Source of the DNA: Nitrospirota bacterium
Lineage (GTDB): Bacteria > Nitrospirota > Thermodesulfovibrionia > Thermodesulfovibrionales > JdFR-86
DNA length: 64,000 nucleotides
Direction: 5' to 3'
Assembly: GCA_963721805.1 (NCBI GenBank)
Contig: CAVRJY010000001.1
Location: forward strand, 672,001 to 736,000
The translations under genes were made by a program, and so were the position numbers. This document shows, one piece after another, positions 1 through 64,000 of the stretch (positions are counted from its first letter, which is position 1; the number at the start of each line of letters is the position of its first letter). Under the pieces are notes generated by a model that saw nothing but the letters and a program-made list of their open reading frames with translations, had not been told where the DNA came from and ran no database searches.

Positions 1-93
1 AACATTAAGAGTAATATGTATGTTTTTAACCATCAAGGATGGTTTCTACCAAGAACTGGATTGGCATACTTGTTAAAAAGGAAGTCAGAATAA
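1..93 (+). CDS. 3' end of an AT-rich hypothetical gene (runs off the window); probable homolog of 61701..62705
   Basis: Frame 1 reads NIKSNMYVFNHQGWFLPRTGLAYLLKRKSE*. The terminal W-x-LP-xx-G-xx-Y motif matches the C-terminus of 61701..62705 (NEWLLPNSGVVY). Confidence 0.6.
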   Translation, partial: NIKSNMYVFNHQGWFLPRTGLAYLLKRKSE

Positions 94-151
94 TTGAATC
101 AAAATGGGATGATTCTATAAATCGTGTACGCGCGAGCAACTATTTATATAA

Positions 152-328
152 GCCGTTGACCTTGGGGGCGCGGGGGTCCAGCGGCTGTGCCGCGTCTAAC
201 CCCCGAAAGCGCGGCCAAATCGTCTTCAGACTAGGAATGACGAGCAGACCGACCGGAGGCGTATATGGACATACGTTGAGGATCGGGCTGCGAGACGTGA
301 CGCAGTATCAAGCGATTTGGAGCGCTTT
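152..328 (+). repeat. Long-hairpin interspersed repeat, copy 1
   Basis: GCCGTTGACC start; AAAGCGC..CCAAATCG / CGATTTGG..GCGCTTT outer stem; TCAGACTAGG and ACGCAGTATCA motifs; apical CGTAT-N6-ATACG. Confidence 0.95.
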
Positions 329-330
329 AA

Positions 331-897
331 TTAAACCCTCAGTTTTAATGAATAACCTTTTCTACTTGCGATCTCATCGAGGATCGCATGGAGGATCGAG
401 GATTTCCTTCGCACCTCGCACCTGTAGGCTTCCACCCTCGCCCTGGTCATCGCCTCGATCAGCTCGTCGACCGAAAGGACCGCGGCCGCGATGCAGTAAT
501 AAACCTTCGAGCGGCCCTCGTCAAAGCTGCGCAGCATCTCATTGAGCATCTGCTCCTTCGCCTGCTGATCTCTCTCGAATTTCTTGATGCCGATCTCATC
601 TATTAGGGCCAGGTCGGCTTCGAGCGTCTGGCAGCACCTGAACGTATCATGCTGTTTTGCTTTTTCTCGGTGCTTCTTCCATCTCTCACAGGCCCCGCTC
701 TCGTCGCAGTCCCAGCAAAACGCGATCCCCTTTTCCTTAACCGCACAGGTTATGAATGGGCATCCTATCGCCACGCGGGACTTGCTCTTGCACCCCTCGC
801 ACTTTTCTTTCCCTTCGGTATGATACCGGGGACAGAGCCTGCATGAAAAACCGCATATCCCTATCTCGGGGTATTTTATCTCAGTGGCTCTACGCAT
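331..897 (-). CDS. DUF3795-family Cys-rich metal-binding protein
   Basis: CGFSCRLCP, CEGCK, CPFITC, CWDC..C cysteine pattern; 188 aa; TGtTAAGAT -10 lies 5 nt upstream of the ATG. Confidence 0.75.
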   Translation of the reverse strand: MRRATEIKYPEIGICGFSCRLCPRYHTEGKEKCEGCKSKSRVAIGCPFITCAVKEKGIAFCWDCDESGACERWKKHREKAKQHDTFRCCQTLEADLALIDEIGIKKFERDQQAKEQMLNEMLRSFDEGRSKVYYCIAAAVLSVDELIEAMTRARVEAYRCEVRRKSSILHAILDEIASRKGYSLKLRV

Positions 898-950
898 CGG
901 ATATCTTAACAGATAGAAAACCAGTTTACGTACCGCGCATTCAAATCAAA

Positions 951-1121
951 GCCGTTGACCTTGGGGGCGCGGGGGGCGCCATTTTTACTTGCCCCCCGAA
1001 AGCGCGCCCAAATCGGCTTCAGACAAGGCAGGACGAGAAGACCGCCCGATGGTGTACTGAGACGTACATAGAGGGCGAGTCTTCGATGCCCAACGACGTA
1101 TCAAGCGATTTGGAGCGCTTT
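951..1121 (+). repeat. Long-hairpin interspersed repeat, copy 2
   Basis: Same termini and stems as copy 1; inner arm GAAGACCGCCC..GTAC-N6-GTAC..GGGCGAGTCTTC. Confidence 0.95.
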
Positions 1122-1156
1122 AAAGATAACGCCCGAAATAGTATAATTGCTCCACT

Positions 1157-3718
1157 ATGCCTGAGCAGAACTCAACCCCTTTGATGAAGCAGTACAATGA
1201 GATCAAGGAGCGCCACCGCGACGCTATCCTGCTGTTTAGGCTCGGGGATTTCTACGAGATGTTCGGCGACGATGCTAAGGTCGCATCTAAGGTCCTGCAG
1301 ATCGCGCTCACCTCGAGAGACAAAAACAAGGAGCACCCGGTGCCGATGTGCGGCATACCGTACTTCGCTGCCGAGGGCTACATAGCCAAGCTCATACACG
1401 CGGGCCACAAGGTCGCGGTATGCGAGCAGGTCGAGGACCCCAAGGACGCCAAGGGCATCGTCAGGCGCGAGGTCATCCGCGTCATCACGCCCGGCACCCA
1501 CACGCCCGAGTCGCCGAAGGAGAACAACTACGCGCTCGCTTTTTATCCGGCAGGGGAGGGCCACGGCATCGCCGCGGCGGACGTGTCGACTGGCGAGTTC
1601 ATCGTATACGAGACCTCACGCCCGCTTGAGGACGAGCTTGCGAGGCTCGCCCCGTCCGAGGTCCTGGTGATGGAGGGCCTCGGCGGCGACATCCACTACT
1701 CCGAGGCGCTCGATGGCTACCACATCTCACCGGTAAGCGACTGGAAGTTCGACTACCCGGACGCCTACCGCACGCTCTTGCAGTACTTCCGCGTCAGTTC
1801 GCTCGAGGGTTTCGGCTGCGAGGGGATGCGCGCCGCGATCTCCGCCGCCGGGGCGCTGCTTGGGTATCTGAGCGAGGCCCAGCGCGGCGCGCTCGGGTTT
1901 CGGAAGCTTACGCCGCTTAATCAGGCTGACTATATGTTCCTCGACTCCCAGACGCAGCGCAACCTCGAACTCCTGCGCACCTTAAAAGACGGCGGCCACG
2001 AGGGCAGCCTGCTCTGGGCGCTCGACGAGACGCTGACCCCGATGGGCGGCAGGCTTATGCGCAGCGCGGTGGTCAGGCCTCTGATCAATGCCGATCAGAT
2101 AAAGAGACGGCAGGGCGCTGTGAGCCAGATCATAGAGGACTACGAGCTCTCGGACGCGCTGAGGAAGGGTTTCCGCAACATACAGGACATCGAGCGGCTC
2201 GCGCAGCGCATCGCCTCCGGGGCGGCCAACGCGCGTGACCTCGTCGCGCTCAAGCTCTCGGTATCCTACCTTCCCGATATCGCGGCCGCACTCGATGCCG
2301 CGCCGGATCAGTTCCTTAAGGATCTCCGTAAGGGCATCCCGGATTTCACCTCCATGCGCGAGCTAGTCGGCAAGGCGATAGTCGACCACCCGCCGATACC
2401 GCTTCGGGAGGGCGGCATCATCCGCGAGGGCCATAACGCCGAACTCGACGAGCTCCGCTCGATCTCCGTAACCGCCAAGGACGTTATAGCGCGCATCGAG
2501 ACCGAGGAGAGGAAGGCCACCGGGATCAACTCGCTGAAGGTCGGGTTCAACCGGGTATTCGGCTATTACATCGAGGTCACGAAGCCGAACCTCCCGCAGG
2601 TGCCGGAGCGGTATATCAGAAAGCAGACGCTCGTAAGCGGCGAGCGGTTCATCACGCCGGAGCTCAAGGAATACGAGGAGAAGGTCCTCGGCGCGGAGGA
2701 GCGGATCAAGGCCATCGAATACAGGCTGTTTACCGAGGTGCTCGACAAGTGCCGGGCCTCGGTGCCCGCGCTGCTCGACGCGGCGGCCTCGGTGGCGCAG
2801 GCGGATTTCCTCGTATCGCTCGCCGTATCGGCCAAGCGGCATAATTATGTGATGCCCACGGTCGACGAGGGCGAGGCGATAGAGATACAAAACGGCCGCC
2901 ACCCCGTGCTCGAGCGCTTGTCATTGGGCGAGCGGTTCATCCCGAATGACACGCAGATGGACATGGAATCGGCGCGCGTGCTCGTGATAACCGGCCCGAA
3001 CATGGCCGGGAAGTCCACGTACATGAGGCAGGTCGCGCTCGCGGTCCTGATGGCCCAGATCGGCGGCGGAGTGCCTGCCGAGGCCGCGCGCATAGGCATC
3101 GTGGATCGCATATTCACGCGCATCGGGGCCTCCGATTTTCTTACCAAGGGCCAGAGCACCTTCATGGTCGAGATGATAGAGACCGCGAATATACTAAATA
3201 ACGCCACGGCGCGGAGCCTCGTCATACTCGACGAGGTAGGGCGCGGCACGAGCACCTTTGACGGGATCAGCATCGCGTGGGCCGCGGCCGAACACATAGC
3301 ATCCACTATAGGCGCGCGCACGCTCTTCGCCACCCACTATAACGAGCTTACGGAACTCGCGCATATAGTTGAAGGCGTGCGCAACCTCAACATAGCGGTG
3401 CGCGAGTGGGGCGAGGAGATCATATTCCTTAGGAAGATCGAGCCCGGCCCGGCGGACAAGAGCTACGGCATACAGGTGGCAAGGCTCGCCGGGCTCCCGG
3501 CCGAGGTGCTCACGGCCGCCAGGGCTGTGCTTGAACGTTTAGAGAAGCGCCAGCGCGGGGAGTACGCCTCAAAGAACATCCGCCAGCTCGACCTCTTCGG
3601 GCAGGAGGCCGACCCCATAGAGCAGGAGCTTGCGAAGCTCGACCTCACGGGGCTCTCGGGCGAGGACGCGCTTAGTAAACTCGCCAGACTTAAGGCCCTA
3701 TACGCCAAGGGCGCGTAG
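1157..3718 (+). CDS. mutS: DNA mismatch repair protein MutS
   Basis: TPLMKQY..RLGDFYEMF N-terminus, TGPNMAGKST Walker A, LDEVGRGTST, FATHY, SYGIQVA; 853 aa. Confidence 0.98.
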   Translation: MPEQNSTPLMKQYNEIKERHRDAILLFRLGDFYEMFGDDAKVASKVLQIALTSRDKNKEHPVPMCGIPYFAAEGYIAKLIHAGHKVAVCEQVEDPKDAKGIVRREVIRVITPGTHTPESPKENNYALAFYPAGEGHGIAAADVSTGEFIVYETSRPLEDELARLAPSEVLVMEGLGGDIHYSEALDGYHISPVSDWKFDYPDAYRTLLQYFRVSSLEGFGCEGMRAAISAAGALLGYLSEAQRGALGFRKLTPLNQADYMFLDSQTQRNLELLRTLKDGGHEGSLLWALDETLTPMGGRLMRSAVVRPLINADQIKRRQGAVSQIIEDYELSDALRKGFRNIQDIERLAQRIASGAANARDLVALKLSVSYLPDIAAALDAAPDQFLKDLRKGIPDFTSMRELVGKAIVDHPPIPLREGGIIREGHNAELDELRSISVTAKDVIARIETEERKATGINSLKVGFNRVFGYYIEVTKPNLPQVPERYIRKQTLVSGERFITPELKEYEEKVLGAEERIKAIEYRLFTEVLDKCRASVPALLDAAASVAQADFLVSLAVSAKRHNYVMPTVDEGEAIEIQNGRHPVLERLSLGERFIPNDTQMDMESARVLVITGPNMAGKSTYMRQVALAVLMAQIGGGVPAEAARIGIVDRIFTRIGASDFLTKGQSTFMVEMIETANILNNATARSLVILDEVGRGTSTFDGISIAWAAAEHIASTIGARTLFATHYNELTELAHIVEGVRNLNIAVREWGEEIIFLRKIEPGPADKSYGIQVARLAGLPAEVLTAARAVLERLEKRQRGEYASKNIRQLDLFGQEADPIEQELAKLDLTGLSGEDALSKLARLKALYAKGA

Positions 3719-3795
3719 GCGGTTGATATTTTATCTGGTTTAGGCTATAGTGCTCTATACCGGCATTTCAAGACCAATTGGGAGGTAAGTAAAAA

Positions 3796-4182
3796 ATGTA
3801 TCCTGACGACCTGAAGTACCACAAAGAGCACACGTGGATACGTGTCTCCGGCAAGAAGGGGACCATCGGAATCACCCACTACGCGCAGCAGTCCCTCGGC
3901 GACATCGTCTACCTCGACGTGCCCGAGGTGGACACGAACATAGAGGCCAACACGGAGTTCTCCGAGGTCGAGTCGACGAAGGCCACCTCGTCCATAATAG
4001 CCCCGGCCAGCGGGACGATCATCGAGGTCAACGAGGACCTCGGCGACACGCCCGAGATCATCAACGAGGACCCGTACGGCAAGGGCTGGATCGCGGTCAT
4101 CGAGCTCAGCAACGAGGGCGAACTCGCCAACCTGCTTGACGCCTCCGACTATGAGAAGCTCGTGGCGGAAGAGTCCAAATGA
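3796..4182 (+). CDS. gcvH: Glycine cleavage system H protein
   Basis: YPDDLKY..EHTW, GITHYAQQSLGDIV, ESTKA lipoyl-lysine motif, INEDPYGKGW; GGAGG SD. Confidence 0.95.
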   Translation: MYPDDLKYHKEHTWIRVSGKKGTIGITHYAQQSLGDIVYLDVPEVDTNIEANTEFSEVESTKATSSIIAPASGTIIEVNEDLGDTPEIINEDPYGKGWIAVIELSNEGELANLLDASDYEKLVAEESK

Positions 4183-5533
4183 GGCTGACCGTAATCGGGG
4201 CAGGCCCCGGAGGATACGTCGCCGCGCTTAAGGCCGCACAGCTCGGCGCACAGGTAACAGTCATAGAGGACACCGAGGTCGGCGGGACCTGCCTGAACCG
4301 CGGCTGCATACCGACGAAGGCCCTGCTTGCTTCCGTCGAGGCGTTCCACCAGGCGAAGAACATAGCCGACTTCGGCATCGAGTTCAGCGGCACGCTCACG
4401 CCGAACCTCCAGAAGATCATGGACCGCAAGAACAAGGTCGTCGACGTGCAGGTCAAGGGCATACGCGGCCTGTTTAAAAGCTGGGGCGTCACGCTCATCG
4501 AGGGCAGGGGCAAGCTCACGAGCCCCAATACGATAGAGGTCACGAAGAAAGACGGCGGTATCGAGAAGCTCGACACCGAAAAGACTATCATCGCTACCGG
4601 CTCCCGCCCGGCCCGCATCCCGACGTTCCCCTTCGACGGCAAGAACATACTTAGCAGCGACGACGCGCCTGAAGCTCACCGAGATCCCAAAGAGCATCCT
4701 CATCGTCGGCGCCGGAGTCATCGGCTGCGAGTGGGGCTGCATCCTGCGCGAACTCGGCACCGAGGTCACGATGGTCGAGATGCTGCCAAGGTGCATAGCC
4801 ACCGAGGACATGGAGATCTCCGAGACCATGGCCAAGGAGCTAAAGAAAAAGAAGATAAAGCTCCTTACCGGAGTGGGCGCGCAGAAGGTCACGATCGAGG
4901 CCGACGGCGTCCATGCGATGCTCAGCGACGGCAAGGAACTGGTAGCCGAGAAGATGCTCGTCTCTATCGGAAGGTCGCTGAACTCCGAGAACCTCGGGCT
5001 CGATGCGGCAGGCGTGGCGCAGGGCGCCCGCGGCTCTATCACAGTGGACGACCACATGCAGACGAACGTGCCGGGCATATACGCCATCGGCGACGTAAGC
5101 GGCGGGATCATGCTCGCGCATACGGCCTCAACCGGCGGGCTCGTCGCGGCGACCAACCTGATGGGCGGCGACAAGCGCATGGACCTCTCGTGCGTGGCGG
5201 CCGCGATATTCACCTCACCGGAGATCGCCTCCGTCGGGCTGCGCGAGTTTCAGGCCGAGGAGCGCGGGATCAAGGTCAAGACCGGGCATTTCCAGTACCG
5301 CGCGCTCGGCAAGGCCCACGCGATGGGCGAGATATCCGGGTTCTTCAAGCTCGTTGCGGACGCCTCGACGGACAAGCTCTTGGGCGCGCACATCATCGGC
5401 GCGCACGCGGCCGACATCATCCACGAGGCCGCGCTCGGCATCCACATGGGCCTGAAGGCTGCGGACATCGCCGAGACGATCCACGCGCACCCCACGCTCT
5501 CAGAAGGACTAATGGAGGCGGCCGAGGACGTCC

Positions 5534-8521
<2,988 letters not shown>

Positions 8522-8553
8522 CACTCCGCCGCAACTCCCTTAAGACAGCCCGC

Positions 8554-9414
8554 CTAGCGCCGGCGCGCCCTGAAGGCCGAGATCGCGTTTGATATCAGCG
8601 GCAGCGCATTCGTCGCGGCCCTCTCGCCTTCGAGTATCGCCTCGTTGCGCCTCGTGAAGTCCGAAGACGGTATGTTCCCGACGTCCGGCCTGATCACGAC
8701 GTCCGCGCGGCTGAGCTGCCCGGCCGAAAGCCTCGAGTACATGATGCCTATCGACTGGAGTATCGTATCGACCATGCCGGTCGGCTTCGCGGCGTCACGG
8801 TCCGGCGAGATGTCCACCGCGATAACTACGTCGGCCCCGAGCCTGCGTGCGGCGTCCACCGCTACGGGGCTCACCACGCCGCCGTCCACGTACAGACGGC
8901 CCCCGACGGGCGCGGGCGGGTATATGCCGGGGATCGCGCAGCTTGCCCTGACGGCGGCCCCGGCGTCTCCGCTCGTAAAGACGTGCTCCTCGCCGGTCTG
9001 GATGTCCGTGGCCACCGCGGCGAAAGGTATCCTGAAGCGCTCTATCGGGGTGTTGTTGACGGCCTTGTTAAAATACTTCTCTATCAGATCGCCCTTGACT
9101 ATGCCGCCGGAGCCGAAGATCGAGAACTCGGCGAGTTGCGAGCGCTGCATGCCGAGCGCCATCTTCTGGAGGTCGTATGCGCTTATGCCGTATGCGTAGA
9201 GCCCTCCGGCGAAGCTCCCGGCGCTCGTCCCCACGATCAGATCGATAGGGACCTTCCGGGCCTCCAGCACCTTCAGCACCCCTATGTGCGCAAACCCGCG
9301 CGCCGCGCCGCCTCCGAGCACCACCGCGACCTTCGGCTCGCGCGGCGGCTTCGTCGGCGCGCACGCTGCGACGAACGCCAGCATCATCATCAGGGCTATG
9401 AGTTTGTTGAGCAT
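8554..9414 (-). CDS. Patatin-like phospholipase (lipoprotein)
   Basis: GGGAARG, GTSAG, DGG motifs; signal peptide with VAAC lipobox. Confidence 0.92.
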   Translation of the reverse strand: MLNKLIALMMMLAFVAACAPTKPPREPKVAVVLGGGAARGFAHIGVLKVLEARKVPIDLIVGTSAGSFAGGLYAYGISAYDLQKMALGMQRSQLAEFSIFGSGGIVKGDLIEKYFNKAVNNTPIERFRIPFAAVATDIQTGEEHVFTSGDAGAAVRASCAIPGIYPPAPVGGRLYVDGGVVSPVAVDAARRLGADVVIAVDISPDRDAAKPTGMVDTILQSIGIMYSRLSAGQLSRADVVIRPDVGNIPSSDFTRRNEAILEGERAATNALPLISNAISAFRARRR

Positions 9415-9418
9415 TGCG

Positions 9419-10198
9419 CTATCCCTTCCGTTCGAAAAGTTTGGCCGAGAGCGCGACGAACGCGAGCGTCGAGACCGCCATCACGAGCAGGTCGACCCAG
9501 AACGGGATGTCCGGAGCCATCGGGCCTGAGGCCACCGGCGTTATCAGGTGCTTCAGGCCGTCGACCCCGTAAGTGAGCGGGTTGATCGTGGTCGCTAGGC
9601 GAAGCGGCGCCGGCAGGAGTTTTAGCGGGTACATCGCCCCCGAGAGGAAGAACATCGGCATCACGATGAAGTTCATGATCACGCTGAAGCTCTCGTAGCT
9701 GTCATAAAACGTCGCGAGCACGATCCCGAAGGCCGAGATGCAGAACGAGACGAGCATGCACAGCAGCACTACCTCTATGACCGTAAGCGGGCTGAGCGAG
9801 ATCCCTAAAAACGGAAACAGCATCAGGATGATCAGCGCCTGGATAGTCGAGACGACCGTGCCGCTTAAGGCCTTGCCGACGACGACCGATACGCGCGAGA
9901 CCGGCGCAACGAGTATCTCCTTCATAAACCCGAACTCCTTGTCCCAGATTATCGAGATCGAGGAGAAGATAGAGCTAAACAGTATCGTCATCCCCAGTAT
10001 GCCGGGGAACATGAACTGCGTGTAAGTGACGCCCTGCACCGTGCCAACGAGCCTGCTCATCCCCGCGCCTACGAGAAACAGCCATATGAGCGGACGGGCG
10101 AGCGATGCGACAAGGCGGCTCCGCTCGCGGACGAACTTCTTGAACTCGCGCGCGACGAGGACGTATACGACCCTCAGCTCCGACACGTTACCCGCCAC
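9419..10198 (-). CDS. ABC-2 type exporter permease (DrrB-like)
   Basis: Multiple TM segments, DKEFGFMKEILVAP, FFLSGAMYP, NPLTYGVD. Confidence 0.9.
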   Translation of the reverse strand: MAGNVSELRVVYVLVAREFKKFVRERSRLVASLARPLIWLFLVGAGMSRLVGTVQGVTYTQFMFPGILGMTILFSSIFSSISIIWDKEFGFMKEILVAPVSRVSVVVGKALSGTVVSTIQALIILMLFPFLGISLSPLTVIEVVLLCMLVSFCISAFGIVLATFYDSYESFSVIMNFIVMPMFFLSGAMYPLKLLPAPLRLATTINPLTYGVDGLKHLITPVASGPMAPDIPFWVDLLVMAVSTLAFVALSAKLFERKG

Positions 10199-11177
10199 CC
10201 GTGCGCCTCCTGTATGCCCTGACCTCGCCCTTTATGTTGTCCATCCCGTTTTGTTCCTCGTCCCTGATCGCCTTGCCGGTATGCGCGAGGAAGACGTCGT
10301 TTAGCGTGGGCCGCTCCAGCCGTATCGATATGACGGAATCCCCCAGCGCCCGGATGAGCTCGGGGATACAGCGGTCGCCGCGCTGGGCCTTGATGTATAT
10401 GTCCTTGCCCCTGAGTTCGCCCTCGATCTTAAGCGCGGCTAATGTCTTTACCGCCTCGGCGTTGTCCGCGGCGCGCAGGTATACGACGTCGCCCCCGATG
10501 GACTTCTTCAGCTCGTCCGGCGAGCCCTCCAGCACGATCCTGCCCTTGTCGATGATCGCGATGCGGTTGCAGACCTCGGCCTCTTCCATGTAATGCGTGG
10601 TCATGAACACGGTCATCCTGTGGCGCGCGGGAAGCTCGGTGATGAACTCCCAGAGGTTCGCGCGGCTCTGGGGGTCCAATCCGAGCGTCGGCTCGTCGAG
10701 GAATAATACGCGCGGCCGGTGGATCATCCCCCGCGCGATCTCGAGCCTTCGCTTCATGCCGCCCGAGAACTTCTTTACTAAGTCGTCGCGGCGGTCCTGG
10801 AGCTGCACGAACCCCAGCGCATCGCCCACGCGCTCCTTGATCTCGCGCCGGGGCACCCCGTACAGATATGCGTGAAACGCGAGGTTCTCGTATGCGGTCA
10901 GGTCCTTATCGAGTGTCGTGTCCTGAAACACGATCCCGATGGACCTGCGCACCTGCGATGGCTCCTGCATGCAGTCGTGGCCGTCTATCGAGGCGCTCCC
11001 GGAGGTCGGCGCAAGCAGGGTGCAGAGGATGTTGATCGTCGTGGTCTTGCCCGCGCCGTTTGGGCCGAGGAAGCCGAATATCGTGCCCTCCTCGACATTG
11101 AACGAGACGTCGTCGACCGCGGTGATCCCGCCGAAACGCTTGGAGAGGTGCTCGACCGATATTACGTTTTGAGCCAT
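10188..11177 (-). CDS. ABC exporter ATP-binding protein (DrrA-like)
   Basis: GPNGAGKTT, FSGGMKRR, LFLDEPT. Confidence 0.93.
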   Translation of the reverse strand: MAQNVISVEHLSKRFGGITAVDDVSFNVEEGTIFGFLGPNGAGKTTTINILCTLLAPTSGSASIDGHDCMQEPSQVRRSIGIVFQDTTLDKDLTAYENLAFHAYLYGVPRREIKERVGDALGFVQLQDRRDDLVKKFSGGMKRRLEIARGMIHRPRVLFLDEPTLGLDPQSRANLWEFITELPARHRMTVFMTTHYMEEAEVCNRIAIIDKGRIVLEGSPDELKKSIGGDVVYLRAADNAEAVKTLAALKIEGELRGKDIYIKAQRGDRCIPELIRALGDSVISIRLERPTLNDVFLAHTGKAIRDEEQNGMDNIKGEVRAYRRRTGGG

Positions 11178-11211
11178 TGTTTGATTATAACAGAGGGGGG
11201 CCAGTCGGCCC

Positions 11212-12087
11212 CTACGAGGTGAGGATGTTCAGGATCTCCTGATACCTGCGAGCGGTCTTCTCTATGATCTCGGGCGGGAGCTCCGGGCCGGGATACTGCT
11301 TGTTCCAGTCGAGCGTAAGCAGGTAGTCGCGGACGATCTGCTTGTCGTAGCTGTCCTGGGCACGGCCGGGCTTGTACCCGCTCGCGGACCAGAAGCGCGA
11401 GGAGTCCGGCGTGAGTATCTCGTCTATCAGTATGAGCTGGCCGTTGTGCGTGCCGAACTCGAACTTCGTGTCAGCTACGATGATGCCCTTGTGCTCCGCG
11501 ATCTCTCTGGCCCTGCCGTATACGCGCAGGCTCAGCTCGCGCAATTTCGATGCGGCCTCCTCGCCCATCGACATCACTACCTCGCCGAAGGAGATGTTCT
11601 CGTCGTGGCCCTCCTCGGCCTTGGTCGAGGGGGTGAAGATCGGCTGGGGGAGCTTGCCGGATTCCTTGAGCCCGCGCGGAAGCGCGATGCCGCATACCGT
11701 GCCGTCCTTCTTGTACGACTGCCAGCCGCTGCCGGAGAGATACCCGCGCACGATGCACTCTATCGGGACTACCTTGGCCTTCTTCACGAGCAGGCTTCGG
11801 CCTTCCAGCATCTCGGAGTATTTCTGGAGGTTCTTGGGGAAATCGCGCACATCGGTTGCGACGATGTGGTTTCTTACGATCTCCTCCATCTGCCTAAACC
11901 AGAAGACCGAGATCGCGGTCAGGATCCTGCCCTTGTTGGGGATGCCGTCCGGGAGCACGACGTCGAAGGCCGAGAGGCGGTCCGTGACCACGAGCAGCAG
12001 GTGCTCGCCGAGGTCATAGATATCGCGGACTTTCCCGCGCCTGGGCGTCCCGATATCCGGCATCTCGGTCTTAAGTACAAGTTCCAT
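11212..12087 (-). CDS. purC: SAICAR synthetase
   Basis: [45 protein letters not shown]. Confidence 0.98.
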
Positions 12088-12181
12088 CGGAAATATTATG
12101 TATCCCTGCCCCGCTGTTTGTAAAGCCGAGACGCGTGCTATAACGGACTATATTCCTGCCCGGCATGATATATTATCTCCC

Positions 12182-12964
12182 ATGCCGCCCGTCATCGAGC
12201 TAAAAGAGGTCACATGGATCGAGTCCGGCCGCCGGATACTCGACGCCATCTCGTGGCGTATCAGTCCCGGTGAGCACTGGGCGCTGCTCGGGCTTAACGG
12301 CTCAGGGAAGACCTCGCTTTTAAAGCTCATCTGCGGATATATCCCGCCTTCTTCGGGCACGCTAAGCATACTGGGAGATGAGTTCGGACAGGCCGACTGG
12401 CGCGAGGTAAGGCGGCGAATCGGGTTTGTGAGCTCCGCGCTTCAGGAGCGGCTCTATGGCGGCGAGACCGCGCTTGAGATAGTGCTAAGCGGCATCTATG
12501 CGACGATCGGCCTCTACGACACGCCCGAGCCGCGCGATATAAGGCATGCGAGGGCGACGCTTCGATCTCTCGGAGCGGGAAAGACCGCGGATCGGCCATA
12601 CTCAACGCTCTCGCAGGGCGAGCGCCAGCGCGTGCTGGTCGCACGCGCGCTGGCCGGAAGGCCAGGCATACTCATACTCGATGAGCCCTGCGAGGGGCTG
12701 GACATCATCAGCCGCGAGGGGCTGCTCCGCGCTATAGAATCCATCGCGAACGCAAAGCACGCGCCCGTGATGATATACGTCACTCACCGCGCCGAGGAGA
12801 TCACTCCGGCCTTCACCCATGCGCTCCTTCTGCGGGCCGGGCGCGTCCACCTCGCGGCCCCGACCCGCGATGCGCTCACGTCGAGGGCCATGACCGCGTT
12901 TCTTGAGACCCCGGCCGAGGTACATTGGCGGGGCCGGAGGCCCTTTATCTCACTGAAGGGCTAA
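12182..12964 (+). CDS. ABC transporter ATP-binding protein (ModF/YlmA-like)
   Basis: GLNGSGKT, LSQGE, ILDEP, YVTH; start placed at ATG 12182 after a TATTAT -10. Confidence 0.85.
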   Translation: MPPVIELKEVTWIESGRRILDAISWRISPGEHWALLGLNGSGKTSLLKLICGYIPPSSGTLSILGDEFGQADWREVRRRIGFVSSALQERLYGGETALEIVLSGIYATIGLYDTPEPRDIRHARATLRSLGAGKTADRPYSTLSQGERQRVLVARALAGRPGILILDEPCEGLDIISREGLLRAIESIANAKHAPVMIYVTHRAEEITPAFTHALLLRAGRVHLAAPTRDALTSRAMTAFLETPAEVHWRGRRPFISLKG

Positions 12965-13016
12965 CATGCTGGAAAAGCTCTGAATTTTCAATAGGTTGTG
13001 AATTAATCTACCCCGC

Positions 13017-13046
13017 TTGACATATATACCCTGGTTCATGGATAAT
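13017..13046 (+). promoter_or_regulatory. rRNA operon sigma70 promoter
   Basis: TTGACA-N18-GATAAT upstream of 16S; boxA-like TGCTCTTTGAAAA at 13180-13192. Confidence 0.7.
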
Positions 13047-13232
13047 GTATGCAGTTGTTCGGAAGAGAGCAGACTAAGTCTGACGGCTTGTGTCGCCTTA
13101 AATTCCGGTTGTTCTTTACAAGCGTGATCGCCCCATTCTCTTTTGGGCTTCATATTCGTTCCCGCGTTGGCGGGGCGGATGCTCTTTGAAAACTACAGCA
13201 GTAGGCATCCAGTCATTAAGTTTTGCAGGAAA

Positions 13233-14817
<1,585 letters not shown>

Positions 14818-14953
14818 ATGACTTCGGGTCTTCATGTCCCGACACATCCGGCGAAAACCAAGAAACACCGACTGTGATGCCTACTGCGTAGTTTTAATAG
14901 ATGTCTTATAGGGACGTCTTTTTGTTCTTTGAAAACAGAGGGAAGAAGAATAA

Positions 14954-18105
<3,152 letters not shown>

Positions 18106-18334
18106 ATTTTTCCACTCCCTCTGTTTTTATGGAACAAAAAGGCATCCATCTCTGACCGGTGCGGGGATGGGGGTTGAAAAAACTCCGTTTTCATGTATGA
18201 TGTAAGGTGTCCCCTGCTTCGGGCCGGATGCCTGAAGGGAAGGCGTGCCGAGGGGAGACGTGCGGCATGCCGGTTTTTGTTTGTGCGCCGGCCACTCCGG
18301 CAGCCCTGATCGCTAGGACGGAAACAACGCGGGC

Positions 18335-19774
18335 ATGAGAGAAAAAGACATCTTCGAAGAGATCATCGACATCGGCAAACGCCGTGGCGTGCTCACCTAT
18401 GACGAGATCAACGAGGCCCTTCCGGCCGAGTTCTTTTCCCCGGACGAGATGGAAGACCTCATGGAGCTCCTCCATGAGCTCGGCATCAAGGTCGTCGACG
18501 ACGACACCCTCGTCCCCGAGGAGGAGCCTGAGGAAGAGGAGGAGGTCACCGAGTACGAGAAGACCGAGGACCTCGTCCAGGCCTATTTCCACTCGATGGG
18601 CAACATCTCGATCCTGACCAAGGACGAGGAGACCCACCTCGCCAAGCAGCTCGAAGAGGGCCGCGAGATCATGAAGGGCATCCTCGGCAAGATGGCCATC
18701 TACGAGCACCCGGAGCCGACCGAGGTCATAGGGACCGAGGAGGGCGCCGAGGAGGCCGCAGCGGACGCCGACGAGGACAAGGACATCCTCGCGATCGCTT
18801 TCAGCTACCAGCGCCTCGAGGCGATCATGGCCCGCGTGGCCGAGCAGGACCGCAAGATCGAGCGCTTCGGCAATGTCAAGGCCCTCAGGAAGTCCGTCGC
18901 CGACAAAAAGAAGCTCGGCAAGAACGTCAAGAAGGCCGACGCCCTGCTGAAGGAAGTCCAGAAGGAATACAAGCGCGTCGAGCAGGAGACCGGCCTCAAG
19001 ATGGACCAGATCCGCGAGGACTGGGTCCGCCTGAGCAAGGTGCGCGAGATGATGGAGACCGCCAAAAACGAGCTCATCACCCGTAACCTGCGCCTCGTCG
19101 TCAACATCGCAAAAAACTACGTCGGCCGCGGCCTGCCACTATTGGACCTCATACAGGAAGGCAACATCGGCCTGATGAAGGCAGTGGACAAGTTCAAGTA
19201 CGAGAAGGGTTTCAAGTTCAGCACCTACGCGACGTGGTGGATCAGGCAGGCCATCACGCGCGCGCTTATCGACCAGACGAAGACCATCCGCGTGCCCGTG
19301 CACATGATGGAGTTCTATAACCGCGTTACCAAGGCCGCGCGCGAGCTCACGCACCAGCTCGGCAAGGAGCCGGACAACGAGGAGATCGCAAAGAAGCTCG
19401 CCGTGCCCTCAAAGAAGGTCGAGGAGGTCTTCCGCGCCATACAGGACCCGATCGCGCTTCAGACCCCGATAGGGGACGAGGACACCGAGCTTGAGGACTT
19501 CATCGGCGACAAGGTCAGCCCGTCTCCGTATTCGGACGCCGAGCGCATCGAGAGCTCCGAGCAGCTTCAGCGCGTGCTCCGCACCCTCTCGCCCAAGGAA
19601 GAGAAGGTCATCAAGATGCGCTTCGGCATCGGAGCCGACCGCGACCATACGCTCGAGGAGGTCGGCCGCTACCTCTCGATCACCCGCGAGCGCGTCCGTC
19701 AGATCGAAGCGAAGGCGCTTCGTAAATTGAAACACCCCTCGCGCCTCAAGGCCCTTCGCCTGCTGATGTCCTAG
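18335..19774 (+). CDS. RpoD-like group 1/2 sigma70 factor with region 1.1
   Basis: GKRRGVLTYDEINEALP (region 1.1), [52 protein letters not shown]. Confidence 0.95.
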   Translation: MREKDIFEEIIDIGKRRGVLTYDEINEALPAEFFSPDEMEDLMELLHELGIKVVDDDTLVPEEEPEEEEEVTEYEKTEDLVQAYFHSMGNISILTKDEETHLAKQLEEGREIMKGILGKMAIYEHPEPTEVIGTEEGAEEAAADADEDKDILAIAFSYQRLEAIMARVAEQDRKIERFGNVKALRKSVADKKKLGKNVKKADALLKEVQKEYKRVEQETGLKMDQIREDWVRLSKVREMMETAKNELITRNLRLVVNIAKNYVGRGLPLLDLIQEGNIGLMKAVDKFKYEKGFKFSTYATWWIRQAITRALIDQTKTIRVPVHMMEFYNRVTKAARELTHQLGKEPDNEEIAKKLAVPSKKVEEVFRAIQDPIALQTPIGDEDTELEDFIGDKVSPSPYSDAERIESSEQLQRVLRTLSPKEEKVIKMRFGIGADRDHTLEEVGRYLSITRERVRQIEAKALRKLKHPSRLKALRLLMS

Positions 19775-19849
19775 GTGCCATAGGCACCTCTCATTAAAGG
19801 CAGCCACGGGGTGCCATGGGCACCCCTTACATAACATGGCATATATCTC

Positions 19850-19880
19850 AAGCCGCTCCGAACCACGGGGCGGCTTTTTT
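19850..19880 (+). terminator. Intrinsic terminator after the sigma gene
   Basis: AAGCCGCTCCG-aacca-CGGGGCGGCTTTTTT. Confidence 0.85.
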
Positions 19881-19936
19881 GTTTGTCCATAACCGTTCGC
19901 CTTGCTAATCATCCCGGATAACCTTATCATTGGTTT

Positions 19937-21094
19937 ATGGCTCCCATCAATAAAGTCATGCCTGGCAGGCTCTTCCTTTCCTTCCTGAGGCTCGGGCTCA
20001 CGGCATTCGGGGGGCCCGCGATGGTCGCGTACATCAAGGAGATGTCCGTGGGCCGCCACGCCTGGCTCGACGAGGAGACGTTCAAAGACGGCGTGGTGCT
20101 GGCTCAGTCCGTGCCGGGTGCGACCGCGATGCAGACGGCCGCGTATGTCGGGCTCAGGGCCGGAGGGATACCCGGTGCGCTCGCGGCTTACATCGGATTC
20201 GGGCTGCCCGCGTTCGTACTGATCGTGGCGCTCTCGGTGCTCTATGCCGCGTATCACGAGGTCCCCTCCGTGGTATCGGTCTTCAGCGGGCTACAGGTCG
20301 TGGTCGTCGCGATCGTCGCGAACGCGACGCTGACATTCGGCAGGAGCACGTTTAAATCATACCGCGACGCGCTATTCGCTGCTGCTGCCTCAGGGCTATT
20401 TCTGGCCGGAGTGAGCCCGTTTGTGGTGATCGCCGGGGCGGCCCTCGCAAGCGCGTTGCTTTACAGGACAGAGGGGATTGCCGCGAGTGACGAGGGCAGG
20501 GCCGGCGGTATTGGCTTCAGGCGGATGATCGCGGTCCTTGCGGGTCTGCTGTTGGCGCTGCTTGCGTTATACGCAATTAATGAACGGCTCTTCGAGCTCG
20601 CGTCCGTGATGATCAAGGTGGACCTCTTCGCATTCGGCGGCGGGTTCGCCTCTCTGCCGCTGATGCTGCACGAGGTCGTAGGCGTGAGGGGCTGGATGGA
20701 CCAGCGGACGTTCATGGACGGCATCGCGCTCGGGCAGGTGACGCCGGGGCCGATAGTCATCACCTCGGCCTTCGTCGGGTATATGGTCCATGGCGCCGCG
20801 GGCGCGCTCGTTGCGACCGTCTCGGTCTTTACCCCATCGTTTTTGATGGTGATAACGATGACCCCGGTGATGGACCGGCTTAAGGCCTCCGCGGTATTTC
20901 AGAGGGCGACGAGGGGAATACTCGCCTCGTTCGTCGGGCTGCTATTTTTTGTGACCGTTAAGTTCAGTCAGACCGTGCACTGGGATATCTTGCGGGTCTT
21001 GATCGCCGCCGCTGCCTTCGCCGCGTTAGTGAGGAAGGTGGACATCCTTGTCATCGTGGCCGTGGCCGTGGCGGTCTCGCTATTGCTGCTGTAG
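19937..21094 (+). CDS. chrA: Chromate efflux transporter, long bidomain CHR
   Basis: FLRLGLTAFGG, QSVPGA, FAFGGG, GQVTPGP motifs in two halves. Confidence 0.92.
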   Translation: MAPINKVMPGRLFLSFLRLGLTAFGGPAMVAYIKEMSVGRHAWLDEETFKDGVVLAQSVPGATAMQTAAYVGLRAGGIPGALAAYIGFGLPAFVLIVALSVLYAAYHEVPSVVSVFSGLQVVVVAIVANATLTFGRSTFKSYRDALFAAAASGLFLAGVSPFVVIAGAALASALLYRTEGIAASDEGRAGGIGFRRMIAVLAGLLLALLALYAINERLFELASVMIKVDLFAFGGGFASLPLMLHEVVGVRGWMDQRTFMDGIALGQVTPGPIVITSAFVGYMVHGAAGALVATVSVFTPSFLMVITMTPVMDRLKASAVFQRATRGILASFVGLLFFVTVKFSQTVHWDILRVLIAAAAFAALVRKVDILVIVAVAVAVSLLLL

Positions 21095-21099
21095 GGGCG

Positions 21100-21501
21100 T
21101 TACTGCGCCCCGACCATCTTTTCGTATAGCGCGCGGCCGACCAGAAAATCCGCCCAGGCGATGCCTATGTCAGGCAGCATCGAGTTGAGGATCGGCCCGC
21201 CGGGCGGGATGCCCTTTGCGATGAAATAAGCGATGCTGAAGTGTGTCATCAATATGGTGCCGAGGATGACGAGCATGCCGTTTAGGAGATACCCGTAGAT
21301 CGCGGTCTTTCTGGACGTAAAAAGCAGCGTCACGACGAAGACGTCCGTGAGGCCCGCCACAGATGCGATGAGTTTCGTGCCGTCGAAAGTTACCGAGCCC
21401 GTTGCCTTGTCGGCCACCAGGAAAGGGTGTATGCGGTAGTGGAGCATGAAGCCGCCCACGCCGAGCAGAATGAGCGCGCTAAACAGGCTGCGGTAGGACA
21501 T
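21100..21501 (-). CDS. Small hypothetical membrane protein
   Basis: 133 aa with 3-4 hydrophobic segments; TGaTATAAT lies 5 nt upstream. Confidence 0.75.
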   Translation of the reverse strand: MSYRSLFSALILLGVGGFMLHYRIHPFLVADKATGSVTFDGTKLIASVAGLTDVFVVTLLFTSRKTAIYGYLLNGMLVILGTILMTHFSIAYFIAKGIPPGGPILNSMLPDIGIAWADFLVGRALYEKMVGAQ

Positions 21502-21567
21502 AGCCGATTATATCAAAGAGTACCTCGGGGCGCCAGCCGGCGATGGCGGGCCGCGAAGGGGCCGCGT

Positions 21568-22662
21568 TTAAAGCAGCCCGAGCCTGATCGCCTTCACCGC
21601 GGCCTCGGTGCGGTTTTGGGTGTTGAGTTTGGCAAACAGGCTCTGGATGTAGGTCTGGACGGTCCTTTCGGCGATGCCGAGCTCGAATGCAATCTCCTTG
21701 TCCTGCAGGCCCTGGGCCAGGCGCCTGATGACCTCGAGCTCGCGCCTGGTGAGGTGCGCCCTCGCATCGCCATCCTTTTTCCTTGAGTCGATCAGGGACA
21801 CCCAGCCGCTGCCCTTCACCGGCAGGTACTGGCCGCCGTGCGTCTCGTCGAACCTGTAGCATATCGCCATCCCGTATGGCGGCGCGTAGGCCTCGATCTC
21901 CTGAAATATAAGGCAGGGTTTGGTGTCGTCATGCCGCGGGACGGTCTTAAGCCGACGGATCTGCTCCATGAGCGGCATCGGGAGCGAGGCCGGCACGCTG
22001 CCGTCGATTCCTTTTATCACCCTCCTGGCGGTCTCGTTGATGAACGTGATCTTACCCTCGTCGTCGGAGGTGATGATCCCGAACGGGAATGCGTCGAAGC
22101 AAGACACCGTGAAGAAGTCCGTGCCGAGCAGCCAGCGATAACGGAGGAAGCTATAAAAGACATAGGGTGAGATCCTGCTAATCGCCAGCATTTCCTGATC
22201 GGATGACCTCGGCGCATCGGCTCTTATCCCGCCGACTATCCCTGTCTGGACCCCTGACTCGCTGCAGAATACGGTTTCGAAGCCGCACAGGAAACCAAAC
22301 GGCTTGTATAACTCATCGTAGTCCACGGGGTAGTTTTTCTCGACGTCGTTGAAGATCTTTGTCGCATACCCGAACTTTTGGGCGGCCGCGACGTGGTCTT
22401 TGTATAAGGGCATGTTCGCGTGGTCTTTATTGACGTATCCGGTCAGAAACTCAGGGGGGAAGCCGCAGAAAATGCCCCTGAAGTCGTATCCCGTGCCCGA
22501 GACCCCCGTGACGCAGATCGGGGTGAATGCGATATCCTGCTTGATCCGCTCGAAGATGGATTCGATGTAGGTCTCGCGGTCCAGAAGGTATATGGAGCGC
22601 TCCTTGATGTCGCGCACCAGCTGCGCGAGCAGGTCTGTCCGGCTGGAGGCCCTGGGTCCCAT
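21568..22662 (-). CDS. LuxR-family regulator (GAF/autoinducer-like + PAS-like + HTH), paralog 1
   Basis: LTRRELEVIRRLAQGLQDKEIAFELGIAERTVQTYIQSLFAKL HTH; PFGIITSDDEGKITFINETA PAS-like segment. Confidence 0.9.
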   Translation of the reverse strand: MGPRASSRTDLLAQLVRDIKERSIYLLDRETYIESIFERIKQDIAFTPICVTGVSGTGYDFRGIFCGFPPEFLTGYVNKDHANMPLYKDHVAAAQKFGYATKIFNDVEKNYPVDYDELYKPFGFLCGFETVFCSESGVQTGIVGGIRADAPRSSDQEMLAISRISPYVFYSFLRYRWLLGTDFFTVSCFDAFPFGIITSDDEGKITFINETARRVIKGIDGSVPASLPMPLMEQIRRLKTVPRHDDTKPCLIFQEIEAYAPPYGMAICYRFDETHGGQYLPVKGSGWVSLIDSRKKDGDARAHLTRRELEVIRRLAQGLQDKEIAFELGIAERTVQTYIQSLFAKLNTQNRTEAAVKAIRLGLL

Positions 22663-22676
22663 CGCGCTCTCTTTCT

Positions 22677-23753
22677 TTAAAGCAGCCCGAGCTTGATCGC
22701 CTTCACGGCGGCCTCGGTGCGGTTGTGTGTCTCGAGCTTTGCAAACAGGCTCTGGATGTAGGTCTGGACGGTCTTCTCGGCGATGCCGAGCTCGAAGGCG
22801 ATCTCCTTATCCTGAAGCCCCCGGCCGATGAGGCGGATTACCTCGAGCTCGCGCTGAGAGATCAGGGCCTTCTGGGCCATGTCCTTTTTCCTTGAGTCGA
22901 TGAAAAACACCCAGCCGCTGCCCTTGACCGGCAAGTATCTTCCTCCGAAGTCCTCATCGAACCTGTAGCAGACCGTCACCCCGTACGGCGGGACGTACGC
23001 CTCGATCTCCTGGAATATCAGGCATGGCTCACTATAATGTTTAGGGACCTCATCCAATAGCCGCATCTGCTCCATAAAGCGTGCTGGAAGAACGCTGTGG
23101 GCCTGCCTGCCCGTGCTCCCTATAAGCTGCCTGGCGGCCTCGTTTAGGTATGTGATGTTCCCCGCACGATCCGAGGTGACGATCCCTAACGGGAACTCGT
23201 CATAGCAGACCACTGTGAAGAAGTCCGCCTCTACTAGCCAGCGGTAGCGCTGAAAGGCATAAAATATAAATGGCGCAATCTGGCGCACGGCTGACATTTC
23301 ATCTTCCGCAAAGACAACCTCAGCGCTCTTTAATGCGCCCCAGACACCGATAACATTGCCGGACTGATCGCAGAATACCGTCTCCATGCCGCACTGAAAC
23401 CCGAATGGTTTAAAACGCTCATCATAGTCCTCGGGATAGTTATGGGCCATGTCATCAGAAAACTTTGTCGCGTACCCGAGTTTTTTTGCGGCAGCAATAT
23501 GGTCACGGTAGAAATCCAGTTTTGCATGGTTTTTGTTCAGGTAGATTGCGAGGTACTTCGGGGGATAACCGCACATTATGCCCTTGAGGTCATACCCGGT
23601 GCCGGAGACCCCGGTGACGGTGATCGGGACAAACGCTATGTCCTTCTTGATGCGGTCGAAGATGGATTCGATATATGTCTCACGGTCAAGGAGATAAACG
23701 GCGCGCTCCTTGATATCGGCTACAAGCTTGTTAAGCCCGCTGAGTTTGGCCAT
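22677..23753 (-). CDS. LuxR-family regulator, paralog 2
   Basis: Collinear with paralog 1 over the full length, near-identical HTH; start set at ATG 23753 by alignment. Confidence 0.9.
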   Translation of the reverse strand: MAKLSGLNKLVADIKERAVYLLDRETYIESIFDRIKKDIAFVPITVTGVSGTGYDLKGIMCGYPPKYLAIYLNKNHAKLDFYRDHIAAAKKLGYATKFSDDMAHNYPEDYDERFKPFGFQCGMETVFCDQSGNVIGVWGALKSAEVVFAEDEMSAVRQIAPFIFYAFQRYRWLVEADFFTVVCYDEFPLGIVTSDRAGNITYLNEAARQLIGSTGRQAHSVLPARFMEQMRLLDEVPKHYSEPCLIFQEIEAYVPPYGVTVCYRFDEDFGGRYLPVKGSGWVFFIDSRKKDMAQKALISQRELEVIRLIGRGLQDKEIAFELGIAEKTVQTYIQSLFAKLETHNRTEAAVKAIKLGLL

Positions 23754-24573
23754 ATATGGAGTCGAGGAACTCATTCAGTATGAGGTTGAAGCGGCCCGGC
23801 TGCTCCATGTGGGGCGTATGCGTCGCGCCCTCGATCACCTGCACGCGCCCGCGCCAGAGGGTCGGTATCCGCAGCGATTCAATATAGGCAAGATTTACCA
23901 GCTTGTCACCGGAGCCATGAACAAATGCTATCGGCACGCGGAGTTCTTCGACCGCCCGGCGCTCGTCGCGGTACCAGCCCTTCGGCAGGCTCATGAAAAA
24001 CGCCCGTCTCGCCCGCCCGTCGGACCGCTGCATGTCGTCTTTAAGCAGCATGGAAGCCTCTTCGTGGCCGGGTCCGATGAAGATATCGAGCATAGGGTCG
24101 AAATCCCCCGGAGCGAAGTCTTTCTTCCAAACGAGTTCAAGGGCCTTGGTCGTCAGAAACGCCGGCCCGAAATCCTGCAGACCTGACAGTGGCGGCGCGG
24201 CGACAATAAAGTAGCCGCGGCTGGGCAACAGGTCAGTCGCCTCAAGCAGTAAATGTCCTCCGAGGCTCCAGCCGACGAACACCGCGTCCTTGATCCCCAT
24301 GGCCTCGCAAAACGATGCAAGCAGCGTTGTGTACCCTTTGGCGGTGTTGGTCTCGTCCGGGTCGCGAGCCGGCTCACTCCTGCCGTACCCAGGCAGGTCA
24401 AGCGCGATCATGCGGTATTGTCCGCCAAGCGGGCTGTCGAGCTGATATCGGAAGCATTCGCCCGAGACCGGGTTGCCATGCACGAATACGACCGCCGGCC
24501 CCCTGCCGGAGCTTTCTTGATAGGCGATTCGCTGACCGCCCTGGCACGTGACAACGCCTCCCCCATACCCCAT
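23731..24573 (-). CDS. Alpha/beta hydrolase, AidH-like (putative AHL lactonase family)
   Basis: VHGN, DLPGYG, GWSLGGH nucleophile elbow, SDGRARR, HGSGD acid, ATHTP histidine. Confidence 0.85.
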   Translation of the reverse strand: MGYGGGVVTCQGGQRIAYQESSGRGPAVVFVHGNPVSGECFRYQLDSPLGGQYRMIALDLPGYGRSEPARDPDETNTAKGYTTLLASFCEAMGIKDAVFVGWSLGGHLLLEATDLLPSRGYFIVAAPPLSGLQDFGPAFLTTKALELVWKKDFAPGDFDPMLDIFIGPGHEEASMLLKDDMQRSDGRARRAFFMSLPKGWYRDERRAVEELRVPIAFVHGSGDKLVNLAYIESLRIPTLWRGRVQVIEGATHTPHMEQPGRFNLILNEFLDSIYGQTQRA

Positions 24574-25048
24574 GAATTTATCTTACCTGGCTTACGAGAA
24601 TTAATCAATGATTACAGTATGATATAGTCGGATCCGAAACTCAGCGGCGTGAATTCGCTGCGAGCCCTCAAGCCCATTGCAATTAAACGATTAATTGCGG
24701 GGTTCACGCGCGCATCACCCTTTATAGTATCAAATTCAAGATATCTAATATCCCGTAATGAGAAAATAGTAGGTGAAATTATCTACTCCAAATGCATCGT
24801 TTTAGGGGAATAAATATCAATATTTAAACCGGACAAGTTCTATCCTGAATAGTTTTCCCTGACGCCGCCACCCCAATAATTAGGATTACGCTCAGTAGAA
24901 TTACCGAATTGATTAACCGCACGGATGGGAGTAAAATTATTCGGTTATGTGTAAAAAAATGTTACAAGGGCGTGTAATTGCGTAACCGGCTGAGTTGGAC
25001 AGTATGCAAATGTCATGGCGGCAACAGAGGGGCGGGGAGTTCATCGCG

Positions 25049-25432
25049 ATGAAAAAGGTCCTGATAGTCGAGGACAACAGGCTCCTGTCGATGCTGATAG
25101 AGGAGACGGTCTCCGCGATGGGCTACCACGTCATCGCGAAGATGGACACCCCGCTTGAGGCGCTGCTGCAGATCAAGCGCCTGGAGCCGCACGCGGTGCT
25201 CCTGAACATCTCGCGCACCGGCGGGCATGACGACATCGAGGTGGCTGAGCGGATCCAGGAGGCCTACGGCGTGCCGGTGATATTCATGACCACTCATATG
25301 GATGGCGCTATCAGGCACAGGGCGCTGGAGGTCGCAAGCGGCAGGCTGCTGGACAAGCCGTTGGACGAGCTTGAGCTTCAGCGGCACCTTGAGGGCATAT
25401 GCGGGGTGCCTGACATAAGGCGGACGCCATAG
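25049..25432 (+). CDS. Single-domain receiver protein (acceptor Asp replaced by Asn)
   Basis: KVLIVED, AVLLNIS, PVIFMT, LLDKP. Confidence 0.85.
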   Translation: MKKVLIVEDNRLLSMLIEETVSAMGYHVIAKMDTPLEALLQIKRLEPHAVLLNISRTGGHDDIEVAERIQEAYGVPVIFMTTHMDGAIRHRALEVASGRLLDKPLDELELQRHLEGICGVPDIRRTP

Positions 25433-25469
25433 CGGCCGGGTGCGCATCCGGTCCGGATCACGGAGGACG

Positions 25470-26900
25470 GTGAAGAAGCTAATCAGCATTGACGAACTCA
25501 GGGTCGGGATGTACGTCTGCGGGCTCGGACGCGCATGGATCGAGACGCCGTTTTTCAGCCACAGTTTTCTCGTGTCAGGCCGCGAGACCATAGAGAAGCT
25601 CCGCAGCGCGAAGATCGGGCAGCTGTATATCGACACCGAGCGCGGCATCGACGACCCGCCCGCCCCCGGGCCTTCGGCCGCAGCCCAGCCGGATGACGGG
25701 GAGTTCATGGCCGTAAGCCTCTCGTCGCTCAAGCCCGGCACGGTGCTGCCGTTTGACGTGTTCCGCAACTCAGGCTCGGGCAGGGAGCTCACCATCGAGA
25801 AGGGCTCGGAGTACTCGGCCCCGCTGAGCAAGGCCGTCAAGTTCGGCGGCTCGCTAACGGCCTTCATCAGGAAGGATGACGAGGAGGCCTACCTGCTTTA
25901 CAGCGACTCGCTGCGCCACGGGCCGGGCGGGATTATTTTCTATACCCAGAAGGAGTTCAGCCGCTATAACCGGGACAAGGAGATCCATTATCCTATCTCG
26001 CGCGAGCTGCTCTCGGCCGGGACCAGGGTGGATTTCTCGATACTCGTAAAACGGGGGTTTTTCTACGCCCCGCTCCTGATGGTCGAGCGCGGCTCAGAGG
26101 CTGCGGTCACCGAGCGGGACCTCCAGGCCCACGGTGAGTTCGTCATCGTCCAGGAGGACATCCAGAGGTATCAGGACTATATAGCGCGCCGCCTCCGCCA
26201 AAGCGGCAACGACCAAAAGATGGCCGCGGCCGTCACCCGCGAGACCGCGAAGGTGCGCGTGCGCGAGATCCTCGGCTCGTACCGAGACGGCAGGCTGGTG
26301 AAAAAGTGCGTCGAGGACACGGTGCAGGAAATGCTGGCGCTCATCACGAGCAGCCAGGGCGCCTTCGCCGGACTGCTGAGCCTCAACGCGCAGGACACCT
26401 ATACGTACGTGCATTCGGTCAACGTCGCGGCCCTCTCGATCAGCCTCGGAAACGCGATCGGACTCGGGCAGGGCGAGCTCTTCGAGCTGGGCATGGGCTG
26501 CATCCTGCACGACATCGGCAAGGTCATGGTGCCGGTAGAGATACTGAACAAGCCAAGCCGCCTGACCATACAAGAGTATAAGGAGATAAAAAAGCACGTG
26601 CTGTACGGGCGTGACATCCTAAACGGATACGGCGACATCCCGGAGGGCGCTTACATCCCGGTCTTGCAGCACCACGAAAAGCTCTCAGGCAAGGGCTACC
26701 CGTTCAGGCTCAGCGGCGCGGACCTCCACGACATGGGGAGGATCGCCTCGATGGTCGATACCTATGACGCCATCACGACCAGCAGGCCGTACAGAAAGGC
26801 GCTCTCTGCGTACTACGCCCTCAAGGTCATCTCCAGCGAGAACGAAAACTACGCCCCCGCACTCTATTCCGAATTCGTAAAACTCCTCGGCCGCGCCTAG
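25470..26900 (+). CDS. HD-GYP phosphodiesterase with DUF3391-like N-terminus
   Basis: IDELRVGMYV N-terminus; HSVNV, LHDIGK, HHEKLSGKGYP; GGAGG SD before GTG. Confidence 0.92.
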   Translation: MKKLISIDELRVGMYVCGLGRAWIETPFFSHSFLVSGRETIEKLRSAKIGQLYIDTERGIDDPPAPGPSAAAQPDDGEFMAVSLSSLKPGTVLPFDVFRNSGSGRELTIEKGSEYSAPLSKAVKFGGSLTAFIRKDDEEAYLLYSDSLRHGPGGIIFYTQKEFSRYNRDKEIHYPISRELLSAGTRVDFSILVKRGFFYAPLLMVERGSEAAVTERDLQAHGEFVIVQEDIQRYQDYIARRLRQSGNDQKMAAAVTRETAKVRVREILGSYRDGRLVKKCVEDTVQEMLALITSSQGAFAGLLSLNAQDTYTYVHSVNVAALSISLGNAIGLGQGELFELGMGCILHDIGKVMVPVEILNKPSRLTIQEYKEIKKHVLYGRDILNGYGDIPEGAYIPVLQHHEKLSGKGYPFRLSGADLHDMGRIASMVDTYDAITTSRPYRKALSAYYALKVISSENENYAPALYSEFVKLLGRA

Positions 26901-26975
26901 GGGGCCGACTGGCCCCTCTCCCTATTCGCGTCGCTCACTTATTCGCGCAAAGCGCTCATCTCATATCATATCAAT

Positions 26976-27148
26976 GACTTTGACCTCGGGGGGACCGGGG
27001 GGCTTCCGTTGGCCTCCGCGCCCCCGGAGGCGCGCCAAATCGTTTTCAGACTAGGCAGGGCAAGAAGACCGCCCGATGGTGTACTTGGGCGTACATAGAG
27101 GGCGAGTCTTTGAAGCCCAACGACGTATCAAGCGATTTGGAGCGCTTT
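26976..27148 (+). repeat. Long-hairpin interspersed repeat, copy 3
   Basis: GACTTTGACC start variant; CCAAATCG..TCAGACTAGG..GTAC-N6-GTAC..GTATCAAGCGATTTGGAGCGCTTT. Confidence 0.95.
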
Positions 27149-27185
27149 GAAAAGGACGTGGTTGCTGTCGAGGAATTCCCTTGTT

Positions 27186-28724
27186 TTAGTTGCTATCCAG
27201 GAAGTCCTTGAGCCAGCGACTTCTTGAGGGATGTTTTAATTTCTTGAGCGCCTTCACCTCGATCTGCCTGATGCGCTCCCGCGTAACCTCAAACTCCTGC
27301 CCTATCTCCTCCAGCGTCAGCGGCGAGTCGTCGCCAATCCCGAACCGGCGGCGCAGGACCATCGCCTCTTTGTCGTTAAGCGAGTTCAATAGCTTCTGGA
27401 CCTTGTTGCAGAGGTCCTCGTTGATCGCCTCCTGAAGGGGCGAGGCGTGCGACTTGTCCTCGATGAAATCCCCGAGGCTGCTGTCCTCGTCCTCGCCTAC
27501 GGGCGTCTCGAGCGATATGGGCTCCCGCGTGATCTTCTGGATGCCCTTGACCTTCTCCACTGGCAGGTGCAGGCGGGCCGCGATCTGCTCGGGCGTGGGC
27601 TCCGCGCCGAGCTCCTGGAATATCTCGCGCGAGATGCGTATGATGCGGTTTATCGTCTCGACCATGTGCACCGGGATGCGGATCGTGCGCGACTGGTCCG
27701 CCAGCGCGCGCGTGATGGACTGCCTGATCCACCAGGTGGCGTAGGTCGAAAACTTATACCCGCGCGCGTACTCGAACTTCTCGACCGCGCGCATCAGCCC
27801 GATGTTGCCCTCCTGTATGAGGTCCGACAGGCTCAGGCCCTTGCCCATGTGGCGCTTGGCTATGCTGATGACGAGCCGCAGGTTGGCCTCGATCAGCTCG
27901 CGCTTGGCGTCCTGCAGGTTGAACTCCTCGGTCTCGATCGCGCCGAGGGCGTCCCTCAGCTCCGATGGGGCGAGGTCCAGCGATGCGCACATCTCACCCA
28001 GAAGGCGGCGGCACTCGATGTACCGGGCCGCGGCCGCGCGAGTCTCGGCCGACTTGATCCCGGCCGGTACGGACTTGAGCGTACCGGGCTTGATGCGGGC
28101 CGACACGAGCCGCCTGGTCAGGCCCTTGATGTCGGCCTCGGTGTCCAGGGCCGCGATGATCTCTTTCTTGAGGTCCTCGGAGAAGCTCATCACGACCTCT
28201 TCTTTGAGGCTCAGCGCCTTGATGCCCTCAAGGAGCGCGGCCTTGGCCGCATCCACGGACTTGGTCGAAGGGCTTTTGGCGCGCGAGGCGGCGAGCTTCT
28301 TTGCGGCCTTCTGGTAGGCCTCCATGAGCTTGCCTGCGCGGACCGTATCTTTATATAGCTTGCCGCGCTCCTCGGTCATGTCCTCGTCTGAGGTCTCGTC
28401 GACGCCGATGACGACATCGCCGATCGGGGCCTCGCCGCGCTCGACGCGCTCGCCTAATGCGAGGAGCTTCTTGAGCGTCAGCGGGCGCAGGAAGACCACG
28501 CAGGTCAGTTCCTTGCGGCTCTTTTCGATCTTGCGCGCGATCCTGACCTCGCCCTCGCGCGTAAGCAGAGGGCGGTGGGCCATCTCCCTCAGGTAGACCT
28601 TTACCGGCTCGTACTCGCCCTCGTAGGGCAGGGGTACCGCGACCTCTTCCTCCTCGGCAGGGGCCTCGGGGTCTTCGATCGCGTCGGAGTCGTATGTCTC
28701 TTGCGGTTCGTCAAACCTTTTCAT
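27186..28724 (-). CDS. rpoD: RNA polymerase sigma factor RpoD (dnaG-linked)
   Basis: [55 protein letters not shown]; overlaps the dnaG stop. Confidence 0.93.
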
Positions 28725-30427
28725 TCGCTTACCTTTTCGGTCATGATCTGCTGCCTGCGGCGAAGGAGGCTGTCAAGTGTGGCGTCGTCTCCCGAGGCCG
28801 CTGCATTTTTTATCCCTTCCTCAATCAGCCTTATCTCGGCCATGGTGCGGCGCAGCCTCATCTTATTGAGGCAGTCCTCGACTATTGTAGCAATATCTTC
28901 GCTATCTTCCAAGCCCGAATTTATAAGCAGCCTCGATATGAAGCCCTGGAGCTCCTCCGGCGCGGTCTCCGCCGAGAAGATCCAGCCCCCCGAGAGGCGC
29001 GACATCGCCTCGCGGACCTGGGGGTCGCGGAACTCCTCGACCGAGCACCCGCCTAGTATCCGGCCCAGCAGCTCGGGGTGCGTGAGCGCGGCCGCAAGCA
29101 GCAGGGACTCCTCGTCCGTGAAGCTGCGCCTTTGGGGTGCTGCTGCGGGCCGCTTCGCGGTCTCGTGGTGCGCCGCGGTGCTGCGCCTGAGCTTGCGAAG
29201 CTCCTCGCGTATGCTCTGCTCGCGCGTGCCTGTAAGCTCGGCGAGCTCGCGTATCAGGTCGTCTATCGCCAGGGCGTCCGACACGTGGCCCAGCACGTCT
29301 AAGGCTTCACGCGCGGCCTCGCTGCCCTTATGGGTCGACGTCTCGATCAGGAACCCGACCGGAGAGGATGCGTTATCTATGAGCCCCTTTAAATGTTCGG
29401 CCCCCTGCTTTTTGATAATGCCGTCCGGGTCGTCGCCTCCGGGGAGCATCAGGACCTTGACCTTCAGGCCGCCCTCGAGCGCGAGCCCCATCGAGCGGCG
29501 GGCCGCGGCAATCCCGGCACGGTCGCCGTCAAAGAGCAGCACCAGGGTCTCGGCGAGCCTTCTGAGGCGCTCGACGTGGCCCTGCGTAAGCGCCGTACCG
29601 AGCGGGGCGACGACGTTATTGATCCCGCCCTGATGGCAGGCTATCGCGTCCATGTACCCCTCGACCACTATCGCGGAGTTCGCGCGCCTGATCTCCTCGC
29701 GTGCCATGTTAAGAGCATACAGGGTTTCGCCCTTTTTGAATATAGGGGTCTCGGGGGAATTCAAGTATTTGGGCTCGCCCTCGCCCATCACGCGGCCTCC
29801 GAACGCTACCGGCTCCCCGCGCAGGCCCATGATCGGGAACATAACCCTGTGGCGGAACATGTCGTACGGGCCCTTCGCGCCAGCTACCACGAGGCCGCTC
29901 TGGATGATGATCTGCTCCTTGAATTTCTTGCGGCGGAGGCGGTCCAGAAGACCATGCCAGCCATCGGGCGCATAGCCCAGCGAGAAGGCGGCGACGGTCT
30001 CGTCCGTGAGCGCGCGCCCCGTTATATAAGACATTGCCTCGGTGGATTTGCTCAGGTTTTCGCTAAAGTACGCGAGCGCCTCTTTCTGCATCGCGTAGAC
30101 AGACTCGTTCAGGCCCTGCTCGCCGGGTTTCTGGTAGGCGCGCTTGATCTCGACCCCGGCGCGGCGCGCGAGCATCTCGACCGCTTCGCGGAACTCTATG
30201 CCCTCTTTCTTCATCACGAACGTGATGAGGTCGCCCCCGCTCTGGCAGCCGAAGCAGTGGAACATCTGGCGGTCGGGGCTTACGATGAACGAGGGGGTCT
30301 TCTCGCCGTGGAACGGGCAGAGGCCCTTATACCGGTTGCCGGCCTTCTTGAGGTTGACGTACTCCGATACCACGTCGACGATGTCGAGGCGGCTCTTGAT
30401 CTCTTCGACGGTGGAGTCGTTCTGCAT
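28721..30427 (-). CDS. dnaG: DNA primase
   Basis: [15 protein letters not shown] zinc finger, [24 protein letters not shown]. Confidence 0.98.
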
Positions 30428-30454
30428 GGGATGGAGCCGAGCCCCCCGGGGCGG

Positions 30455-31414
30455 TTAAGTGCGGCTTACGCGTTCGAAGCCGGAGCACTCGATCACCCTG
30501 ATCGGTGCCGTGCGCATGACCTCATCCAGCAGGAGGTTGACGCCGAGGGTGTCGCTCGCGATGTGTCCGGCGATGACGACGTTGAGGTGGTGCTTCTCGG
30601 CCTCTTTGCGGTGCTCCTCGCCGATGTGCATGCCGACTATCGTGTTGATGCCGCCTGAGGCGATGCTTTCAAATATCTTCTCAGGCCCCCCGGTGCCCCC
30701 GGTCATGTCGACGAAGACCTTCCCGGCGGTGCGCTTCTTGGCCCCGGCGAACAGCTTGGGCCCGGTGCCGAACTTCGCGGCGGAGCGGTATTCGGGGATC
30801 GCCTTCAGCAGGTCGAGCAGGTCGCCGATAGTATCGGGCGACTTATCGTCGAAGAGGCGCTGCAGGTATGTCGCGACCATGTTGTCGGCCGGGGTGTGCA
30901 GGCACATAAACGGGATGCCCAGGAGCCGGGCCGCGTCGACCGCGCGAGAGTGGTTGGCGGGCATGAGCTTGCGCTCGACGTCCCTGATCCGCTTTTCCAT
31001 AAGGTCCTCGGCCGCGCTGATCGGGACGCCGAAGCGGCCCATGATCTCCGACTGCATGCCCATGACCTCGTAGAGGTTTGCGTAGGGGCGGCCCTCGGGG
31101 TGGTGGGCTATCATCATGTCGGGCCCGTTACCCCTGAGGCGCAGGGCGTCGGCGAGCATGACCTCCCCGACCTCGATGTCTATGCCCACGAGCGCGGTAG
31201 AGATCTCCTCGTCGCCCGTGCCGAAAAGTATGCGCGAGTCCGCGTAAGGGTTCGTCAGGCTCTCTTGGTCGAACGTCTCGCGTTCGTCCTCCTTGAGCGA
31301 GTCGAAGTCCTTCTTGCGTCTGTCGAGAGCGCGAGCAACGCCGTCCTTGCCTCTGGGGTCGTTTTCGATCCCTGCGGCAATGGCTTTCCTGTAAAGTTCG
31401 CTGAGCCTCATCAT
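30455..31414 (-). CDS. NIF3-like (NGG1p-interacting factor) metal-binding protein
   Basis: AHHPEG, HTPADN, GMH, AGHIASD metal-ligand motifs. Confidence 0.8.
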   Translation of the reverse strand: MMRLSELYRKAIAAGIENDPRGKDGVARALDRRKKDFDSLKEDERETFDQESLTNPYADSRILFGTGDEEISTALVGIDIEVGEVMLADALRLRGNGPDMMIAHHPEGRPYANLYEVMGMQSEIMGRFGVPISAAEDLMEKRIRDVERKLMPANHSRAVDAARLLGIPFMCLHTPADNMVATYLQRLFDDKSPDTIGDLLDLLKAIPEYRSAAKFGTGPKLFAGAKKRTAGKVFVDMTGGTGGPEKIFESIASGGINTIVGMHIGEEHRKEAEKHHLNVVIAGHIASDTLGVNLLLDEVMRTAPIRVIECSGFERVSRT

Positions 31415-31499
31415 TGGCGGCCTCCGGGGCGCAAAGGCCCGGTGGATGCTGAGTGGTTATGGCGCAGGAGTGAGGAAACCCTCAGAGGAAAAGGGAGAC

Positions 31500-31691
31500 C
31501 TACGACGAGCGGAATTTCTTTGAGGCCTTTTTCCGCGCCGCGATGGTCTTCTTTTTCTTCTTTATGCTCGGCTTCTCGAAATGTTCCCTTTTCTTGACTT
31601 CCGAGAGAATGCCCTCTTTCTCGCACTGACGTTTGAATTTCTTGAGGGCGCCCTCGAGGGAATCCCCTTCGAGTACTTTAATTACCGGCAT
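31500..31691 (-). CDS. rpsU: 30S ribosomal protein S21
   Basis: [44 protein letters not shown]. Confidence 0.95.
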
Positions 31692-31796
31692 CCAGTTCTC
31701 ACTCCCCTCCGTAGTTGAAATAATAGAGCATATATAATCATATATCATTAACCTATAAGTCAAGGGGGCGTTTTTAAAAGCGAACACCCGCGCTAA

Positions 31797-33053
31797 TTAC
31801 GTTCTAATCTGTCCGTCCCCCAGTACGATAAACTTCATGCAGGTTAGCTCTTCCAGCCCCATCGGCCCTCTGGCGTGGATCTTGTCCGTGGCTATCCCGA
31901 TCTCGGCCCCCAGGCCGAACTCAAATCCATCACTAAAGCGGGTAGACGCGTTTATCATCACCGCGGCGGAGTCGACCTCGCGGATGAAGCGCATGCCCTT
32001 TGCGTAGTCGCGCGTTATTATCGACTCGGTGTGTGCGGAGCCGAACTCCGCGATATGCTCCATGGCCTCGTCGATGCCGCTGACGACGCGGATGTTCAGG
32101 ACATAGTCGTTGTATTCGGTATGGAAGTCCTTGTCCGTCGCGGCCTCGAGCTCGGGGAGTATCTCGCGCGTGCGGGGGTCGCCCTTCATCTTCACGTTCT
32201 TCTCGGCCATCGCGTTGGCTATGGCAGGTAAGAACGTCTTTGCTATCGGCTCGTCGACGAGCAGGGTCTCCATCGCGTTACATGTCGCGGGGCGCTGGGC
32301 TTTTGCGTTGAGGCATACCTTTATCGCCATCTCGGTGTCAGCGTCGCGGTCGACGAATATGTGGCAGACGCCCTTGTAGTGCTTGAGCACGGGGACGCGG
32401 GCGTGCTCGGTGACGGCGCGGATGAGGCCCTCGCCGCCGCGCGGGATCACGAGGTCCACGATGCCCTCGAGCTTGACCATCTCGGTGATCGCGTCGCGAT
32501 CAGGCGTGTCGATGAACGTTACGGCGCCCTCGTGCAGACCGGCCTCTGCTATCGAGGCGCGCAGGATGTCCACAATCGCGCGGTTTGAGTTGATCGCCTC
32601 AGAGCCGCCGCGCAGGAGCACGGAGTTTCCGGCCTTCAGGCACAGCGCGGTCGCGTCCGCGGTGACGTTGGGCCGGGATTCGTAGATTATCCCTATCACG
32701 CCTATCGGCACGCGCATGCGGCCTACGGACATGCCGTTTGGCCGCTTCCACATCCCCGTGACCGAGCCCACGGGGTCCGGCAGGCGGACGATCTGCTCGA
32801 TGCCCTCGGCCATGTCGCCGATGCGCGCGTCGTTTAGGGCGAGGCGGTCGATCATCGCGGCCGAGAGGCCCTTGGCGCGCGCGAACTCGATGTCCTTGGC
32901 GTTTTCGGCCATCAGGATCTGGGCGTTGGCGCGCAGGCCGCGCGCCATGAGCTGAAGCGCGACGTTCTTCTGGTTCTCGGACGCGCGGCCCAGGGCGCGC
33001 GCGCCCTTCTTGGCCTCAAGCGCCCTCTCGTGAACGAATGCCTTTATGTTCAT
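31797..33053 (-). CDS. proA: Gamma-glutamyl phosphate reductase
   Basis: IIYESRPNVT, IPRGG, CNAMETLLV, NASTRFSDG, HARGPMGL. Confidence 0.98.
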   Translation of the reverse strand: MNIKAFVHERALEAKKGARALGRASENQKNVALQLMARGLRANAQILMAENAKDIEFARAKGLSAAMIDRLALNDARIGDMAEGIEQIVRLPDPVGSVTGMWKRPNGMSVGRMRVPIGVIGIIYESRPNVTADATALCLKAGNSVLLRGGSEAINSNRAIVDILRASIAEAGLHEGAVTFIDTPDRDAITEMVKLEGIVDLVIPRGGEGLIRAVTEHARVPVLKHYKGVCHIFVDRDADTEMAIKVCLNAKAQRPATCNAMETLLVDEPIAKTFLPAIANAMAEKNVKMKGDPRTREILPELEAATDKDFHTEYNDYVLNIRVVSGIDEAMEHIAEFGSAHTESIITRDYAKGMRFIREVDSAAVMINASTRFSDGFEFGLGAEIGIATDKIHARGPMGLEELTCMKFIVLGDGQIRT

Positions 33054-33120
33054 GGAATGCCTCCTTCAAATTCGCTATATAAGCGTAATTCAAGCCCCCC
33101 CAGATTATCAAGGAGAATAA

Positions 33121-34815
33121 TCAAGGGCGGCTGACGCGGCGGACGCTGTTGATCGACCTCCAGGTGGCTGCGCCCGAGATCGCGGCTATCGCGGCCCAGA
33201 TGGCCCCCGAGAGGTAATATCCCAGGAGCAGCTTGCCTATGCCAAGCGTGATCGCGACGAGAAAAAGGCTCCCGCTGATCCATTCATAGAGCGCTCCCCT
33301 GAAGCTCTCGGCCTGCGGCAGGTCAACCATACCGTGACGCACCGTGGCCCATCCGCGACCGGCAGGGCGGATATGCCGCACGAACGACTCGAGCTTCGCA
33401 CGCTCGACCGGCTTGGTCAGCAGCGTCACGGCGACCCAGACGGACGTCGAGACGCCGATGATGAACGAGAGCTTGCCGTAGTACGCAAGCTCGGTGAACT
33501 TGTAGGCATAGATAGTAGCGAATGTCGAGGCGAGCATCGCCGAGATCTCGCTCCAGGCGTTAACGCGCCACCAAAACCAGCGGACGATGTACACAAGCCC
33601 GGTGCCGGAGCCGAACGCGATCAGGAACTTGAATACCCCGACTATCGACTCGACCTGCGAGGTGACGTATGCGGTGATCGCCGCGAGCACGAGCGTCGAG
33701 ATGCGCGAGACCGTGATGTAGTGTCTGTCTGTCATCCCCGGCTTGATGAACGGGCGGTAGAAGTCGTTTACGAAGTACGCGGACGAGAGGTTCAGATACG
33801 TCGCCAGGGAGGACATGAACGCGGCGAAGAACGACGCGACCATCAGGCCCTTCAGGCCGGTTGGCATCAGGTCCACGACCATGCGCGGGTAGATCGCCTC
33901 GTTGTCGGCGCAGGTGGAATAGAGTACCATCGAGGCCAGGGCCGCGAGCACCCAGGGCCAGGTGCGCAACGCGTAGTTCGTGATGTTGAAGTACAGCGTC
34001 GCGATCAGGCCGTCGCGCTCCGAGCGGCAGGACGTTATGCGCTGCACGACCACGCCCCCGCCGTCGGAGGAGTACTTGCTCCACCAGCTCAGGCCGATGT
34101 ACCCCAGAAACGTCATAAACGCGGTGCCCAGGAACTCACCCGGCGGGAAGAAGCTGAGCACGTCGGGCGGGAGCTGGGCCTTTATCGCCCCGACGCCCCC
34201 GGCGCGGTGGACCGAGACTACCGCGAGCACTATCGCTCCGGTCATCGCTATCGTAAACTGCATGAAGTCCGTGAGCACGACGCCCCAGAACCCCGAGAGC
34301 GTGGAGTAGCAAAGCGTCACGCCGCTTGAGACGAGTATGCTCGGCCACTTGCCCCAGCCGAGCGTGACGTCCATGATCTTGGCCATCGCCAGTATGATCT
34401 GGGCCTTGATGATCGTGTGGATGACGCACGAGAAGTAGACGGCCTTGAACCCGCGCAGCACCGAGGCCGAGCGGCCGGAATACCGGATGTCTATGAGCTC
34501 TACGTCCGTGAGCACCCCGGCGCGGCTCCACAGCCGCGCGAAGAACGAGACGGCCAGCATGCCCGAAAGTATGAAGCACCACCACTGCCAGTTTTCGTAT
34601 ATGCCATGGCTCCGCACGAGGCCTGTGACGTAAAGCGGCGTGTCGGCCGAGAAGGAGGTCGCGACCATCGAGGTCCCGGCAAGCCACCACGGGATGTTAC
34701 GGCCCGAGACGAAAAACTCGCTCAGGCTCGACGAGGCGCGCTTCGTGAAGTACACGCCCACGAGCAGGCTCGCGAGCATATAGACCGCGATTATCGACCA
34801 GTCAAGCGAAGACAT
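33121..34815 (-). CDS. Sodium:solute symporter family protein
   Basis: FFVSGRNIPWWLAGTSMVAT, AAFMSS, many TM segments. Confidence 0.9.
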   Translation of the reverse strand: MSSLDWSIIAVYMLASLLVGVYFTKRASSSLSEFFVSGRNIPWWLAGTSMVATSFSADTPLYVTGLVRSHGIYENWQWWCFILSGMLAVSFFARLWSRAGVLTDVELIDIRYSGRSASVLRGFKAVYFSCVIHTIIKAQIILAMAKIMDVTLGWGKWPSILVSSGVTLCYSTLSGFWGVVLTDFMQFTIAMTGAIVLAVVSVHRAGGVGAIKAQLPPDVLSFFPPGEFLGTAFMTFLGYIGLSWWSKYSSDGGGVVVQRITSCRSERDGLIATLYFNITNYALRTWPWVLAALASMVLYSTCADNEAIYPRMVVDLMPTGLKGLMVASFFAAFMSSLATYLNLSSAYFVNDFYRPFIKPGMTDRHYITVSRISTLVLAAITAYVTSQVESIVGVFKFLIAFGSGTGLVYIVRWFWWRVNAWSEISAMLASTFATIYAYKFTELAYYGKLSFIIGVSTSVWVAVTLLTKPVERAKLESFVRHIRPAGRGWATVRHGMVDLPQAESFRGALYEWISGSLFLVAITLGIGKLLLGYYLSGAIWAAIAAISGAATWRSINSVRRVSRP

Positions 34816-34857
34816 CAAAGACACCCGCAGCGGAATTCATGGTAAATTATAAAGACT

Positions 34858-35217
34858 ATGCGGAGAAAAATCCTTGTGGTCGACGACGAGCCCCTGATCC
34901 TAAAGACGATCGAGCGCGCCCTCGAGAGGGTCGGCTACGAGATCGTGACCACCGGGGACATGGAGAGTTTCATGCAGGCCTTGGGCTCGATGAGCCGCCC
35001 GCCGGACCTCCTGATACTGGATATGAATTTGGGGAAGCTCAACACCGAGCAGATGCTCGACCGCATACGCGAACTCGCCCCCGAGGCCCGGATGCTGTTT
35101 ATCAGCGGCTCGTTCCCCGAGATCTACAACGACCGGGACTTCCTCGAGAAACCTTTCAGGATCGACGAGCTGAGAGAGAAGATACGGATAATGTTAGATG
35201 AACCTCAACGCGCTTGA
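34858..35217 (+). CDS. Single-domain response regulator
   Basis: ILVVDDE, LLILD, FISG, EKPF. Confidence 0.9.
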   Translation: MRRKILVVDDEPLILKTIERALERVGYEIVTTGDMESFMQALGSMSRPPDLLILDMNLGKLNTEQMLDRIRELAPEARMLFISGSFPEIYNDRDFLEKPFRIDELREKIRIMLDEPQRA

Positions 35218-35761
35218 CGCCTCGGCCTTTGTCTTAATCAACCAGACGCTCAGCGTCCCGGCCCTCGACCCCGTGATGGTCTTCATCACGAACTACAACG
35301 TCCTGCTCTTCCTCGGGGTCTATCTGATGATCTACCGCGCAGAGCGCCTGCCGAGCCTCGTGCCTTTCGGGGTCGCGCTCGTCTCGTTCGGGCTCGGGGA
35401 CTGGACCGCACATCTGATCAAGGACCAGATCCAGCGCGTCCGGCCTGAAAACGTGCTCCAAGGCGTCCGCCTGCTCGTGCACCGCACCCATAGCTTTTCG
35501 ATGCCCTCAAACCATGCGGCCAACAGCTTCGCGTTCGTTGCCCCGTTTTACGTGTTTTCCCGGAGCCGCTGGCGTCACGGTCTCCTGGCGGTGGCCGTAG
35601 CGGTGGCGTACTCAAGGCCGTACGTCGGCGTCCATTACCCCGGAGACGTGCTTGCAGGCGCGGTTTACGGCACTGTGCTTGGCGGCTCTGTGGCAATTAT
35701 AACGAGACGCGTCCTCAGGGGAAGGCTGCCCGTGGCAGCGCGTCCTGTTGACTTGAAATAA
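35198..35761 (+). CDS. PAP2-family membrane phosphatase
   Basis: K..RP, PSNH, SRPYVGVHYPGD. Confidence 0.92.
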   Translation: MNLNALDASAFVLINQTLSVPALDPVMVFITNYNVLLFLGVYLMIYRAERLPSLVPFGVALVSFGLGDWTAHLIKDQIQRVRPENVLQGVRLLVHRTHSFSMPSNHAANSFAFVAPFYVFSRSRWRHGLLAVAVAVAYSRPYVGVHYPGDVLAGAVYGTVLGGSVAIITRRVLRGRLPVAARPVDLK

Positions 35762-35810
35762 TCCCGTTCTATACAATTCGTATACGAAATCCATTTTTGG
35801 AGACTGCCAT

Positions 35811-36257
35811 ATGAAAATCGCTATCGGATCTGACCATGCGGGATTTGAGCTCAAGGAGCTGATCAGCGCCTATCTGAAGCGCTCGGGCGCAGAGGTGCTG
35901 GACTTCGGCGCTGCCGGGCCCCAGTCGGTGGACTACCCGGACTTCGGCGAGCGCGTCGCGCGCGCGGTGGCCACCGCAGAGGCCGACCGCGGGGTGCTGA
36001 TCTGCGGCACCGGGATCGGGATGTCGATCGTAGCCAACCGCGTGCCCGGAGTGCGCGCCGCGCTGTGCAGCGAGCCGCTCTCGGCCCGCCTGAGCCGCCT
36101 CCACAACGACGCTAACATACTCGTGCTCGGCGGGCGGATGATCGGCCCCGTCATGGCCGAGGAGATCACGAAGGTCTGGTTCGAGACCCCGTTTGAGGGC
36201 GGACGCCATTTAATGCGATTAGAGAAGCTCCGCGGTATAGAAGAAAGGAACCGTTAA
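35811..36257 (+). CDS. rpiB: Ribose-5-phosphate isomerase B
   Basis: IGSDHAG, DYPD, CGTGIG, HNDAN, FEGGRH. Confidence 0.97.
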
Positions 36258-36264
36258 TCCCACC

Positions 36265-37503
36265 ATGTTGATGGACAGCCTCAACCAAAGCGACCCGCAG
36301 GTCTACGACGCGATACAAAACGAAACCCGCCGCGAGCAGGACGAGGTCCTGCTGATCGCCTCGGAAAACTACGCAAGCCGCGCCGTATTGGAGGCGCAGG
36401 GCTCGGTCTTCACCAACAAGTACGCCGAGGGCTACCCGCTTAAGCGCTACTACGGCGGCTGCGAGTACTCCGACGTCATCGAGGGCCTCGCGATAGAGCG
36501 CGCGAAGGAGATGTTCAACGCCGAACACGTTAACGTGCAGCCCCACTCCGGGAGCCAGGCCAACATGGCCGTCTACCTCTCGGTGCTTAAGCCCGGCGAT
36601 ACGATACTCGGCATGAGCCTGAGCCACGGCGGGCACCTGACGCACGGCGCGAAGGTGAACTTCTCGGGCTCGATCTTCAAGAGCGCGTCATACGGCGTAA
36701 ACCGCGAGGGCTTCATCGACTACGACGAGGTCCGCCGCATGGCGGCCGAGCACGCCCCCGCGATGATCGTGGTCGGGGCGAGCGCATACTCGCGGATACT
36801 GGATTTCAAGGCCTTCGGCGAGATCGCGGAGGAGGCCGGGGCATACCTTATGGCCGACATCGCGCACATCGCCGGGCTTGTGGCGGCCGGGCTGCACCCC
36901 TCGCCGTTTCCGCACGCTGATTTCGTTACCTCCACCACGCACAAGACCCTGCGCGGCCCGCGCGGAGGGCTTATCATGTGCAAGGAAAAGTACGCCCGCG
37001 GCATCGACAAGGCCATATTCCCCGGCATACAGGGCGGCCCGCTCATGCACGTCATAGCGGCCAAGGCCGTAGCGTTCAAAGAGGCGCTGACCCCCGAGTT
37101 CAAGGAGTACCAGGCGCAGGTCGTCCGAAACGCGGCGCGGCTGGCCTCGGAGCTGAAGGCCAAGGACTACCAGATCATCTCCGGCGGGACGGACAACCAC
37201 CTGATGCTCATCGATTTGAGCAACAAAAACACCACCGGCAAGGAGGCCGAGCAGGCGCTGGGCCAGGCCGGGGTCACGCTGAACAAAAACGCCGTCCCAT
37301 ACGACACCCGCCCCCCGGCCGTCACCAGCGGCATACGCATCGGCACTCCGTGCGTCACGACGCGCGGGATGGGCGAGGCCGAGATGGTCGAGATAGCCAG
37401 TATCATCGACCTGGCGCTCGGGCTGCGCGGCAACGATTCCGCGCTCTGCGACCTGCGCACGCGCACCCGGGACCTCTGCGAGAAGTTCCCGATATACCAG
37501 TGA
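36265..37503 (+). CDS. glyA: Serine hydroxymethyltransferase
   Basis: [35 protein letters not shown]. Confidence 0.99.
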
Positions 37504-37528
37504 ACCTGTCTCGAGATAGGTCCTGGCA

Positions 37529-37990
37529 GTGAGATGTCCCTTCTGCAAGCACACTGAGGACAGGGTCATCGACTCGCGCGCGAGCAAGGACGGCGACGTC
37601 ATCCGCCGCCGCCGCGAGTGCCTCAAGTGCGAGCGCCGCTTCACCTCATACGAGCGCGTCGAGGACGTCCTGCCGATGGTCGTGAAAAAAGACAGCCGGC
37701 GCGAGCCGTTCGACCGCCAGAAGATCCTCCACGGACTGGAGAAGGCCTGCGAGAAGCGGCCTATCGGCATGGAGGACAGGGAGAAGGTCGTCGACTCGAT
37801 AGAGCGCAAGCTGCTGTCGATGGGCCTGAAGGAGATCCCCTGCACCGCGATAGGCGAAGAGGTGATGAACTGCCTGCGGGACCTCGACAAGGTCGCCTAC
37901 GTGCGGTTCGCATCGGTATACCGCGAGTTTAAGGACATCAACGAGTTCGTCGACGAGCTCAAGGGCCTCCTCAAGACCAGCCAGAAGTAA
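37529..37990 (+). CDS. nrdR: Transcriptional repressor NrdR
   Basis: [16 protein letters not shown] zinc ribbon, ATP cone, AYVRFASVY. Confidence 0.98.
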
Positions 37991-38084
37991 GCCCCCCTCC
38001 GCTTTAATTTATTGGCATCTTGGAGTAAAATATCGGCTTATGGCAGCATCGGCTTTTAAATCGAATTAAGCGCGAGGGTCAGGC

Positions 38085-39314
38085 ATGAAATACGTTGTGA
38101 TCGTGGGCGACGGGATGGCCGACAGGCCTATGGCGGAGCTGGGCGGAAAGACGCCGCTTCAGGCCGCATTCACGCCCAACATGGACAAGCTCGCAAAGGA
38201 GAGCACGCTGGGCATGGTCCGCACGGTGCCCGAAGGCATGCACCCGGGCTCCGACGTCGCCAACCTTAGCATCATGGGCTACGACCCGCGCCTGTATTAC
38301 TCCGGCCGCGCTCCGCTGGAGGCCGCGAGCATCGGCATCGACGTGGGCAGAGACGACGTGGCATACCGCTGCAACCTCGTCACGCTGCGGTACGACAAGG
38401 TCCAGACGCGCGCGTTCATGGAAGACTACAGCGCCGGGCATATCTCGACGCCCGAGGCGGCCGACCTGATCCACGCGGTCGATAAGGCCCTCGGCTCCGA
38501 CGCGCTTAAGTTCTACCCGGGCGTGAGCTACCGCCACCTGATGATCTGGCGCGGCGGAGAGGCCGCCGCCGAGTGCACGCCCCCCCATGACATCACGGGC
38601 AAGGAGATCACGGACTACCTGCCGGCCGGGCCGGGCGGTGAGTTTCTGACCACGCTCATGCGCCGCTCGGTCGACGTGCTCTCGCAGCATCCCGTCAACC
38701 ACAAGCGGCAGGCCGAGGGCAAGGGCATCGCAAACAGCATATGGCTCTGGGGACAGGGCAGGAAGCCGGACATGCCGAAGTTCAAGGATAAGTACGGGAT
38801 CGAGGGCGCGATAGTCTCGGCCGTGGACCTCACGAAGGGGCTCGGGATATACGCCGGGCTCGAGGTCTTAAACGTCCCGGACGTCACCGGGTATATCGAC
38901 ACGAACTACGTCGGCAAGGCCGAGTACTCTCTGGAGGCTTTGGAGAAGGTGGACTTCGTGTACATCCACGTCGAGGCCCCGGACGAGGCCGGGCACATGG
39001 GCAGGCTCAAGGACAAGATCAAGGCGATAGAGGACTTCGACGCCCTCGTGCTCGGCACGGTGCTGCGCGGGATGCGCGCCTTCGACGACTACCGCATACT
39101 CGTGCTGCCGGACCACCCCACACCCATAGAGGTCCGCACGCACACGCCCGAGCCGGTGCCGTTCATCCTCTTTGACAGCGCGCTTAAGCTCCACAATGCG
39201 ACCGCCGTATATGACGAGAACATCGCTGGCCTTGCGGGCAGCGTTAAGATAGAACACGGGCATGAACTCATGGACCTGCTCATCACAGGGACCATGAAGG
39301 GAGGGGACCGATAA
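38085..39314 (+). CDS. apgM: Cofactor-independent phosphoglycerate mutase (ApgM type)
   Basis: [28 protein letters not shown]. Confidence 0.9.
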
Positions 39315-39315
39315 C

Positions 39316-40543
39316 GTGCTAGTGGTTCAGAAATACGGCGGCACCTCGGTGGGGAGCGTCGAGCGCATCAAGGCCGTGGCCGAGCGCGTCAAGAAATACG
39401 CCGATCAGGGCCACCAGGTCGTGGTCGTCGTATCGGCCATGTCAGGCGAGACCGACCGGATGATAAACATGGCCAGCCAGTTCACCCTGAACCCCGAGGG
39501 CAGGGAGATGGACATGCTGCTGTCTTCGGGGGAGCGCATAAGCGCCGCGCTCACCGCCATGGCGATCTCGGACACGGGGCTTAAGTCGATGTCCTTCACA
39601 GGCAGGCAGGCCGGGATCTTCACGGACAACGTGCACACCAAGGCCCGCATCGAGCGCATCACGGCCAATCGGATGATCGACGCGGTCAAGCGCGGGTACG
39701 TCTGCGTGCTTGCCGGGTTTCAGGGGATCACCGAGGAGTCGGACGTCACGACGCTCGGGCGCGGGGGCTCGGACCTGACGGCGGTCGCTGTAGCGGCCGC
39801 GATGAACGCGGATCGTGTGCGAGATATACACCGACGTCGACGGCGTCTACACCACCGACCCCAACGTGGTGCCGGACGCCCGGAAGATCGGCCGCATATC
39901 ATATGACGAGATGCTGGAGCTCGCGAGCCTCGGGGCCAAGGTCCTGCAAGCGCGCTCGGTGGAGTTCGCCAAGAAGCATAACGTGAACCTTGTCGTCCGC
40001 TCGAGCTTCAACTACAACGAGGGGACGTACGTCGTTCGGGAGGACGAGGAAATGGAACAGGTGGTAGTCTCGGGCATAGCGTATGACAAAAACCAGGCCA
40101 AGGTCACGCTCATCGGCGTGCCGGACAAGCCGGGCATCGCGGCAAAGCTTTTCACGGACATCGCAAACGCCTCGATAGTCGTCGACATGATCGTCCAGAA
40201 CATCAGCCCCGACGGCAGCACCGCGGACATCTCCTTCACCGTCCCGAAGACCGACGCCAAGAAGGCCATAGCCATAGGCGAGGGCTTCGCAAAGGAGTTC
40301 GGCGCACGGAAGGTCAGCATGCGCGAGGACATCTCGAAGGTCTCGATAGTCGGCGTCGGCATGAAGTCGCACTCCGGCGTCGCGGCCAAGATGTTCGAGA
40401 CGCTCGCGGCCAACAACATCAACATACTGATGATCGGGACCTCGGAGATCAAGGTCTCGTGCGTAATCGACCTCAAATACACCGAGCTTGCGGTGCGCGT
40501 GCTGCACGACGTATTCGGCCTGGGGGCGGGGCCGGGGGCATAG
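39316..40543 (+). CDS. lysC: Aspartate kinase (+1 frameshift at ~39814, probably a sequence error)
   Basis: [26 protein letters not shown], two ACT domains; removing one base at 39813-39814 fuses the ORFs. Confidence 0.93.
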
Positions 40544-40582
40544 CCCCTTTTCCTTTAGAGGCCGCATGGGTGCGGCTCCGCG

Positions 40583-41770
40583 CTAGCTTTCCCTCTTGAT
40601 CTGCCCTGGCATCAGGCACAGCAGCGCGAACAGGGTCGCCGCTACGAGGGCCGTGGCCGTGCCGAGCCAGAACGTGGCCCTCGGCCCGGTGCTGTCCCAG
40701 AGCCACCCGGCCATGAGGCTCGCAGGCAGCAGCGCGAAGCCCGTGAACATGTTATAGAGGCCGAAGGCCGTGGCCTTCTGCCGCGCCGGGGCCAGCTGCG
40801 CGATGTATGCCTTGTGTATGCCCTCCGTAATCCCCATGAACACGCCATAGGCCATGAACAGCGCCCATACCTGCGCTGACGTGGACGCCAGGCCGAACCC
40901 GAAATAGACCGCAGCGAATAGCAGAAACCCCGCCAGTATCACGCGCTCGGCCCCGATGCGGTCAGCGAGCAGCCCGGCCGGCATCGCCGTGAGCGCATAG
41001 ACCATGTTGAAGCAGAAATAGACTATCGGGATTGCCGCGACCGGCACCCCCACGGCGCTCGCCTTGAGTATCAGGAAGGCGTCGCTGGAATTGCCGATCA
41101 TGAAGACCGTGGCCACGAACAGGAACGCCTTGTACCTGAAACCGAACGCCCCCAGGCTCAGGCGCGGGGGCTCCGCGTGCGCCGAGCCCGGTTTGTGTGG
41201 CGTCTCCCTGATGAAGAAAATAATCGTCAGCACCGCGAGCGCTCCGGGGATGATCGAGCACCAGAAGACCAGCCGGTAGTTGCTCGCTGAAGCGGCGAGT
41301 ATCGCACTTGCGATCAGGGGGCCGATGCCCGCCCCCACCGTGTCCATCATCCTGTGGAACCCGAACGCGCGGCCCATCTGCTGGTGATCCGTCGATTCGG
41401 CGATGAGGGCGTCGCGCGGCGCGCCCCGGATGCCCTTGCCCGTGCGGTCTAGAAACCGCGAGGCCAGCACCTGGTGCCACGCGCCCGCCAGTGCGAGTAT
41501 GGGGCGGCTCAGGGTAGAGATCGAGTACCCGGCTATCATCAGCGCCTTGCGCCTTGCCGTGCGGTCCGAGAGCCAGCCTGAATATGACTTCAATATCCCG
41601 GCCGTGGCCTCGGCGATGCCCTCGATAAGGCCGATTACGGATTTGCTGACGCCGAGGGCCGAGCTCAGGAAGATAGGCACGAGCGGGTAGATCATCTCGG
41701 AGCTCGCGTCCATCAGCAGGCTCACGAAACCCGATACTATGACATTGCGGCCCAGGCCGCGGGTGGCCAC
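40583..41770 (-). CDS. MFS transporter
   Basis: ~12 TM segments, GWLSDR, DRTGKGIRGAPRDA. Confidence 0.92.
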   Translation of the reverse strand: MATRGLGRNVIVSGFVSLLMDASSEMIYPLVPIFLSSALGVSKSVIGLIEGIAEATAGILKSYSGWLSDRTARRKALMIAGYSISTLSRPILALAGAWHQVLASRFLDRTGKGIRGAPRDALIAESTDHQQMGRAFGFHRMMDTVGAGIGPLIASAILAASASNYRLVFWCSIIPGALAVLTIIFFIRETPHKPGSAHAEPPRLSLGAFGFRYKAFLFVATVFMIGNSSDAFLILKASAVGVPVAAIPIVYFCFNMVYALTAMPAGLLADRIGAERVILAGFLLFAAVYFGFGLASTSAQVWALFMAYGVFMGITEGIHKAYIAQLAPARQKATAFGLYNMFTGFALLPASLMAGWLWDSTGPRATFWLGTATALVAATLFALLCLMPGQIKRES

Positions 41771-41812
41771 GGGCTTAACGCCTCCTTCGAAGCGGTGCGT
41801 GAGGGCCCCGGC

Positions 41813-42151
41813 CTATTGCGGGCCGGCCCTGTATATCAGGACCTTCGCGCGCTCTATCGTGATGAGCCCCTCGCCCATCATGCGGTCTATCTCCGGCAGG
41901 AAGCCCTCGATCCTCTCGGACGAGTCGACGATCTCGACCACTATCGGGAGGTCCTCGGAGAGCCTGAGGAGCTTCGCGCTGTGCATCCGGCTCTTGGCCC
42001 CGTAGCCGAGTATGCCGCGCAGGACGGTCGCCCCGCCAAGGCCGCGCCGCCGGGCCTCCTCGACTATGGCCTCATAGAGCGGTTTGCCCTCGTACTTGTC
42101 CTGCTCGCCGATGAATACCCTTAAGAGCTCTGATTCCTCCGGAAGCTTCAT
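41813..42151 (-). CDS. DUF190 (PII-like) protein, usual CrcB neighbour
   Basis: LLRVFIGE.D, GATVLRGILGYG, LSEDLPIVVEIVD. Confidence 0.92.
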   Translation of the reverse strand: MKLPEESELLRVFIGEQDKYEGKPLYEAIVEEARRRGLGGATVLRGILGYGAKSRMHSAKLLRLSEDLPIVVEIVDSSERIEGFLPEIDRMMGEGLITIERAKVLIYRAGPQ

Positions 42152-42164
42152 GCGGCCCCCTTTC

Positions 42165-42542
42165 CTATAGCAGCCTGGCGATCCACGCGCCCGAGACGAT
42201 CGCCCCGAAGCCGAGCACGCAGTTTGAGGCGATATTTGCAAACGCCAGCATATACTGGCTGTCCTTTACGTAGTTCATCGTCTCGAAGGCGAAGGTCGAA
42301 AACGTCGTGAAGGCCCCCATGAAGCCCGCGAGCAGTACGGTGCGCGTGAGGGTCGAAAGCGCCATGCGCTCCTCCGAGAGCGACCAGACCACTCCGAACA
42401 GCAGGCAGCCGATGACGTTGACCGCGAGCGTCCCGTAGGCGAACCTCGAGCCCATGATATCGTACGTCAGCCCCGAGACCCAGTAGCGGCACAGGGTGCC
42501 GACCGTCCCGGCGACAGCGATCAGTATGAGCTTAGTCCACAT
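42165..42542 (-). CDS. crcB: Fluoride channel CrcB/Fluc
   Basis: GTLAVNVIGC, GFMGAFTTFSTF; 4 TM segments; 125 aa. Confidence 0.97.
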   Translation of the reverse strand: MWTKLILIAVAGTVGTLCRYWVSGLTYDIMGSRFAYGTLAVNVIGCLLFGVVWSLSEERMALSTLTRTVLLAGFMGAFTTFSTFAFETMNYVKDSQYMLAFANIASNCVLGFGAIVSGAWIARLL

Positions 42543-42594
42543 GGATCACGCCCCCTAACCGGCCGGTCTCGAACCCGTCAATCTTCATTCCGTT

Positions 42595-42624
42595 ATCTTA
42601 TGTATCCTTTCCCAACCATGTCAA
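42595..42624 (-). promoter_or_regulatory. Putative internal sigma70 promoter for crcB
   Basis: TTGACA-N18-TAAGAT on the minus strand, 52 nt before the crcB start. Confidence 0.6.
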
Positions 42625-42633
42625 GATCGCGCA

Positions 42634-44424
42634 TCAGCCCGGAGCGCTTATGGCGATAGCTTCCTTCAAGTCTGTCAGCCCTTCCGCGATGCCGTCGATA
42701 CGGGTCAGTGCTTTCGAGAGTTCGGCGCTCCTTTCGGAGGCCTCCGTCTCGCCTTTTGCCCTGAGCGCCATGCCTTTTTCTATTGCCGCGCCTATCCCTT
42801 CAATGGTCGCCTCGATCCGCCGGAGCATCTCCCACCTGAAATCGAGCTTGCTCTTCTCAAGCCGTTGCTCGAAGTCATACCCCGACCTGGCTGATTGCAG
42901 GTCGATCACACGCTGGAGGTATTCCTTCATCTTGTTGTGGATTATCCTTTCGCCGACAAACTTCGGCAGAAGCAGGGTCAGCGATGACGCTACGGTCGCT
43001 ATGCCCCCCGGCTGTTCCCTGTATTCACGGTAGAACCTCGCCTTCGTCGACCAGACAGCCTCCGCCTTCACTATATCCAGAGGGACGTCAAAAAGCTCCG
43101 AAGAGTATCTGAGCAGGGAGTCGACGGCATCGTCGATTTTCATGATGAAACGCTTGCAACCCGCATCGAACACCTTCGCGAGCTTTTCGCCCTCGCCCCT
43201 ACGCCAAACCCTGAACGCCCCGATGACCTCGGAGATTACCTGGCCCTCCATCTGCTGCCGGAGTTCTTTCAGGGACAGGCCCCGGCGTTCGGCGTAGCTG
43301 TTTTCAAGGGTTGCCGAGAGCGCCGGCGTCAACTCCCGCCTGAATGTCTTGAGGTCTTCTTCAAGGACGTTGCCGATGATCTTCTTCACCTCGCCGTCGA
43401 GCAGCAGGGTGAAGTCTTCCTTTTCGGTCAAGACCTCTGTCTTTTTCTTTTCAAAAAGCCGCACCCTTTGCCTGAGTTCATCCGCCGGCGTCGCAAGGGC
43501 CTTAACCTCAAGCTCCAGCTCAAACCGGGCCTGAGAGATCAGGCGCAGGAGGTTGCCAGTCACCGAAAGCAGCAGTATCTTTCCCTTTTCTTCCATTAGG
43601 AATTTGCTCAGCGCCCCGGAAAACTGCGGAAGATGGCTCCGGGCCATAAGCTCGCTGTCACCGGAGAGCACTCCCTCGAGCGCAAGCTTCGCCGAGACTG
43701 GAAAGATCCGCGCGTCCGTCCCTATTGCGTCTTTCAGCACCCTCTCTGAAAACTCGATTGACTCGCGCAGGTCGCTGGCGCTGAAATAGTCGGCCTTGTT
43801 GAGGAGGAAAAATATCCTGCGAGAAAATTCCCCGACGTCCTTGAGAAAATCAATTTCAGCCTTGCCCAGCGGCTGGTCCACGGACATGACAAAGAGCGCG
43901 GCGTCGGAGTTGGGGAGATACTGATATGCGATATCCGTGTTGTGCTGGTAAACAGAACCCACCCCCGGCGTGTCGATCAACCGCACCCCGCCCGCAAGGA
44001 AAGGCGACGGGTATGTGATTGTCACTTCGGAGACGCCCTTCTCGTTCCTCGGGTTGCCCCGCTCCGTGACATATTCAGGCAGACACTCAGGCTTGATCCC
44101 GGAGACCCTGCCGTCATTGAAATGCACCGTGATCCGAAGTGCGTCCCCATACTCGATGACGGTCACGACGGATGTGAGCGGGACGACCGCAACAGGGAGG
44201 ATTCCGGAGCCGAGCAGGGCATTGATAAGGCTCGTCTTGCCCCGCTTGAACTGCCCGACCACCACGAGATTGAATGTATTGGCCTCGATCTTTTTCCGCA
44301 ACTCCTCGCAAGCGCCGCCGCGCAACGCCTCAACGCCGCTCATCTCGCCGATATATCTTATGAGCGTGTTTTTCAGGCGGTCGTAATCGGAGGCCATGTG
44401 CGGACCAGGTTTTCCGGAGCTCAA
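42634..44424 (-). CDS. Bacterial dynamin-like GTPase
   Basis: G1 GQFKRGKTS, G2 PLT, G3 DTPG, G4 NKAD, long helical C-terminus; start is TTG 44424 or a nearby ATG. Confidence 0.9.
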   Translation of the reverse strand: MSSGKPGPHMASDYDRLKNTLIRYIGEMSGVEALRGGACEELRKKIEANTFNLVVVGQFKRGKTSLINALLGSGILPVAVVPLTSVVTVIEYGDALRITVHFNDGRVSGIKPECLPEYVTERGNPRNEKGVSEVTITYPSPFLAGGVRLIDTPGVGSVYQHNTDIAYQYLPNSDAALFVMSVDQPLGKAEIDFLKDVGEFSRRIFFLLNKADYFSASDLRESIEFSERVLKDAIGTDARIFPVSAKLALEGVLSGDSELMARSHLPQFSGALSKFLMEEKGKILLLSVTGNLLRLISQARFELELEVKALATPADELRQRVRLFEKKKTEVLTEKEDFTLLLDGEVKKIIGNVLEEDLKTFRRELTPALSATLENSYAERRGLSLKELRQQMEGQVISEVIGAFRVWRRGEGEKLAKVFDAGCKRFIMKIDDAVDSLLRYSSELFDVPLDIVKAEAVWSTKARFYREYREQPGGIATVASSLTLLLPKFVGERIIHNKMKEYLQRVIDLQSARSGYDFEQRLEKSKLDFRWEMLRRIEATIEGIGAAIEKGMALRAKGETEASERSAELSKALTRIDGIAEGLTDLKEAIAISAPG

Positions 44425-44448
44425 TTTTCCTTATTCCTTTCCGGGCAT

Positions 44449-44530
44449 AAAAAAACTCCCGCCCTCGCAATCCCGAGAGTAGGAGTCATCAGTCCGGCTT
44501 CGGACGGTTAAAGGCGAACTCCATCGCCGT
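44449..44530 (-). promoter_or_regulatory. Fluoride (crcB-motif) riboswitch with intrinsic terminator
   Basis: Minus strand reads GGCGATGGAGTTCGCC-TTTAACC-GTCCGAAGCCGGAC-TGATGACTCCTAC, then CTCCTACTCTCG..CGAGGGCGGGAG-T7; TGcTAATGT -10 at 44537-44545. Confidence 0.95.
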
Positions 44531-44557
44531 GTATAAACATTAGCACAAGGATTTTAT

Positions 44558-46195
44558 TCAGTCAATCCCAACGAGCACGAAGTCATCGAGCTCGCCGGCC
44601 TTCAGCGCCTCGAGGTATACGATGAACTGCGACTCCGAGTGGCGGTACAGCTTGCCTCGCCAGAGCACCTTCATGCCCGGCCGGTCGATGGCCTCGTAGG
44701 TCTTCTGATCCACGAGCGCCAGGGTGGGCTCTCGCGTATCTATCCGCTCCTGCAGCTCCGCGCGCTTTACGTGCACGACGCGGCGATCGGCGTAATAGGT
44801 GAAGCTCTCCTGATATATGCCGCAGGCGAAGAGCTCGCGCGTGATTGCGGGATCGGCGGCCTCTATCGCGGCGCCGAGGGAGCGGTACTCGCGGTGGGCC
44901 TCGATCTTCGGAAGCACCGAGACCGTAAATACGAGATAGAGCACTACGGTGGCGGCGAATACTGCCGAGATGCAGGCGGCCGGCCGGTACTTGAGCGCCC
45001 CGTACAGCGCATAGCCGCAGATCAGCGCGAGCGCGGCGAGCCCGATAGTGCCTGCCGCGCCATCGCCCGGGAGCATGTAACTTAGCCAGATAACCCCGCC
45101 CAGGACGACCAGGCAGGTGAGCGCCGCTAGCCATGACATCGCGCGCCGCCAACTGCCGCCCTCGAGCGCGCCATCGGCCCACGACGCCGTGATGACCGCA
45201 AGCGGCGTAAACAGCGAATAGACGTACGTCGGGAGCTTGGAGTGCGAGAGGCTGAAAAACACGAACACGGACGCGGCCCACAGGATCGGGAAGCGCAATT
45301 TGCGCCATGCCTCGGAGCGGTTGAGCGCGGCCCACGCAAGCGCGCCGAGCATAAGAAACGAGCCCGGTAGGAAGCTCGCCGGGACCGAGCCGAAATAAAA
45401 TAACGGCGACGAGGTCCCGCTCTTTCGCTCCATGAACCTCCCTATGTTCTCCCCAAACGCGACCGAGGTGAAATCGCGGCCGTAAGTGTCGGCCATCAGG
45501 AGATACCACGGCAGCGCGATCAGGGCATAGACCGCGATGCCCATCGGAGAGACGATGAACCTGAGCTCCCGCCACCTGCGGTCCGCGATGATCATCACTA
45601 CCATGACCAGCAGCGGGAGCAGCAGGCCGATAGGGCCCTTGGCGAGCGTCGCGAAGGCCGCAACCCCGTATGCTATCGCATACCACGCGCGCTTCAGCCG
45701 CGGGGCCTCTGAGGAGTACGCCTCATAAAACGCCCCGGTGGCGGCTATTGTGAGCACGGTAATCAGCATCTCCGGAGAGCCGAACCGCGCCGCGGTGTTG
45801 TAGTCCAGGGCCCCGGCCACGAGCGCGGCCGCTATGAGCGCCGGGCGCCTCCGTCCGAGCATCCTGATCGACAGCAGATACGTTATCAGCACCCCGGCCG
45901 CGGCCGCGACGGCCGAGACCATGCGCGGAGCGGCCTCGTTGTCCCCGATCGCGCGCTGGGCCGCGTAGACGAGCCAGTACATCAGCGGGGGCTTCTGGAA
46001 CCGCGGCTCGTAGTTGAAGTACGGGGTCAGCAAGTCGCCTCTGGCCGCCATCTCGCGCGGGGCCTCGGCATAGAAGGCCTCGTTGGGGTTCCATACCGCC
46101 GGGAGCCCCATGTTCACGAAATATACCGCCACGAGGCATACGGCCGCGATCAGCGCGGCCCTGGTCGTGCGGTCAATGTCCTGTAGCGGTCTCAT
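44558..46195 (-). CDS. ArnT/PMT-family (GT-C) membrane glycosyltransferase
   Basis: NEAFYAEAPREM, RFQKPPLMYW, LAKGP, SKLPTY; many TM segments. Confidence 0.88.
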   Translation of the reverse strand: MRPLQDIDRTTRAALIAAVCLVAVYFVNMGLPAVWNPNEAFYAEAPREMAARGDLLTPYFNYEPRFQKPPLMYWLVYAAQRAIGDNEAAPRMVSAVAAAAGVLITYLLSIRMLGRRRPALIAAALVAGALDYNTAARFGSPEMLITVLTIAATGAFYEAYSSEAPRLKRAWYAIAYGVAAFATLAKGPIGLLLPLLVMVVMIIADRRWRELRFIVSPMGIAVYALIALPWYLLMADTYGRDFTSVAFGENIGRFMERKSGTSSPLFYFGSVPASFLPGSFLMLGALAWAALNRSEAWRKLRFPILWAASVFVFFSLSHSKLPTYVYSLFTPLAVITASWADGALEGGSWRRAMSWLAALTCLVVLGGVIWLSYMLPGDGAAGTIGLAALALICGYALYGALKYRPAACISAVFAATVVLYLVFTVSVLPKIEAHREYRSLGAAIEAADPAITRELFACGIYQESFTYYADRRVVHVKRAELQERIDTREPTLALVDQKTYEAIDRPGMKVLWRGKLYRHSESQFIVYLEALKAGELDDFVLVGID

Positions 46196-46216
46196 GGGCG
46201 CAGGAGTATAACTGTT

Positions 46217-46807
46217 TCAGCGCCGCGTTTTCCGCATGTGCAGGCTGCCCAGGTATGCCGCGCAGCCTATCATCAGCGGGACGTCGACGAGGTAATCAAA
46301 CAGGTTGTCCGAGGGCAGGAGCCTCAGGCTATACGCCCCGAGCGCCGCTAGCGGCACGAACCCGAGCCTCCCCCCGGTCCAGAAAAGCCCGGCCGCTGAC
46401 GCGCCGACGAACACGAACCAGATCGAGAACGTGAAGCCCATCGCGTAGATGTCCGGCCCGATCAGGCCGAGGTACGAGGCGTAGAGCAGCACAGGGAACG
46501 CGACGCCGAAATAAGCGAAGGCAGTGACCTCGCCCCGCGACAGCGGCAGCCTCAGGCCGAGCATGCGCCATAGCAGCATCAGCGCCCCGGCCAGCGAGCC
46601 TATCGAGAACACCGGGTTGACCGAGAGGATAAGATCGGCGGCCGAGAGCCCGCGCACGGGAACCAGCGATGCCGCGGCGGCCGCCGCGCCTATGCAGATT
46701 ATCAGAGCCCGGCCCGGCCGCCTCGCGTGCATGAGGCTCTGCAATATCCAGATAGCGGCGAGCGCCGAGAGCAGGGCCGGGGTGACGAGCGGGAAGTACG
46801 CGCTCAC
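46217..46807 (-). CDS. Hypothetical membrane protein
   Basis: 196-aa hydrophobic ORF overlapping the upstream gene stop; SDNLFDYLVD. Confidence 0.75.
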   Translation of the reverse strand: MSAYFPLVTPALLSALAAIWILQSLMHARRPGRALIICIGAAAAAASLVPVRGLSAADLILSVNPVFSIGSLAGALMLLWRMLGLRLPLSRGEVTAFAYFGVAFPVLLYASYLGLIGPDIYAMGFTFSIWFVFVGASAAGLFWTGGRLGFVPLAALGAYSLRLLPSDNLFDYLVDVPLMIGCAAYLGSLHMRKTRR

Positions 46808-47976
46808 TTTTTGGCCTCGTCGAGCTTCAGGTTCAGCCAGTCGTCGTTGAACGAGACGTGCTTGATCGTCTTTCGGTCGTAGGTGTAGGTGATATGGTAA
46901 AGCCCGGTCTCGGAGCGCGTGATGAAGGGATAGGAAAACTCGCCGCTGGGGGATTGCTCCAGAGTCTTGGCTATCACCCAGGTCCTGCCCTTGTCATATG
47001 AGACCGCGAGCTTGAGATTCCGGCGGTCGGCCTTGCTCCAGTTCAAAGCGGCGAGGTACGAGCCGTCGGGCCGCGCTATGACGTCCGCGCCGGAGTTCGG
47101 GCTCGGCAGCGGGGATTCGGTGACGCTGTTCCAGATCCGCCCGAGGTCGTGGCTTTCGGCCACCAGCATCTGGCCCTTTTTCATGTTGCGCATATAGGCG
47201 ACCAGCTCCTGCCCCGCGCCGTTGATCAGCGAGGGCTGGATCGCGCTTTGTTCGCGCGTGAGCTTCCTGACCTCTACCGAGACTTCGTCGGCCCACGCGT
47301 CTTGTGGGGTTATGCGCACGATCAGCGAGTGCTTCGTTATCAGCTCCTGGTATGCAGGAAGCAGGAGCGAGCCGTCGTCGAGCTCGACCGGCTTGTTCTT
47401 GACGTTCGTGGAGATATTAAGAAACGGGCTGGTGACGAGCTGCCTCGCACGGCCCCATGTCTCGCCGTCGTCGGAGGAGACCTTGTAGTTTAAAGAGCAG
47501 TCCGACCAGCCTCCAAAGGACGTAGTCGCGAAGAACAGCCAGAGCCTGCCGTGGGAGTCCTTGAACACGAGCGAGTTGCCGAGCTTGCGGACGTACCTGC
47601 CGAGCTCGTGCGAGGCCGAGCTCGCGGTGACTATCCGCACCGGCGGGCCCCACAGCAGGGTGTGCTCGTCGTAGGTGGCCGAGTCGATAGTGACGTCCGG
47701 GGCGCCCTCGGCCGAGCCCTCGTACCACGCGGCCATCACCCGGCCGCGGCCAAGGGGAGTCACCGACGAGACATGGCGCATCGTGCCTACCGTCACGGGG
47801 AGGACCGGGACCTCCATGTAGAAGGGGCTGTGCATGAGGCTGACCGAGGCGGGGGGCTGCCTTACGCTCCGCCCGGCCCAGCCGTGGGCGACCGATGCGC
47901 GCCAGGACGAATACGCGAGAATCGCGGTCAGGGCCGCGCACAAAGCGACCAGGATATAGCGCCAGTGTCCCCTCAT
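46804..47976 (-). CDS. BNR/Asp-box sialidase-like protein
   Basis: Asp boxes SSDDGETW, SHDLGRIW, SYDKGRTW; EFSYP; N-terminal TM segment; start moved to ATG 47976. Confidence 0.85.
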   Translation of the reverse strand: MRGHWRYILVALCAALTAILAYSSWRASVAHGWAGRSVRQPPASVSLMHSPFYMEVPVLPVTVGTMRHVSSVTPLGRGRVMAAWYEGSAEGAPDVTIDSATYDEHTLLWGPPVRIVTASSASHELGRYVRKLGNSLVFKDSHGRLWLFFATTSFGGWSDCSLNYKVSSDDGETWGRARQLVTSPFLNISTNVKNKPVELDDGSLLLPAYQELITKHSLIVRITPQDAWADEVSVEVRKLTREQSAIQPSLINGAGQELVAYMRNMKKGQMLVAESHDLGRIWNSVTESPLPSPNSGADVIARPDGSYLAALNWSKADRRNLKLAVSYDKGRTWVIAKTLEQSPSGEFSYPFITRSETGLYHITYTYDRKTIKHVSFNDDWLNLKLDEAKK

Positions 47977-48059
47977 CGGTATACCATTATACACCACGGG
48001 CGTAACTGCCTTGTTTGACAAAGAAAACGCCGTTTTGATATAAAATCAGACTGTACCAT

Positions 48060-48135
48060 TCCCGGGTAGCTCAGCCGGCAGAGCAGGTGACTGTTAATCA
48101 CCCTGTCGGGGGTTCGAATCCCTCCCCGGGAGCCA
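48060..48135 (+). tRNA. tRNA-Asn(GTT)
   Basis: TCCCGGG/CCCGGGA acceptor stem, GGTGA-CTGTTAA-TCACC anticodon arm, GGTTCGAATCC, encoded CCA; TTGACA at 48015. Confidence 0.98.
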
Positions 48136-48151
48136 TTTTTCCAAGGACATG

Positions 48152-48185
48152 CCTCGCCCCAACAGCACACGGGCGAGGTTTTTTT
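48152..48185 (+). terminator. Intrinsic terminator after the tRNA
   Basis: CCTCGCCC..GGGCGAGG-T7. Confidence 0.85.
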
Positions 48186-48298
48186 ATAGGACCCGCTGCA
48201 AGGTTGATCCTGAGACAGCCCCTTTGGGGCGCGTTTCCAACTGCGGGGCGGTTTGTATTATAATTCGCAGTTCCCGACTAACTGGCACCGGAGGGCTG

Positions 48299-49468
48299 AT
48301 GGCAAAGACCCGCGCATTCAAGCTTGAGAAGATTCACACCGAGATAGTCTCGAAGGCCACGATGTTCAAGGTCCTGAAGTACCTTGACGCCGGAGGCTTC
48401 GAGACCCCGTTTCTGCTCCTGGACGGCGACCAGGTGCGCGCCAAGGCCAAACTGATAGGTTCGAAGATCCGCAACTCCCGCGTCTTCTACGCGGTCAAGG
48501 CCAACCCGGACATCGAGACCCTGAAGCTCATCGACGCGATGGGCCTGGGGTTCGAGATCGCCTCGGACGGCGAGCTGCGCCTGCTCGAGACCCTGGGCGT
48601 CGCGCCCGAGCGCATCATCACGAGCAACCCGGTCAAGTCCGTCAAGTTCATAAAGAAGGCCACGGAATACGGCGTGACGTTCTTCTCTTACGACAGCTAC
48701 GCCGAGGTCGACAAGATGGCGGCCCATGCGCCGGGGGCGAACGTATACCTCCGCCTCACCGTGCCGAACGAGGGCAGCGAGTGGCCGTTGAGCAAGAAGT
48801 TCGGCGTCGAGCCTGACCAGGCCATCCCGATTCTGGAGTACGCGCGCAACAAGGGGCTGAACCCCATAGGCATCACCTTCCACGTCGGCTCGCAGTGCCT
48901 GAACAAGTACAGCTGGAACACCGCGATCCAGAAGGCCCGCTCGCTTTGGGACCTGGCAGCGGAGCGCGGCATCCACATGCGCATCCTCAACATCGGCGGC
49001 GGCTATCCGGTTACTTACACCAAGAGCGTCGTCGGGATCGAGGAGATCGAGCGCAACATCGACAGCGTCATCGCCGAGCAGTTCCCGGAGGGCGTCGAGG
49101 TCTATATCGAGCCCGGACGCGGGATGGTCGGCGACGCGGGCGTATTCGTCTCGACCATACACGGCAAGGCCATGCGCGGCGAGAGGCAGTGGGTCTACAT
49201 CGACGTAGGCGTCTTCAACGGCCTGATGGAGAGCGTGGGCGGCATCAGGTACAGCTACCTCGTCGAGAACATCGGCCAGCAGATCCGAAACGTCGACTGC
49301 ACGCTCGGAGGGCCGAGCTGCGACAGCTTCGACGTCATAACCGAGGACTGCACGCTCGCGGGGCCGGAGCTAGGCTGCCTCGTCCTGATACTCTCGGCCG
49401 GCGCGTACACGATCTCGTACGCATCGGAGTTCAACGGGTTTTCGATCCCGAAGACCATCATCATATAG
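48299..49468 (+). CDS. Ornithine/lysine decarboxylase (fold III PLP enzyme)
   Basis: FYAVKAN, SKKFG, FHVGSQ, NIGGG, EPGR, GPSCDSFD, GAY. Confidence 0.92.
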   Translation: MAKTRAFKLEKIHTEIVSKATMFKVLKYLDAGGFETPFLLLDGDQVRAKAKLIGSKIRNSRVFYAVKANPDIETLKLIDAMGLGFEIASDGELRLLETLGVAPERIITSNPVKSVKFIKKATEYGVTFFSYDSYAEVDKMAAHAPGANVYLRLTVPNEGSEWPLSKKFGVEPDQAIPILEYARNKGLNPIGITFHVGSQCLNKYSWNTAIQKARSLWDLAAERGIHMRILNIGGGYPVTYTKSVVGIEEIERNIDSVIAEQFPEGVEVYIEPGRGMVGDAGVFVSTIHGKAMRGERQWVYIDVGVFNGLMESVGGIRYSYLVENIGQQIRNVDCTLGGPSCDSFDVITEDCTLAGPELGCLVLILSAGAYTISYASEFNGFSIPKTIII

Positions 49469-49479
49469 GAGGCGCAGGG

Positions 49480-50334
49480 ATGGTCAAGTTCACCGAGCAC
49501 GTGCCGTTTGTCGATATCGCTTACAGCTATGAGGTCGAGAAGGTCCTCTACAGGGGCAAGAGCAAGTTTCAGGACATCATGGTATTTACGAACCCGCAGT
49601 TCGGCAAGATGCTGATCCTCGACGGCGCGGTGCAGATCACCGAGCGCGACGAGTTTTTCTACCACGAGATGATTACCCACCCGCTGATGCACGCCCACCC
49701 GAACCCGAAGCGCGTCGTGGTCATAGGCGGCGGCGACGGCGGCACGGTGCGCGAGGTCCTAAAGCACAAATCGGTCGAGAAGGTCTACTTCGTCGAGATC
49801 GACCCTGAGGTCATACGCGTATCGAGGGAGTTCTTCCCGACCGTGGCAGGAAGCGTAGGCGATCCGCGCGTCGAGATCAAGAACATGGACGGGGCGGAAT
49901 TTATCAAGTCGCTCAACAACGAGATCGACGTCGTGATCGTGGACTCCACCGACCCGATCGGGTTTGCGCGCAGCCTGTTCAGCGAGCAGTTCCTCCGCAC
50001 CCTGCATCGTGCGCTCACGCCTGAGGGGATGTACGTCACGCAGTCCGAGAGCATGCTGATGCACGCCGATATCGTCAGGGAGATACAGGAGACGATAAAG
50101 AAGGTCTTTCCGTTGACGGACCTCTATTCCACCTGCATTGCGACCTATCCGGGCAACTGGTGGACGTTCTCGTGCGGATCGAAGTCTCACGACATGCGCA
50201 CCATGCGCAGACCGTTTGAGGTCGAGACGAAATACTATGACGATGAAATACACGCGCACTCGTTCATGCCGAAGAGGCTTTACGCACGGCTTATGGTCGG
50301 GTGGCATCCGCTGGTAGTTTTCAAAGCGCGCTAA
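49480..50334 (+). CDS. speE: Spermidine synthase (aminopropyltransferase)
   Basis: LDGAVQ..DEFFYHEM, IGGGDGG, VDSTDP; GGAGG SD; the C-terminal tail may be frameshifted. Confidence 0.93.
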   Translation: MVKFTEHVPFVDIAYSYEVEKVLYRGKSKFQDIMVFTNPQFGKMLILDGAVQITERDEFFYHEMITHPLMHAHPNPKRVVVIGGGDGGTVREVLKHKSVEKVYFVEIDPEVIRVSREFFPTVAGSVGDPRVEIKNMDGAEFIKSLNNEIDVVIVDSTDPIGFARSLFSEQFLRTLHRALTPEGMYVTQSESMLMHADIVREIQETIKKVFPLTDLYSTCIATYPGNWWTFSCGSKSHDMRTMRRPFEVETKYYDDEIHAHSFMPKRLYARLMVGWHPLVVFKAR

Positions 50335-50355
50335 ATACGCGTGATACGTCGTCAG
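50323..50355 (-). repeat. Long-hairpin repeat, partial copy 7 (outer end only)
   Basis: AAAGCGCGCTAAATACGCGTGATACGTCGTCAG matches the end of copy 5, AAAGACGCGCTAAATACGCGTGATACTGCGTCAG. Confidence 0.85.
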
Positions 50356-50429
50356 GGGGCAGCGCCCCCTCGCTCCTATTCGCGGCGCTAACGCACCACT
50401 CACTTAAAAGGGGCCATCCGGCCCCTTTC

Positions 50430-51163
50430 TTATTGTGGAGATTGTGCTGGTTTGTTAATTGGCTCAAAGCGAATTATTTTTGCTTCGGGGTAGAGCTTAC
50501 TTAAAGCCTCGTGAAGTTTGTCGCGGGTTGTTTCCAAAAAAACTACTGTATCGTCAATATGTTCGATTGCATCATCAGTCATTCTGGATAACTTTGTTGC
50601 CACTCTTTCACCAAGAGCGTTCACATATTGTTGTTTTGAGTATTTAACCCCCTGCGTCATTCCAGCATTCTCGATCAGCGGTTGAGCAATCTCTTCATGA
50701 AGTTTGGAGCGTTCATTGAGTATTTTCGCAGCAGTCTGATATTTACTTTCTGCTATTAATAATTGACCGAGATAGTCACGGTATTCAGTTTCCAGCAGAA
50801 AGCTCAGACTGCTAACATCAAACATCCATCGTTCATAATCCATAGGGGAAATGAAGGTTGCATACCAATGAATCTGAGATCATTCGACCTGATCGAATCA
50901 ATAAATTGTGTTTGGATTAGCCTGAGGCCATTCCACTGTTGCATAAGAATAAACATGGCACGATTACCAAAGGCTACTTCATCGGATTGTTTTCTTCTTA
51001 AACGTTCTTGCTCTTCGGAACGTTTCCGTAGTAAGTGTGCTCGCTCCTCGAGTACGAAGGCATACCAAGCACCGCCAAACGCGGCTCCAAATGCGGCTAG
51101 TGCTGTGATTATCGCGGATAAGATTGTCTCAGAAATCATGCTTTGCACAATGCAACACCTCAT
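50430..51163 (-). CDS. AT-rich membrane-anchored hypothetical protein split by a frameshift near 50845
   Basis: ORFs 50804..51163 (N-terminal TM segment) and 50430..50843 join if one base of the G4 run is removed (..MQPSFP-MDYERW..). Confidence 0.6.
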
Positions 51164-51390
51164 GCTGCCTTGGCGGGCTCGACCATGACCTTTCCGAAGG
51201 ACTGTATGACGAGTTCGTTAATGTCGGCCTTGTCCGAGACACCGAGTATCTCGATGCCCACGACGTTTCCGGCCCCGTCGTAGTCCGCGATGATATCCTC
51301 TGACAACTCGTCGGTATTGGAGATCTCGGTCTCCTTAAACCGCATGTAGATTGCGTCAGCCTCTTTTGAGTAGTGTATCCTCATGCTCAT
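51160..51390 (-). CDS. DUF2283 protein (putative antitoxin)
   Basis: YSKEADAIYMRF..IIADYD..GNVVGIEI; overlaps the partner gene. Confidence 0.85.
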   Translation of the reverse strand: MSMRIHYSKEADAIYMRFKETEISNTDELSEDIIADYDGAGNVVGIEILGVSDKADINELVIQSFGKVMVEPAKAA

Positions 51391-51626
51391 CGCCTCCCTA
51401 GGTACTTCTCGACCTTATCCGTGACATATACAGTTATCAGCCTGTCGCCATCAGCGACGACCCTTACGAGCTTCTGCCCGGCCTTCTTCTGGTAGACAAT
51501 CCTCTTGCCGCTAGGTACTGTGCTGTCCGGCATGGCGAGGACGGATTGGACCAGATCACGCGCGACCTTCCTCTCGTCCATCTGCAAGAGTATGTGGTCA
51601 GTCCATATCCATTGCCGCTCGGCCAT
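51387..51626 (-). CDS. DUF4258 protein (RelE-like putative toxin)
   Basis: WTDHILLQMDERKV..PD..LVRVV..LITVY; 79 aa, upstream of DUF2283. Confidence 0.8.
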   Translation of the reverse strand: MAERQWIWTDHILLQMDERKVARDLVQSVLAMPDSTVPSGKRIVYQKKAGQKLVRVVADGDRLITVYVTDKVEKYLGRR

Positions 51627-52029
51627 AAACCTGACTATTATCCTACATCAAAGCGGCCTGTTTGTGTAAGACCTCTTTAACTAACCATAGTTAATCAAAA
51701 ACGCACGGATTTTAATTTTTCCTATCAATTTCGGTTTATATATAAACCGTAGGTTATCGCTTTTTTTGTTTCGTTGTGCTTCAATATCGTATGAGTTTGA
51801 TATGGTCATATTTGATGGGCGGGGCAGGGGAGGCGGGAGAGAGTGCCACATGTTCGGATAAGGCCGCAAAAACCGCACTTTTTATCCGAACATCCGAACA
51901 GGGACGATCTCGAAAAAATGATGTTTTCCGGGGAGTTAGCGTTGCTCTTGCCTCAAACATCCGAACACATAAAATAAAACGTGCGCGCGCGGAATGCGTA
52001 ACTATACCTAAGCGCGGACATCAGAACAT

Positions 52030-52201
52030 GCCGTTGACCTTGTGGGGCGCGGGGGGCGACCTTCTTCCGTGCCCCCCGAAAGCGCGCCCAAATCGTCTTC
52101 AGACAAGGCAGGGCAAGAAGACCGCCCGATGGTGTACTGTGACGTACATAGAGGGCGAGTCTTTGAAGCCCAACGAAGTATCAAGCGATTTGGCGCGCTT
52201 T
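52030..52201 (+). repeat. Long-hairpin interspersed repeat, copy 4
   Basis: Closely matches copy 2 from GCCGTTGACC to GCGCTTT. Confidence 0.95.
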
Positions 52202-52233
52202 CACTACCTGCCAGTATGGTAAAATCCTAAGTT

Positions 52234-53196
52234 ATGAAATATAAGCCAGTCTCGCTGAAGAAGATTAAAACCTATCCCGTCTCTGCTCGTAAGAGCAAGG
52301 TGCGTGCCGACCTGTTAGCCCGTCCCCACGCCCCCGGCTCTACGTTCCCGGAGTTCTTGGCTACGCTGCCTGACGTGCTGGGCGCGCGTGACCTGAAGGC
52401 GGTGGCAGCCGCCATAGCCAAGGCCCGCGCAGATGGGCGGCCCGTCGTGCTGGGTATGGGCGCGCACCCGATCAAGGTCGGCCTCTCGCCGCTGATCATC
52501 AACCTGATGGAGCTTGGCGTGATAACCGCGCTCGCGACCAACGGGGCCGCGATAGTTCACGACTTCGAGCTCTCATACGCCGGGCATACCTCGGAGGACG
52601 TCGCGGAGGCGCTCGCGGACGGCAGCTTCGGGATGGCGCGCGAGACAGGGGCGCTCCTAAACGCTGCGATCAAGAAGGGCGTCAAGGACGGCCTCGGCAT
52701 CGGCCACGCAGTCGGACGCATGATCGACGAGGGCGGGAAAAAGTTCCCGCACAAGGACCTGAGCATATTCGGCGCGGCATGGAGGCTCGGGCTTCCGGCC
52801 ACGGTGCACGTCGCGGTCGGGACGGACATCATACACATGCACCCGGCCGCGGACGGCGCGGCGATAGGCGAGGGCAGCCACACGGATTTTAAGCTCTTCG
52901 CCGCGGTCGTAGGCGACCTCGAGGGCGGGGTGTACATCAACCTCGGCTCTGCTGTGCTGATGCCGGAGGTTTTTTTGAAGGCGCTCTCGGTTGCGCGCAA
53001 CCTCGGCCATCCGGTGAGGCGGCTTACGACCGTGAACATGGACTTCATCCAGCACTACCGCACGAGAGAGAACGTGCTGAGGCGGCCGACGATGCTCGGC
53101 GGCGCGTCATACGCCCTCACCGGCCACCACGAGATAATGTTCCCGCTGCTTGGGGCGGCGGTCATGGAGGATATAGCCCGTGATTCCAAAGGTTGA
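52234..53196 (+). CDS. Deoxyhypusine-synthase-like protein (no SWGK lysine motif)
   Basis: LGMGAHPIKVGL, ATNGA..HD, AVGTDI, GSAVLMPE, TGHHEIMFPLL. Confidence 0.7.
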   Translation: MKYKPVSLKKIKTYPVSARKSKVRADLLARPHAPGSTFPEFLATLPDVLGARDLKAVAAAIAKARADGRPVVLGMGAHPIKVGLSPLIINLMELGVITALATNGAAIVHDFELSYAGHTSEDVAEALADGSFGMARETGALLNAAIKKGVKDGLGIGHAVGRMIDEGGKKFPHKDLSIFGAAWRLGLPATVHVAVGTDIIHMHPAADGAAIGEGSHTDFKLFAAVVGDLEGGVYINLGSAVLMPEVFLKALSVARNLGHPVRRLTTVNMDFIQHYRTRENVLRRPTMLGGASYALTGHHEIMFPLLGAAVMEDIARDSKG

Positions 53197-53374
53197 CCAG
53201 GAGACCTGCATCGGCTGCGGCCGCTGCGAGGAGATATGCCCGGCCGTGTTTCACGTCGATGAAGAGCTCGGCAAGTCGCAGGTGATCGACCCGGAGGCCT
53301 GCGAGTACGCCGGCTGCTGCGAGGCCGCCGAGGAGAACTGCCCGGTCTCGGCCATCTCCCTCGTCGAGGAATAA
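53180..53374 (+). CDS. Single-cluster ferredoxin
   Basis: CIGCGRC..CP..CPVSAI; GGAGG SD before GTG. Confidence 0.9.
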   Translation: MIPKVDQETCIGCGRCEEICPAVFHVDEELGKSQVIDPEACEYAGCCEAAEENCPVSAISLVEE

Positions 53375-54111
53375 TGCTCGACTACACCGGCCACATGCGC
53401 CGCGCCCTTGGCGTGCTCGGCCGAAACTACCAGCTCGGGCTGCCGACCGCGATAGCGAGCTTCTGCGTCGCGTTCGCGACGATACCGCTGATGGCCGACA
53501 CCGAGAACCTGACCACTATAGCCTGGGTCTCGTTCATCGGATTAGGCGTGAGCTTCTTCGCGCAGGGCGTGACGATGGCCATGGCGCTTGAGGCGATCCG
53601 CACCGGGAGCACCTCGCTGCGCTCCGGAGGGCAGCACGCGATGCGGCTGCTCGGGCCGCTATTGGGCACGTCGATCTGGATGTCGGCGCTCGTCATCGCC
53701 GGGCTGATGCTGTTTATCGCCCCGGGGCTCATCATCTACTGCATGCTGTTCTTCGCGCTCCCGGCAGTCGCGGTCGAGGGCCTGGGCCCCCATGCCGCGT
53801 TTCGGCGGAGCATCGACATCGTGCGCGGCAACAAGCGCGACTCGCTCATGGTATTTATGTGGATCACCTCGCTGGGGCTGATACTGGGCGGGATCAGCAT
53901 CGTCATCGGCACCATCCCGGTTGCGGGCCAGCTGTTTGCGATCATAATGTCCGCGGCGTTTGCCGGGTTCATGTCCGTGGTGCTCGTCACGGCTTTTTTA
54001 GAACTGGCGACCGCTTCAGCCAAGGGGCCGGCCCCTCCGCCTGACGCCATAGCGTGCGCAGCAGCGTTCGCCCGGTGTGATAAACTGAAATCATGTCGAT
54101 TATCGTCCTGA
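53374..54111 (+). CDS. Hypothetical membrane protein (YciC-like; 3' end uncertain)
   Basis: 5-6 TM segments, APGLI, AFRRSIDIVRGN. Confidence 0.7.
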   Translation: MLDYTGHMRRALGVLGRNYQLGLPTAIASFCVAFATIPLMADTENLTTIAWVSFIGLGVSFFAQGVTMAMALEAIRTGSTSLRSGGQHAMRLLGPLLGTSIWMSALVIAGLMLFIAPGLIIYCMLFFALPAVAVEGLGPHAAFRRSIDIVRGNKRDSLMVFMWITSLGLILGGISIVIGTIPVAGQLFAIIMSAAFAGFMSVVLVTAFLELATASAKGPAPPPDAIACAAAFARCDKLKSCRLSS

Positions 54112-54863
54112 CCAACGACGACGGCTTGCACGCCAGCGGGCTCGTGGCCCTGATGGACGAGATGCGCAAGGCCCATGAGATATGCGTCTTCGCGCCCGAC
54201 CGCGAGCGCTCGGCATCGAGCCATTCCTTCACGCTCGACCGCCCGTTGAGGGTCAACCGCATCGAGGAGGGCGTATACAGCATCAGCGGCACCCCCACCG
54301 ACTGCGTAGCCGTAGGGATATCGAAGGTCCTGGGGCGCAGGCCCGCGCTATTGATCTCGGGCATCAACGCCGGGGCGAACCTCGGCGACGACGTGACATA
54401 CTCCGGCACGGTCTCGGCCGCAATGGAGGGCACGATCCTGAACATCCCGTCCATCGCGGTATCGCTCTATACCGAGCCCGGCGAGACCGTGATGCACTTC
54501 GATTCGGCCGCGCGGGTGGCCGCGATGGCGGCCGACTACGTGCTCGAATACTCGCTCCCCTATGACACGCTCCTTAACGTCAACGTCCCGAACCGCCCGT
54601 ACGCTGAGCTTTCGGGCGTGCGCTTCACGCGTCAGAGCAAGCGCATGTACGAGGACTCGATCAAGGAGACGGTCTCGCCGTGGGGCGAGACGTTTTTCTG
54701 GATAGGCGGAGGGCAGCCGGTCTGGGAGCGTGGCGGGGACACAGATATCGCGGCCGTGCGCGCGGGCTTCGTATCGGTGACGCCGCTACATCTGGACCTC
54801 ACGAACCACGGCGCGCTGGAATACCTGAGGCAGCGATGGAAGCCGACGATTACGCCCGGCTGA
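54093..54863 (+). CDS. surE: 5'/3'-nucleotidase SurE
   Basis: LTNDDG, GTPTDC, SGINAGANLG, YSGTVSAA, SVTPL. Confidence 0.97.
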   Translation: MSIIVLTNDDGLHASGLVALMDEMRKAHEICVFAPDRERSASSHSFTLDRPLRVNRIEEGVYSISGTPTDCVAVGISKVLGRRPALLISGINAGANLGDDVTYSGTVSAAMEGTILNIPSIAVSLYTEPGETVMHFDSAARVAAMAADYVLEYSLPYDTLLNVNVPNRPYAELSGVRFTRQSKRMYEDSIKETVSPWGETFFWIGGGQPVWERGGDTDIAAVRAGFVSVTPLHLDLTNHGALEYLRQRWKPTITPG

Positions 54864-55489
54864 GAGAGCGCATGGTCGACGAGCAGCTCGTCGCGCGCGG
54901 GATCGCGGACGAGCGCGTGCTCGCGGCGATGCGGCGGGTGCCGCGACATCTCTTCGTCCCCGAGGGGACCAGGCGCTTTGCATACGAGGACGGCGCGCTG
55001 CAGATCGGCGACGGGCAGACGATTTCGCAGCCCTACATGGTCGCGGTGATGACCGAGCTGCTCGCCGTCAAGGGCGGCGAGAAGGTGCTCGAGGTAGGCA
55101 CGGGATCGGGCTATCAGGCCGCGGTGCTCGCGGAGCTCGGGGCCGAGGTCTTCACTATAGAGCGCATCGCCGAGCTTTCGAGGAAGGCCGAGGCGCTGCT
55201 GAAGGGCGCGGGGTATGAGCACGTGCACTGCGTATTCGGAGACGGCACGCTCGGGATGCCGGAGCATCAGCCCTTCGACCGCATCATAGTCACGGCCGGG
55301 ACGCCTGATGTGCCGCGCCCGCTCAAGGAGCAGCTCGCGATGGGCGGGATACTGCTCGCCCCGGTCGGGGACATGTACAGCCAGCAGCTTATTAAGCTCA
55401 TCAAGTCCCCTGCGGGCTTCACGCAGGAGCATCACACGCCCTGCGCCTTCGTCCCCCTGATAGGCGAGTTCGGCTGGCGCAGCACCTGA
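54836..55489 (+). CDS. pcm: Protein-L-isoaspartate O-methyltransferase
   Basis: VPRHLF, QTISQP, VLEVGTGSGY, FVPL; follows surE. Confidence 0.96.
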   Translation: MEADDYARLRERMVDEQLVARGIADERVLAAMRRVPRHLFVPEGTRRFAYEDGALQIGDGQTISQPYMVAVMTELLAVKGGEKVLEVGTGSGYQAAVLAELGAEVFTIERIAELSRKAEALLKGAGYEHVHCVFGDGTLGMPEHQPFDRIIVTAGTPDVPRPLKEQLAMGGILLAPVGDMYSQQLIKLIKSPAGFTQEHHTPCAFVPLIGEFGWRST

Positions 55490-57363
55490 TCGAGCCTCCG
55501 AAGCTCCGCGGCCGGCGGCCCGCCGGGCCCGAAGCGCGTGAGTTCGTATAGCGCGATGAACTCCTCGGCGGCCGGCCTGTCGAAGCCGGCCCTGGTCGCC
55601 TCGGCGAGCACCTCGCGCGGGGTCGAGCTCTCGGTGATATTTCCGCCGCGCCTGCGCACCCTGTCTCGGAAGCTCACGTAGAGCCTGCTTTCCGGCCTGA
55701 GCCGCCTGCGCCTGAGCGCGCCCCGGACGAGCATCGCAAGCAGGCCGCAGAGCAGCGCTATGGCTATGACCCGCGCGGTCGCCGCCCATCCGGCGCGATA
55801 AGAGGCGGCCATGTGCGGGAGCGCCATGAGCGGGACCATCAGGTAGCGCAGGGCCGCGATCTGCTGGATCGGGCTGAAGTCCACGACGTAGCGGTACCAC
55901 GCCATCTTTATCGAGTCCAGCAGCAGTCCGCCCGGCGGGTGCTGAGCCACCACCGGGGTGGGATCGAACCTGACCCATACGCCGCCGACCGCGGCCTCGA
56001 CCCAGGAGTGCGCGTCGTTCTGCCGGACTATCAGATAGTTGCCGAGCGCGTTTGGCTGGCCGCCGCGGAAGCCCGAGACGACCCTCGTCGGCACCCCGAC
56101 GGCCCGGAGCATCACGGCCATCGCGGTGGCGAAGTGCTCGCAGTACCCGCGCTTCGACTCGAACAGGAATTCCTCAAGCGGGCTCAACCCGGCCCTCGGG
56201 CGGGGGGTGTTGAGGTCGTACCGGTAGTTGGCCTTGAGGTAGGTCTCGAGCGCGCGCGCCTTCGCTGCGGCATCGGGCGCGCCGCCGGCGACCCGCTTCG
56301 CGAGTTCGTATACGCGGTCCAGCCCCCGCGGCAGCTGCAGATATCGGCCGAGATTGGCCCCGGTCTGGAATGGCATGTCCGAGGACCTGACCGTATACGT
56401 GAGCCTGCGCCCGGCGCGCTCGGGCATACGCACGCACCCGGCCGGATCCACATACACCGTGCGTGCCGGTGCGGCGACTGACGATATCCTCCCGAGCCCG
56501 AATATCACGTCCGTGTCTATCGGCTCGGAGACGACCTTCTGGACGGTGGGATAGATGGACTCCTTCATGAGCAGGTGGAATACGCCTGAGGAGGGTATTA
56601 CGAGTTCGCCGCCCAGCAAGGTGTTGTGCCAGACCGCGCCGTCGAAGAAGTCGTGCGTGACACCCCGCCAGTATAGCGGCTGTTTGGTGCCGGATATCTC
56701 GACGCGCATCACGACCGTCTCGTCCGAGAGGACGTCTCCATAACTGCTGATGTCCACGTTGTCCGCAAACCCCACGGTCTTGACCGCCTTCTGCTTCTTC
56801 TGCCCGAAGAGCCCGTGCGGGACGCGCGGCAGCACGACGAACAGCACCGCGGTCATGCACATCACCGCTGCGGCAGTCACCGCGAGCACGCGCCAGAACC
56901 CCGACGTCCCGCGCCCCATCCTGATGAAGTGCGAGAGCACGAACGCCGCGACCATCAGCGCGGTGAACAGCACGAAGAGCGCCCCGACGAGGATAGACTG
57001 ATTAAGCTCGGAGGTAATCACGAGCTGCAGCAGCGACATGAAGAACACCTGCGGCGGGTCCCATTCGTTTTTGAGGTCGAAGCTCTTGACCGCCTGAAAC
57101 AGCAGCGTCAGGTGCCCGATAGCGACTAATGCGTCCCTGGAAATATAAAACACGTCCGGGACGAGTGCCGCGAGCACGACGAGCGAGAGCGCGTCGATCA
57201 GCCACCTGGGGGCCTGCCTGAGCCCCCGCAGGTGCCTGTAGTACCCGGCGAATACGGCCGAGGCAGGCAAGAGGAATACCGGGTTCATCTGGCCCGTGAG
57301 CACGAGGCTCAGGCCCCCGGTCAGGGCCATCAGCGCCGTCAGCGTCTTATATGGCAGAGGCAT
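55432..57363 (-). CDS. Transglutaminase-like membrane protein (TgpA/DUF3488)
   Basis: N-terminal TM segments, GYCEHFA, DAHSWVE, FDPTP catalytic triad. Confidence 0.9.
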   Translation of the reverse strand: MPLPYKTLTALMALTGGLSLVLTGQMNPVFLLPASAVFAGYYRHLRGLRQAPRWLIDALSLVVLAALVPDVFYISRDALVAIGHLTLLFQAVKSFDLKNEWDPPQVFFMSLLQLVITSELNQSILVGALFVLFTALMVAAFVLSHFIRMGRGTSGFWRVLAVTAAAVMCMTAVLFVVLPRVPHGLFGQKKQKAVKTVGFADNVDISSYGDVLSDETVVMRVEISGTKQPLYWRGVTHDFFDGAVWHNTLLGGELVIPSSGVFHLLMKESIYPTVQKVVSEPIDTDVIFGLGRISSVAAPARTVYVDPAGCVRMPERAGRRLTYTVRSSDMPFQTGANLGRYLQLPRGLDRVYELAKRVAGGAPDAAAKARALETYLKANYRYDLNTPRPRAGLSPLEEFLFESKRGYCEHFATAMAVMLRAVGVPTRVVSGFRGGQPNALGNYLIVRQNDAHSWVEAAVGGVWVRFDPTPVVAQHPPGGLLLDSIKMAWYRYVVDFSPIQQIAALRYLMVPLMALPHMAASYRAGWAATARVIAIALLCGLLAMLVRGALRRRRLRPESRLYVSFRDRVRRRGGNITESSTPREVLAEATRAGFDRPAAEEFIALYELTRFGPGGPPAAELRRLDQVLRQPNSPIRGTKAQGV

Positions 57364-58351
57364 CTATCAGCACCTCGCACGATGGCGCGAGCCCGCCGAG
57401 CGTCGAGTTGGCGCTCTTGAGCACGCCGATCCGCAGGCCGTGGATCGCCTCGGCGTCGAGCGTGCAGGCGCCGCCGCCGGATTCCCCGGCCACCGCGAGT
57501 TCGTCGAGCATGCGGTATAGGTTCTCCTCACCGCTTGCCGGGGGGATGAGCCCGCGGCACGTAGCCAGCCCCACGGGGCGGCCCTCGCGGCAGTGGCGTA
57601 CAGCGAGCGATGCCGCGACCGAGACCGCCTTCTCGAACGCCTCCGGCGCGACGGGAGCCGCATCGTCCAGGATTATGCAGATCGCCTCGTGCATGTCCTC
57701 GGCGAACTCCCTGAGCATCAGGCGTCCGGTGCGCGCGCTCACCTTCCAGCTTACGCGCCTGACGTCGTCCCCGAAGCGGAACTCGCGCAGGCCGAAGAGG
57801 TCGTCCCCTTCGCCTTGCATGATGTGCGCGCTCCCCTCGCTTCGGCCCTCGGCGAGCGCCGTCTCCGGCAGGTCGATCAGCCGGGGGTATACGGTCAGCG
57901 GCCCGGCGGCCCTTGCCTTCGACCGCCCGCTGAAGAAGATGAACGGGAAGAAGCTCCCTGCCCTTATGCCTCCGGCCCCGGGATATACGCCGCGCTTGGG
58001 GAATTTGAAGACTGCCGCTGAGGTCGCGCCTGCTCGCGGCCCGACCCGCATGATCGAGCCTCCGCCCTCGGCGTCGGCCCCAAGTTGCAGCGAGTATGCC
58101 GGGAGGATGCGCCTGGTGTTTCTTACGGTGACGTCGATGGTCGCGTCCTCGCCGGCGTATACCGGGCCTCGCGGCGAGGCCGAGATCTCAAGCCCGCGCA
58201 GGTTCAGGGGCAGCGCCACCGCCGCGACGAGCAGGAGCGAGAGTTCGATCCCCAGCAGGATGTAGATGAGGTTGTTGCCGGTGTTCAGGGCCGCAAGCGC
58301 GATCAGCACCGCGGTGAGTATGATCCGCCATCCCTCCTTGGTGGGACGCAA
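57347..58351 (-). CDS. DUF58 protein
   Basis: NTGNNL, REFRFGDDVRRVSWKVSAR. Confidence 0.9.
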   Translation of the reverse strand: MRPTKEGWRIILTAVLIALAALNTGNNLIYILLGIELSLLLVAAVALPLNLRGLEISASPRGPVYAGEDATIDVTVRNTRRILPAYSLQLGADAEGGGSIMRVGPRAGATSAAVFKFPKRGVYPGAGGIRAGSFFPFIFFSGRSKARAAGPLTVYPRLIDLPETALAEGRSEGSAHIMQGEGDDLFGLREFRFGDDVRRVSWKVSARTGRLMLREFAEDMHEAICIILDDAAPVAPEAFEKAVSVAASLAVRHCREGRPVGLATCRGLIPPASGEENLYRMLDELAVAGESGGGACTLDAEAIHGLRIGVLKSANSTLGGLAPSCEVLIDASAI

Positions 58352-58386
58352 TTTAGCGCCAACCTCTCATTAAGAGGTTGCCTTCT

Positions 58387-59325
58387 TTAGACCGGGACCG
58401 CTATGCGCCCGACGATATCGCGCACCACGTCCTCGGCCTCCGCGATATACGCCTGCCGCCTGAGGATGATGCGGTGGCCGAGCACATAGGGTGCGGTGTC
58501 CTTGATGTCCGAGGCGACCACGAACCCGCGCCCGGCGCAGTACGCGCGCGCCCGGGCCAGGGCGAGCAGGAAGCGCGCGCCTCTCGTGCTCGAGCCCAGC
58601 CGCACGCGCTCGTCCGTGCGCGTGGCCGCGACCGCCTCCATCAGGTAGTCAAGCAGGCTGTCCTCGATCCCGACCGAAGCGGCCTCGTCCTGCATGCGCA
58701 TGACGTCGGAGGCCGATATTACCGGCTCCATGGCCTCGATGTCCTCGAAGTCCTTGCCCTCCAGCAGCGCGAGCTTCTCGTCCGCGGCCGAGGGGTAGCC
58801 GAGCTTCATGTGCATCGCGAAGCGGTCGAGCTGGCTTTCGGGTAGCGGGAAGGTGCCCCGGTATTCGATAGGGTTTTGGGTGGCTATCACCATAAACGGC
58901 TCGGGCAGCATGTGCGTCGTCCTATCCAGCGTGACGCGCCGCTCGCTCATGGCCTCCAGGAGCGCGGACTGCGTCTTGGGGGTAGTGCGGTTGATCTCGT
59001 CGGCGAGCACGATGTTCGCGAAGACAGGGCCGGGGCGGAACTCGAAGTCCCGCGTATCGGGGTTCAGGATGCTTACGCCGAGTATGTCGGAGGGGAGCAT
59101 GTCGCTCGTAAACTGTATCCGCTGAAAGGTGCAGTTTACGGCCTTGGCCAGCGCGAAGGCGAGCGTGGTCTTGCCCACGCCGGGCACGTCCTCGATCAGC
59201 AGGTGCCCCCGGCCCAGCAGGGTCGCGACCGCGAGCCTCACGGCCTCGGGCTTGCCCCTGATTATCGAGTTGAGGCGCGCCTCGAGCGCGGCGAGCCCCG
59301 TGTATGAGACGGTTTCGGTTCCCAT
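58387..59325 (-). CDS. MoxR-family AAA+ ATPase
   Basis: EDVPGVGKT, RIQFTSDMLPSD, DEINR, ATQNP, LPESQLDRF. Confidence 0.96.
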   Translation of the reverse strand: MGTETVSYTGLAALEARLNSIIRGKPEAVRLAVATLLGRGHLLIEDVPGVGKTTLAFALAKAVNCTFQRIQFTSDMLPSDILGVSILNPDTRDFEFRPGPVFANIVLADEINRTTPKTQSALLEAMSERRVTLDRTTHMLPEPFMVIATQNPIEYRGTFPLPESQLDRFAMHMKLGYPSAADEKLALLEGKDFEDIEAMEPVISASDVMRMQDEAASVGIEDSLLDYLMEAVAATRTDERVRLGSSTRGARFLLALARARAYCAGRGFVVASDIKDTAPYVLGHRIILRRQAYIAEAEDVVRDIVGRIAVPV

Positions 59326-59434
59326 TATGAAAATATAGCATTAATCGCATAGGTTTTGAACCGGCGCGGGCTGCCGCCCCGCAGTGTTTATGTTATACTT
59401 TCCGCAGAAGATGCCTTATGTATAAGGGGGCTGC

Positions 59435-59737
59435 TTGAACGTACAGGTCGACAACCTCGAGCCGGGCATGAAGCTCGCCAGGGACATCACGAACGAATCT
59501 GGGATGGTGCTCATCGTGCGCTCTACCCTGCTGACGCCCGAGCTCATCAAGCGCCTGCAGGGCATGGCTATAGACAGCGTCAGCATCGTCGCGCCCGGAA
59601 GCTCGATGCCGCCCAAGGACCGCATCTTCGCCGAGCTCCAGAAGCGCTTCTCCAAGACCAACGGGGACCCGAACATGGACCACCTCCGCCAGCTCTTCGA
59701 GGCCCGGCTGGACGAGCTCTACAGGGACGCCCCGTGA
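59435..59737 (+). CDS. Small hypothetical protein (HDOD/HD-GYP-associated type)
   Basis: VDNLEPGMKLARDI..G.VL..LLT motif; overlaps the HDOD gene start. Confidence 0.75.
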   Translation: MNVQVDNLEPGMKLARDITNESGMVLIVRSTLLTPELIKRLQGMAIDSVSIVAPGSSMPPKDRIFAELQKRFSKTNGDPNMDHLRQLFEARLDELYRDAP

Positions 59738-60573
59738 AGGACGCCCGCATACTGCGCGAAGAGATCGAGAACATCGACACGCTCCCGACGATCCCAAGCG
59801 TGCTGCAGCGCCTCCTGCGCGTCATCGAAAACCCCAAGGTCTCCCTTAACGAGATCAGCAATACGATACTCAGCGACCCGGTACTGACCTCGCGCGTGCT
59901 GAAGCTCGTAAACTCGCCTATATACGGCTTCCCCGGCAGGATCAGCTCGCTCACTCAGGCCCTGATACTGCTCGGCCTCAACGTGGTCAGGGGCATGCTG
60001 CTCGGCGTATCGGTGTTCGAGGCCATGGAGATGACTATGACCGGGCTTTGGAAGCACTCGCTCGGCTGCGCCGTGACGGCGCGCCTCGTGGCGAAGCGCG
60101 TCGGGGCCTCCGAGCCCGAGGAGATCGCGGTCGCGGCCCTGCTGCACGACATCGGCAAGGTCGTGCTCAAGCTCAAGTATCCCGAGGACTACTCTGCGGT
60201 GATCAAGAGGACCGAGGAGTCCGGGATGTACATAGTCGAGGTCGAGAAGGAGATATTCCATATCACGCACGCCGACGCCGGCTCGTGGATAGCGCAGAAG
60301 TGGAACTTCCCCAAGCACCTCGTCGAGGCCATAGCATATCACCACAAGCCTCAGATCGCCCGAAACGTCCCGATGCACGCCGCCATAGTGCACTTCTCCG
60401 ACGCGCTCGTGCGGGCCAAGGGCTTCGGGTTTTCCGGCGACCCCTACGTGCCGCAGGTCCACCCGGCGGCCTGGAAGCTCCTGAACCTCTCCGACGGGGA
60501 GGTCATGGACCTGCTTCGGGAGCTCGACGACGCCCTGAGCGTGGCCGAAGACACGATCCTGAGCGATGACTAA
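59734..60573 (+). CDS. HDOD-domain protein
   Basis: LPTIP, DPVLTSRVLKLVNS, LLHDIGK, WNFP, YHH. Confidence 0.92.
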   Translation: MKDARILREEIENIDTLPTIPSVLQRLLRVIENPKVSLNEISNTILSDPVLTSRVLKLVNSPIYGFPGRISSLTQALILLGLNVVRGMLLGVSVFEAMEMTMTGLWKHSLGCAVTARLVAKRVGASEPEEIAVAALLHDIGKVVLKLKYPEDYSAVIKRTEESGMYIVEVEKEIFHITHADAGSWIAQKWNFPKHLVEAIAYHHKPQIARNVPMHAAIVHFSDALVRAKGFGFSGDPYVPQVHPAAWKLLNLSDGEVMDLLRELDDALSVAEDTILSDD

Positions 60574-61492
60574 CGACCAGCCCTCGATAACCGTTATCTC
60601 AAGGGACGAGGGGTTCAAGGACATGGTCTCCGGCCTGCTCGGAGACAGGTACGTGCTCGTCAACTTCCCTGACATCCAGACCTCGATAGACTATATCTAC
60701 AACTCGCTGCCGAGCATGGTCCTGATCCACCTGCTCAAGGACGACCGCCTCTCTCCCTCGATACTCAAGGCCTTCAAGAGCGACCCGATATTCTCTCAGC
60801 TCCCGGTGCTCGGCGTGCTGGAGGACGGCTACGTAATCCCCTCATGGGACTTCCTGCTGGTGGACGATTTCATCCGGGGCATCGACGTGGTGGCGGACCT
60901 CTCGCTGCGCGCGGACCTCTGCGTAAAGCGCTCCGAGCGCATGGTGGACGTAAGCCCCCTGACCAAACTTCCGGGCAATATCGCGATATTAAAGCAGGTC
61001 CAGAGCAGGCTCTCGCGCGGCGAGAAGTTCGCGCTCGCCTACTGCGACCTGGACCACTTCAAGCCCTTCAACGACCGCTACGGCTTCGGCCGCGGAGATG
61101 AGGTCATAAAGATGCTCGGCCGCCTGATCCTCAACAGCGTGTTAGAGGCCCAGCCCGTAGGTAGCTTCGTCGGCCACATCGGAGGAGACGACTTCATCTT
61201 CATCACCGAGACCGCGGTCGCGGACCAGACCGCGCACAGCATCACGGAGTTCTTCGACAACATCATCCCGACCTTCTATGACCAGGCGGACAACGAGGCC
61301 GGCTGCATCGCCTCGGTCGACCGCGAGGGCAAGCAGCGCCAGTTCCCGATCATGAGCCTCTCGATAGGCATCGCGCACAACCTGAGCCGGAGCTTCATAC
61401 ACTTCGGGGAGATGGCCGAGGCGGCGTCGGAGATGAAGAAGTATGCTAAGAACCACGAAGGCAGCTTCGTGGTGATGGACAGACGCAGGTAG
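60566..61492 (+). CDS. Diguanylate cyclase (degenerate REC + GGDEF)
   Basis: PLTKLPGN, DLDHFKPFNDRYG..GD, HIGGDDF. Confidence 0.9.
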   Translation: MTNDQPSITVISRDEGFKDMVSGLLGDRYVLVNFPDIQTSIDYIYNSLPSMVLIHLLKDDRLSPSILKAFKSDPIFSQLPVLGVLEDGYVIPSWDFLLVDDFIRGIDVVADLSLRADLCVKRSERMVDVSPLTKLPGNIAILKQVQSRLSRGEKFALAYCDLDHFKPFNDRYGFGRGDEVIKMLGRLILNSVLEAQPVGSFVGHIGGDDFIFITETAVADQTAHSITEFFDNIIPTFYDQADNEAGCIASVDREGKQRQFPIMSLSIGIAHNLSRSFIHFGEMAEAASEMKKYAKNHEGSFVVMDRRR

Positions 61493-61511
61493 GGTTCTGT
61501 CGCTTCGCTGG

Positions 61512-61673
61512 AAAGACGCGCTAAATACGCGTGATACTGCGTCAGTGCTTCAAAGACACGCCCTCGGAGTACGTCTCAGTACACCGTCGGGCGGTCTTCT
61601 CGCCCTTCCTTGTCTGACGCGATTTATCGCGCTTTGGTGATACGCGCAGGGTCAAGCGCGAGCGGTCAACGGC
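61512..61673 (-). repeat. Long-hairpin interspersed repeat, copy 5 (inverted)
   Basis: Reverse complement reads GCCGTTGACC..AAAGCGCGATAAAT..TCAGACAAGG..GAAGACCGCCC..GTAC-N6-GTAC..ACGCAGTATCA..CTTT. Confidence 0.93.
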
Positions 61674-61700
61674 ATTGGAAAAACTTTATGGTTATAAGGG

Positions 61701-62705
61701 TTAGTTTTTGGGGACAAACGAATACACGACGCCACTATTTGGCAATAACCATTCATTATACTGCATTGAAAAGAAACCTTCACGATGATCCTCAATAACC
61801 TTTTCTGGATGAGAGACCATCGGCTGAAACCTTAATTTCATTTCTTTAGGATATGATATTGTCATATAAAAAGTTTTTGTGGGATGTGCCATTGACCAAT
61901 TTGAAAACTGGCCTGTTTCCATTTTATAGACTGATTTTAATTCCACATACAATCCATTTTCGCTAAAATTACTCAAGGGGAAAATTAGTCCCTTTTGTTC
62001 AATTTCACTGCGCGGAACTTGCTTCTCAGTGCCATTGCATTTAACAACAAATTCATCATCTTTCTTATTCATTGACAATACGGGGTTGTTTTTTACCTTC
62101 ATTTCAACGCTTATAATATCTAAGAACTCTCCTGGATCTGGCTTCCACTTTATAGTATCCTGAATTTTTCCGCCAACCATTTTACAGGCATATGTAAGTC
62201 TATCGCTAATTAAAATACCTGGCGGTTCATCTGACTCTTCCACTACAATCTCGCACTTAACGTTATCTCTATATGGTTCGCTAATATACTTACTTAAGTT
62301 ATCCTGAAAATAATTCAAAAAACTTCCTTCCTTATCTATATCTGAGGTATGAAAATATGCTTTCAAGGTCTTAATCTGAAGATTTGAAAGGGTTTCTTGA
62401 TCCATAGAATTTAAATATTCTTGTTCCAAAACTACATTTTTCAATCTTTCCTCAAAATAATGCTGCCAATCAGGTAATTGCAAAAAGAAAGAAAATATGC
62501 CAGATGTGAAAATCGTGAAACCAAGCAGCTCAAAAAAATTATATATCAGCTTAGATATATCCGATGCTTTTTCAAAATCCGCCGGTTTATTATAAAGAGT
62601 TATTATCGCGATTAATAATCCCATTGATACCAAAAGAGTCGCGGACAAAACACTTAGCTTTCTCAGAATGTGTAAAATCTTCTTTTCTTTCTTTCCAGTT
62701 ATCAC
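61701..62705 (-). CDS. AT-rich hypothetical protein with 2 N-terminal TM segments and a beta-rich C-terminal domain
   Basis: 334-aa ORF, clearly AT-rich relative to flanks; two hydrophobic segments in the first ~75 aa; start codon uncertain. Confidence 0.8.
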   Translation of the reverse strand: MITGKKEKKILHILRKLSVLSATLLVSMGLLIAIITLYNKPADFEKASDISKLIYNFFELLGFTIFTSGIFSFFLQLPDWQHYFEERLKNVVLEQEYLNSMDQETLSNLQIKTLKAYFHTSDIDKEGSFLNYFQDNLSKYISEPYRDNVKCEIVVEESDEPPGILISDRLTYACKMVGGKIQDTIKWKPDPGEFLDIISVEMKVKNNPVLSMNKKDDEFVVKCNGTEKQVPRSEIEQKGLIFPLSNFSENGLYVELKSVYKMETGQFSNWSMAHPTKTFYMTISYPKEMKLRFQPMVSHPEKVIEDHREGFFSMQYNEWLLPNSGVVYSFVPKN

Positions 62706-62818
62706 GAAGAGTTCCGCCTAACAGTGATTTTACGTTGCTGTTATCATAAGTGAACATGCACATTAAATGCAATAAATATTGCAGAAAAAAAAGAACATTA
62801 GCGGCACTTGTGATCAAT

Positions 62819-62979
62819 GCCGTTGACCGCTCGCGCGATTAGCACACAGCACCACCAAAGCGCGATAAATTAGGCTCAGACAAGGAACGGCGAGGACCCC
62901 AACCGGAGGCGTACTGTGTCGTACGTTGAGGATTGGGGCCGCAGCCGTGACGCAGTATCAGGCAATTTAGCGCGGCTTT
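62819..62979 (+). repeat. Long-hairpin interspersed repeat, copy 6
   Basis: GCCGTTGACC..AAAGCGCGATAAAT..TCAGACAAGG..CGTAC-N6-GTACG..ACGCAGTATCA..GCTTT. Confidence 0.93.
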
Positions 62980-64000
62980 CCAATCCGCCCCTCTATCAAG
63001 AGATCAGGCCCGACGCGCCGCACCGTCATATCCCCTACCATGAGCGCGTCTTCGAGTTTGCGGAACGCATCGCCCCCGACGACCGGGAATGAGCGCAGCC
63101 CCGCCGATGATCTTGGGAGCGACGAATATCATCACCCGGTCCACGATGCCCTCCATCAGGGCATGGCCGTTGAGTGTCGCTCCACCCTCGATCAGCACCG
63201 AGTTCATCCCGATAGAGCCAAGCTCCCGAAGCAGCCACTTCAAGTCGAGCGTGCCCTTGTAGCCCAGTATCCTCACCCCGCGCGCCTCGAACGAGCGCGC
63301 CAGAGCACCACCACTCTCCCTCGTAACGATGATCGTATCCGGCGGGGTCTGAAGCACCCGTGCGCTGTCCGCGATGCGAAGTGACGGGTCGATGACCACG
63401 CGCACCGGCTGGTGCGCACCTCGAATGCGCGCGGTGAGTTCCGGGTCGTCGGCCGCTACGGTGCCGATCCCTGTGATGACCGCGTCCACCGAAGAGCGGA
63501 GCCTGTGCACGATCTTGCGCGCCGGTGCCGAGGTGATCCATTTCGACTGGCCCTCGGGTGTGGCGATCTTGCCATCTAGCGTCATCGCGGCCTTCAGGGT
63601 GACGAACGGGAGCCCGGTCGTGATTTGCTTGATATATGCCTCGTTGAGTGCGCGGGCCTTGTCCTCGAGCACGCAGCAGGTCGTCTTGATCCCGGCCGCC
63701 TCGATCTCGGCGATGCCCCGGCCCGAGACCTTCGGGTTTGGGTCCCTCATCGCGACCACCACGCGGGCCACTCCCGAGGCGATGATCGCTTTTGTGCAGG
63801 GCGGGGTGCGCTTCTTGGTGTGGCAGCAGGGCTCCAAAGAGACATAGAGCGTCGCACCACGCGCTTTCTCGCCCGCGCTTTGGAGCACGAGCGCCTCGGC
63901 GTGAGGCGTGCCTGCCCTGCGGTGGTAGTCCTCGGCGATGACCCGCCCGGAGCGCACCAGCACCGCGCCGACCATCGGGTTCGGGCTCGTGCGGCCCCGG
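62967..64000 (-). CDS. ribD: Riboflavin biosynthesis RibD (5' end off the window; +1 frameshift at ~63100)
   Basis: TSPNPMVG, HAE, LEPCCH..PPC, TLDGKIA, EGG. Removing one base of the C4 run at 63099-63102 restores ..VGPDLLIEGRIGKPR*. Confidence 0.95.

Follow-up and report, generated by a model that had tools for sequence, protein, structure and literature searches.

A strand-biased hairpin repeat at gene ends and at the borders of low-GC DNA in a Nitrospirota genome: a candidate non-autonomous mobile element with a core shared across phyla

Results

Copies of the repeat within the window

The window is the whole 64-kb stretch of DNA that was analysed. The original prediction placed six full copies and one partial copy of a hairpin repeat within it, and all seven loci were found again with either the R1 covariance model (E 1e-28 to 1e-33 for the six full copies) or nhmmer. 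A de novo repeat search of the window recovered the family independently (D1, D2, I2-I6). The predicted loci were right, whereas the predicted ends fell short: the element is about 11 nt longer at the 5' end and about 8 nt longer at the 3' end. The features are as follows.

140..338, + strand: full copy 1 (head, small GC hairpin, long hairpin); R1 160.1 bits, fold z -5.9
214-321, + strand: cross-phylum core of copy 1; R2 92.1 bits
939..1131, + strand: full copy 2, core at 1007-1114; R1 160.3 bits, R2 75.2 bits
26964..27158, + strand: full copy 3, core at 27034-27141; R1 142.9 bits, R2 67.6 bits
50323..50361, - strand: partial copy, 3' arm of the long hairpin and tail only; nhmmer model positions 139-176, E 5e-4
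51700..52017, + strand: module A, adjoining the head of copy 5; recurrent, about 330 nt, with ATCCGAAC boxes
51948-51975, + strand: promoter-like site within module A, pointing into copy 5; consensus match
52018..52211, + strand: full copy 5, core at 52087-52194; R1 154.6 bits, R2 71.7 bits, fold z -8.1
61503..61685, - strand: full copy 6, left member of a head-inward pair; R1 168.7 bits
61686..62806, no strand assigned: low-GC (0.34) cargo between the heads of copies 6 and 7 (pair C1:733513-734978)
62807..62988, + strand: full copy 7, right member of the head-inward pair; R1 151.6 bits

Copy 2 has a small minus-strand ORF on one side and the start of a mutS-like gene on the other. Converging genes have their stop about 40 nt from the tail of copy 3, whose head (GACTTTGACC) is degenerate, and, on the minus strand, 25 nt from the tail of copy 7; the tail of copy 6 lies 20 nt past the TAG of an upstream plus-strand gene. 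The cargo enclosed by copies 6 and 7 holds one 334-aa minus-strand ORF (61704-62705), for which no match was found in Pfam, NCBIfam or PADLOC. The genes flanking this pair (61.5-63.0 kb) are on different contigs in relatives, so that no empty site can be read there.

Anatomy and fold of the element

The element is non-coding and about 170 bases long (150-210 nt), and only 9 of the 173 full copies in the genome overlap a called ORF. Its long rod hairpin measures 125 nt and the cross-phylum core about 107 nt. Read from the outside in, the core begins with a variable outer stem. Next comes the CAGAC/GTAT(G/C) helix, which holds a fixed G.A mismatch, and after it a 2x3 loop and a middle stem that is again variable; a CC-GG step with its GGA/(U)GA loops leads on to the apical stem, likewise variable. 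The G.A mismatch (present in all 151 copies, of 173, that were matched by the search pattern) and three loop motifs are fixed, and the loop motifs AAGG, GGAG and GAGGA are conserved. The arms of the long hairpin are inverted repeats (AAAGCGCG..CAAATCG / CGATTTG..CGCGCTTT), and the arm palindrome does not, in this genome, include the head module; the head GCCGTTGACC is conserved at more than 93% at the border with the cargo. This head, the variable segment that follows it and the AAAGCGC/GCGCTTT closure are readable in the sequence as they had been described, and so are the motifs TCAGAC(A/T)AGG and ACG..GTATCA and the GTAC-N6-GTAC apex, which is GTAT/ATAC in copy 1.

In the '+' orientation the window hairpins gave z values of -3.9 to -8.1 against shuffled sequences, and 0 of 200 shuffles was as good. 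At the tail junction, T-N-A is read in 121 of 172 copies; since the two tails of a pair show it in mirror image, it is more likely to belong to the element or to reflect a preference for certain targets than to be a duplication. No conserved promoter was found inside the element itself. A U-run after the hairpin is absent, and the element is thus not a classical intrinsic terminator.

Compensatory change and strand preference

Compensatory changes occur at 18 of the 32 hairpin pairs within the genome. In alignments fitted to the model's structure (A2 and A5), a procedure that favours pairing and G-U, 94.9% of the cells were paired among 142 distinct copies and 91.7% across phyla. The compensatory change claimed by the original prediction is real: double changes were found at 15 of the 32 pairs among 49 diverse copies, and the covariation score of the 142 copies was 0.235 compared to 0.118 when shuffled, with 0 of 500 shuffles reaching 0.235 and at most 0.046 obtained when the partners were slid. 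Across phyla there were double changes at 28 of the 32 pairs, and covariation was 0.386 compared to 0.103 shuffled (0/500). Before alignment, 13 of the pattern loci L074-L153 were removed on visual inspection, being judged chance matches that lack the hairpin. MAFFT alone misaligned the variable stems across phyla and left only 6 pairs; the model-guided alignment A5 was used.

The A-C mismatches had been taken to favour the bottom strand. Overall the reverse was seen, with G-U mainly on the top ('+') strand: G-U and A-C cells numbered 256 and 106, respectively, in this genome and 87 and 20 across phyla, though cell counts overstate the independent events since copies within one genome are related. 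The '+' strand hairpin was also the more stable one in 123 of the 142 copies (5 of 6 in the window). Selection on a fold with a strand preference, as originally proposed, is therefore upheld by covariation, hairpin stability and the G-U excess. The copies of this genome, though old and with a mean identity of about 75%, remain 95% paired, which suggests that the hairpin was maintained after insertion.

Copy number and gene-end context

Genome-wide there are 225 significant matches and 173 near-full copies, the latter making up about 1.2% of the genome (94% complete); the copies are scattered over all large contigs. With genes called by our own crude ORF model, a converging core gene was found at the 3' tail in 115 of 164 classifiable copies, the median distance from tail to converging stop codon being 14 nt; the tail lies within 40 nt of such a stop in 99 of the 173 copies, and 8 copies overlap bases of the stop codon. 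For 99 of 173 copies the strand that folds is antisense to the gene next to it, and a reading at the RNA level would consequently require transcription from the head side. Module A was found by regular expression upstream of 24 of the 173 heads; blastn gave 18 matches of at least 120 nt, 14 of which end within 60 nt of a co-oriented head. Promoter-like consensus matches numbered 12, compared to 5.0 expected.

Low-GC DNA on the head side

GC content was 0.499 on the head side versus 0.598 on the tail side, and the head side was the lower one in 155 of 173 copies. Forty-nine head-inward pairs surround islets of 0.5-6 kb; direct pairs number 22. The DNA between head-inward pairs had a GC of at most 0.50 in 41 of the 49, whereas all 15 tail-inward pairs enclose DNA of GC 0.60-0.65. 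Counting from the islets, a repeat is found no further than 400 nt away for 80 of 182 low-GC segments, versus 20-29 in shifted controls. The islet cargo comprises toxin-antitoxin, defence-like, IS and unknown genes, as judged from ORFs of at least 100 aa (9 ORFs beyond the fetched loci were left out, as were 7 transposase ORFs from PADLOC). Two doublets are nearly empty, with spacers of 13 nt and 68 nt. Pair partners were no more alike than random copies (identity 0.747 versus 0.753 for random pairs; median partner rank 75 of 172), and a composite transposon was rejected on this ground as an explanation of the head-inward pairs.

Distribution and signs of transposition

Of 151 sampled genomes of the phylum, 53 have the hairpin core, which also occurs in at least 8 other phyla and ranges from Nitrospirota to Firmicutes and Bacteroidota. 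Within the phylum it is patchy by family (11 of 11 and 14 of 18 genomes in some, 0 of 27 in others), and the head is missing from relatives that retain the hairpin. Occurrence in Nitrospirota and Desulfobacterota, which the original prediction had suggested, was seen in record titles; the family spreads much further. Genomes elsewhere also carry near-identical copies, and no low-GC cargo was seen at the 9 loci examined in a proteobacterial carrier that has at least 61 copies. The family matches no entry of Rfam 15, with no gathering-score match in the window and none at E <=1 on 15 cross-phylum loci, and no description of the hairpin family was found in the literature outside subscription journals and supplements. 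Four weak Rfam matches on these loci lay beside, not on, hairpins, apart from unrelated T-box and TD-1 flanks. A phage origin was also considered and rejected: 30 pattern matches in viral contigs mostly had the wrong spacing, and scored only 15.6-19.7 bits with R2.

Signs of transposition were found in other genomes. In Sporosarcina, 13 of 20 distinct units lie between direct repeats of 21-35 nt, 12 of which fold as hairpins. Fresh copies lie between duplicates of entire terminator hairpins of host genes, which demonstrates transposition. On the fold strand, the Sporosarcina copies are followed by terminator hairpins, and the fresh insertions had no orientation preference (crude ORF calls). 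Units of both Sporosarcina and Roseateles have imperfect inverted ends of 16-25 nt; those of Roseateles are about 25 nt, with TCA on both sides in 5 of 13 copies (by eye), and a Roseateles rRNA spacer holds a sense-strand copy. In the Nitrospirota genome no target duplication was seen at single copies at the 12 offsets checked, and at pairs 5 of 49 matched, compared to 6.2 expected.

Search for a mobilising enzyme

The original prediction proposed looking for a co-occurring recombinase, HUH (RAYT/TnpA) or RT gene. None tracked the hairpin among the families checked, and no cognate transposase emerged among IS200, RAYT, TnpB, IS30, IS6 and integron integrase. A transposase-bearing element with the same ends was found neither in this genome nor in Sporosarcina, where no autonomous IS lay beside 30 left-end matches. 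An IS200-type Y1 transposase occurs in six identical 602-bp copies near heads, within low-GC cargo, and is taken to be a passenger; the 602-bp element has left-end and right-end hairpins of its own, unrelated to the repeat. Its six genes are the only PF01797 matches in this genome and score 40.4 bits on the RAYT model (cut-off 80). TnpB is absent from this genome, and the best integron integrase score was 68.8 bits (TIGR02249; cut-off 265). RAYT was rejected as mobiliser: only 1 of 5 carriers had a gene scoring over the cut-off, and no hairpin was close to it; the RAYT genes of two other carriers (G043, G045) had no R2 match or hairpin within 1.5 kb.

The IS30 family was rejected likewise, being found in only 2 of 5 other carriers with no hairpin near its genes elsewhere. 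In this genome 5 of 7 IS30-family copies lie in or beside repeats, the hairpin serving as target, and split repeat copies contain IS30-family elements with different ends. The terminal repeats of the family in three genomes are unlike the hairpin arms, and the Sporosarcina assembly, like two other carriers, yielded no gene of the IS30 family. The IS6 family was checked on account of a supposed likeness of end sequences; it was found in 0 of 5 carriers and the lead was dropped.

Discussion

What is new here is the position of the tail at stop codons, the head facing low-GC DNA, the occurrence of the core in many phyla, and transposition in Sporosarcina. The most telling features, namely some 200 copies in the genome, tails at stop codons and low-GC cargo beside the heads, were not part of the original prediction. 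The repeat is small, non-coding and multi-copy, with terminal inverted repeats, all as in a MITE; an autonomous IS with the same ends, also expected of a MITE, was not found, and the hairpins of the resident IS are not common to the repeat, as they would be in an IS200/IS605-end (PATE) element.

By description, the nearest likenesses are Correia/NEMIS of Neisseria and ERIC/IRU of enterobacteria: non-coding imperfect palindromes of 100-170 bp, in tens to hundreds of intergenic copies, often at gene 3' ends, that form a long hairpin when folded as RNA. According to PMC10969869, RNase III cleaves the transcripts of Correia elements and RNase E those of ERIC. The present repeat differs from these in that core and loops are conserved across at least 9 phyla and not in one genus or family, in its fixed G.A mismatch and one-strand G-U excess, and in having neither a known parent IS nor, in this genome, a short fixed target duplication. 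REP/BIME and REPIN sequences are likewise extragenic palindromes near stop codons and form inverted doublets; in E. coli, translation is affected by REPs that lie no more than 15 nt from a stop codon (PMC12306157). GTAG next to the stem, as in REPs, is seen in the betaproteobacterial copies only. The repeat unit is 125-190 nt and not 20-40 nt, and this genome has no RAYT. Membership of REPIN/RAYT, to which the family had been compared, is thus not supported, the Y1 genes being only the six IS200-type copies with their own different hairpins.

The other comparison made originally was to integron attC sites. Both are structured imperfect palindromes with a choice of strand and with extrahelical or mismatched bases, and both adjoin short cassette-like accessory genes. 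In contrast to attC, the repeat is dispersed, its pairs are inverted and not direct, its tail abuts core and not cassette genes, its sequence is conserved across phyla, and there is no IntI. As for an R''/R' core, GGTCAAC is one position off RYYYAAC and had no partner site. With no integrase above cut-off and dispersed copies often in inverted pairs, membership of attC is not supported. The element works like IS1630, an IS30-family element of Mycoplasma fermentans for which a part of PMC2853133 gives duplications of 19-26 bp (the behaviour is the title of Calcutt et al. 1999, as cited within PMC3317919); the likeness is one of behaviour, and an enzyme of this type would be at most a putative mobiliser.

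We interpret the repeat as a MITE- or REP-like non-autonomous mobile hairpin with a strand-specific, unusually conserved core and a border role at the RNA level, a reading that we consider about as apt to be right as wrong. The elements would land in terminators or at gene ends, presumably because insertions are tolerated there. The fold strand would be the strand transcribed out of low-GC islets toward the core gene, and by this reasoning the retained copies probably act in RNA, as 3'-end structures that may stop, process or insulate transcripts crossing the border; the action of Correia and ERIC elements through RNase III and RNase E would be the precedent. The space between head-inward copies could then become a tolerated landing zone that gathers foreign genes and IS elements.

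It is also conceivable, though rather unlikely in our estimation, that the repeat is a single-stranded DNA site for recombination or transposition, where a putative HUH, tyrosine or other enzyme reads the folded strand and the head-inward pairs are ends or attachment sites that capture low-GC cassettes, like dispersed integron or pdif modules. The strand-specific fold with its non-canonical pair and loops fixed across phyla agrees with such a site, as do the 49 inverted pairs around cassette-like cargo (toxin-antitoxin, defence candidates, unknowns), the two near-empty doublets (13-nt and 68-nt spacers), the head conserved at more than 93% at the cargo border, and the promoter-like module shared beside 24 heads. 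These are set against the lack of an integron integrase, RAYT or TnpB, seven tyrosine recombinases in the genome of which none has so far been linked to repeats, partner copies no more alike than random ones (0.747 versus 0.753), the head being absent in relatives that have the hairpin, and the proteobacterial carrier (at least 61 copies) with no low-GC cargo in 9 loci. Moreover, if the adjacent genes are co-directional with replication, the strand that folds would presumably serve as template for the leading strand and not as the exposed lagging-strand template. A purely selfish MITE, its hairpin kept for a putative transposase and its contexts being no more than the sites where copies survive, would account for the transposition signatures in Sporosarcina and Roseateles, for the patchy family distribution (11/11, 14/18 and 0/27), for near-identical copies inside genomes, and for the use of the hairpin as a target by an IS30-family IS. 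We regard it too as unlikely: if the transposase site were double-stranded, neither an excess of G-U over A-C on one strand nor the biased orientation of old copies relative to the adjacent gene would be expected, and old diverged copies (about 75% identity) are still 95% paired.

Small RNA genes, or cis-antisense RNAs to gene 3' ends, made from putative head-side promoters and acting through GGA/GAGG-rich loops (e.g., as protein sponges or antisense regulators), seem to us very improbable. The fold-strand bias, the conserved loops AAGG, GGAG and GAGGA, the promoter-like site in module A pointing into copy 5, and the terminator hairpins that follow Sporosarcina copies on the fold strand would fit this; the element has, however, no conserved promoter within it, module A accompanies only 24 of 173 copies, and the promoter scan was by consensus only (12 versus 5.0 expected). 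A bolder reading, in which a pan-bacterial strand-specific element, as single-stranded DNA or as an antisense or border transcript, is read by a conserved factor, marks gene ends and, in this genome, serves as a boundary that insulates and perhaps attracts foreign DNA (a dispersed system of gene capture and insulation and not just a selfish repeat), is in our judgment quite unlikely.

Should the border-hairpin reading be true, a single uncatalogued structured element, amounting to about 1.2% of this genome, would mark some 100 gene ends and lie at the border of nearly half of the low-GC islets. The conservation of the core across phyla, with its fixed non-canonical pair, implies a common molecular partner. 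Identifying this partner would account for a feature that recurs in the intergenic DNA of bacteria and add the family to the RNA and mobile-element catalogues, and it could reveal how small genomes keep foreign genes apart. With their recent insertions, the Sporosarcina copies provide a cultivable system.

Repeat family and extent

The original prediction of long-hairpin repeats at seven loci of the window is confirmed, and the family is far larger than was first seen. All seven loci were present and were also recovered by automatic repeat detection; the six full copies scored 143-169 bits each with R1, a covariance model of the full repeat from this genome, and the 39-nt partial copy was recovered with nhmmer. 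On reading the sequence the described anatomy holds, i.e., a head (the conserved 5' end), a variable segment, the AAAGCGC/GCGCTTT closure, the internal motifs and the GTAC-N6-GTAC apex, and the long hairpin of each copy has a fold z of -3.9 to -8.1 compared with dinucleotide shuffles.

Repeats and adjoining modules in the window
140-338(+), 939-1131(+), 26964-27158(+): full copies 1 to 3
50323-50361(-): partial copy 4
52018-52211(+): full copy 5
61503-61685(-) and 62807-62988(+): full copies 6 and 7, a head-inward pair enclosing DNA of GC 0.34
51700-52029: module A, ~330 nt, several ATCCGAAC boxes and a GC-alternating stretch
26900-26975 and 50355-50440: second small module (..CTATTCGCG-short hairpin-..TCATCTC), following a GC hairpin that has a T-run

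The window spans C1:672001-736000. An HMM from the six window copies gave 246 matches at E<1 (225 at E<1e-5) in the genome (2.78 Mb, 9 contigs, 60% GC), 173 of them near full length (150-210 nt). Copies occur on all large contigs, most densely in the first half of contig C1 and on C5; conserved sequence reaches ~11 nt 5' of the head and ~8 nt (A-rich) beyond the tail, the 3' end of the long hairpin.

Covariation and strand

RNAalifold predicted 32 pairs from 49 diverse copies, and 15 of the pairs show compensatory double changes. Compensatory change, claimed from the window copies, was borne out in the R1 alignment of 142 distinct copies, where double changes fall in 18 of the 32 pairs, 94.9% of cells are paired, and the covariation score is 0.235 vs 0.118 for shuffled alignments (0/500 reached 0.235) and no more than 0.046 with partners slid; these within-genome figures are generous, since the copies are related to one another and the alignment was fitted to the model. 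Even so, visible sub-families put the co-variation of the stems in this genome beyond doubt. The long hairpin is more stable on the "+" strand, read from head to tail, in 123 of 142 copies (mean 4.3 kcal/mol) and in five of the six window copies. Wobble cells in this genome comprise 256 G-U on that strand vs 106 A-C (G-U on the opposite strand), and across phyla the ratio is 87:20 in an alignment fitted to the model. Within the CAGAC/GTAT helix, all 151 pattern-matched copies of the 173 have a G.A mismatch, which was found again in each phylum inspected. Because this purine-purine mismatch is fixed and the wobble excess is one-sided, the sequences argue for a folded single strand, not for a double-stranded palindrome.

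Distribution across bacteria

R1 matched in 4 of 40 relatives, whose copies retain the long hairpin and loops and are missing the head, and at least 61 times in one proteobacterial MAG. The three loop motifs, written as an IUPAC pattern and run on a species-genome collection, matched at least 92 stretches; among the matches listed were Nitrospirae, Beta-, Gamma- and "Delta"-proteobacteria, Desulfobacterales, Rokubacteria, Methylomirabilota, Verrucomicrobia, Bacteroidota, Bacillales and Clostridia. Thirteen pattern loci were discarded by eye before folds were compared, and 52 distinct sequences from pattern loci have the same rod fold. The cross-phylum set of 54 matches has double changes at 28 of 32 pairs and a covariation score of 0.386 vs 0.103 shuffled (0/500 reached 0.386) and no more than 0.065 with partners slid. 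R2, the cross-phylum model of the core (107 positions), was positive in 53 of 151 genomes sampled from the phylum and in 28 of 64 genera; by family its presence is patchy, from 11/11 down to 0/27. Elsewhere the R2 copy counts were 24 for a Sporosarcina genome, 34 for a Roseateles genome and 3 for a Gillisia MAG. No family in Rfam 15 matched the hairpin, and no description of the family was found in the literature searched.

Weak R2 matches (15.6-19.7 bits) formed two recurrent groups in unrelated viral contigs; they differ from the bacterial family in spacing and are possibly coding sequence.
Viral group 1: loci L271, L274, L286, L288, L290
Viral group 2: loci L276, L280, L281, L284, L289, L292, L296

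Gene ends, low-GC DNA and cargo

Genes were called with a crude codon-usage ORF caller, and only 9 of the 173 copies overlap a called ORF. The tail-side gene is convergent on the copy in 115 of 164 classifiable cases, with a median of 14 nt from tail to stop codon; eight copies overlap the stop codon itself, and by an alternative count a converging stop lies within 40 nt of the tail in 99/173. Where a canonical terminator is present, its T-run is followed directly by the repeat. On the head side the nearest called gene is at a median of ~420 nt, and GC over 300 nt is 0.499 vs 0.598 on the tail side (lower at the head in 155/173 copies; below 0.5 at the head in 92 vs 2 at the tail). Neighboring copies less than 6 kb apart form 49 head-inward pairs, 41 of which enclose DNA of GC 0.50 or less, and 15 tail-inward pairs, all of which bracket DNA of GC 0.60-0.65. 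A repeat lies within 400 nt of 80 of the 182 low-GC segments of the genome (shifted controls: 20-29); 28 segments are flanked by repeats left and right.

In cargo, the low-GC DNA on the head side, Pfam matched 38 of the 83 ORFs scanned (100 aa or longer) and none of the other 45. The matches include HepT/MNT pairs, MazE/MazF-like, Gp49/HigB-like, Abi_C, KAP NTPase, DUF5677, HNH nuclease, Ser/Thr kinase, SRAP, and IS481-, IS200- and IS30-family transposases; PADLOC models matched 13 of 76 cargo ORFs, transposases excluded. The window cargo ORF 61704-62705(-), 334 aa, in the islet between copies 6 and 7, had no Pfam, NCBIfam or PADLOC match. Module A adjoins 24 repeat heads, copy 5 included, and precedes divergent cargo genes of various kinds; it may serve as a common regulatory or promoter cassette, and its ATCCGAAC boxes number 161 genome-wide vs ~72 expected. 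The CTATTCGCG module lies upstream of ~27 heads, and the intergenic regions are therefore mosaics of several repeat types.

Partner copies are no closer than random copies (identity 0.747 vs 0.753; the partner's median rank is 75 of 172), and no target duplication was found in this genome around single copies or around pairs (5 of 49 pairs matched vs 6.2 expected). Since partners are not more alike and lack flanking target duplications, the pairs are ruled out as young composite transposons; each resembles two old, mutually independent gene-end elements between whose heads foreign DNA has built up.

Candidate mobilizing enzymes

None of the enzyme families tested tracks the hairpin.

Insertion sequences near the repeats
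C1:42301-42660 and five other loci (L001-L006): minimal IS200-type element, 602 bp, six identical copies
C1:387258-388346 (L036): IS30-family IS, 1089 bp, one of seven near-identical copies (NF033563, 279 bits)
C1:649317-650405, C1:759630-760718, C1:626592-627680, C2:397062-398150, C2:367114-368202, C6:58610-59698: further IS30-family copies

The Y1 transposase was rejected as mobilizer: its six genes are the IS200-type element, which has its own hairpins (the left-end one matching the right-end one) and is inserted in cargo, always in low-GC DNA near repeat heads. TnpB is absent from this genome, and an integron integrase gave only a sub-cut-off score in it. Five of the seven IS30-family copies lie inside or beside repeats, four breaking the long hairpin at an identical position and one between two repeats, and the IS therefore appears to take the repeat as its target. 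As mobilizer the IS30 family was rejected: its terminal ends are unlike the hairpin arms, no hairpin lies near IS30-family genes elsewhere, and such genes were not found in three of five other carriers of the hairpin. RAYT, above cut-off in one of five carriers with no hairpin close by, and IS6, absent from the carriers examined, were likewise rejected. Copies of IS are often lost from draft assemblies, so the absence of enzyme families is weak evidence.

Signs of transposition in other genera

Units in the Sporosarcina genome (~200 nt) have imperfect inverted ends and are built of a short perfect hairpin, a linker and the core hairpin. Thirteen of 20 distinct units stand between direct repeats of 21-35 nt that differ from locus to locus; 12 of these 13 repeats fold as hairpins with a T-run after them, and those 12 are therefore the host gene's terminator. 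Flanking by duplicated host terminators is behavior reported for IS1630, of the IS30 family (title of Calcutt et al. 1999, via PMC3317919; also PMC2853133). The Roseateles hairpin has inverted ends of ~25 nt, and 5 of 13 copies, judged by eye, carry TCA on each flank; this is TGA on the opposite strand, often the stop codon of a converging gene. On the rRNA sense strand, six Roseateles copies occupy the 16S-23S spacer, with a tRNA gene on either side.
L226:2155-2241(-) and five further rRNA operons: degenerate hairpin core in the rRNA spacer, Roseateles genome G043

Interpretation

The family belongs to a known kind, the MITE/REP-like repeats, and is not in Rfam. The best-supported reading is a mobile hairpin that would land at terminators and gene ends and persist there; its strand-specific fold argues that the single-stranded form matters. 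The main rival is a single-stranded DNA recombination site that captures cargo at its head. The conserved head, cassette-like cargo, two near-empty doublets and the promoter-like module shared beside 24 heads all speak for such a site; however, no recombinase is linked to the repeat, pair partners are unrelated, and relatives' copies have no head. For the MITE/REP-like hairpin, the fold strand in this genome would be the one transcribed outward from low-GC islets to the converging core gene, and because of this a putative role for retained copies as 3'-end, processing or insulating structures at the border of foreign and core DNA is favored, with Correia and ERIC elements as precedents, although the hairpin has no U-run. 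Three traits are unusual for the kind: the strand-specific core is conserved across phyla, copies touch stop codons, and in this genome they border foreign DNA.

Other features of the window

An rRNA operon (13233-18106), with a tRNA-free 16S-23S spacer of only ~145 nt, and a minus-strand fluoride riboswitch (44473-44537) also lie in the window. A tandem duplication (21567-23658; period ~1.1 kb, 69-87% identity) and a 260-nt inverted repeat (73%; 19053-19312 with 27657-27916, 8.3 kb apart) are not related to the hairpin family.

Follow-up and report, generated by a model that had tools for sequence, protein, structure and literature searches.

A low-GC single-gene islet between two repeats anchored at stop codons: a candidate slot for foreign genes

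Between a GGDEF-domain gene and ribD, a single AT-rich gene lies between two copies of a repeat that face each other and share an identical end, which raises the question of how the gene came to this place and what the repeats contributed to its arrival. The DNA analyzed, called the window here, is a stretch of 64,000 nt with six copies of the repeat, of which copies 5 and 6 belong to the locus (61509-62982; Table 1). The anatomy agrees with the preliminary description of this DNA. Placement by a covariance model sets the two copies head-to-head around the insert, and a repeat search lists the exact pair of 22-bp inverted ends, right after which the inner hairpins differ as proposed (GCTTGACCCTGCGCG vs. 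GATTAGCACACAGC). The sharp shift in base composition was also found, with a GC content of 0.545 on the left (61500-61699), 0.29-0.37 across 61700-62799 and 0.575 on the right (62800-62999), in a genome of about 0.61. One ORF is present inside, in line with an insert of foreign DNA that carries a single gene and has an inward-facing repeat copy on each side (1,141 bp if measured between the repeat ends set by nhmmer). The GGDEF and ribD genes converge on this repeat-cargo-repeat arrangement, their stop codons (61490-61492 and 63004-63006) lying 16 nt from the tail of copy 5 and 21 nt from that of copy 6, respectively, and the locus holds neither an iteron module nor an insertion sequence. In relatives (30 genomes, all of other genera), the ribD and GGDEF matches are found on different contigs.

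Table 1. Coordinates of the features of the GGDEF-ribD locus in the window
Feature	Position	Strand	Basis and remarks
Host GGDEF-domain gene	60566..61492	+	ORF; Pfam GGDEF, E 3.4e-15
Structured repeat copy 5	61509..61685	-	Covariance model R1, 158.5 bits, E 2.9e-34, full length; alignments; tail towards GGDEF stop, head towards cargo
22-nt head sequence CAATGCCGTTGACCGCTCGCGC of copy 5, left arm of perfect inverted repeat	61656..61677	-	
1,137-bp low-GC insert (cargo islet), module M20	61678..62814		GC 0.34
Cargo gene, 334 aa	61701..62705	-	ORF
22-nt head sequence of copy 6, right arm of perfect inverted repeat	62815..62836	+	
Structured repeat copy 6	62807..62982	+	Model R1, 140.7 bits, E 2.9e-30, full length; head towards cargo, tail towards ribD stop
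Host ribD (deaminase + reductase)	63004..63975	-	Pfam RibD_C, E 6.9e-48; dCMP_cyt_deam_1

The shared 22-mer had been put forward as the mark of a crossover. It occurs at exactly two sites in the window with up to three mismatches allowed (0.00 expected from 100 shuffles), and the genome contains five exact copies of it, 24 occurrences of its first 18 nt and 142 of the motif GCCGTTGACC. The head of the repeat combines an AT-rich leader with GCCGTTGACC and a first hairpin that is variable; the 22-mer represents the head consensus of a single subfamily and is uninformative on any crossover at the GGDEF-ribD locus. Moreover, arms paired in a module resemble each other no more than copies drawn at random do (similarity 0.739 within modules vs. 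0.735 for random pairs), and the head subtypes of the two arms agree in 14 of 51 modules, with 13.9 expected. A segment that is invertible or exchangeable in a site-specific manner, in the style of a shufflon or dif module with its crossover in the GCCGTTGACC head, could nevertheless be imagined from the perfect inverted ends, from a head-to-head geometry like that of modules bounded by inverted recombination sites, and from the palindrome-like centre of an empty doublet elsewhere in the genome (GGTCAACGGCAT-ATCTAATT-AAGCAGTTGACC). However, besides the subfamily origin of the 22-mer, the arms are not homogenised, neither end of the cargo has the head motif in inverted form, and inversion offers no obvious benefit to a lone gene that has an upstream region of its own. 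No recombinase gene lies beside the locus, where the neighbours are GGDEF and ribD and the sole inner ORF has no Pfam family, or, as far as they were looked at, beside other modules. Inversion or exchange of this kind is thus highly improbable. The head was also considered as a sigma-70 promoter and rejected on inspection, its TTGACC having no conserved -10 in any subtype; a promoter scan of the locus returned five promoter-like sites vs. 3.3 expected, none within a head.

The repeat family comprises 232 matches scattered over six contigs and making up 1.3% of the genome, 175 of them full length (about 175 nt), and 83 full copies lie outside modules. Rfam 15 contains no repeat match at the gathering score over the whole window, and no match at E up to 1 on four module loci. 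The core of about 120 nt is a multi-loop structure with invariant unpaired motifs, in which 95.9% of cells are paired, vs. 83.0% after shuffling and 27-47% when partners are slid; both members have changed in 16 of the 29 pairs. The head-to-tail strand is the more stable one in 146 of 175 copies (mean -4.9 kcal/mol, p 2e-22) and the strand comparison counts 62 G-U pairs vs. 10 A-C pairs, so that this strand more likely folds as RNA than as single-stranded DNA. The core is present, with compensatory changes, in five of 30 relatives. Copies are deeply diverged and some of the compensatory changes are common to several genera, which points to selection on the fold and to a repeat that is a selected folded element rather than the product of a recent selfish burst. 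The head is seen only on the copies of this genome; core copies in the relatives are headless, and low-GC polarity does not occur in the two genera inspected.

The tail of the repeat meets the end of a converging host-like gene in 117 of 175 copies, at a median of 11 nt; the distance to the stop is at most 40 nt in 97 of these 117, and in nine copies a TGA stop lies inside the TGAAAGCGC end of the repeat. This placement right at host stop codons could suggest that the repeats are mainly RNA-level insulators or terminators, retained by selection at islet borders against antisense transcription from foreign DNA into host genes. The best-folding strand is that which transcription leaving the cargo would copy into RNA, and the closing helix AAAGCGC...GCGCTTT reads alike on both strands, both of which suit such a role. 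However, the U-tract typical of intrinsic terminators is absent after this helix, a terminator scan across the locus finds two sites vs. 1.8 expected, neither of them at the closing helix, and in one relative (G002) the tail of the core points toward gene starts in 12 of 16 copies. We give insulation very little credence as the main explanation; as it concerns function, it would be compatible with either a slot or a passive origin of the locus.

Across the genome, the arrangement recurs, as had been suggested under the name of module. Neighbouring copies at most 6 kb apart are head-to-head in 63 cases, vs. 30, 22 and 20 for the other three orientations, and 51 head-to-head modules have both heads, with inserts from 8 bp to 5.8 kb that include near-empty doublets of 8 and 65 bp. 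Among 130 ORFs scanned in a survey of module cargo, toxin-antitoxin types are represented by MNT/HepT (three times), ParE with Phd, and DUF4160/DUF2442, as well as by a MazE-type antitoxin and a PemK-type toxin in different modules; Gp49 is also found, once followed by an HTH gene. Restriction-modification genes (MmeI and a methylase-Mrr fusion) are accompanied by KAP NTPase, Abi_C, HEPN, PLD, HNH and GNAT genes. Together, the modules, their diverse accessory cargo and the near-empty doublets fit a slot that is either occupied or empty. No cargo gene apart from insertion sequences is common to modules at high identity, and there is therefore no sign of recent shuffling. With about 230 occurrences of the repeat and about 50 foreign-gene sites, the GGDEF-ribD locus is one ordinary example of a genome-wide pattern that is itself unusual and undescribed. 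Its earlier billing as the cleanest example does not survive in that form, since 29 of the 51 modules carry an extra iteron module and this locus has none.

Low GC content is attached to one end of the repeat. The 300 bp on the head side fall below 50% GC in 93 of 175 copies and those on the tail side in five of 175, against a background of 7.5% of 9,248 windows. Seen from the islands, 70 of 180 AT-rich islands abut a repeat, with heads alone facing 67 of the 70 and repeats bracketing both sides in 17. In addition, the iteron module is found at exactly one head in 29 of 51 modules and at both heads in none, where simple arithmetic from 29 of 102 heads gives about four.

The whole module might also be thought of as a composite or foldback-type transposon, in which the repeats of about 175 bp would be long terminal inverted repeats and the cargo gene a passenger. 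The inverted arrangement of the arms resembles such an element, and one module (L036) has little content besides an rve transposase gene. However, this gene belongs to a 1.2-kb insertion sequence that lies inside the module and has TIRs and 7-8-bp duplications of its own, for which reason it was also rejected as an autonomous partner of the repeat. Flanking duplications of at least 10 nt are found in none of 46 modules (and in two of 83 non-module copies), the exact repeat ends being uncertain; the arms are not matched pairs, and the 83 full copies outside modules do not fit terminal repeats. Finally, tails at stop codons tie each arm to its own host gene. A transposon of this kind is therefore a very unlikely explanation.

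Searches for an enzyme that could serve the repeats covered several families. No integron integrase was detected in the genome, the best match to TIGR02249 scoring 68.8 bits vs. a cut-off of 265, and similar below-cut-off matches were obtained from all 14 control genomes. The idea of TnpB with an omega-RNA was dropped, PF07282 having no match in the genome (94% complete). Six matches to the Y1 transposase family PF01797 are all identical copies of a 602-bp IS200, which was rejected as a partner as well: it has unrelated hairpin ends of its own and is inserted at varied AT-rich sites. In the comparison of these two insertion sequences, the ends of the rve element (TGTAAAGGTTAC...) and those of IS200 are unrelated to the repeat, and both elements are passengers. 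The genome also encodes seven tyrosine recombinases.

The cargo protein was described at first as two transmembrane helices with a beta-rich part, and this architecture is reproduced by an alignment-based AlphaFold model (pLDDT 83.2), with two long N-terminal helices (residues 2-38 and 49-75), followed by a helical linker and, from residue 145 on, an all-beta domain. The two helices likely form a membrane hairpin, and the fold matches are to the N-domains of M1 aminopeptidases, LTA4 hydrolase and ribophorin (Z 10-11.6). The family counts 20 relatives among 5.8 billion proteins. Neither Pfam nor PHROGs yields a family for the cargo, and a protein atlas gives unnamed clusters only. Marginal matches alone come from PDB sequence profiles (best E 0.002, to IbpA) and from PADLOC, where one of 19 family members matches a generic '2TM' model at E 0.0049, and in a viral fold library only M1-aminopeptidase-like proteins of giant viruses resemble it, at low TM. 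Judged from the predicted structure, this rare orphan is a membrane protein whose beta-sandwich domain is non-catalytic. The suggestion of an anti-phage defence effector was thus not upheld, the model searches being empty or marginal and the fold matches being non-catalytic beta-sandwich N-domains of M1 peptidases and ribophorin. The gene travels as a low-GC single-gene islet among many unrelated hosts. As to whether its homologues are ever flanked by the repeat, the answer divides: the single paralogue inside the same genome (module L020) is flanked, whereas none of 29 loci outside the lineage is, and a repeated hairpin on both sides of a homologue was seen at one of eight loci inspected (L083).

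Taken together, these data make it rather probable, at somewhat better than even chances, that the locus arose by horizontal acquisition of one gene, now lying as an islet in a slot made by two copies of a lineage-specific, highly amplified structured repeat. Each repeat would be anchored by its tail at the stop codon of a host gene; the tails being anchored at the converging GGDEF and ribD stops, the heads of copies 5 and 6 are bound to point at each other over the one intergenic space left free. Foreign DNA would then have been captured between the two heads. As cargo attaches at the head end, the head may be the docking or insertion point, with the work of insertion done by some enzyme or by recombination between repeat arms. 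Anatomy, fold, anchoring of tails, polarity of heads, variety of cargo and empty doublets are all directly observed; beyond these, we infer that cargo insertion at heads is a dedicated process and that the GGDEF-ribD slot was formerly empty.

The polarity by itself is no proof of docking, since tail anchoring alone turns heads to any intergenic DNA. It is possible, although we hold it to be doubtful, that a REP- or MITE-like repeat homes to, or is tolerated at, gene 3' ends and that foreign DNA gathers there independently, with no dedicated capture mechanism and head polarity as a by-product of tail anchoring. Such a passive coincidence would draw on the anchoring in 117 of 175 copies, which explains the polarity geometrically, on module arms that are unrelated pairs, on the empty searches for an integron integrase and TnpB, on the 110 of 180 AT-rich islands that have no repeat at their edges, and on cargo homologues that sit in low-GC islets of other hosts without such a repeat. 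However, 70 of 180 islands abut a repeat that occupies a very small part of the genome, the iteron module at one head and never at both suggests a directional process, and the strongly conserved GCCGTTGACC motif is present only where the association with cargo is seen.

A bolder form of the slot explanation can be offered only tentatively and is on the whole unlikely. The repeats would be the chromosomal half of an undescribed gene-capture system, planted at stops, with heads that dock exchangeable foreign cassettes by means of a putative enzyme. Many cassettes would have an iteron module at one end, comparable to the attC of an integron cassette, about 50 dispersed slots would replace the single array of an integron, and the GGDEF-ribD locus would be a filled slot of minimal type. 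If heads are indeed docking points, the genome would possess a dispersed, integron-independent way of storing and swapping accessory and defence genes while its own genes are shielded, and structured repeats would gain a new class, whose relation to stop codons is defined. Even if the association is passive, the repeat is an uncatalogued structured element conserved across genera and placed a few bases from stops, so that any role in termination, mRNA stability or translation can be tested directly. For such work the GGDEF-ribD locus is a clean minimal case, with one gene and neither iteron module nor insertion sequence.

Among known systems, REP/BIME elements are hot spots for insertions. The portions of the literature consulted hold no account of the present repeat; papers on REP/RAYT and HUH endonucleases came up instead. 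Like REP/BIME elements and REPINs with RAYT, as presented in PMC2817692, the repeat is an abundant extragenic hairpin element at gene 3' ends, often in inverted pairs. However, at about 175 nt with a multi-loop core of about 120 nt it is not a palindrome of 20-40 nt, it brackets diverse gene cargo, and the genome has no RAYT, its six Y1 matches being identical IS200 copies with unrelated ends.

Integron cassettes carry toxin-antitoxin pairs, acetyltransferases, restriction genes and many unknowns. The cargo spectrum of the modules is similar, as are the structured, imperfect hairpin sites and the low-GC foreign genes. However, this genome is without an integron integrase, and the copies are dispersed and head-to-head (63 vs. 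20-30) rather than arrayed in one orientation. The inverse core sites of attC pair as RYYYAAC...GTTRRRY at the hairpin base, whereas the GTTGACC of the head has no complementary inverse core and the hairpin is closed by AAAGCGC/GCGCTTT. Unlike integron sites, the repeats also show no replication-strand bias (plus/minus 53/64 in positive-skew windows and 31/27 in negative-skew windows), although such a bias would be expected of an IS200/IS605-type single-stranded DNA element (PATE).

The pdif modules of Acinetobacter plasmids are accessory modules bounded by inversely oriented XerC/D sites. The likeness is in geometry only, that of small accessory modules with inverted copies of a conserved site and variable content between them; here the site is a folded repeat of 175 nt anchored to host stops rather than a 28-bp dif-like site, and the modules, about 50 in number, are chromosomal. 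Bacterial MITEs (Correia/NEMIS, ERIC, RUP) are high-copy, intergenic, non-coding elements with a long hairpin, and the repeat resembles them in its copy number, intergenic position, TIR-like closing helix and absence of coding capacity. Flank duplications of at least 10 nt are seen at two of 83 non-module copies, and neither the rve element nor IS200 has ends that match the repeat. Finally, unlike the copies left by a MITE burst, those of this repeat are deeply diverged and carry compensatory changes common to several genera.

The low-GC insert between repeat copies 5 and 6 is framed by a perfect 22-nt inverted pair, recovered in a repeat search of the window. A mismatch-tolerant scan placed this 22-mer at these two sites only within the window, with none expected by chance. 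The pair makes up the 5' termini, or heads, of two members of a ~175-nt structured repeat present six times in the window; copies 5 and 6 diverge immediately past it. Between the heads, GC falls from ~0.55 to 0.29-0.37 and comes back up on the far side. The flanking GGDEF-domain gene and ribD both converge on this module (two head-to-head repeat copies plus insert), with their stop codons 16 and 21 nt, respectively, from the tails, the outer ends of the copies. The inverted end, composition shift and single gene reported in the preliminary description are all confirmed in the sequence, and its module picture was right in outline. With moderate confidence, the locus is read as a slot, filled here, between two structured repeats anchored at stop codons, in which the head would be the likely capture point for foreign DNA, through a mechanism that we infer.

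Features of the locus and of the rest of the window (window coordinates)
Feature	Position	Strand	Remarks
Repeat copy 5	61509-61685	-	covariance model
Repeat copy 6	62807-62982	+	covariance model
22-mer, inverted pair	61656-61677 / 62815-62836		
Cargo ORF	61701-62705	-	sole ORF of insert, 334 aa
Tail-only repeat fragment, then short GC-rich hairpins of second flank module	50318-50430	- (fragment)	left border of low-GC islet
Low-GC islet	50430-51150		upstream of copy 4
Iteron module	51690-52027		ahead of copy 4 head
rRNA operon	13233-18106		insertions vs Rfam models: 68 nt in 16S near model position 80, 234 nt in 23S near model position 283; 145-nt rRNA spacer without tRNA; no 5S rRNA reported in window
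Inverted repeat, 260 nt	19053-19312 / 27657-27916		73% complementarity, 8.3 kb apart; probably paralogous coding segments on opposite strands
Tandem duplication, ~1.1 kb	21567-23658		three repeat families, copies 1106-1109 nt apart, 69-87% identity; probably tandem paralogous genes
Fluoride riboswitch (crcB motif)	44473-44537	-	58.6 bits

Across the source genome (2.78 Mb, 9 contigs; the window is C1:672001-736000), an nhmmer profile built from the six window copies gave 232 matches, 175 of them near full length, amounting to 1.3% of the genome. The 300 bp on the head side are below 50% GC in 93/175 copies, compared with 5/175 on the tail side and 7.5% of 9,248 background windows. Of 180 AT-rich islands of at least 300 bp, 70 abut a repeat; 67 of these are faced by heads only, and 17 have heads at both sides. 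Consecutive copies at most 6 kb apart lie head-to-head in 63 cases vs 30, 22 and 20 for the remaining orientations. Both heads are intact in 51 head-to-head pairs, whose inserts range from 8 bp to 5.8 kb, near-empty doublets being found at the extracted loci L044 (8-bp insert) and L002 (65 bp). A pure insulator role of the repeats is disfavoured as very improbable. The islet upstream of copy 4 is bordered by a tail-only fragment and hairpins, so its left arm is degenerate. Tandem arrays of partial copies (3' thirds, model positions ~106-177) with rearranged fragments occur at C1:456393-456635 and C1:1546422-1546718 of the source genome, and their breakpoints fall repeatedly near model positions 44-48 and 106-109, which suggests a modular element.

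The tails are closely tied to stop codons. In 117/175 copies, a host-like gene (high GC3) runs into the element from beyond its tail, with a median stop distance of 11 nt and 97 of the 117 within 40 nt, and the head side is devoid of host-like coding signal in 101/175 copies. At the nucleotide level, a converging ORF ends -60 to +12 nt from the AAAGCGC terminus in 84/175 copies, and in 9 of these the TGA belongs to the element's own TGAAAGCGC end. Tail anchoring alone would force the heads toward the remaining intergenic space, and two copies anchored at converging genes would thus be oriented head-to-head, which is the arrangement found here. The main rival reading, that repeats and foreign DNA merely collect in the same permissive gaps, is considered possible, though doubtful.

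The best argument against this passive picture comes from a ~360-bp iteron module (ATCCGAACA iterons, a motif with 97 genomic occurrences), located ahead of 47/183 heads. It stands at exactly one head in 29/51 modules and at both in none, where ~4 double occurrences would be expected (from 29/102 heads); this one-sided placement hints at a directional process. The locus under study is among the 17/51 modules without it. A hairpin-rich module lies ahead of another 26/183 heads, and 8 heads belong to doublets. In the iteron module ahead of copy 4, a CGGTTTATATATAAACCG palindrome is accompanied by several (C)ATCCGAACA repeats and by a CGTGCGCGCGCGG stretch rich in GC.

The preliminary description had also given weight to inversion, with crossover at the shared 22 bp. 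In the genome, the exact 22-mer occurs 5 times, its first 18 nt 24 times and GCCGTTGACC 142 times. Four head subtypes were distinguished, A (82), B (54), C (27) and D (10), with 10 unclassified; both copies of the locus are of subtype B, and subtypes agree in 14/51 modules, the permutation expectation being 13.9. Partners in a module share 0.739 identity over the whole arm (n=46), the level of random pairs (0.735). From these counts, the chance-level matching of subtypes and the arm identities, the perfect inverted end is a subfamily consensus and does not count as evidence for crossover, co-origin or homogenisation at the locus; an invertible segment is not supported and is rated highly unlikely. 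Equally disfavoured is a composite transposon: flanking duplications of at least 10 nt were found in 0/46 modules and 2/83 non-module copies. Except for IS copies, modules have no high-identity cargo genes in common.

As regards the contents of such slots, a Pfam survey of 130 module ORFs returned toxin-antitoxin and related small pairs (MNT/HepT three times; MazE-type antitoxin and PemK-type toxin in separate modules; ParE + Phd; Gp49, followed in one case by an HTH gene; DUF4160/DUF2442), restriction-modification genes (an MmeI-type enzyme, a methylase-Mrr fusion) and further accessory families (KAP NTPase, Abi_C, HEPN, DUF5677, PLD, HNH, GNAT, SRAP, ankyrin), and many cargo ORFs have no Pfam family. 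Insertion sequences of two types are also present. IS200 has six identical 602-bp copies with GCCCCGTGGCTTGCCACGGGG end hairpins (e.g. C4:138543-138902), inserted at varied AT-rich cargo sites and in 6/6 cases lying within or next to low-GC cargo in the vicinity of repeats; these are ordinary elements. The other, rve-type, is 1.2 kb long, carries TIRs of its own, inserts with duplications of 7-8 bp (e.g. CCCCGGAA) and targets a recurrent sequence near heads, …CATACCACAAC.CCCCGGAACTGGTCAATAGGAACTG; it lies at C1:669723-670922 and 9 other places, all 10 listed being at most 2.5 kb from a repeat. The genome has seven tyrosine recombinases; searches of it found neither TnpB nor an integron integrase.

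A search of 5.8 billion proteins gave 20 relatives of the cargo protein of the locus, none of them named. An alignment-based structure prediction (pLDDT 83.2) gives a pair of long helices at the N-terminus, then a helical linker and a beta-sandwich, the latter resembling non-catalytic N-domains of M1 aminopeptidases, LTA4 hydrolase and ribophorin (Z 10-11.6; Foldseek concurs). The model indicates a binding-type domain on a membrane anchor, a fold that does not reveal function. The defence-effector role once suggested for this protein is not supported: it belongs to no Pfam or PHROGs family, and PADLOC gave a marginal match to a generic 2TM model in 1/19 family members. A paralogue (32% identity over 310 residues) lies in module L020, which runs up to the first repeat copy of the window, and sporadic relatives occur in unrelated taxa (Mariprofundus, Nevskia, Bowmanella, Azospira, Duganella, Reyranella, a Deferribacteraceae MAG and others). 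In nearly all of 14 long loci examined, the homologue stands out from its flanks as a low-GC islet, the neighbouring genes are unrelated, and the repeat occurs at 0/29 homologue loci in other hosts (239 kb). Homologues being low-GC islets in unrelated taxa and devoid of the repeat, the cargo is an accessory gene that travels, and the repeat is the host's own. Among eight loci examined, only one has a repeated hairpin on both sides of the homologue. In this locus (L083, of the Deferribacteraceae MAG), where the homologue has a GC of 0.30 vs 0.48-0.50 in the flanks, two copies of a terminator-like palindrome, GGGGCGGATTTTCCGCCCC then TGTTTTAT, bracket it at 5744-5780 and 6991-7027.

The repeat itself is, judged from its alignments, a structure under selection. 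Unpaired motifs (TTGACC, TCAGAC.AGG, CCG, GAGG, GAC...GTATCA.GCG) are invariant, and the intervening stems change in concert. Over 42 distinct sequences, other-genus copies included, 95.9% of cells pair, vs 83.0% after shuffling and 27-47% when the partners are slid, in an alignment fitted to the model and so favouring structure; in this same alignment, both sides change in 16/29 pairs and 0/500 shuffles reach the covariation score. In a check free of that bias, 146/175 copies fold more stably as the head-to-tail strand than as the complementary one (mean -4.9 kcal/mol, Wilcoxon p 2e-22). G-U pairs outnumber A-C pairs 62 to 10.

Diverged copies were detected by covariance model in 5/30 relatives, all of other genera (at least 17 in G002, 19 in G003, 4 in G006, 3 in G013 and 1 in G012, lower bounds from 84 candidates scored per genome). 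Their cores retain the unpaired motifs with the closing helix altered on both sides, and the TTGACC leader and first hairpin are missing. Low-GC polarity is not seen in these fragmented assemblies and small numbers (head/tail flank GC 0.63/0.61 for 16 G002 copies, 0.55/0.55 for 17 G003 copies). Tail anchoring in G002 and G003 is weaker or different from that of the source genome; in G002 (L103-L118), 12/16 copies point their tail at the start of the next gene instead of a stop codon, so the way the element relates to genes varies from genus to genus. Within the limits of these fragmented assemblies and small numbers, cargo bracketing accompanies the head module, which only source-genome copies carry. 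Single-strand mechanics of the IS200/IS605 or attC kind are argued against by the absence of any orientation bias relative to the replication strand across copies. Rfam gave no match to the repeat at gathering score over the window and none at E up to 1 for four module loci; the literature searched covers REP/RAYT and HUH-endonuclease work and holds no description of the element.
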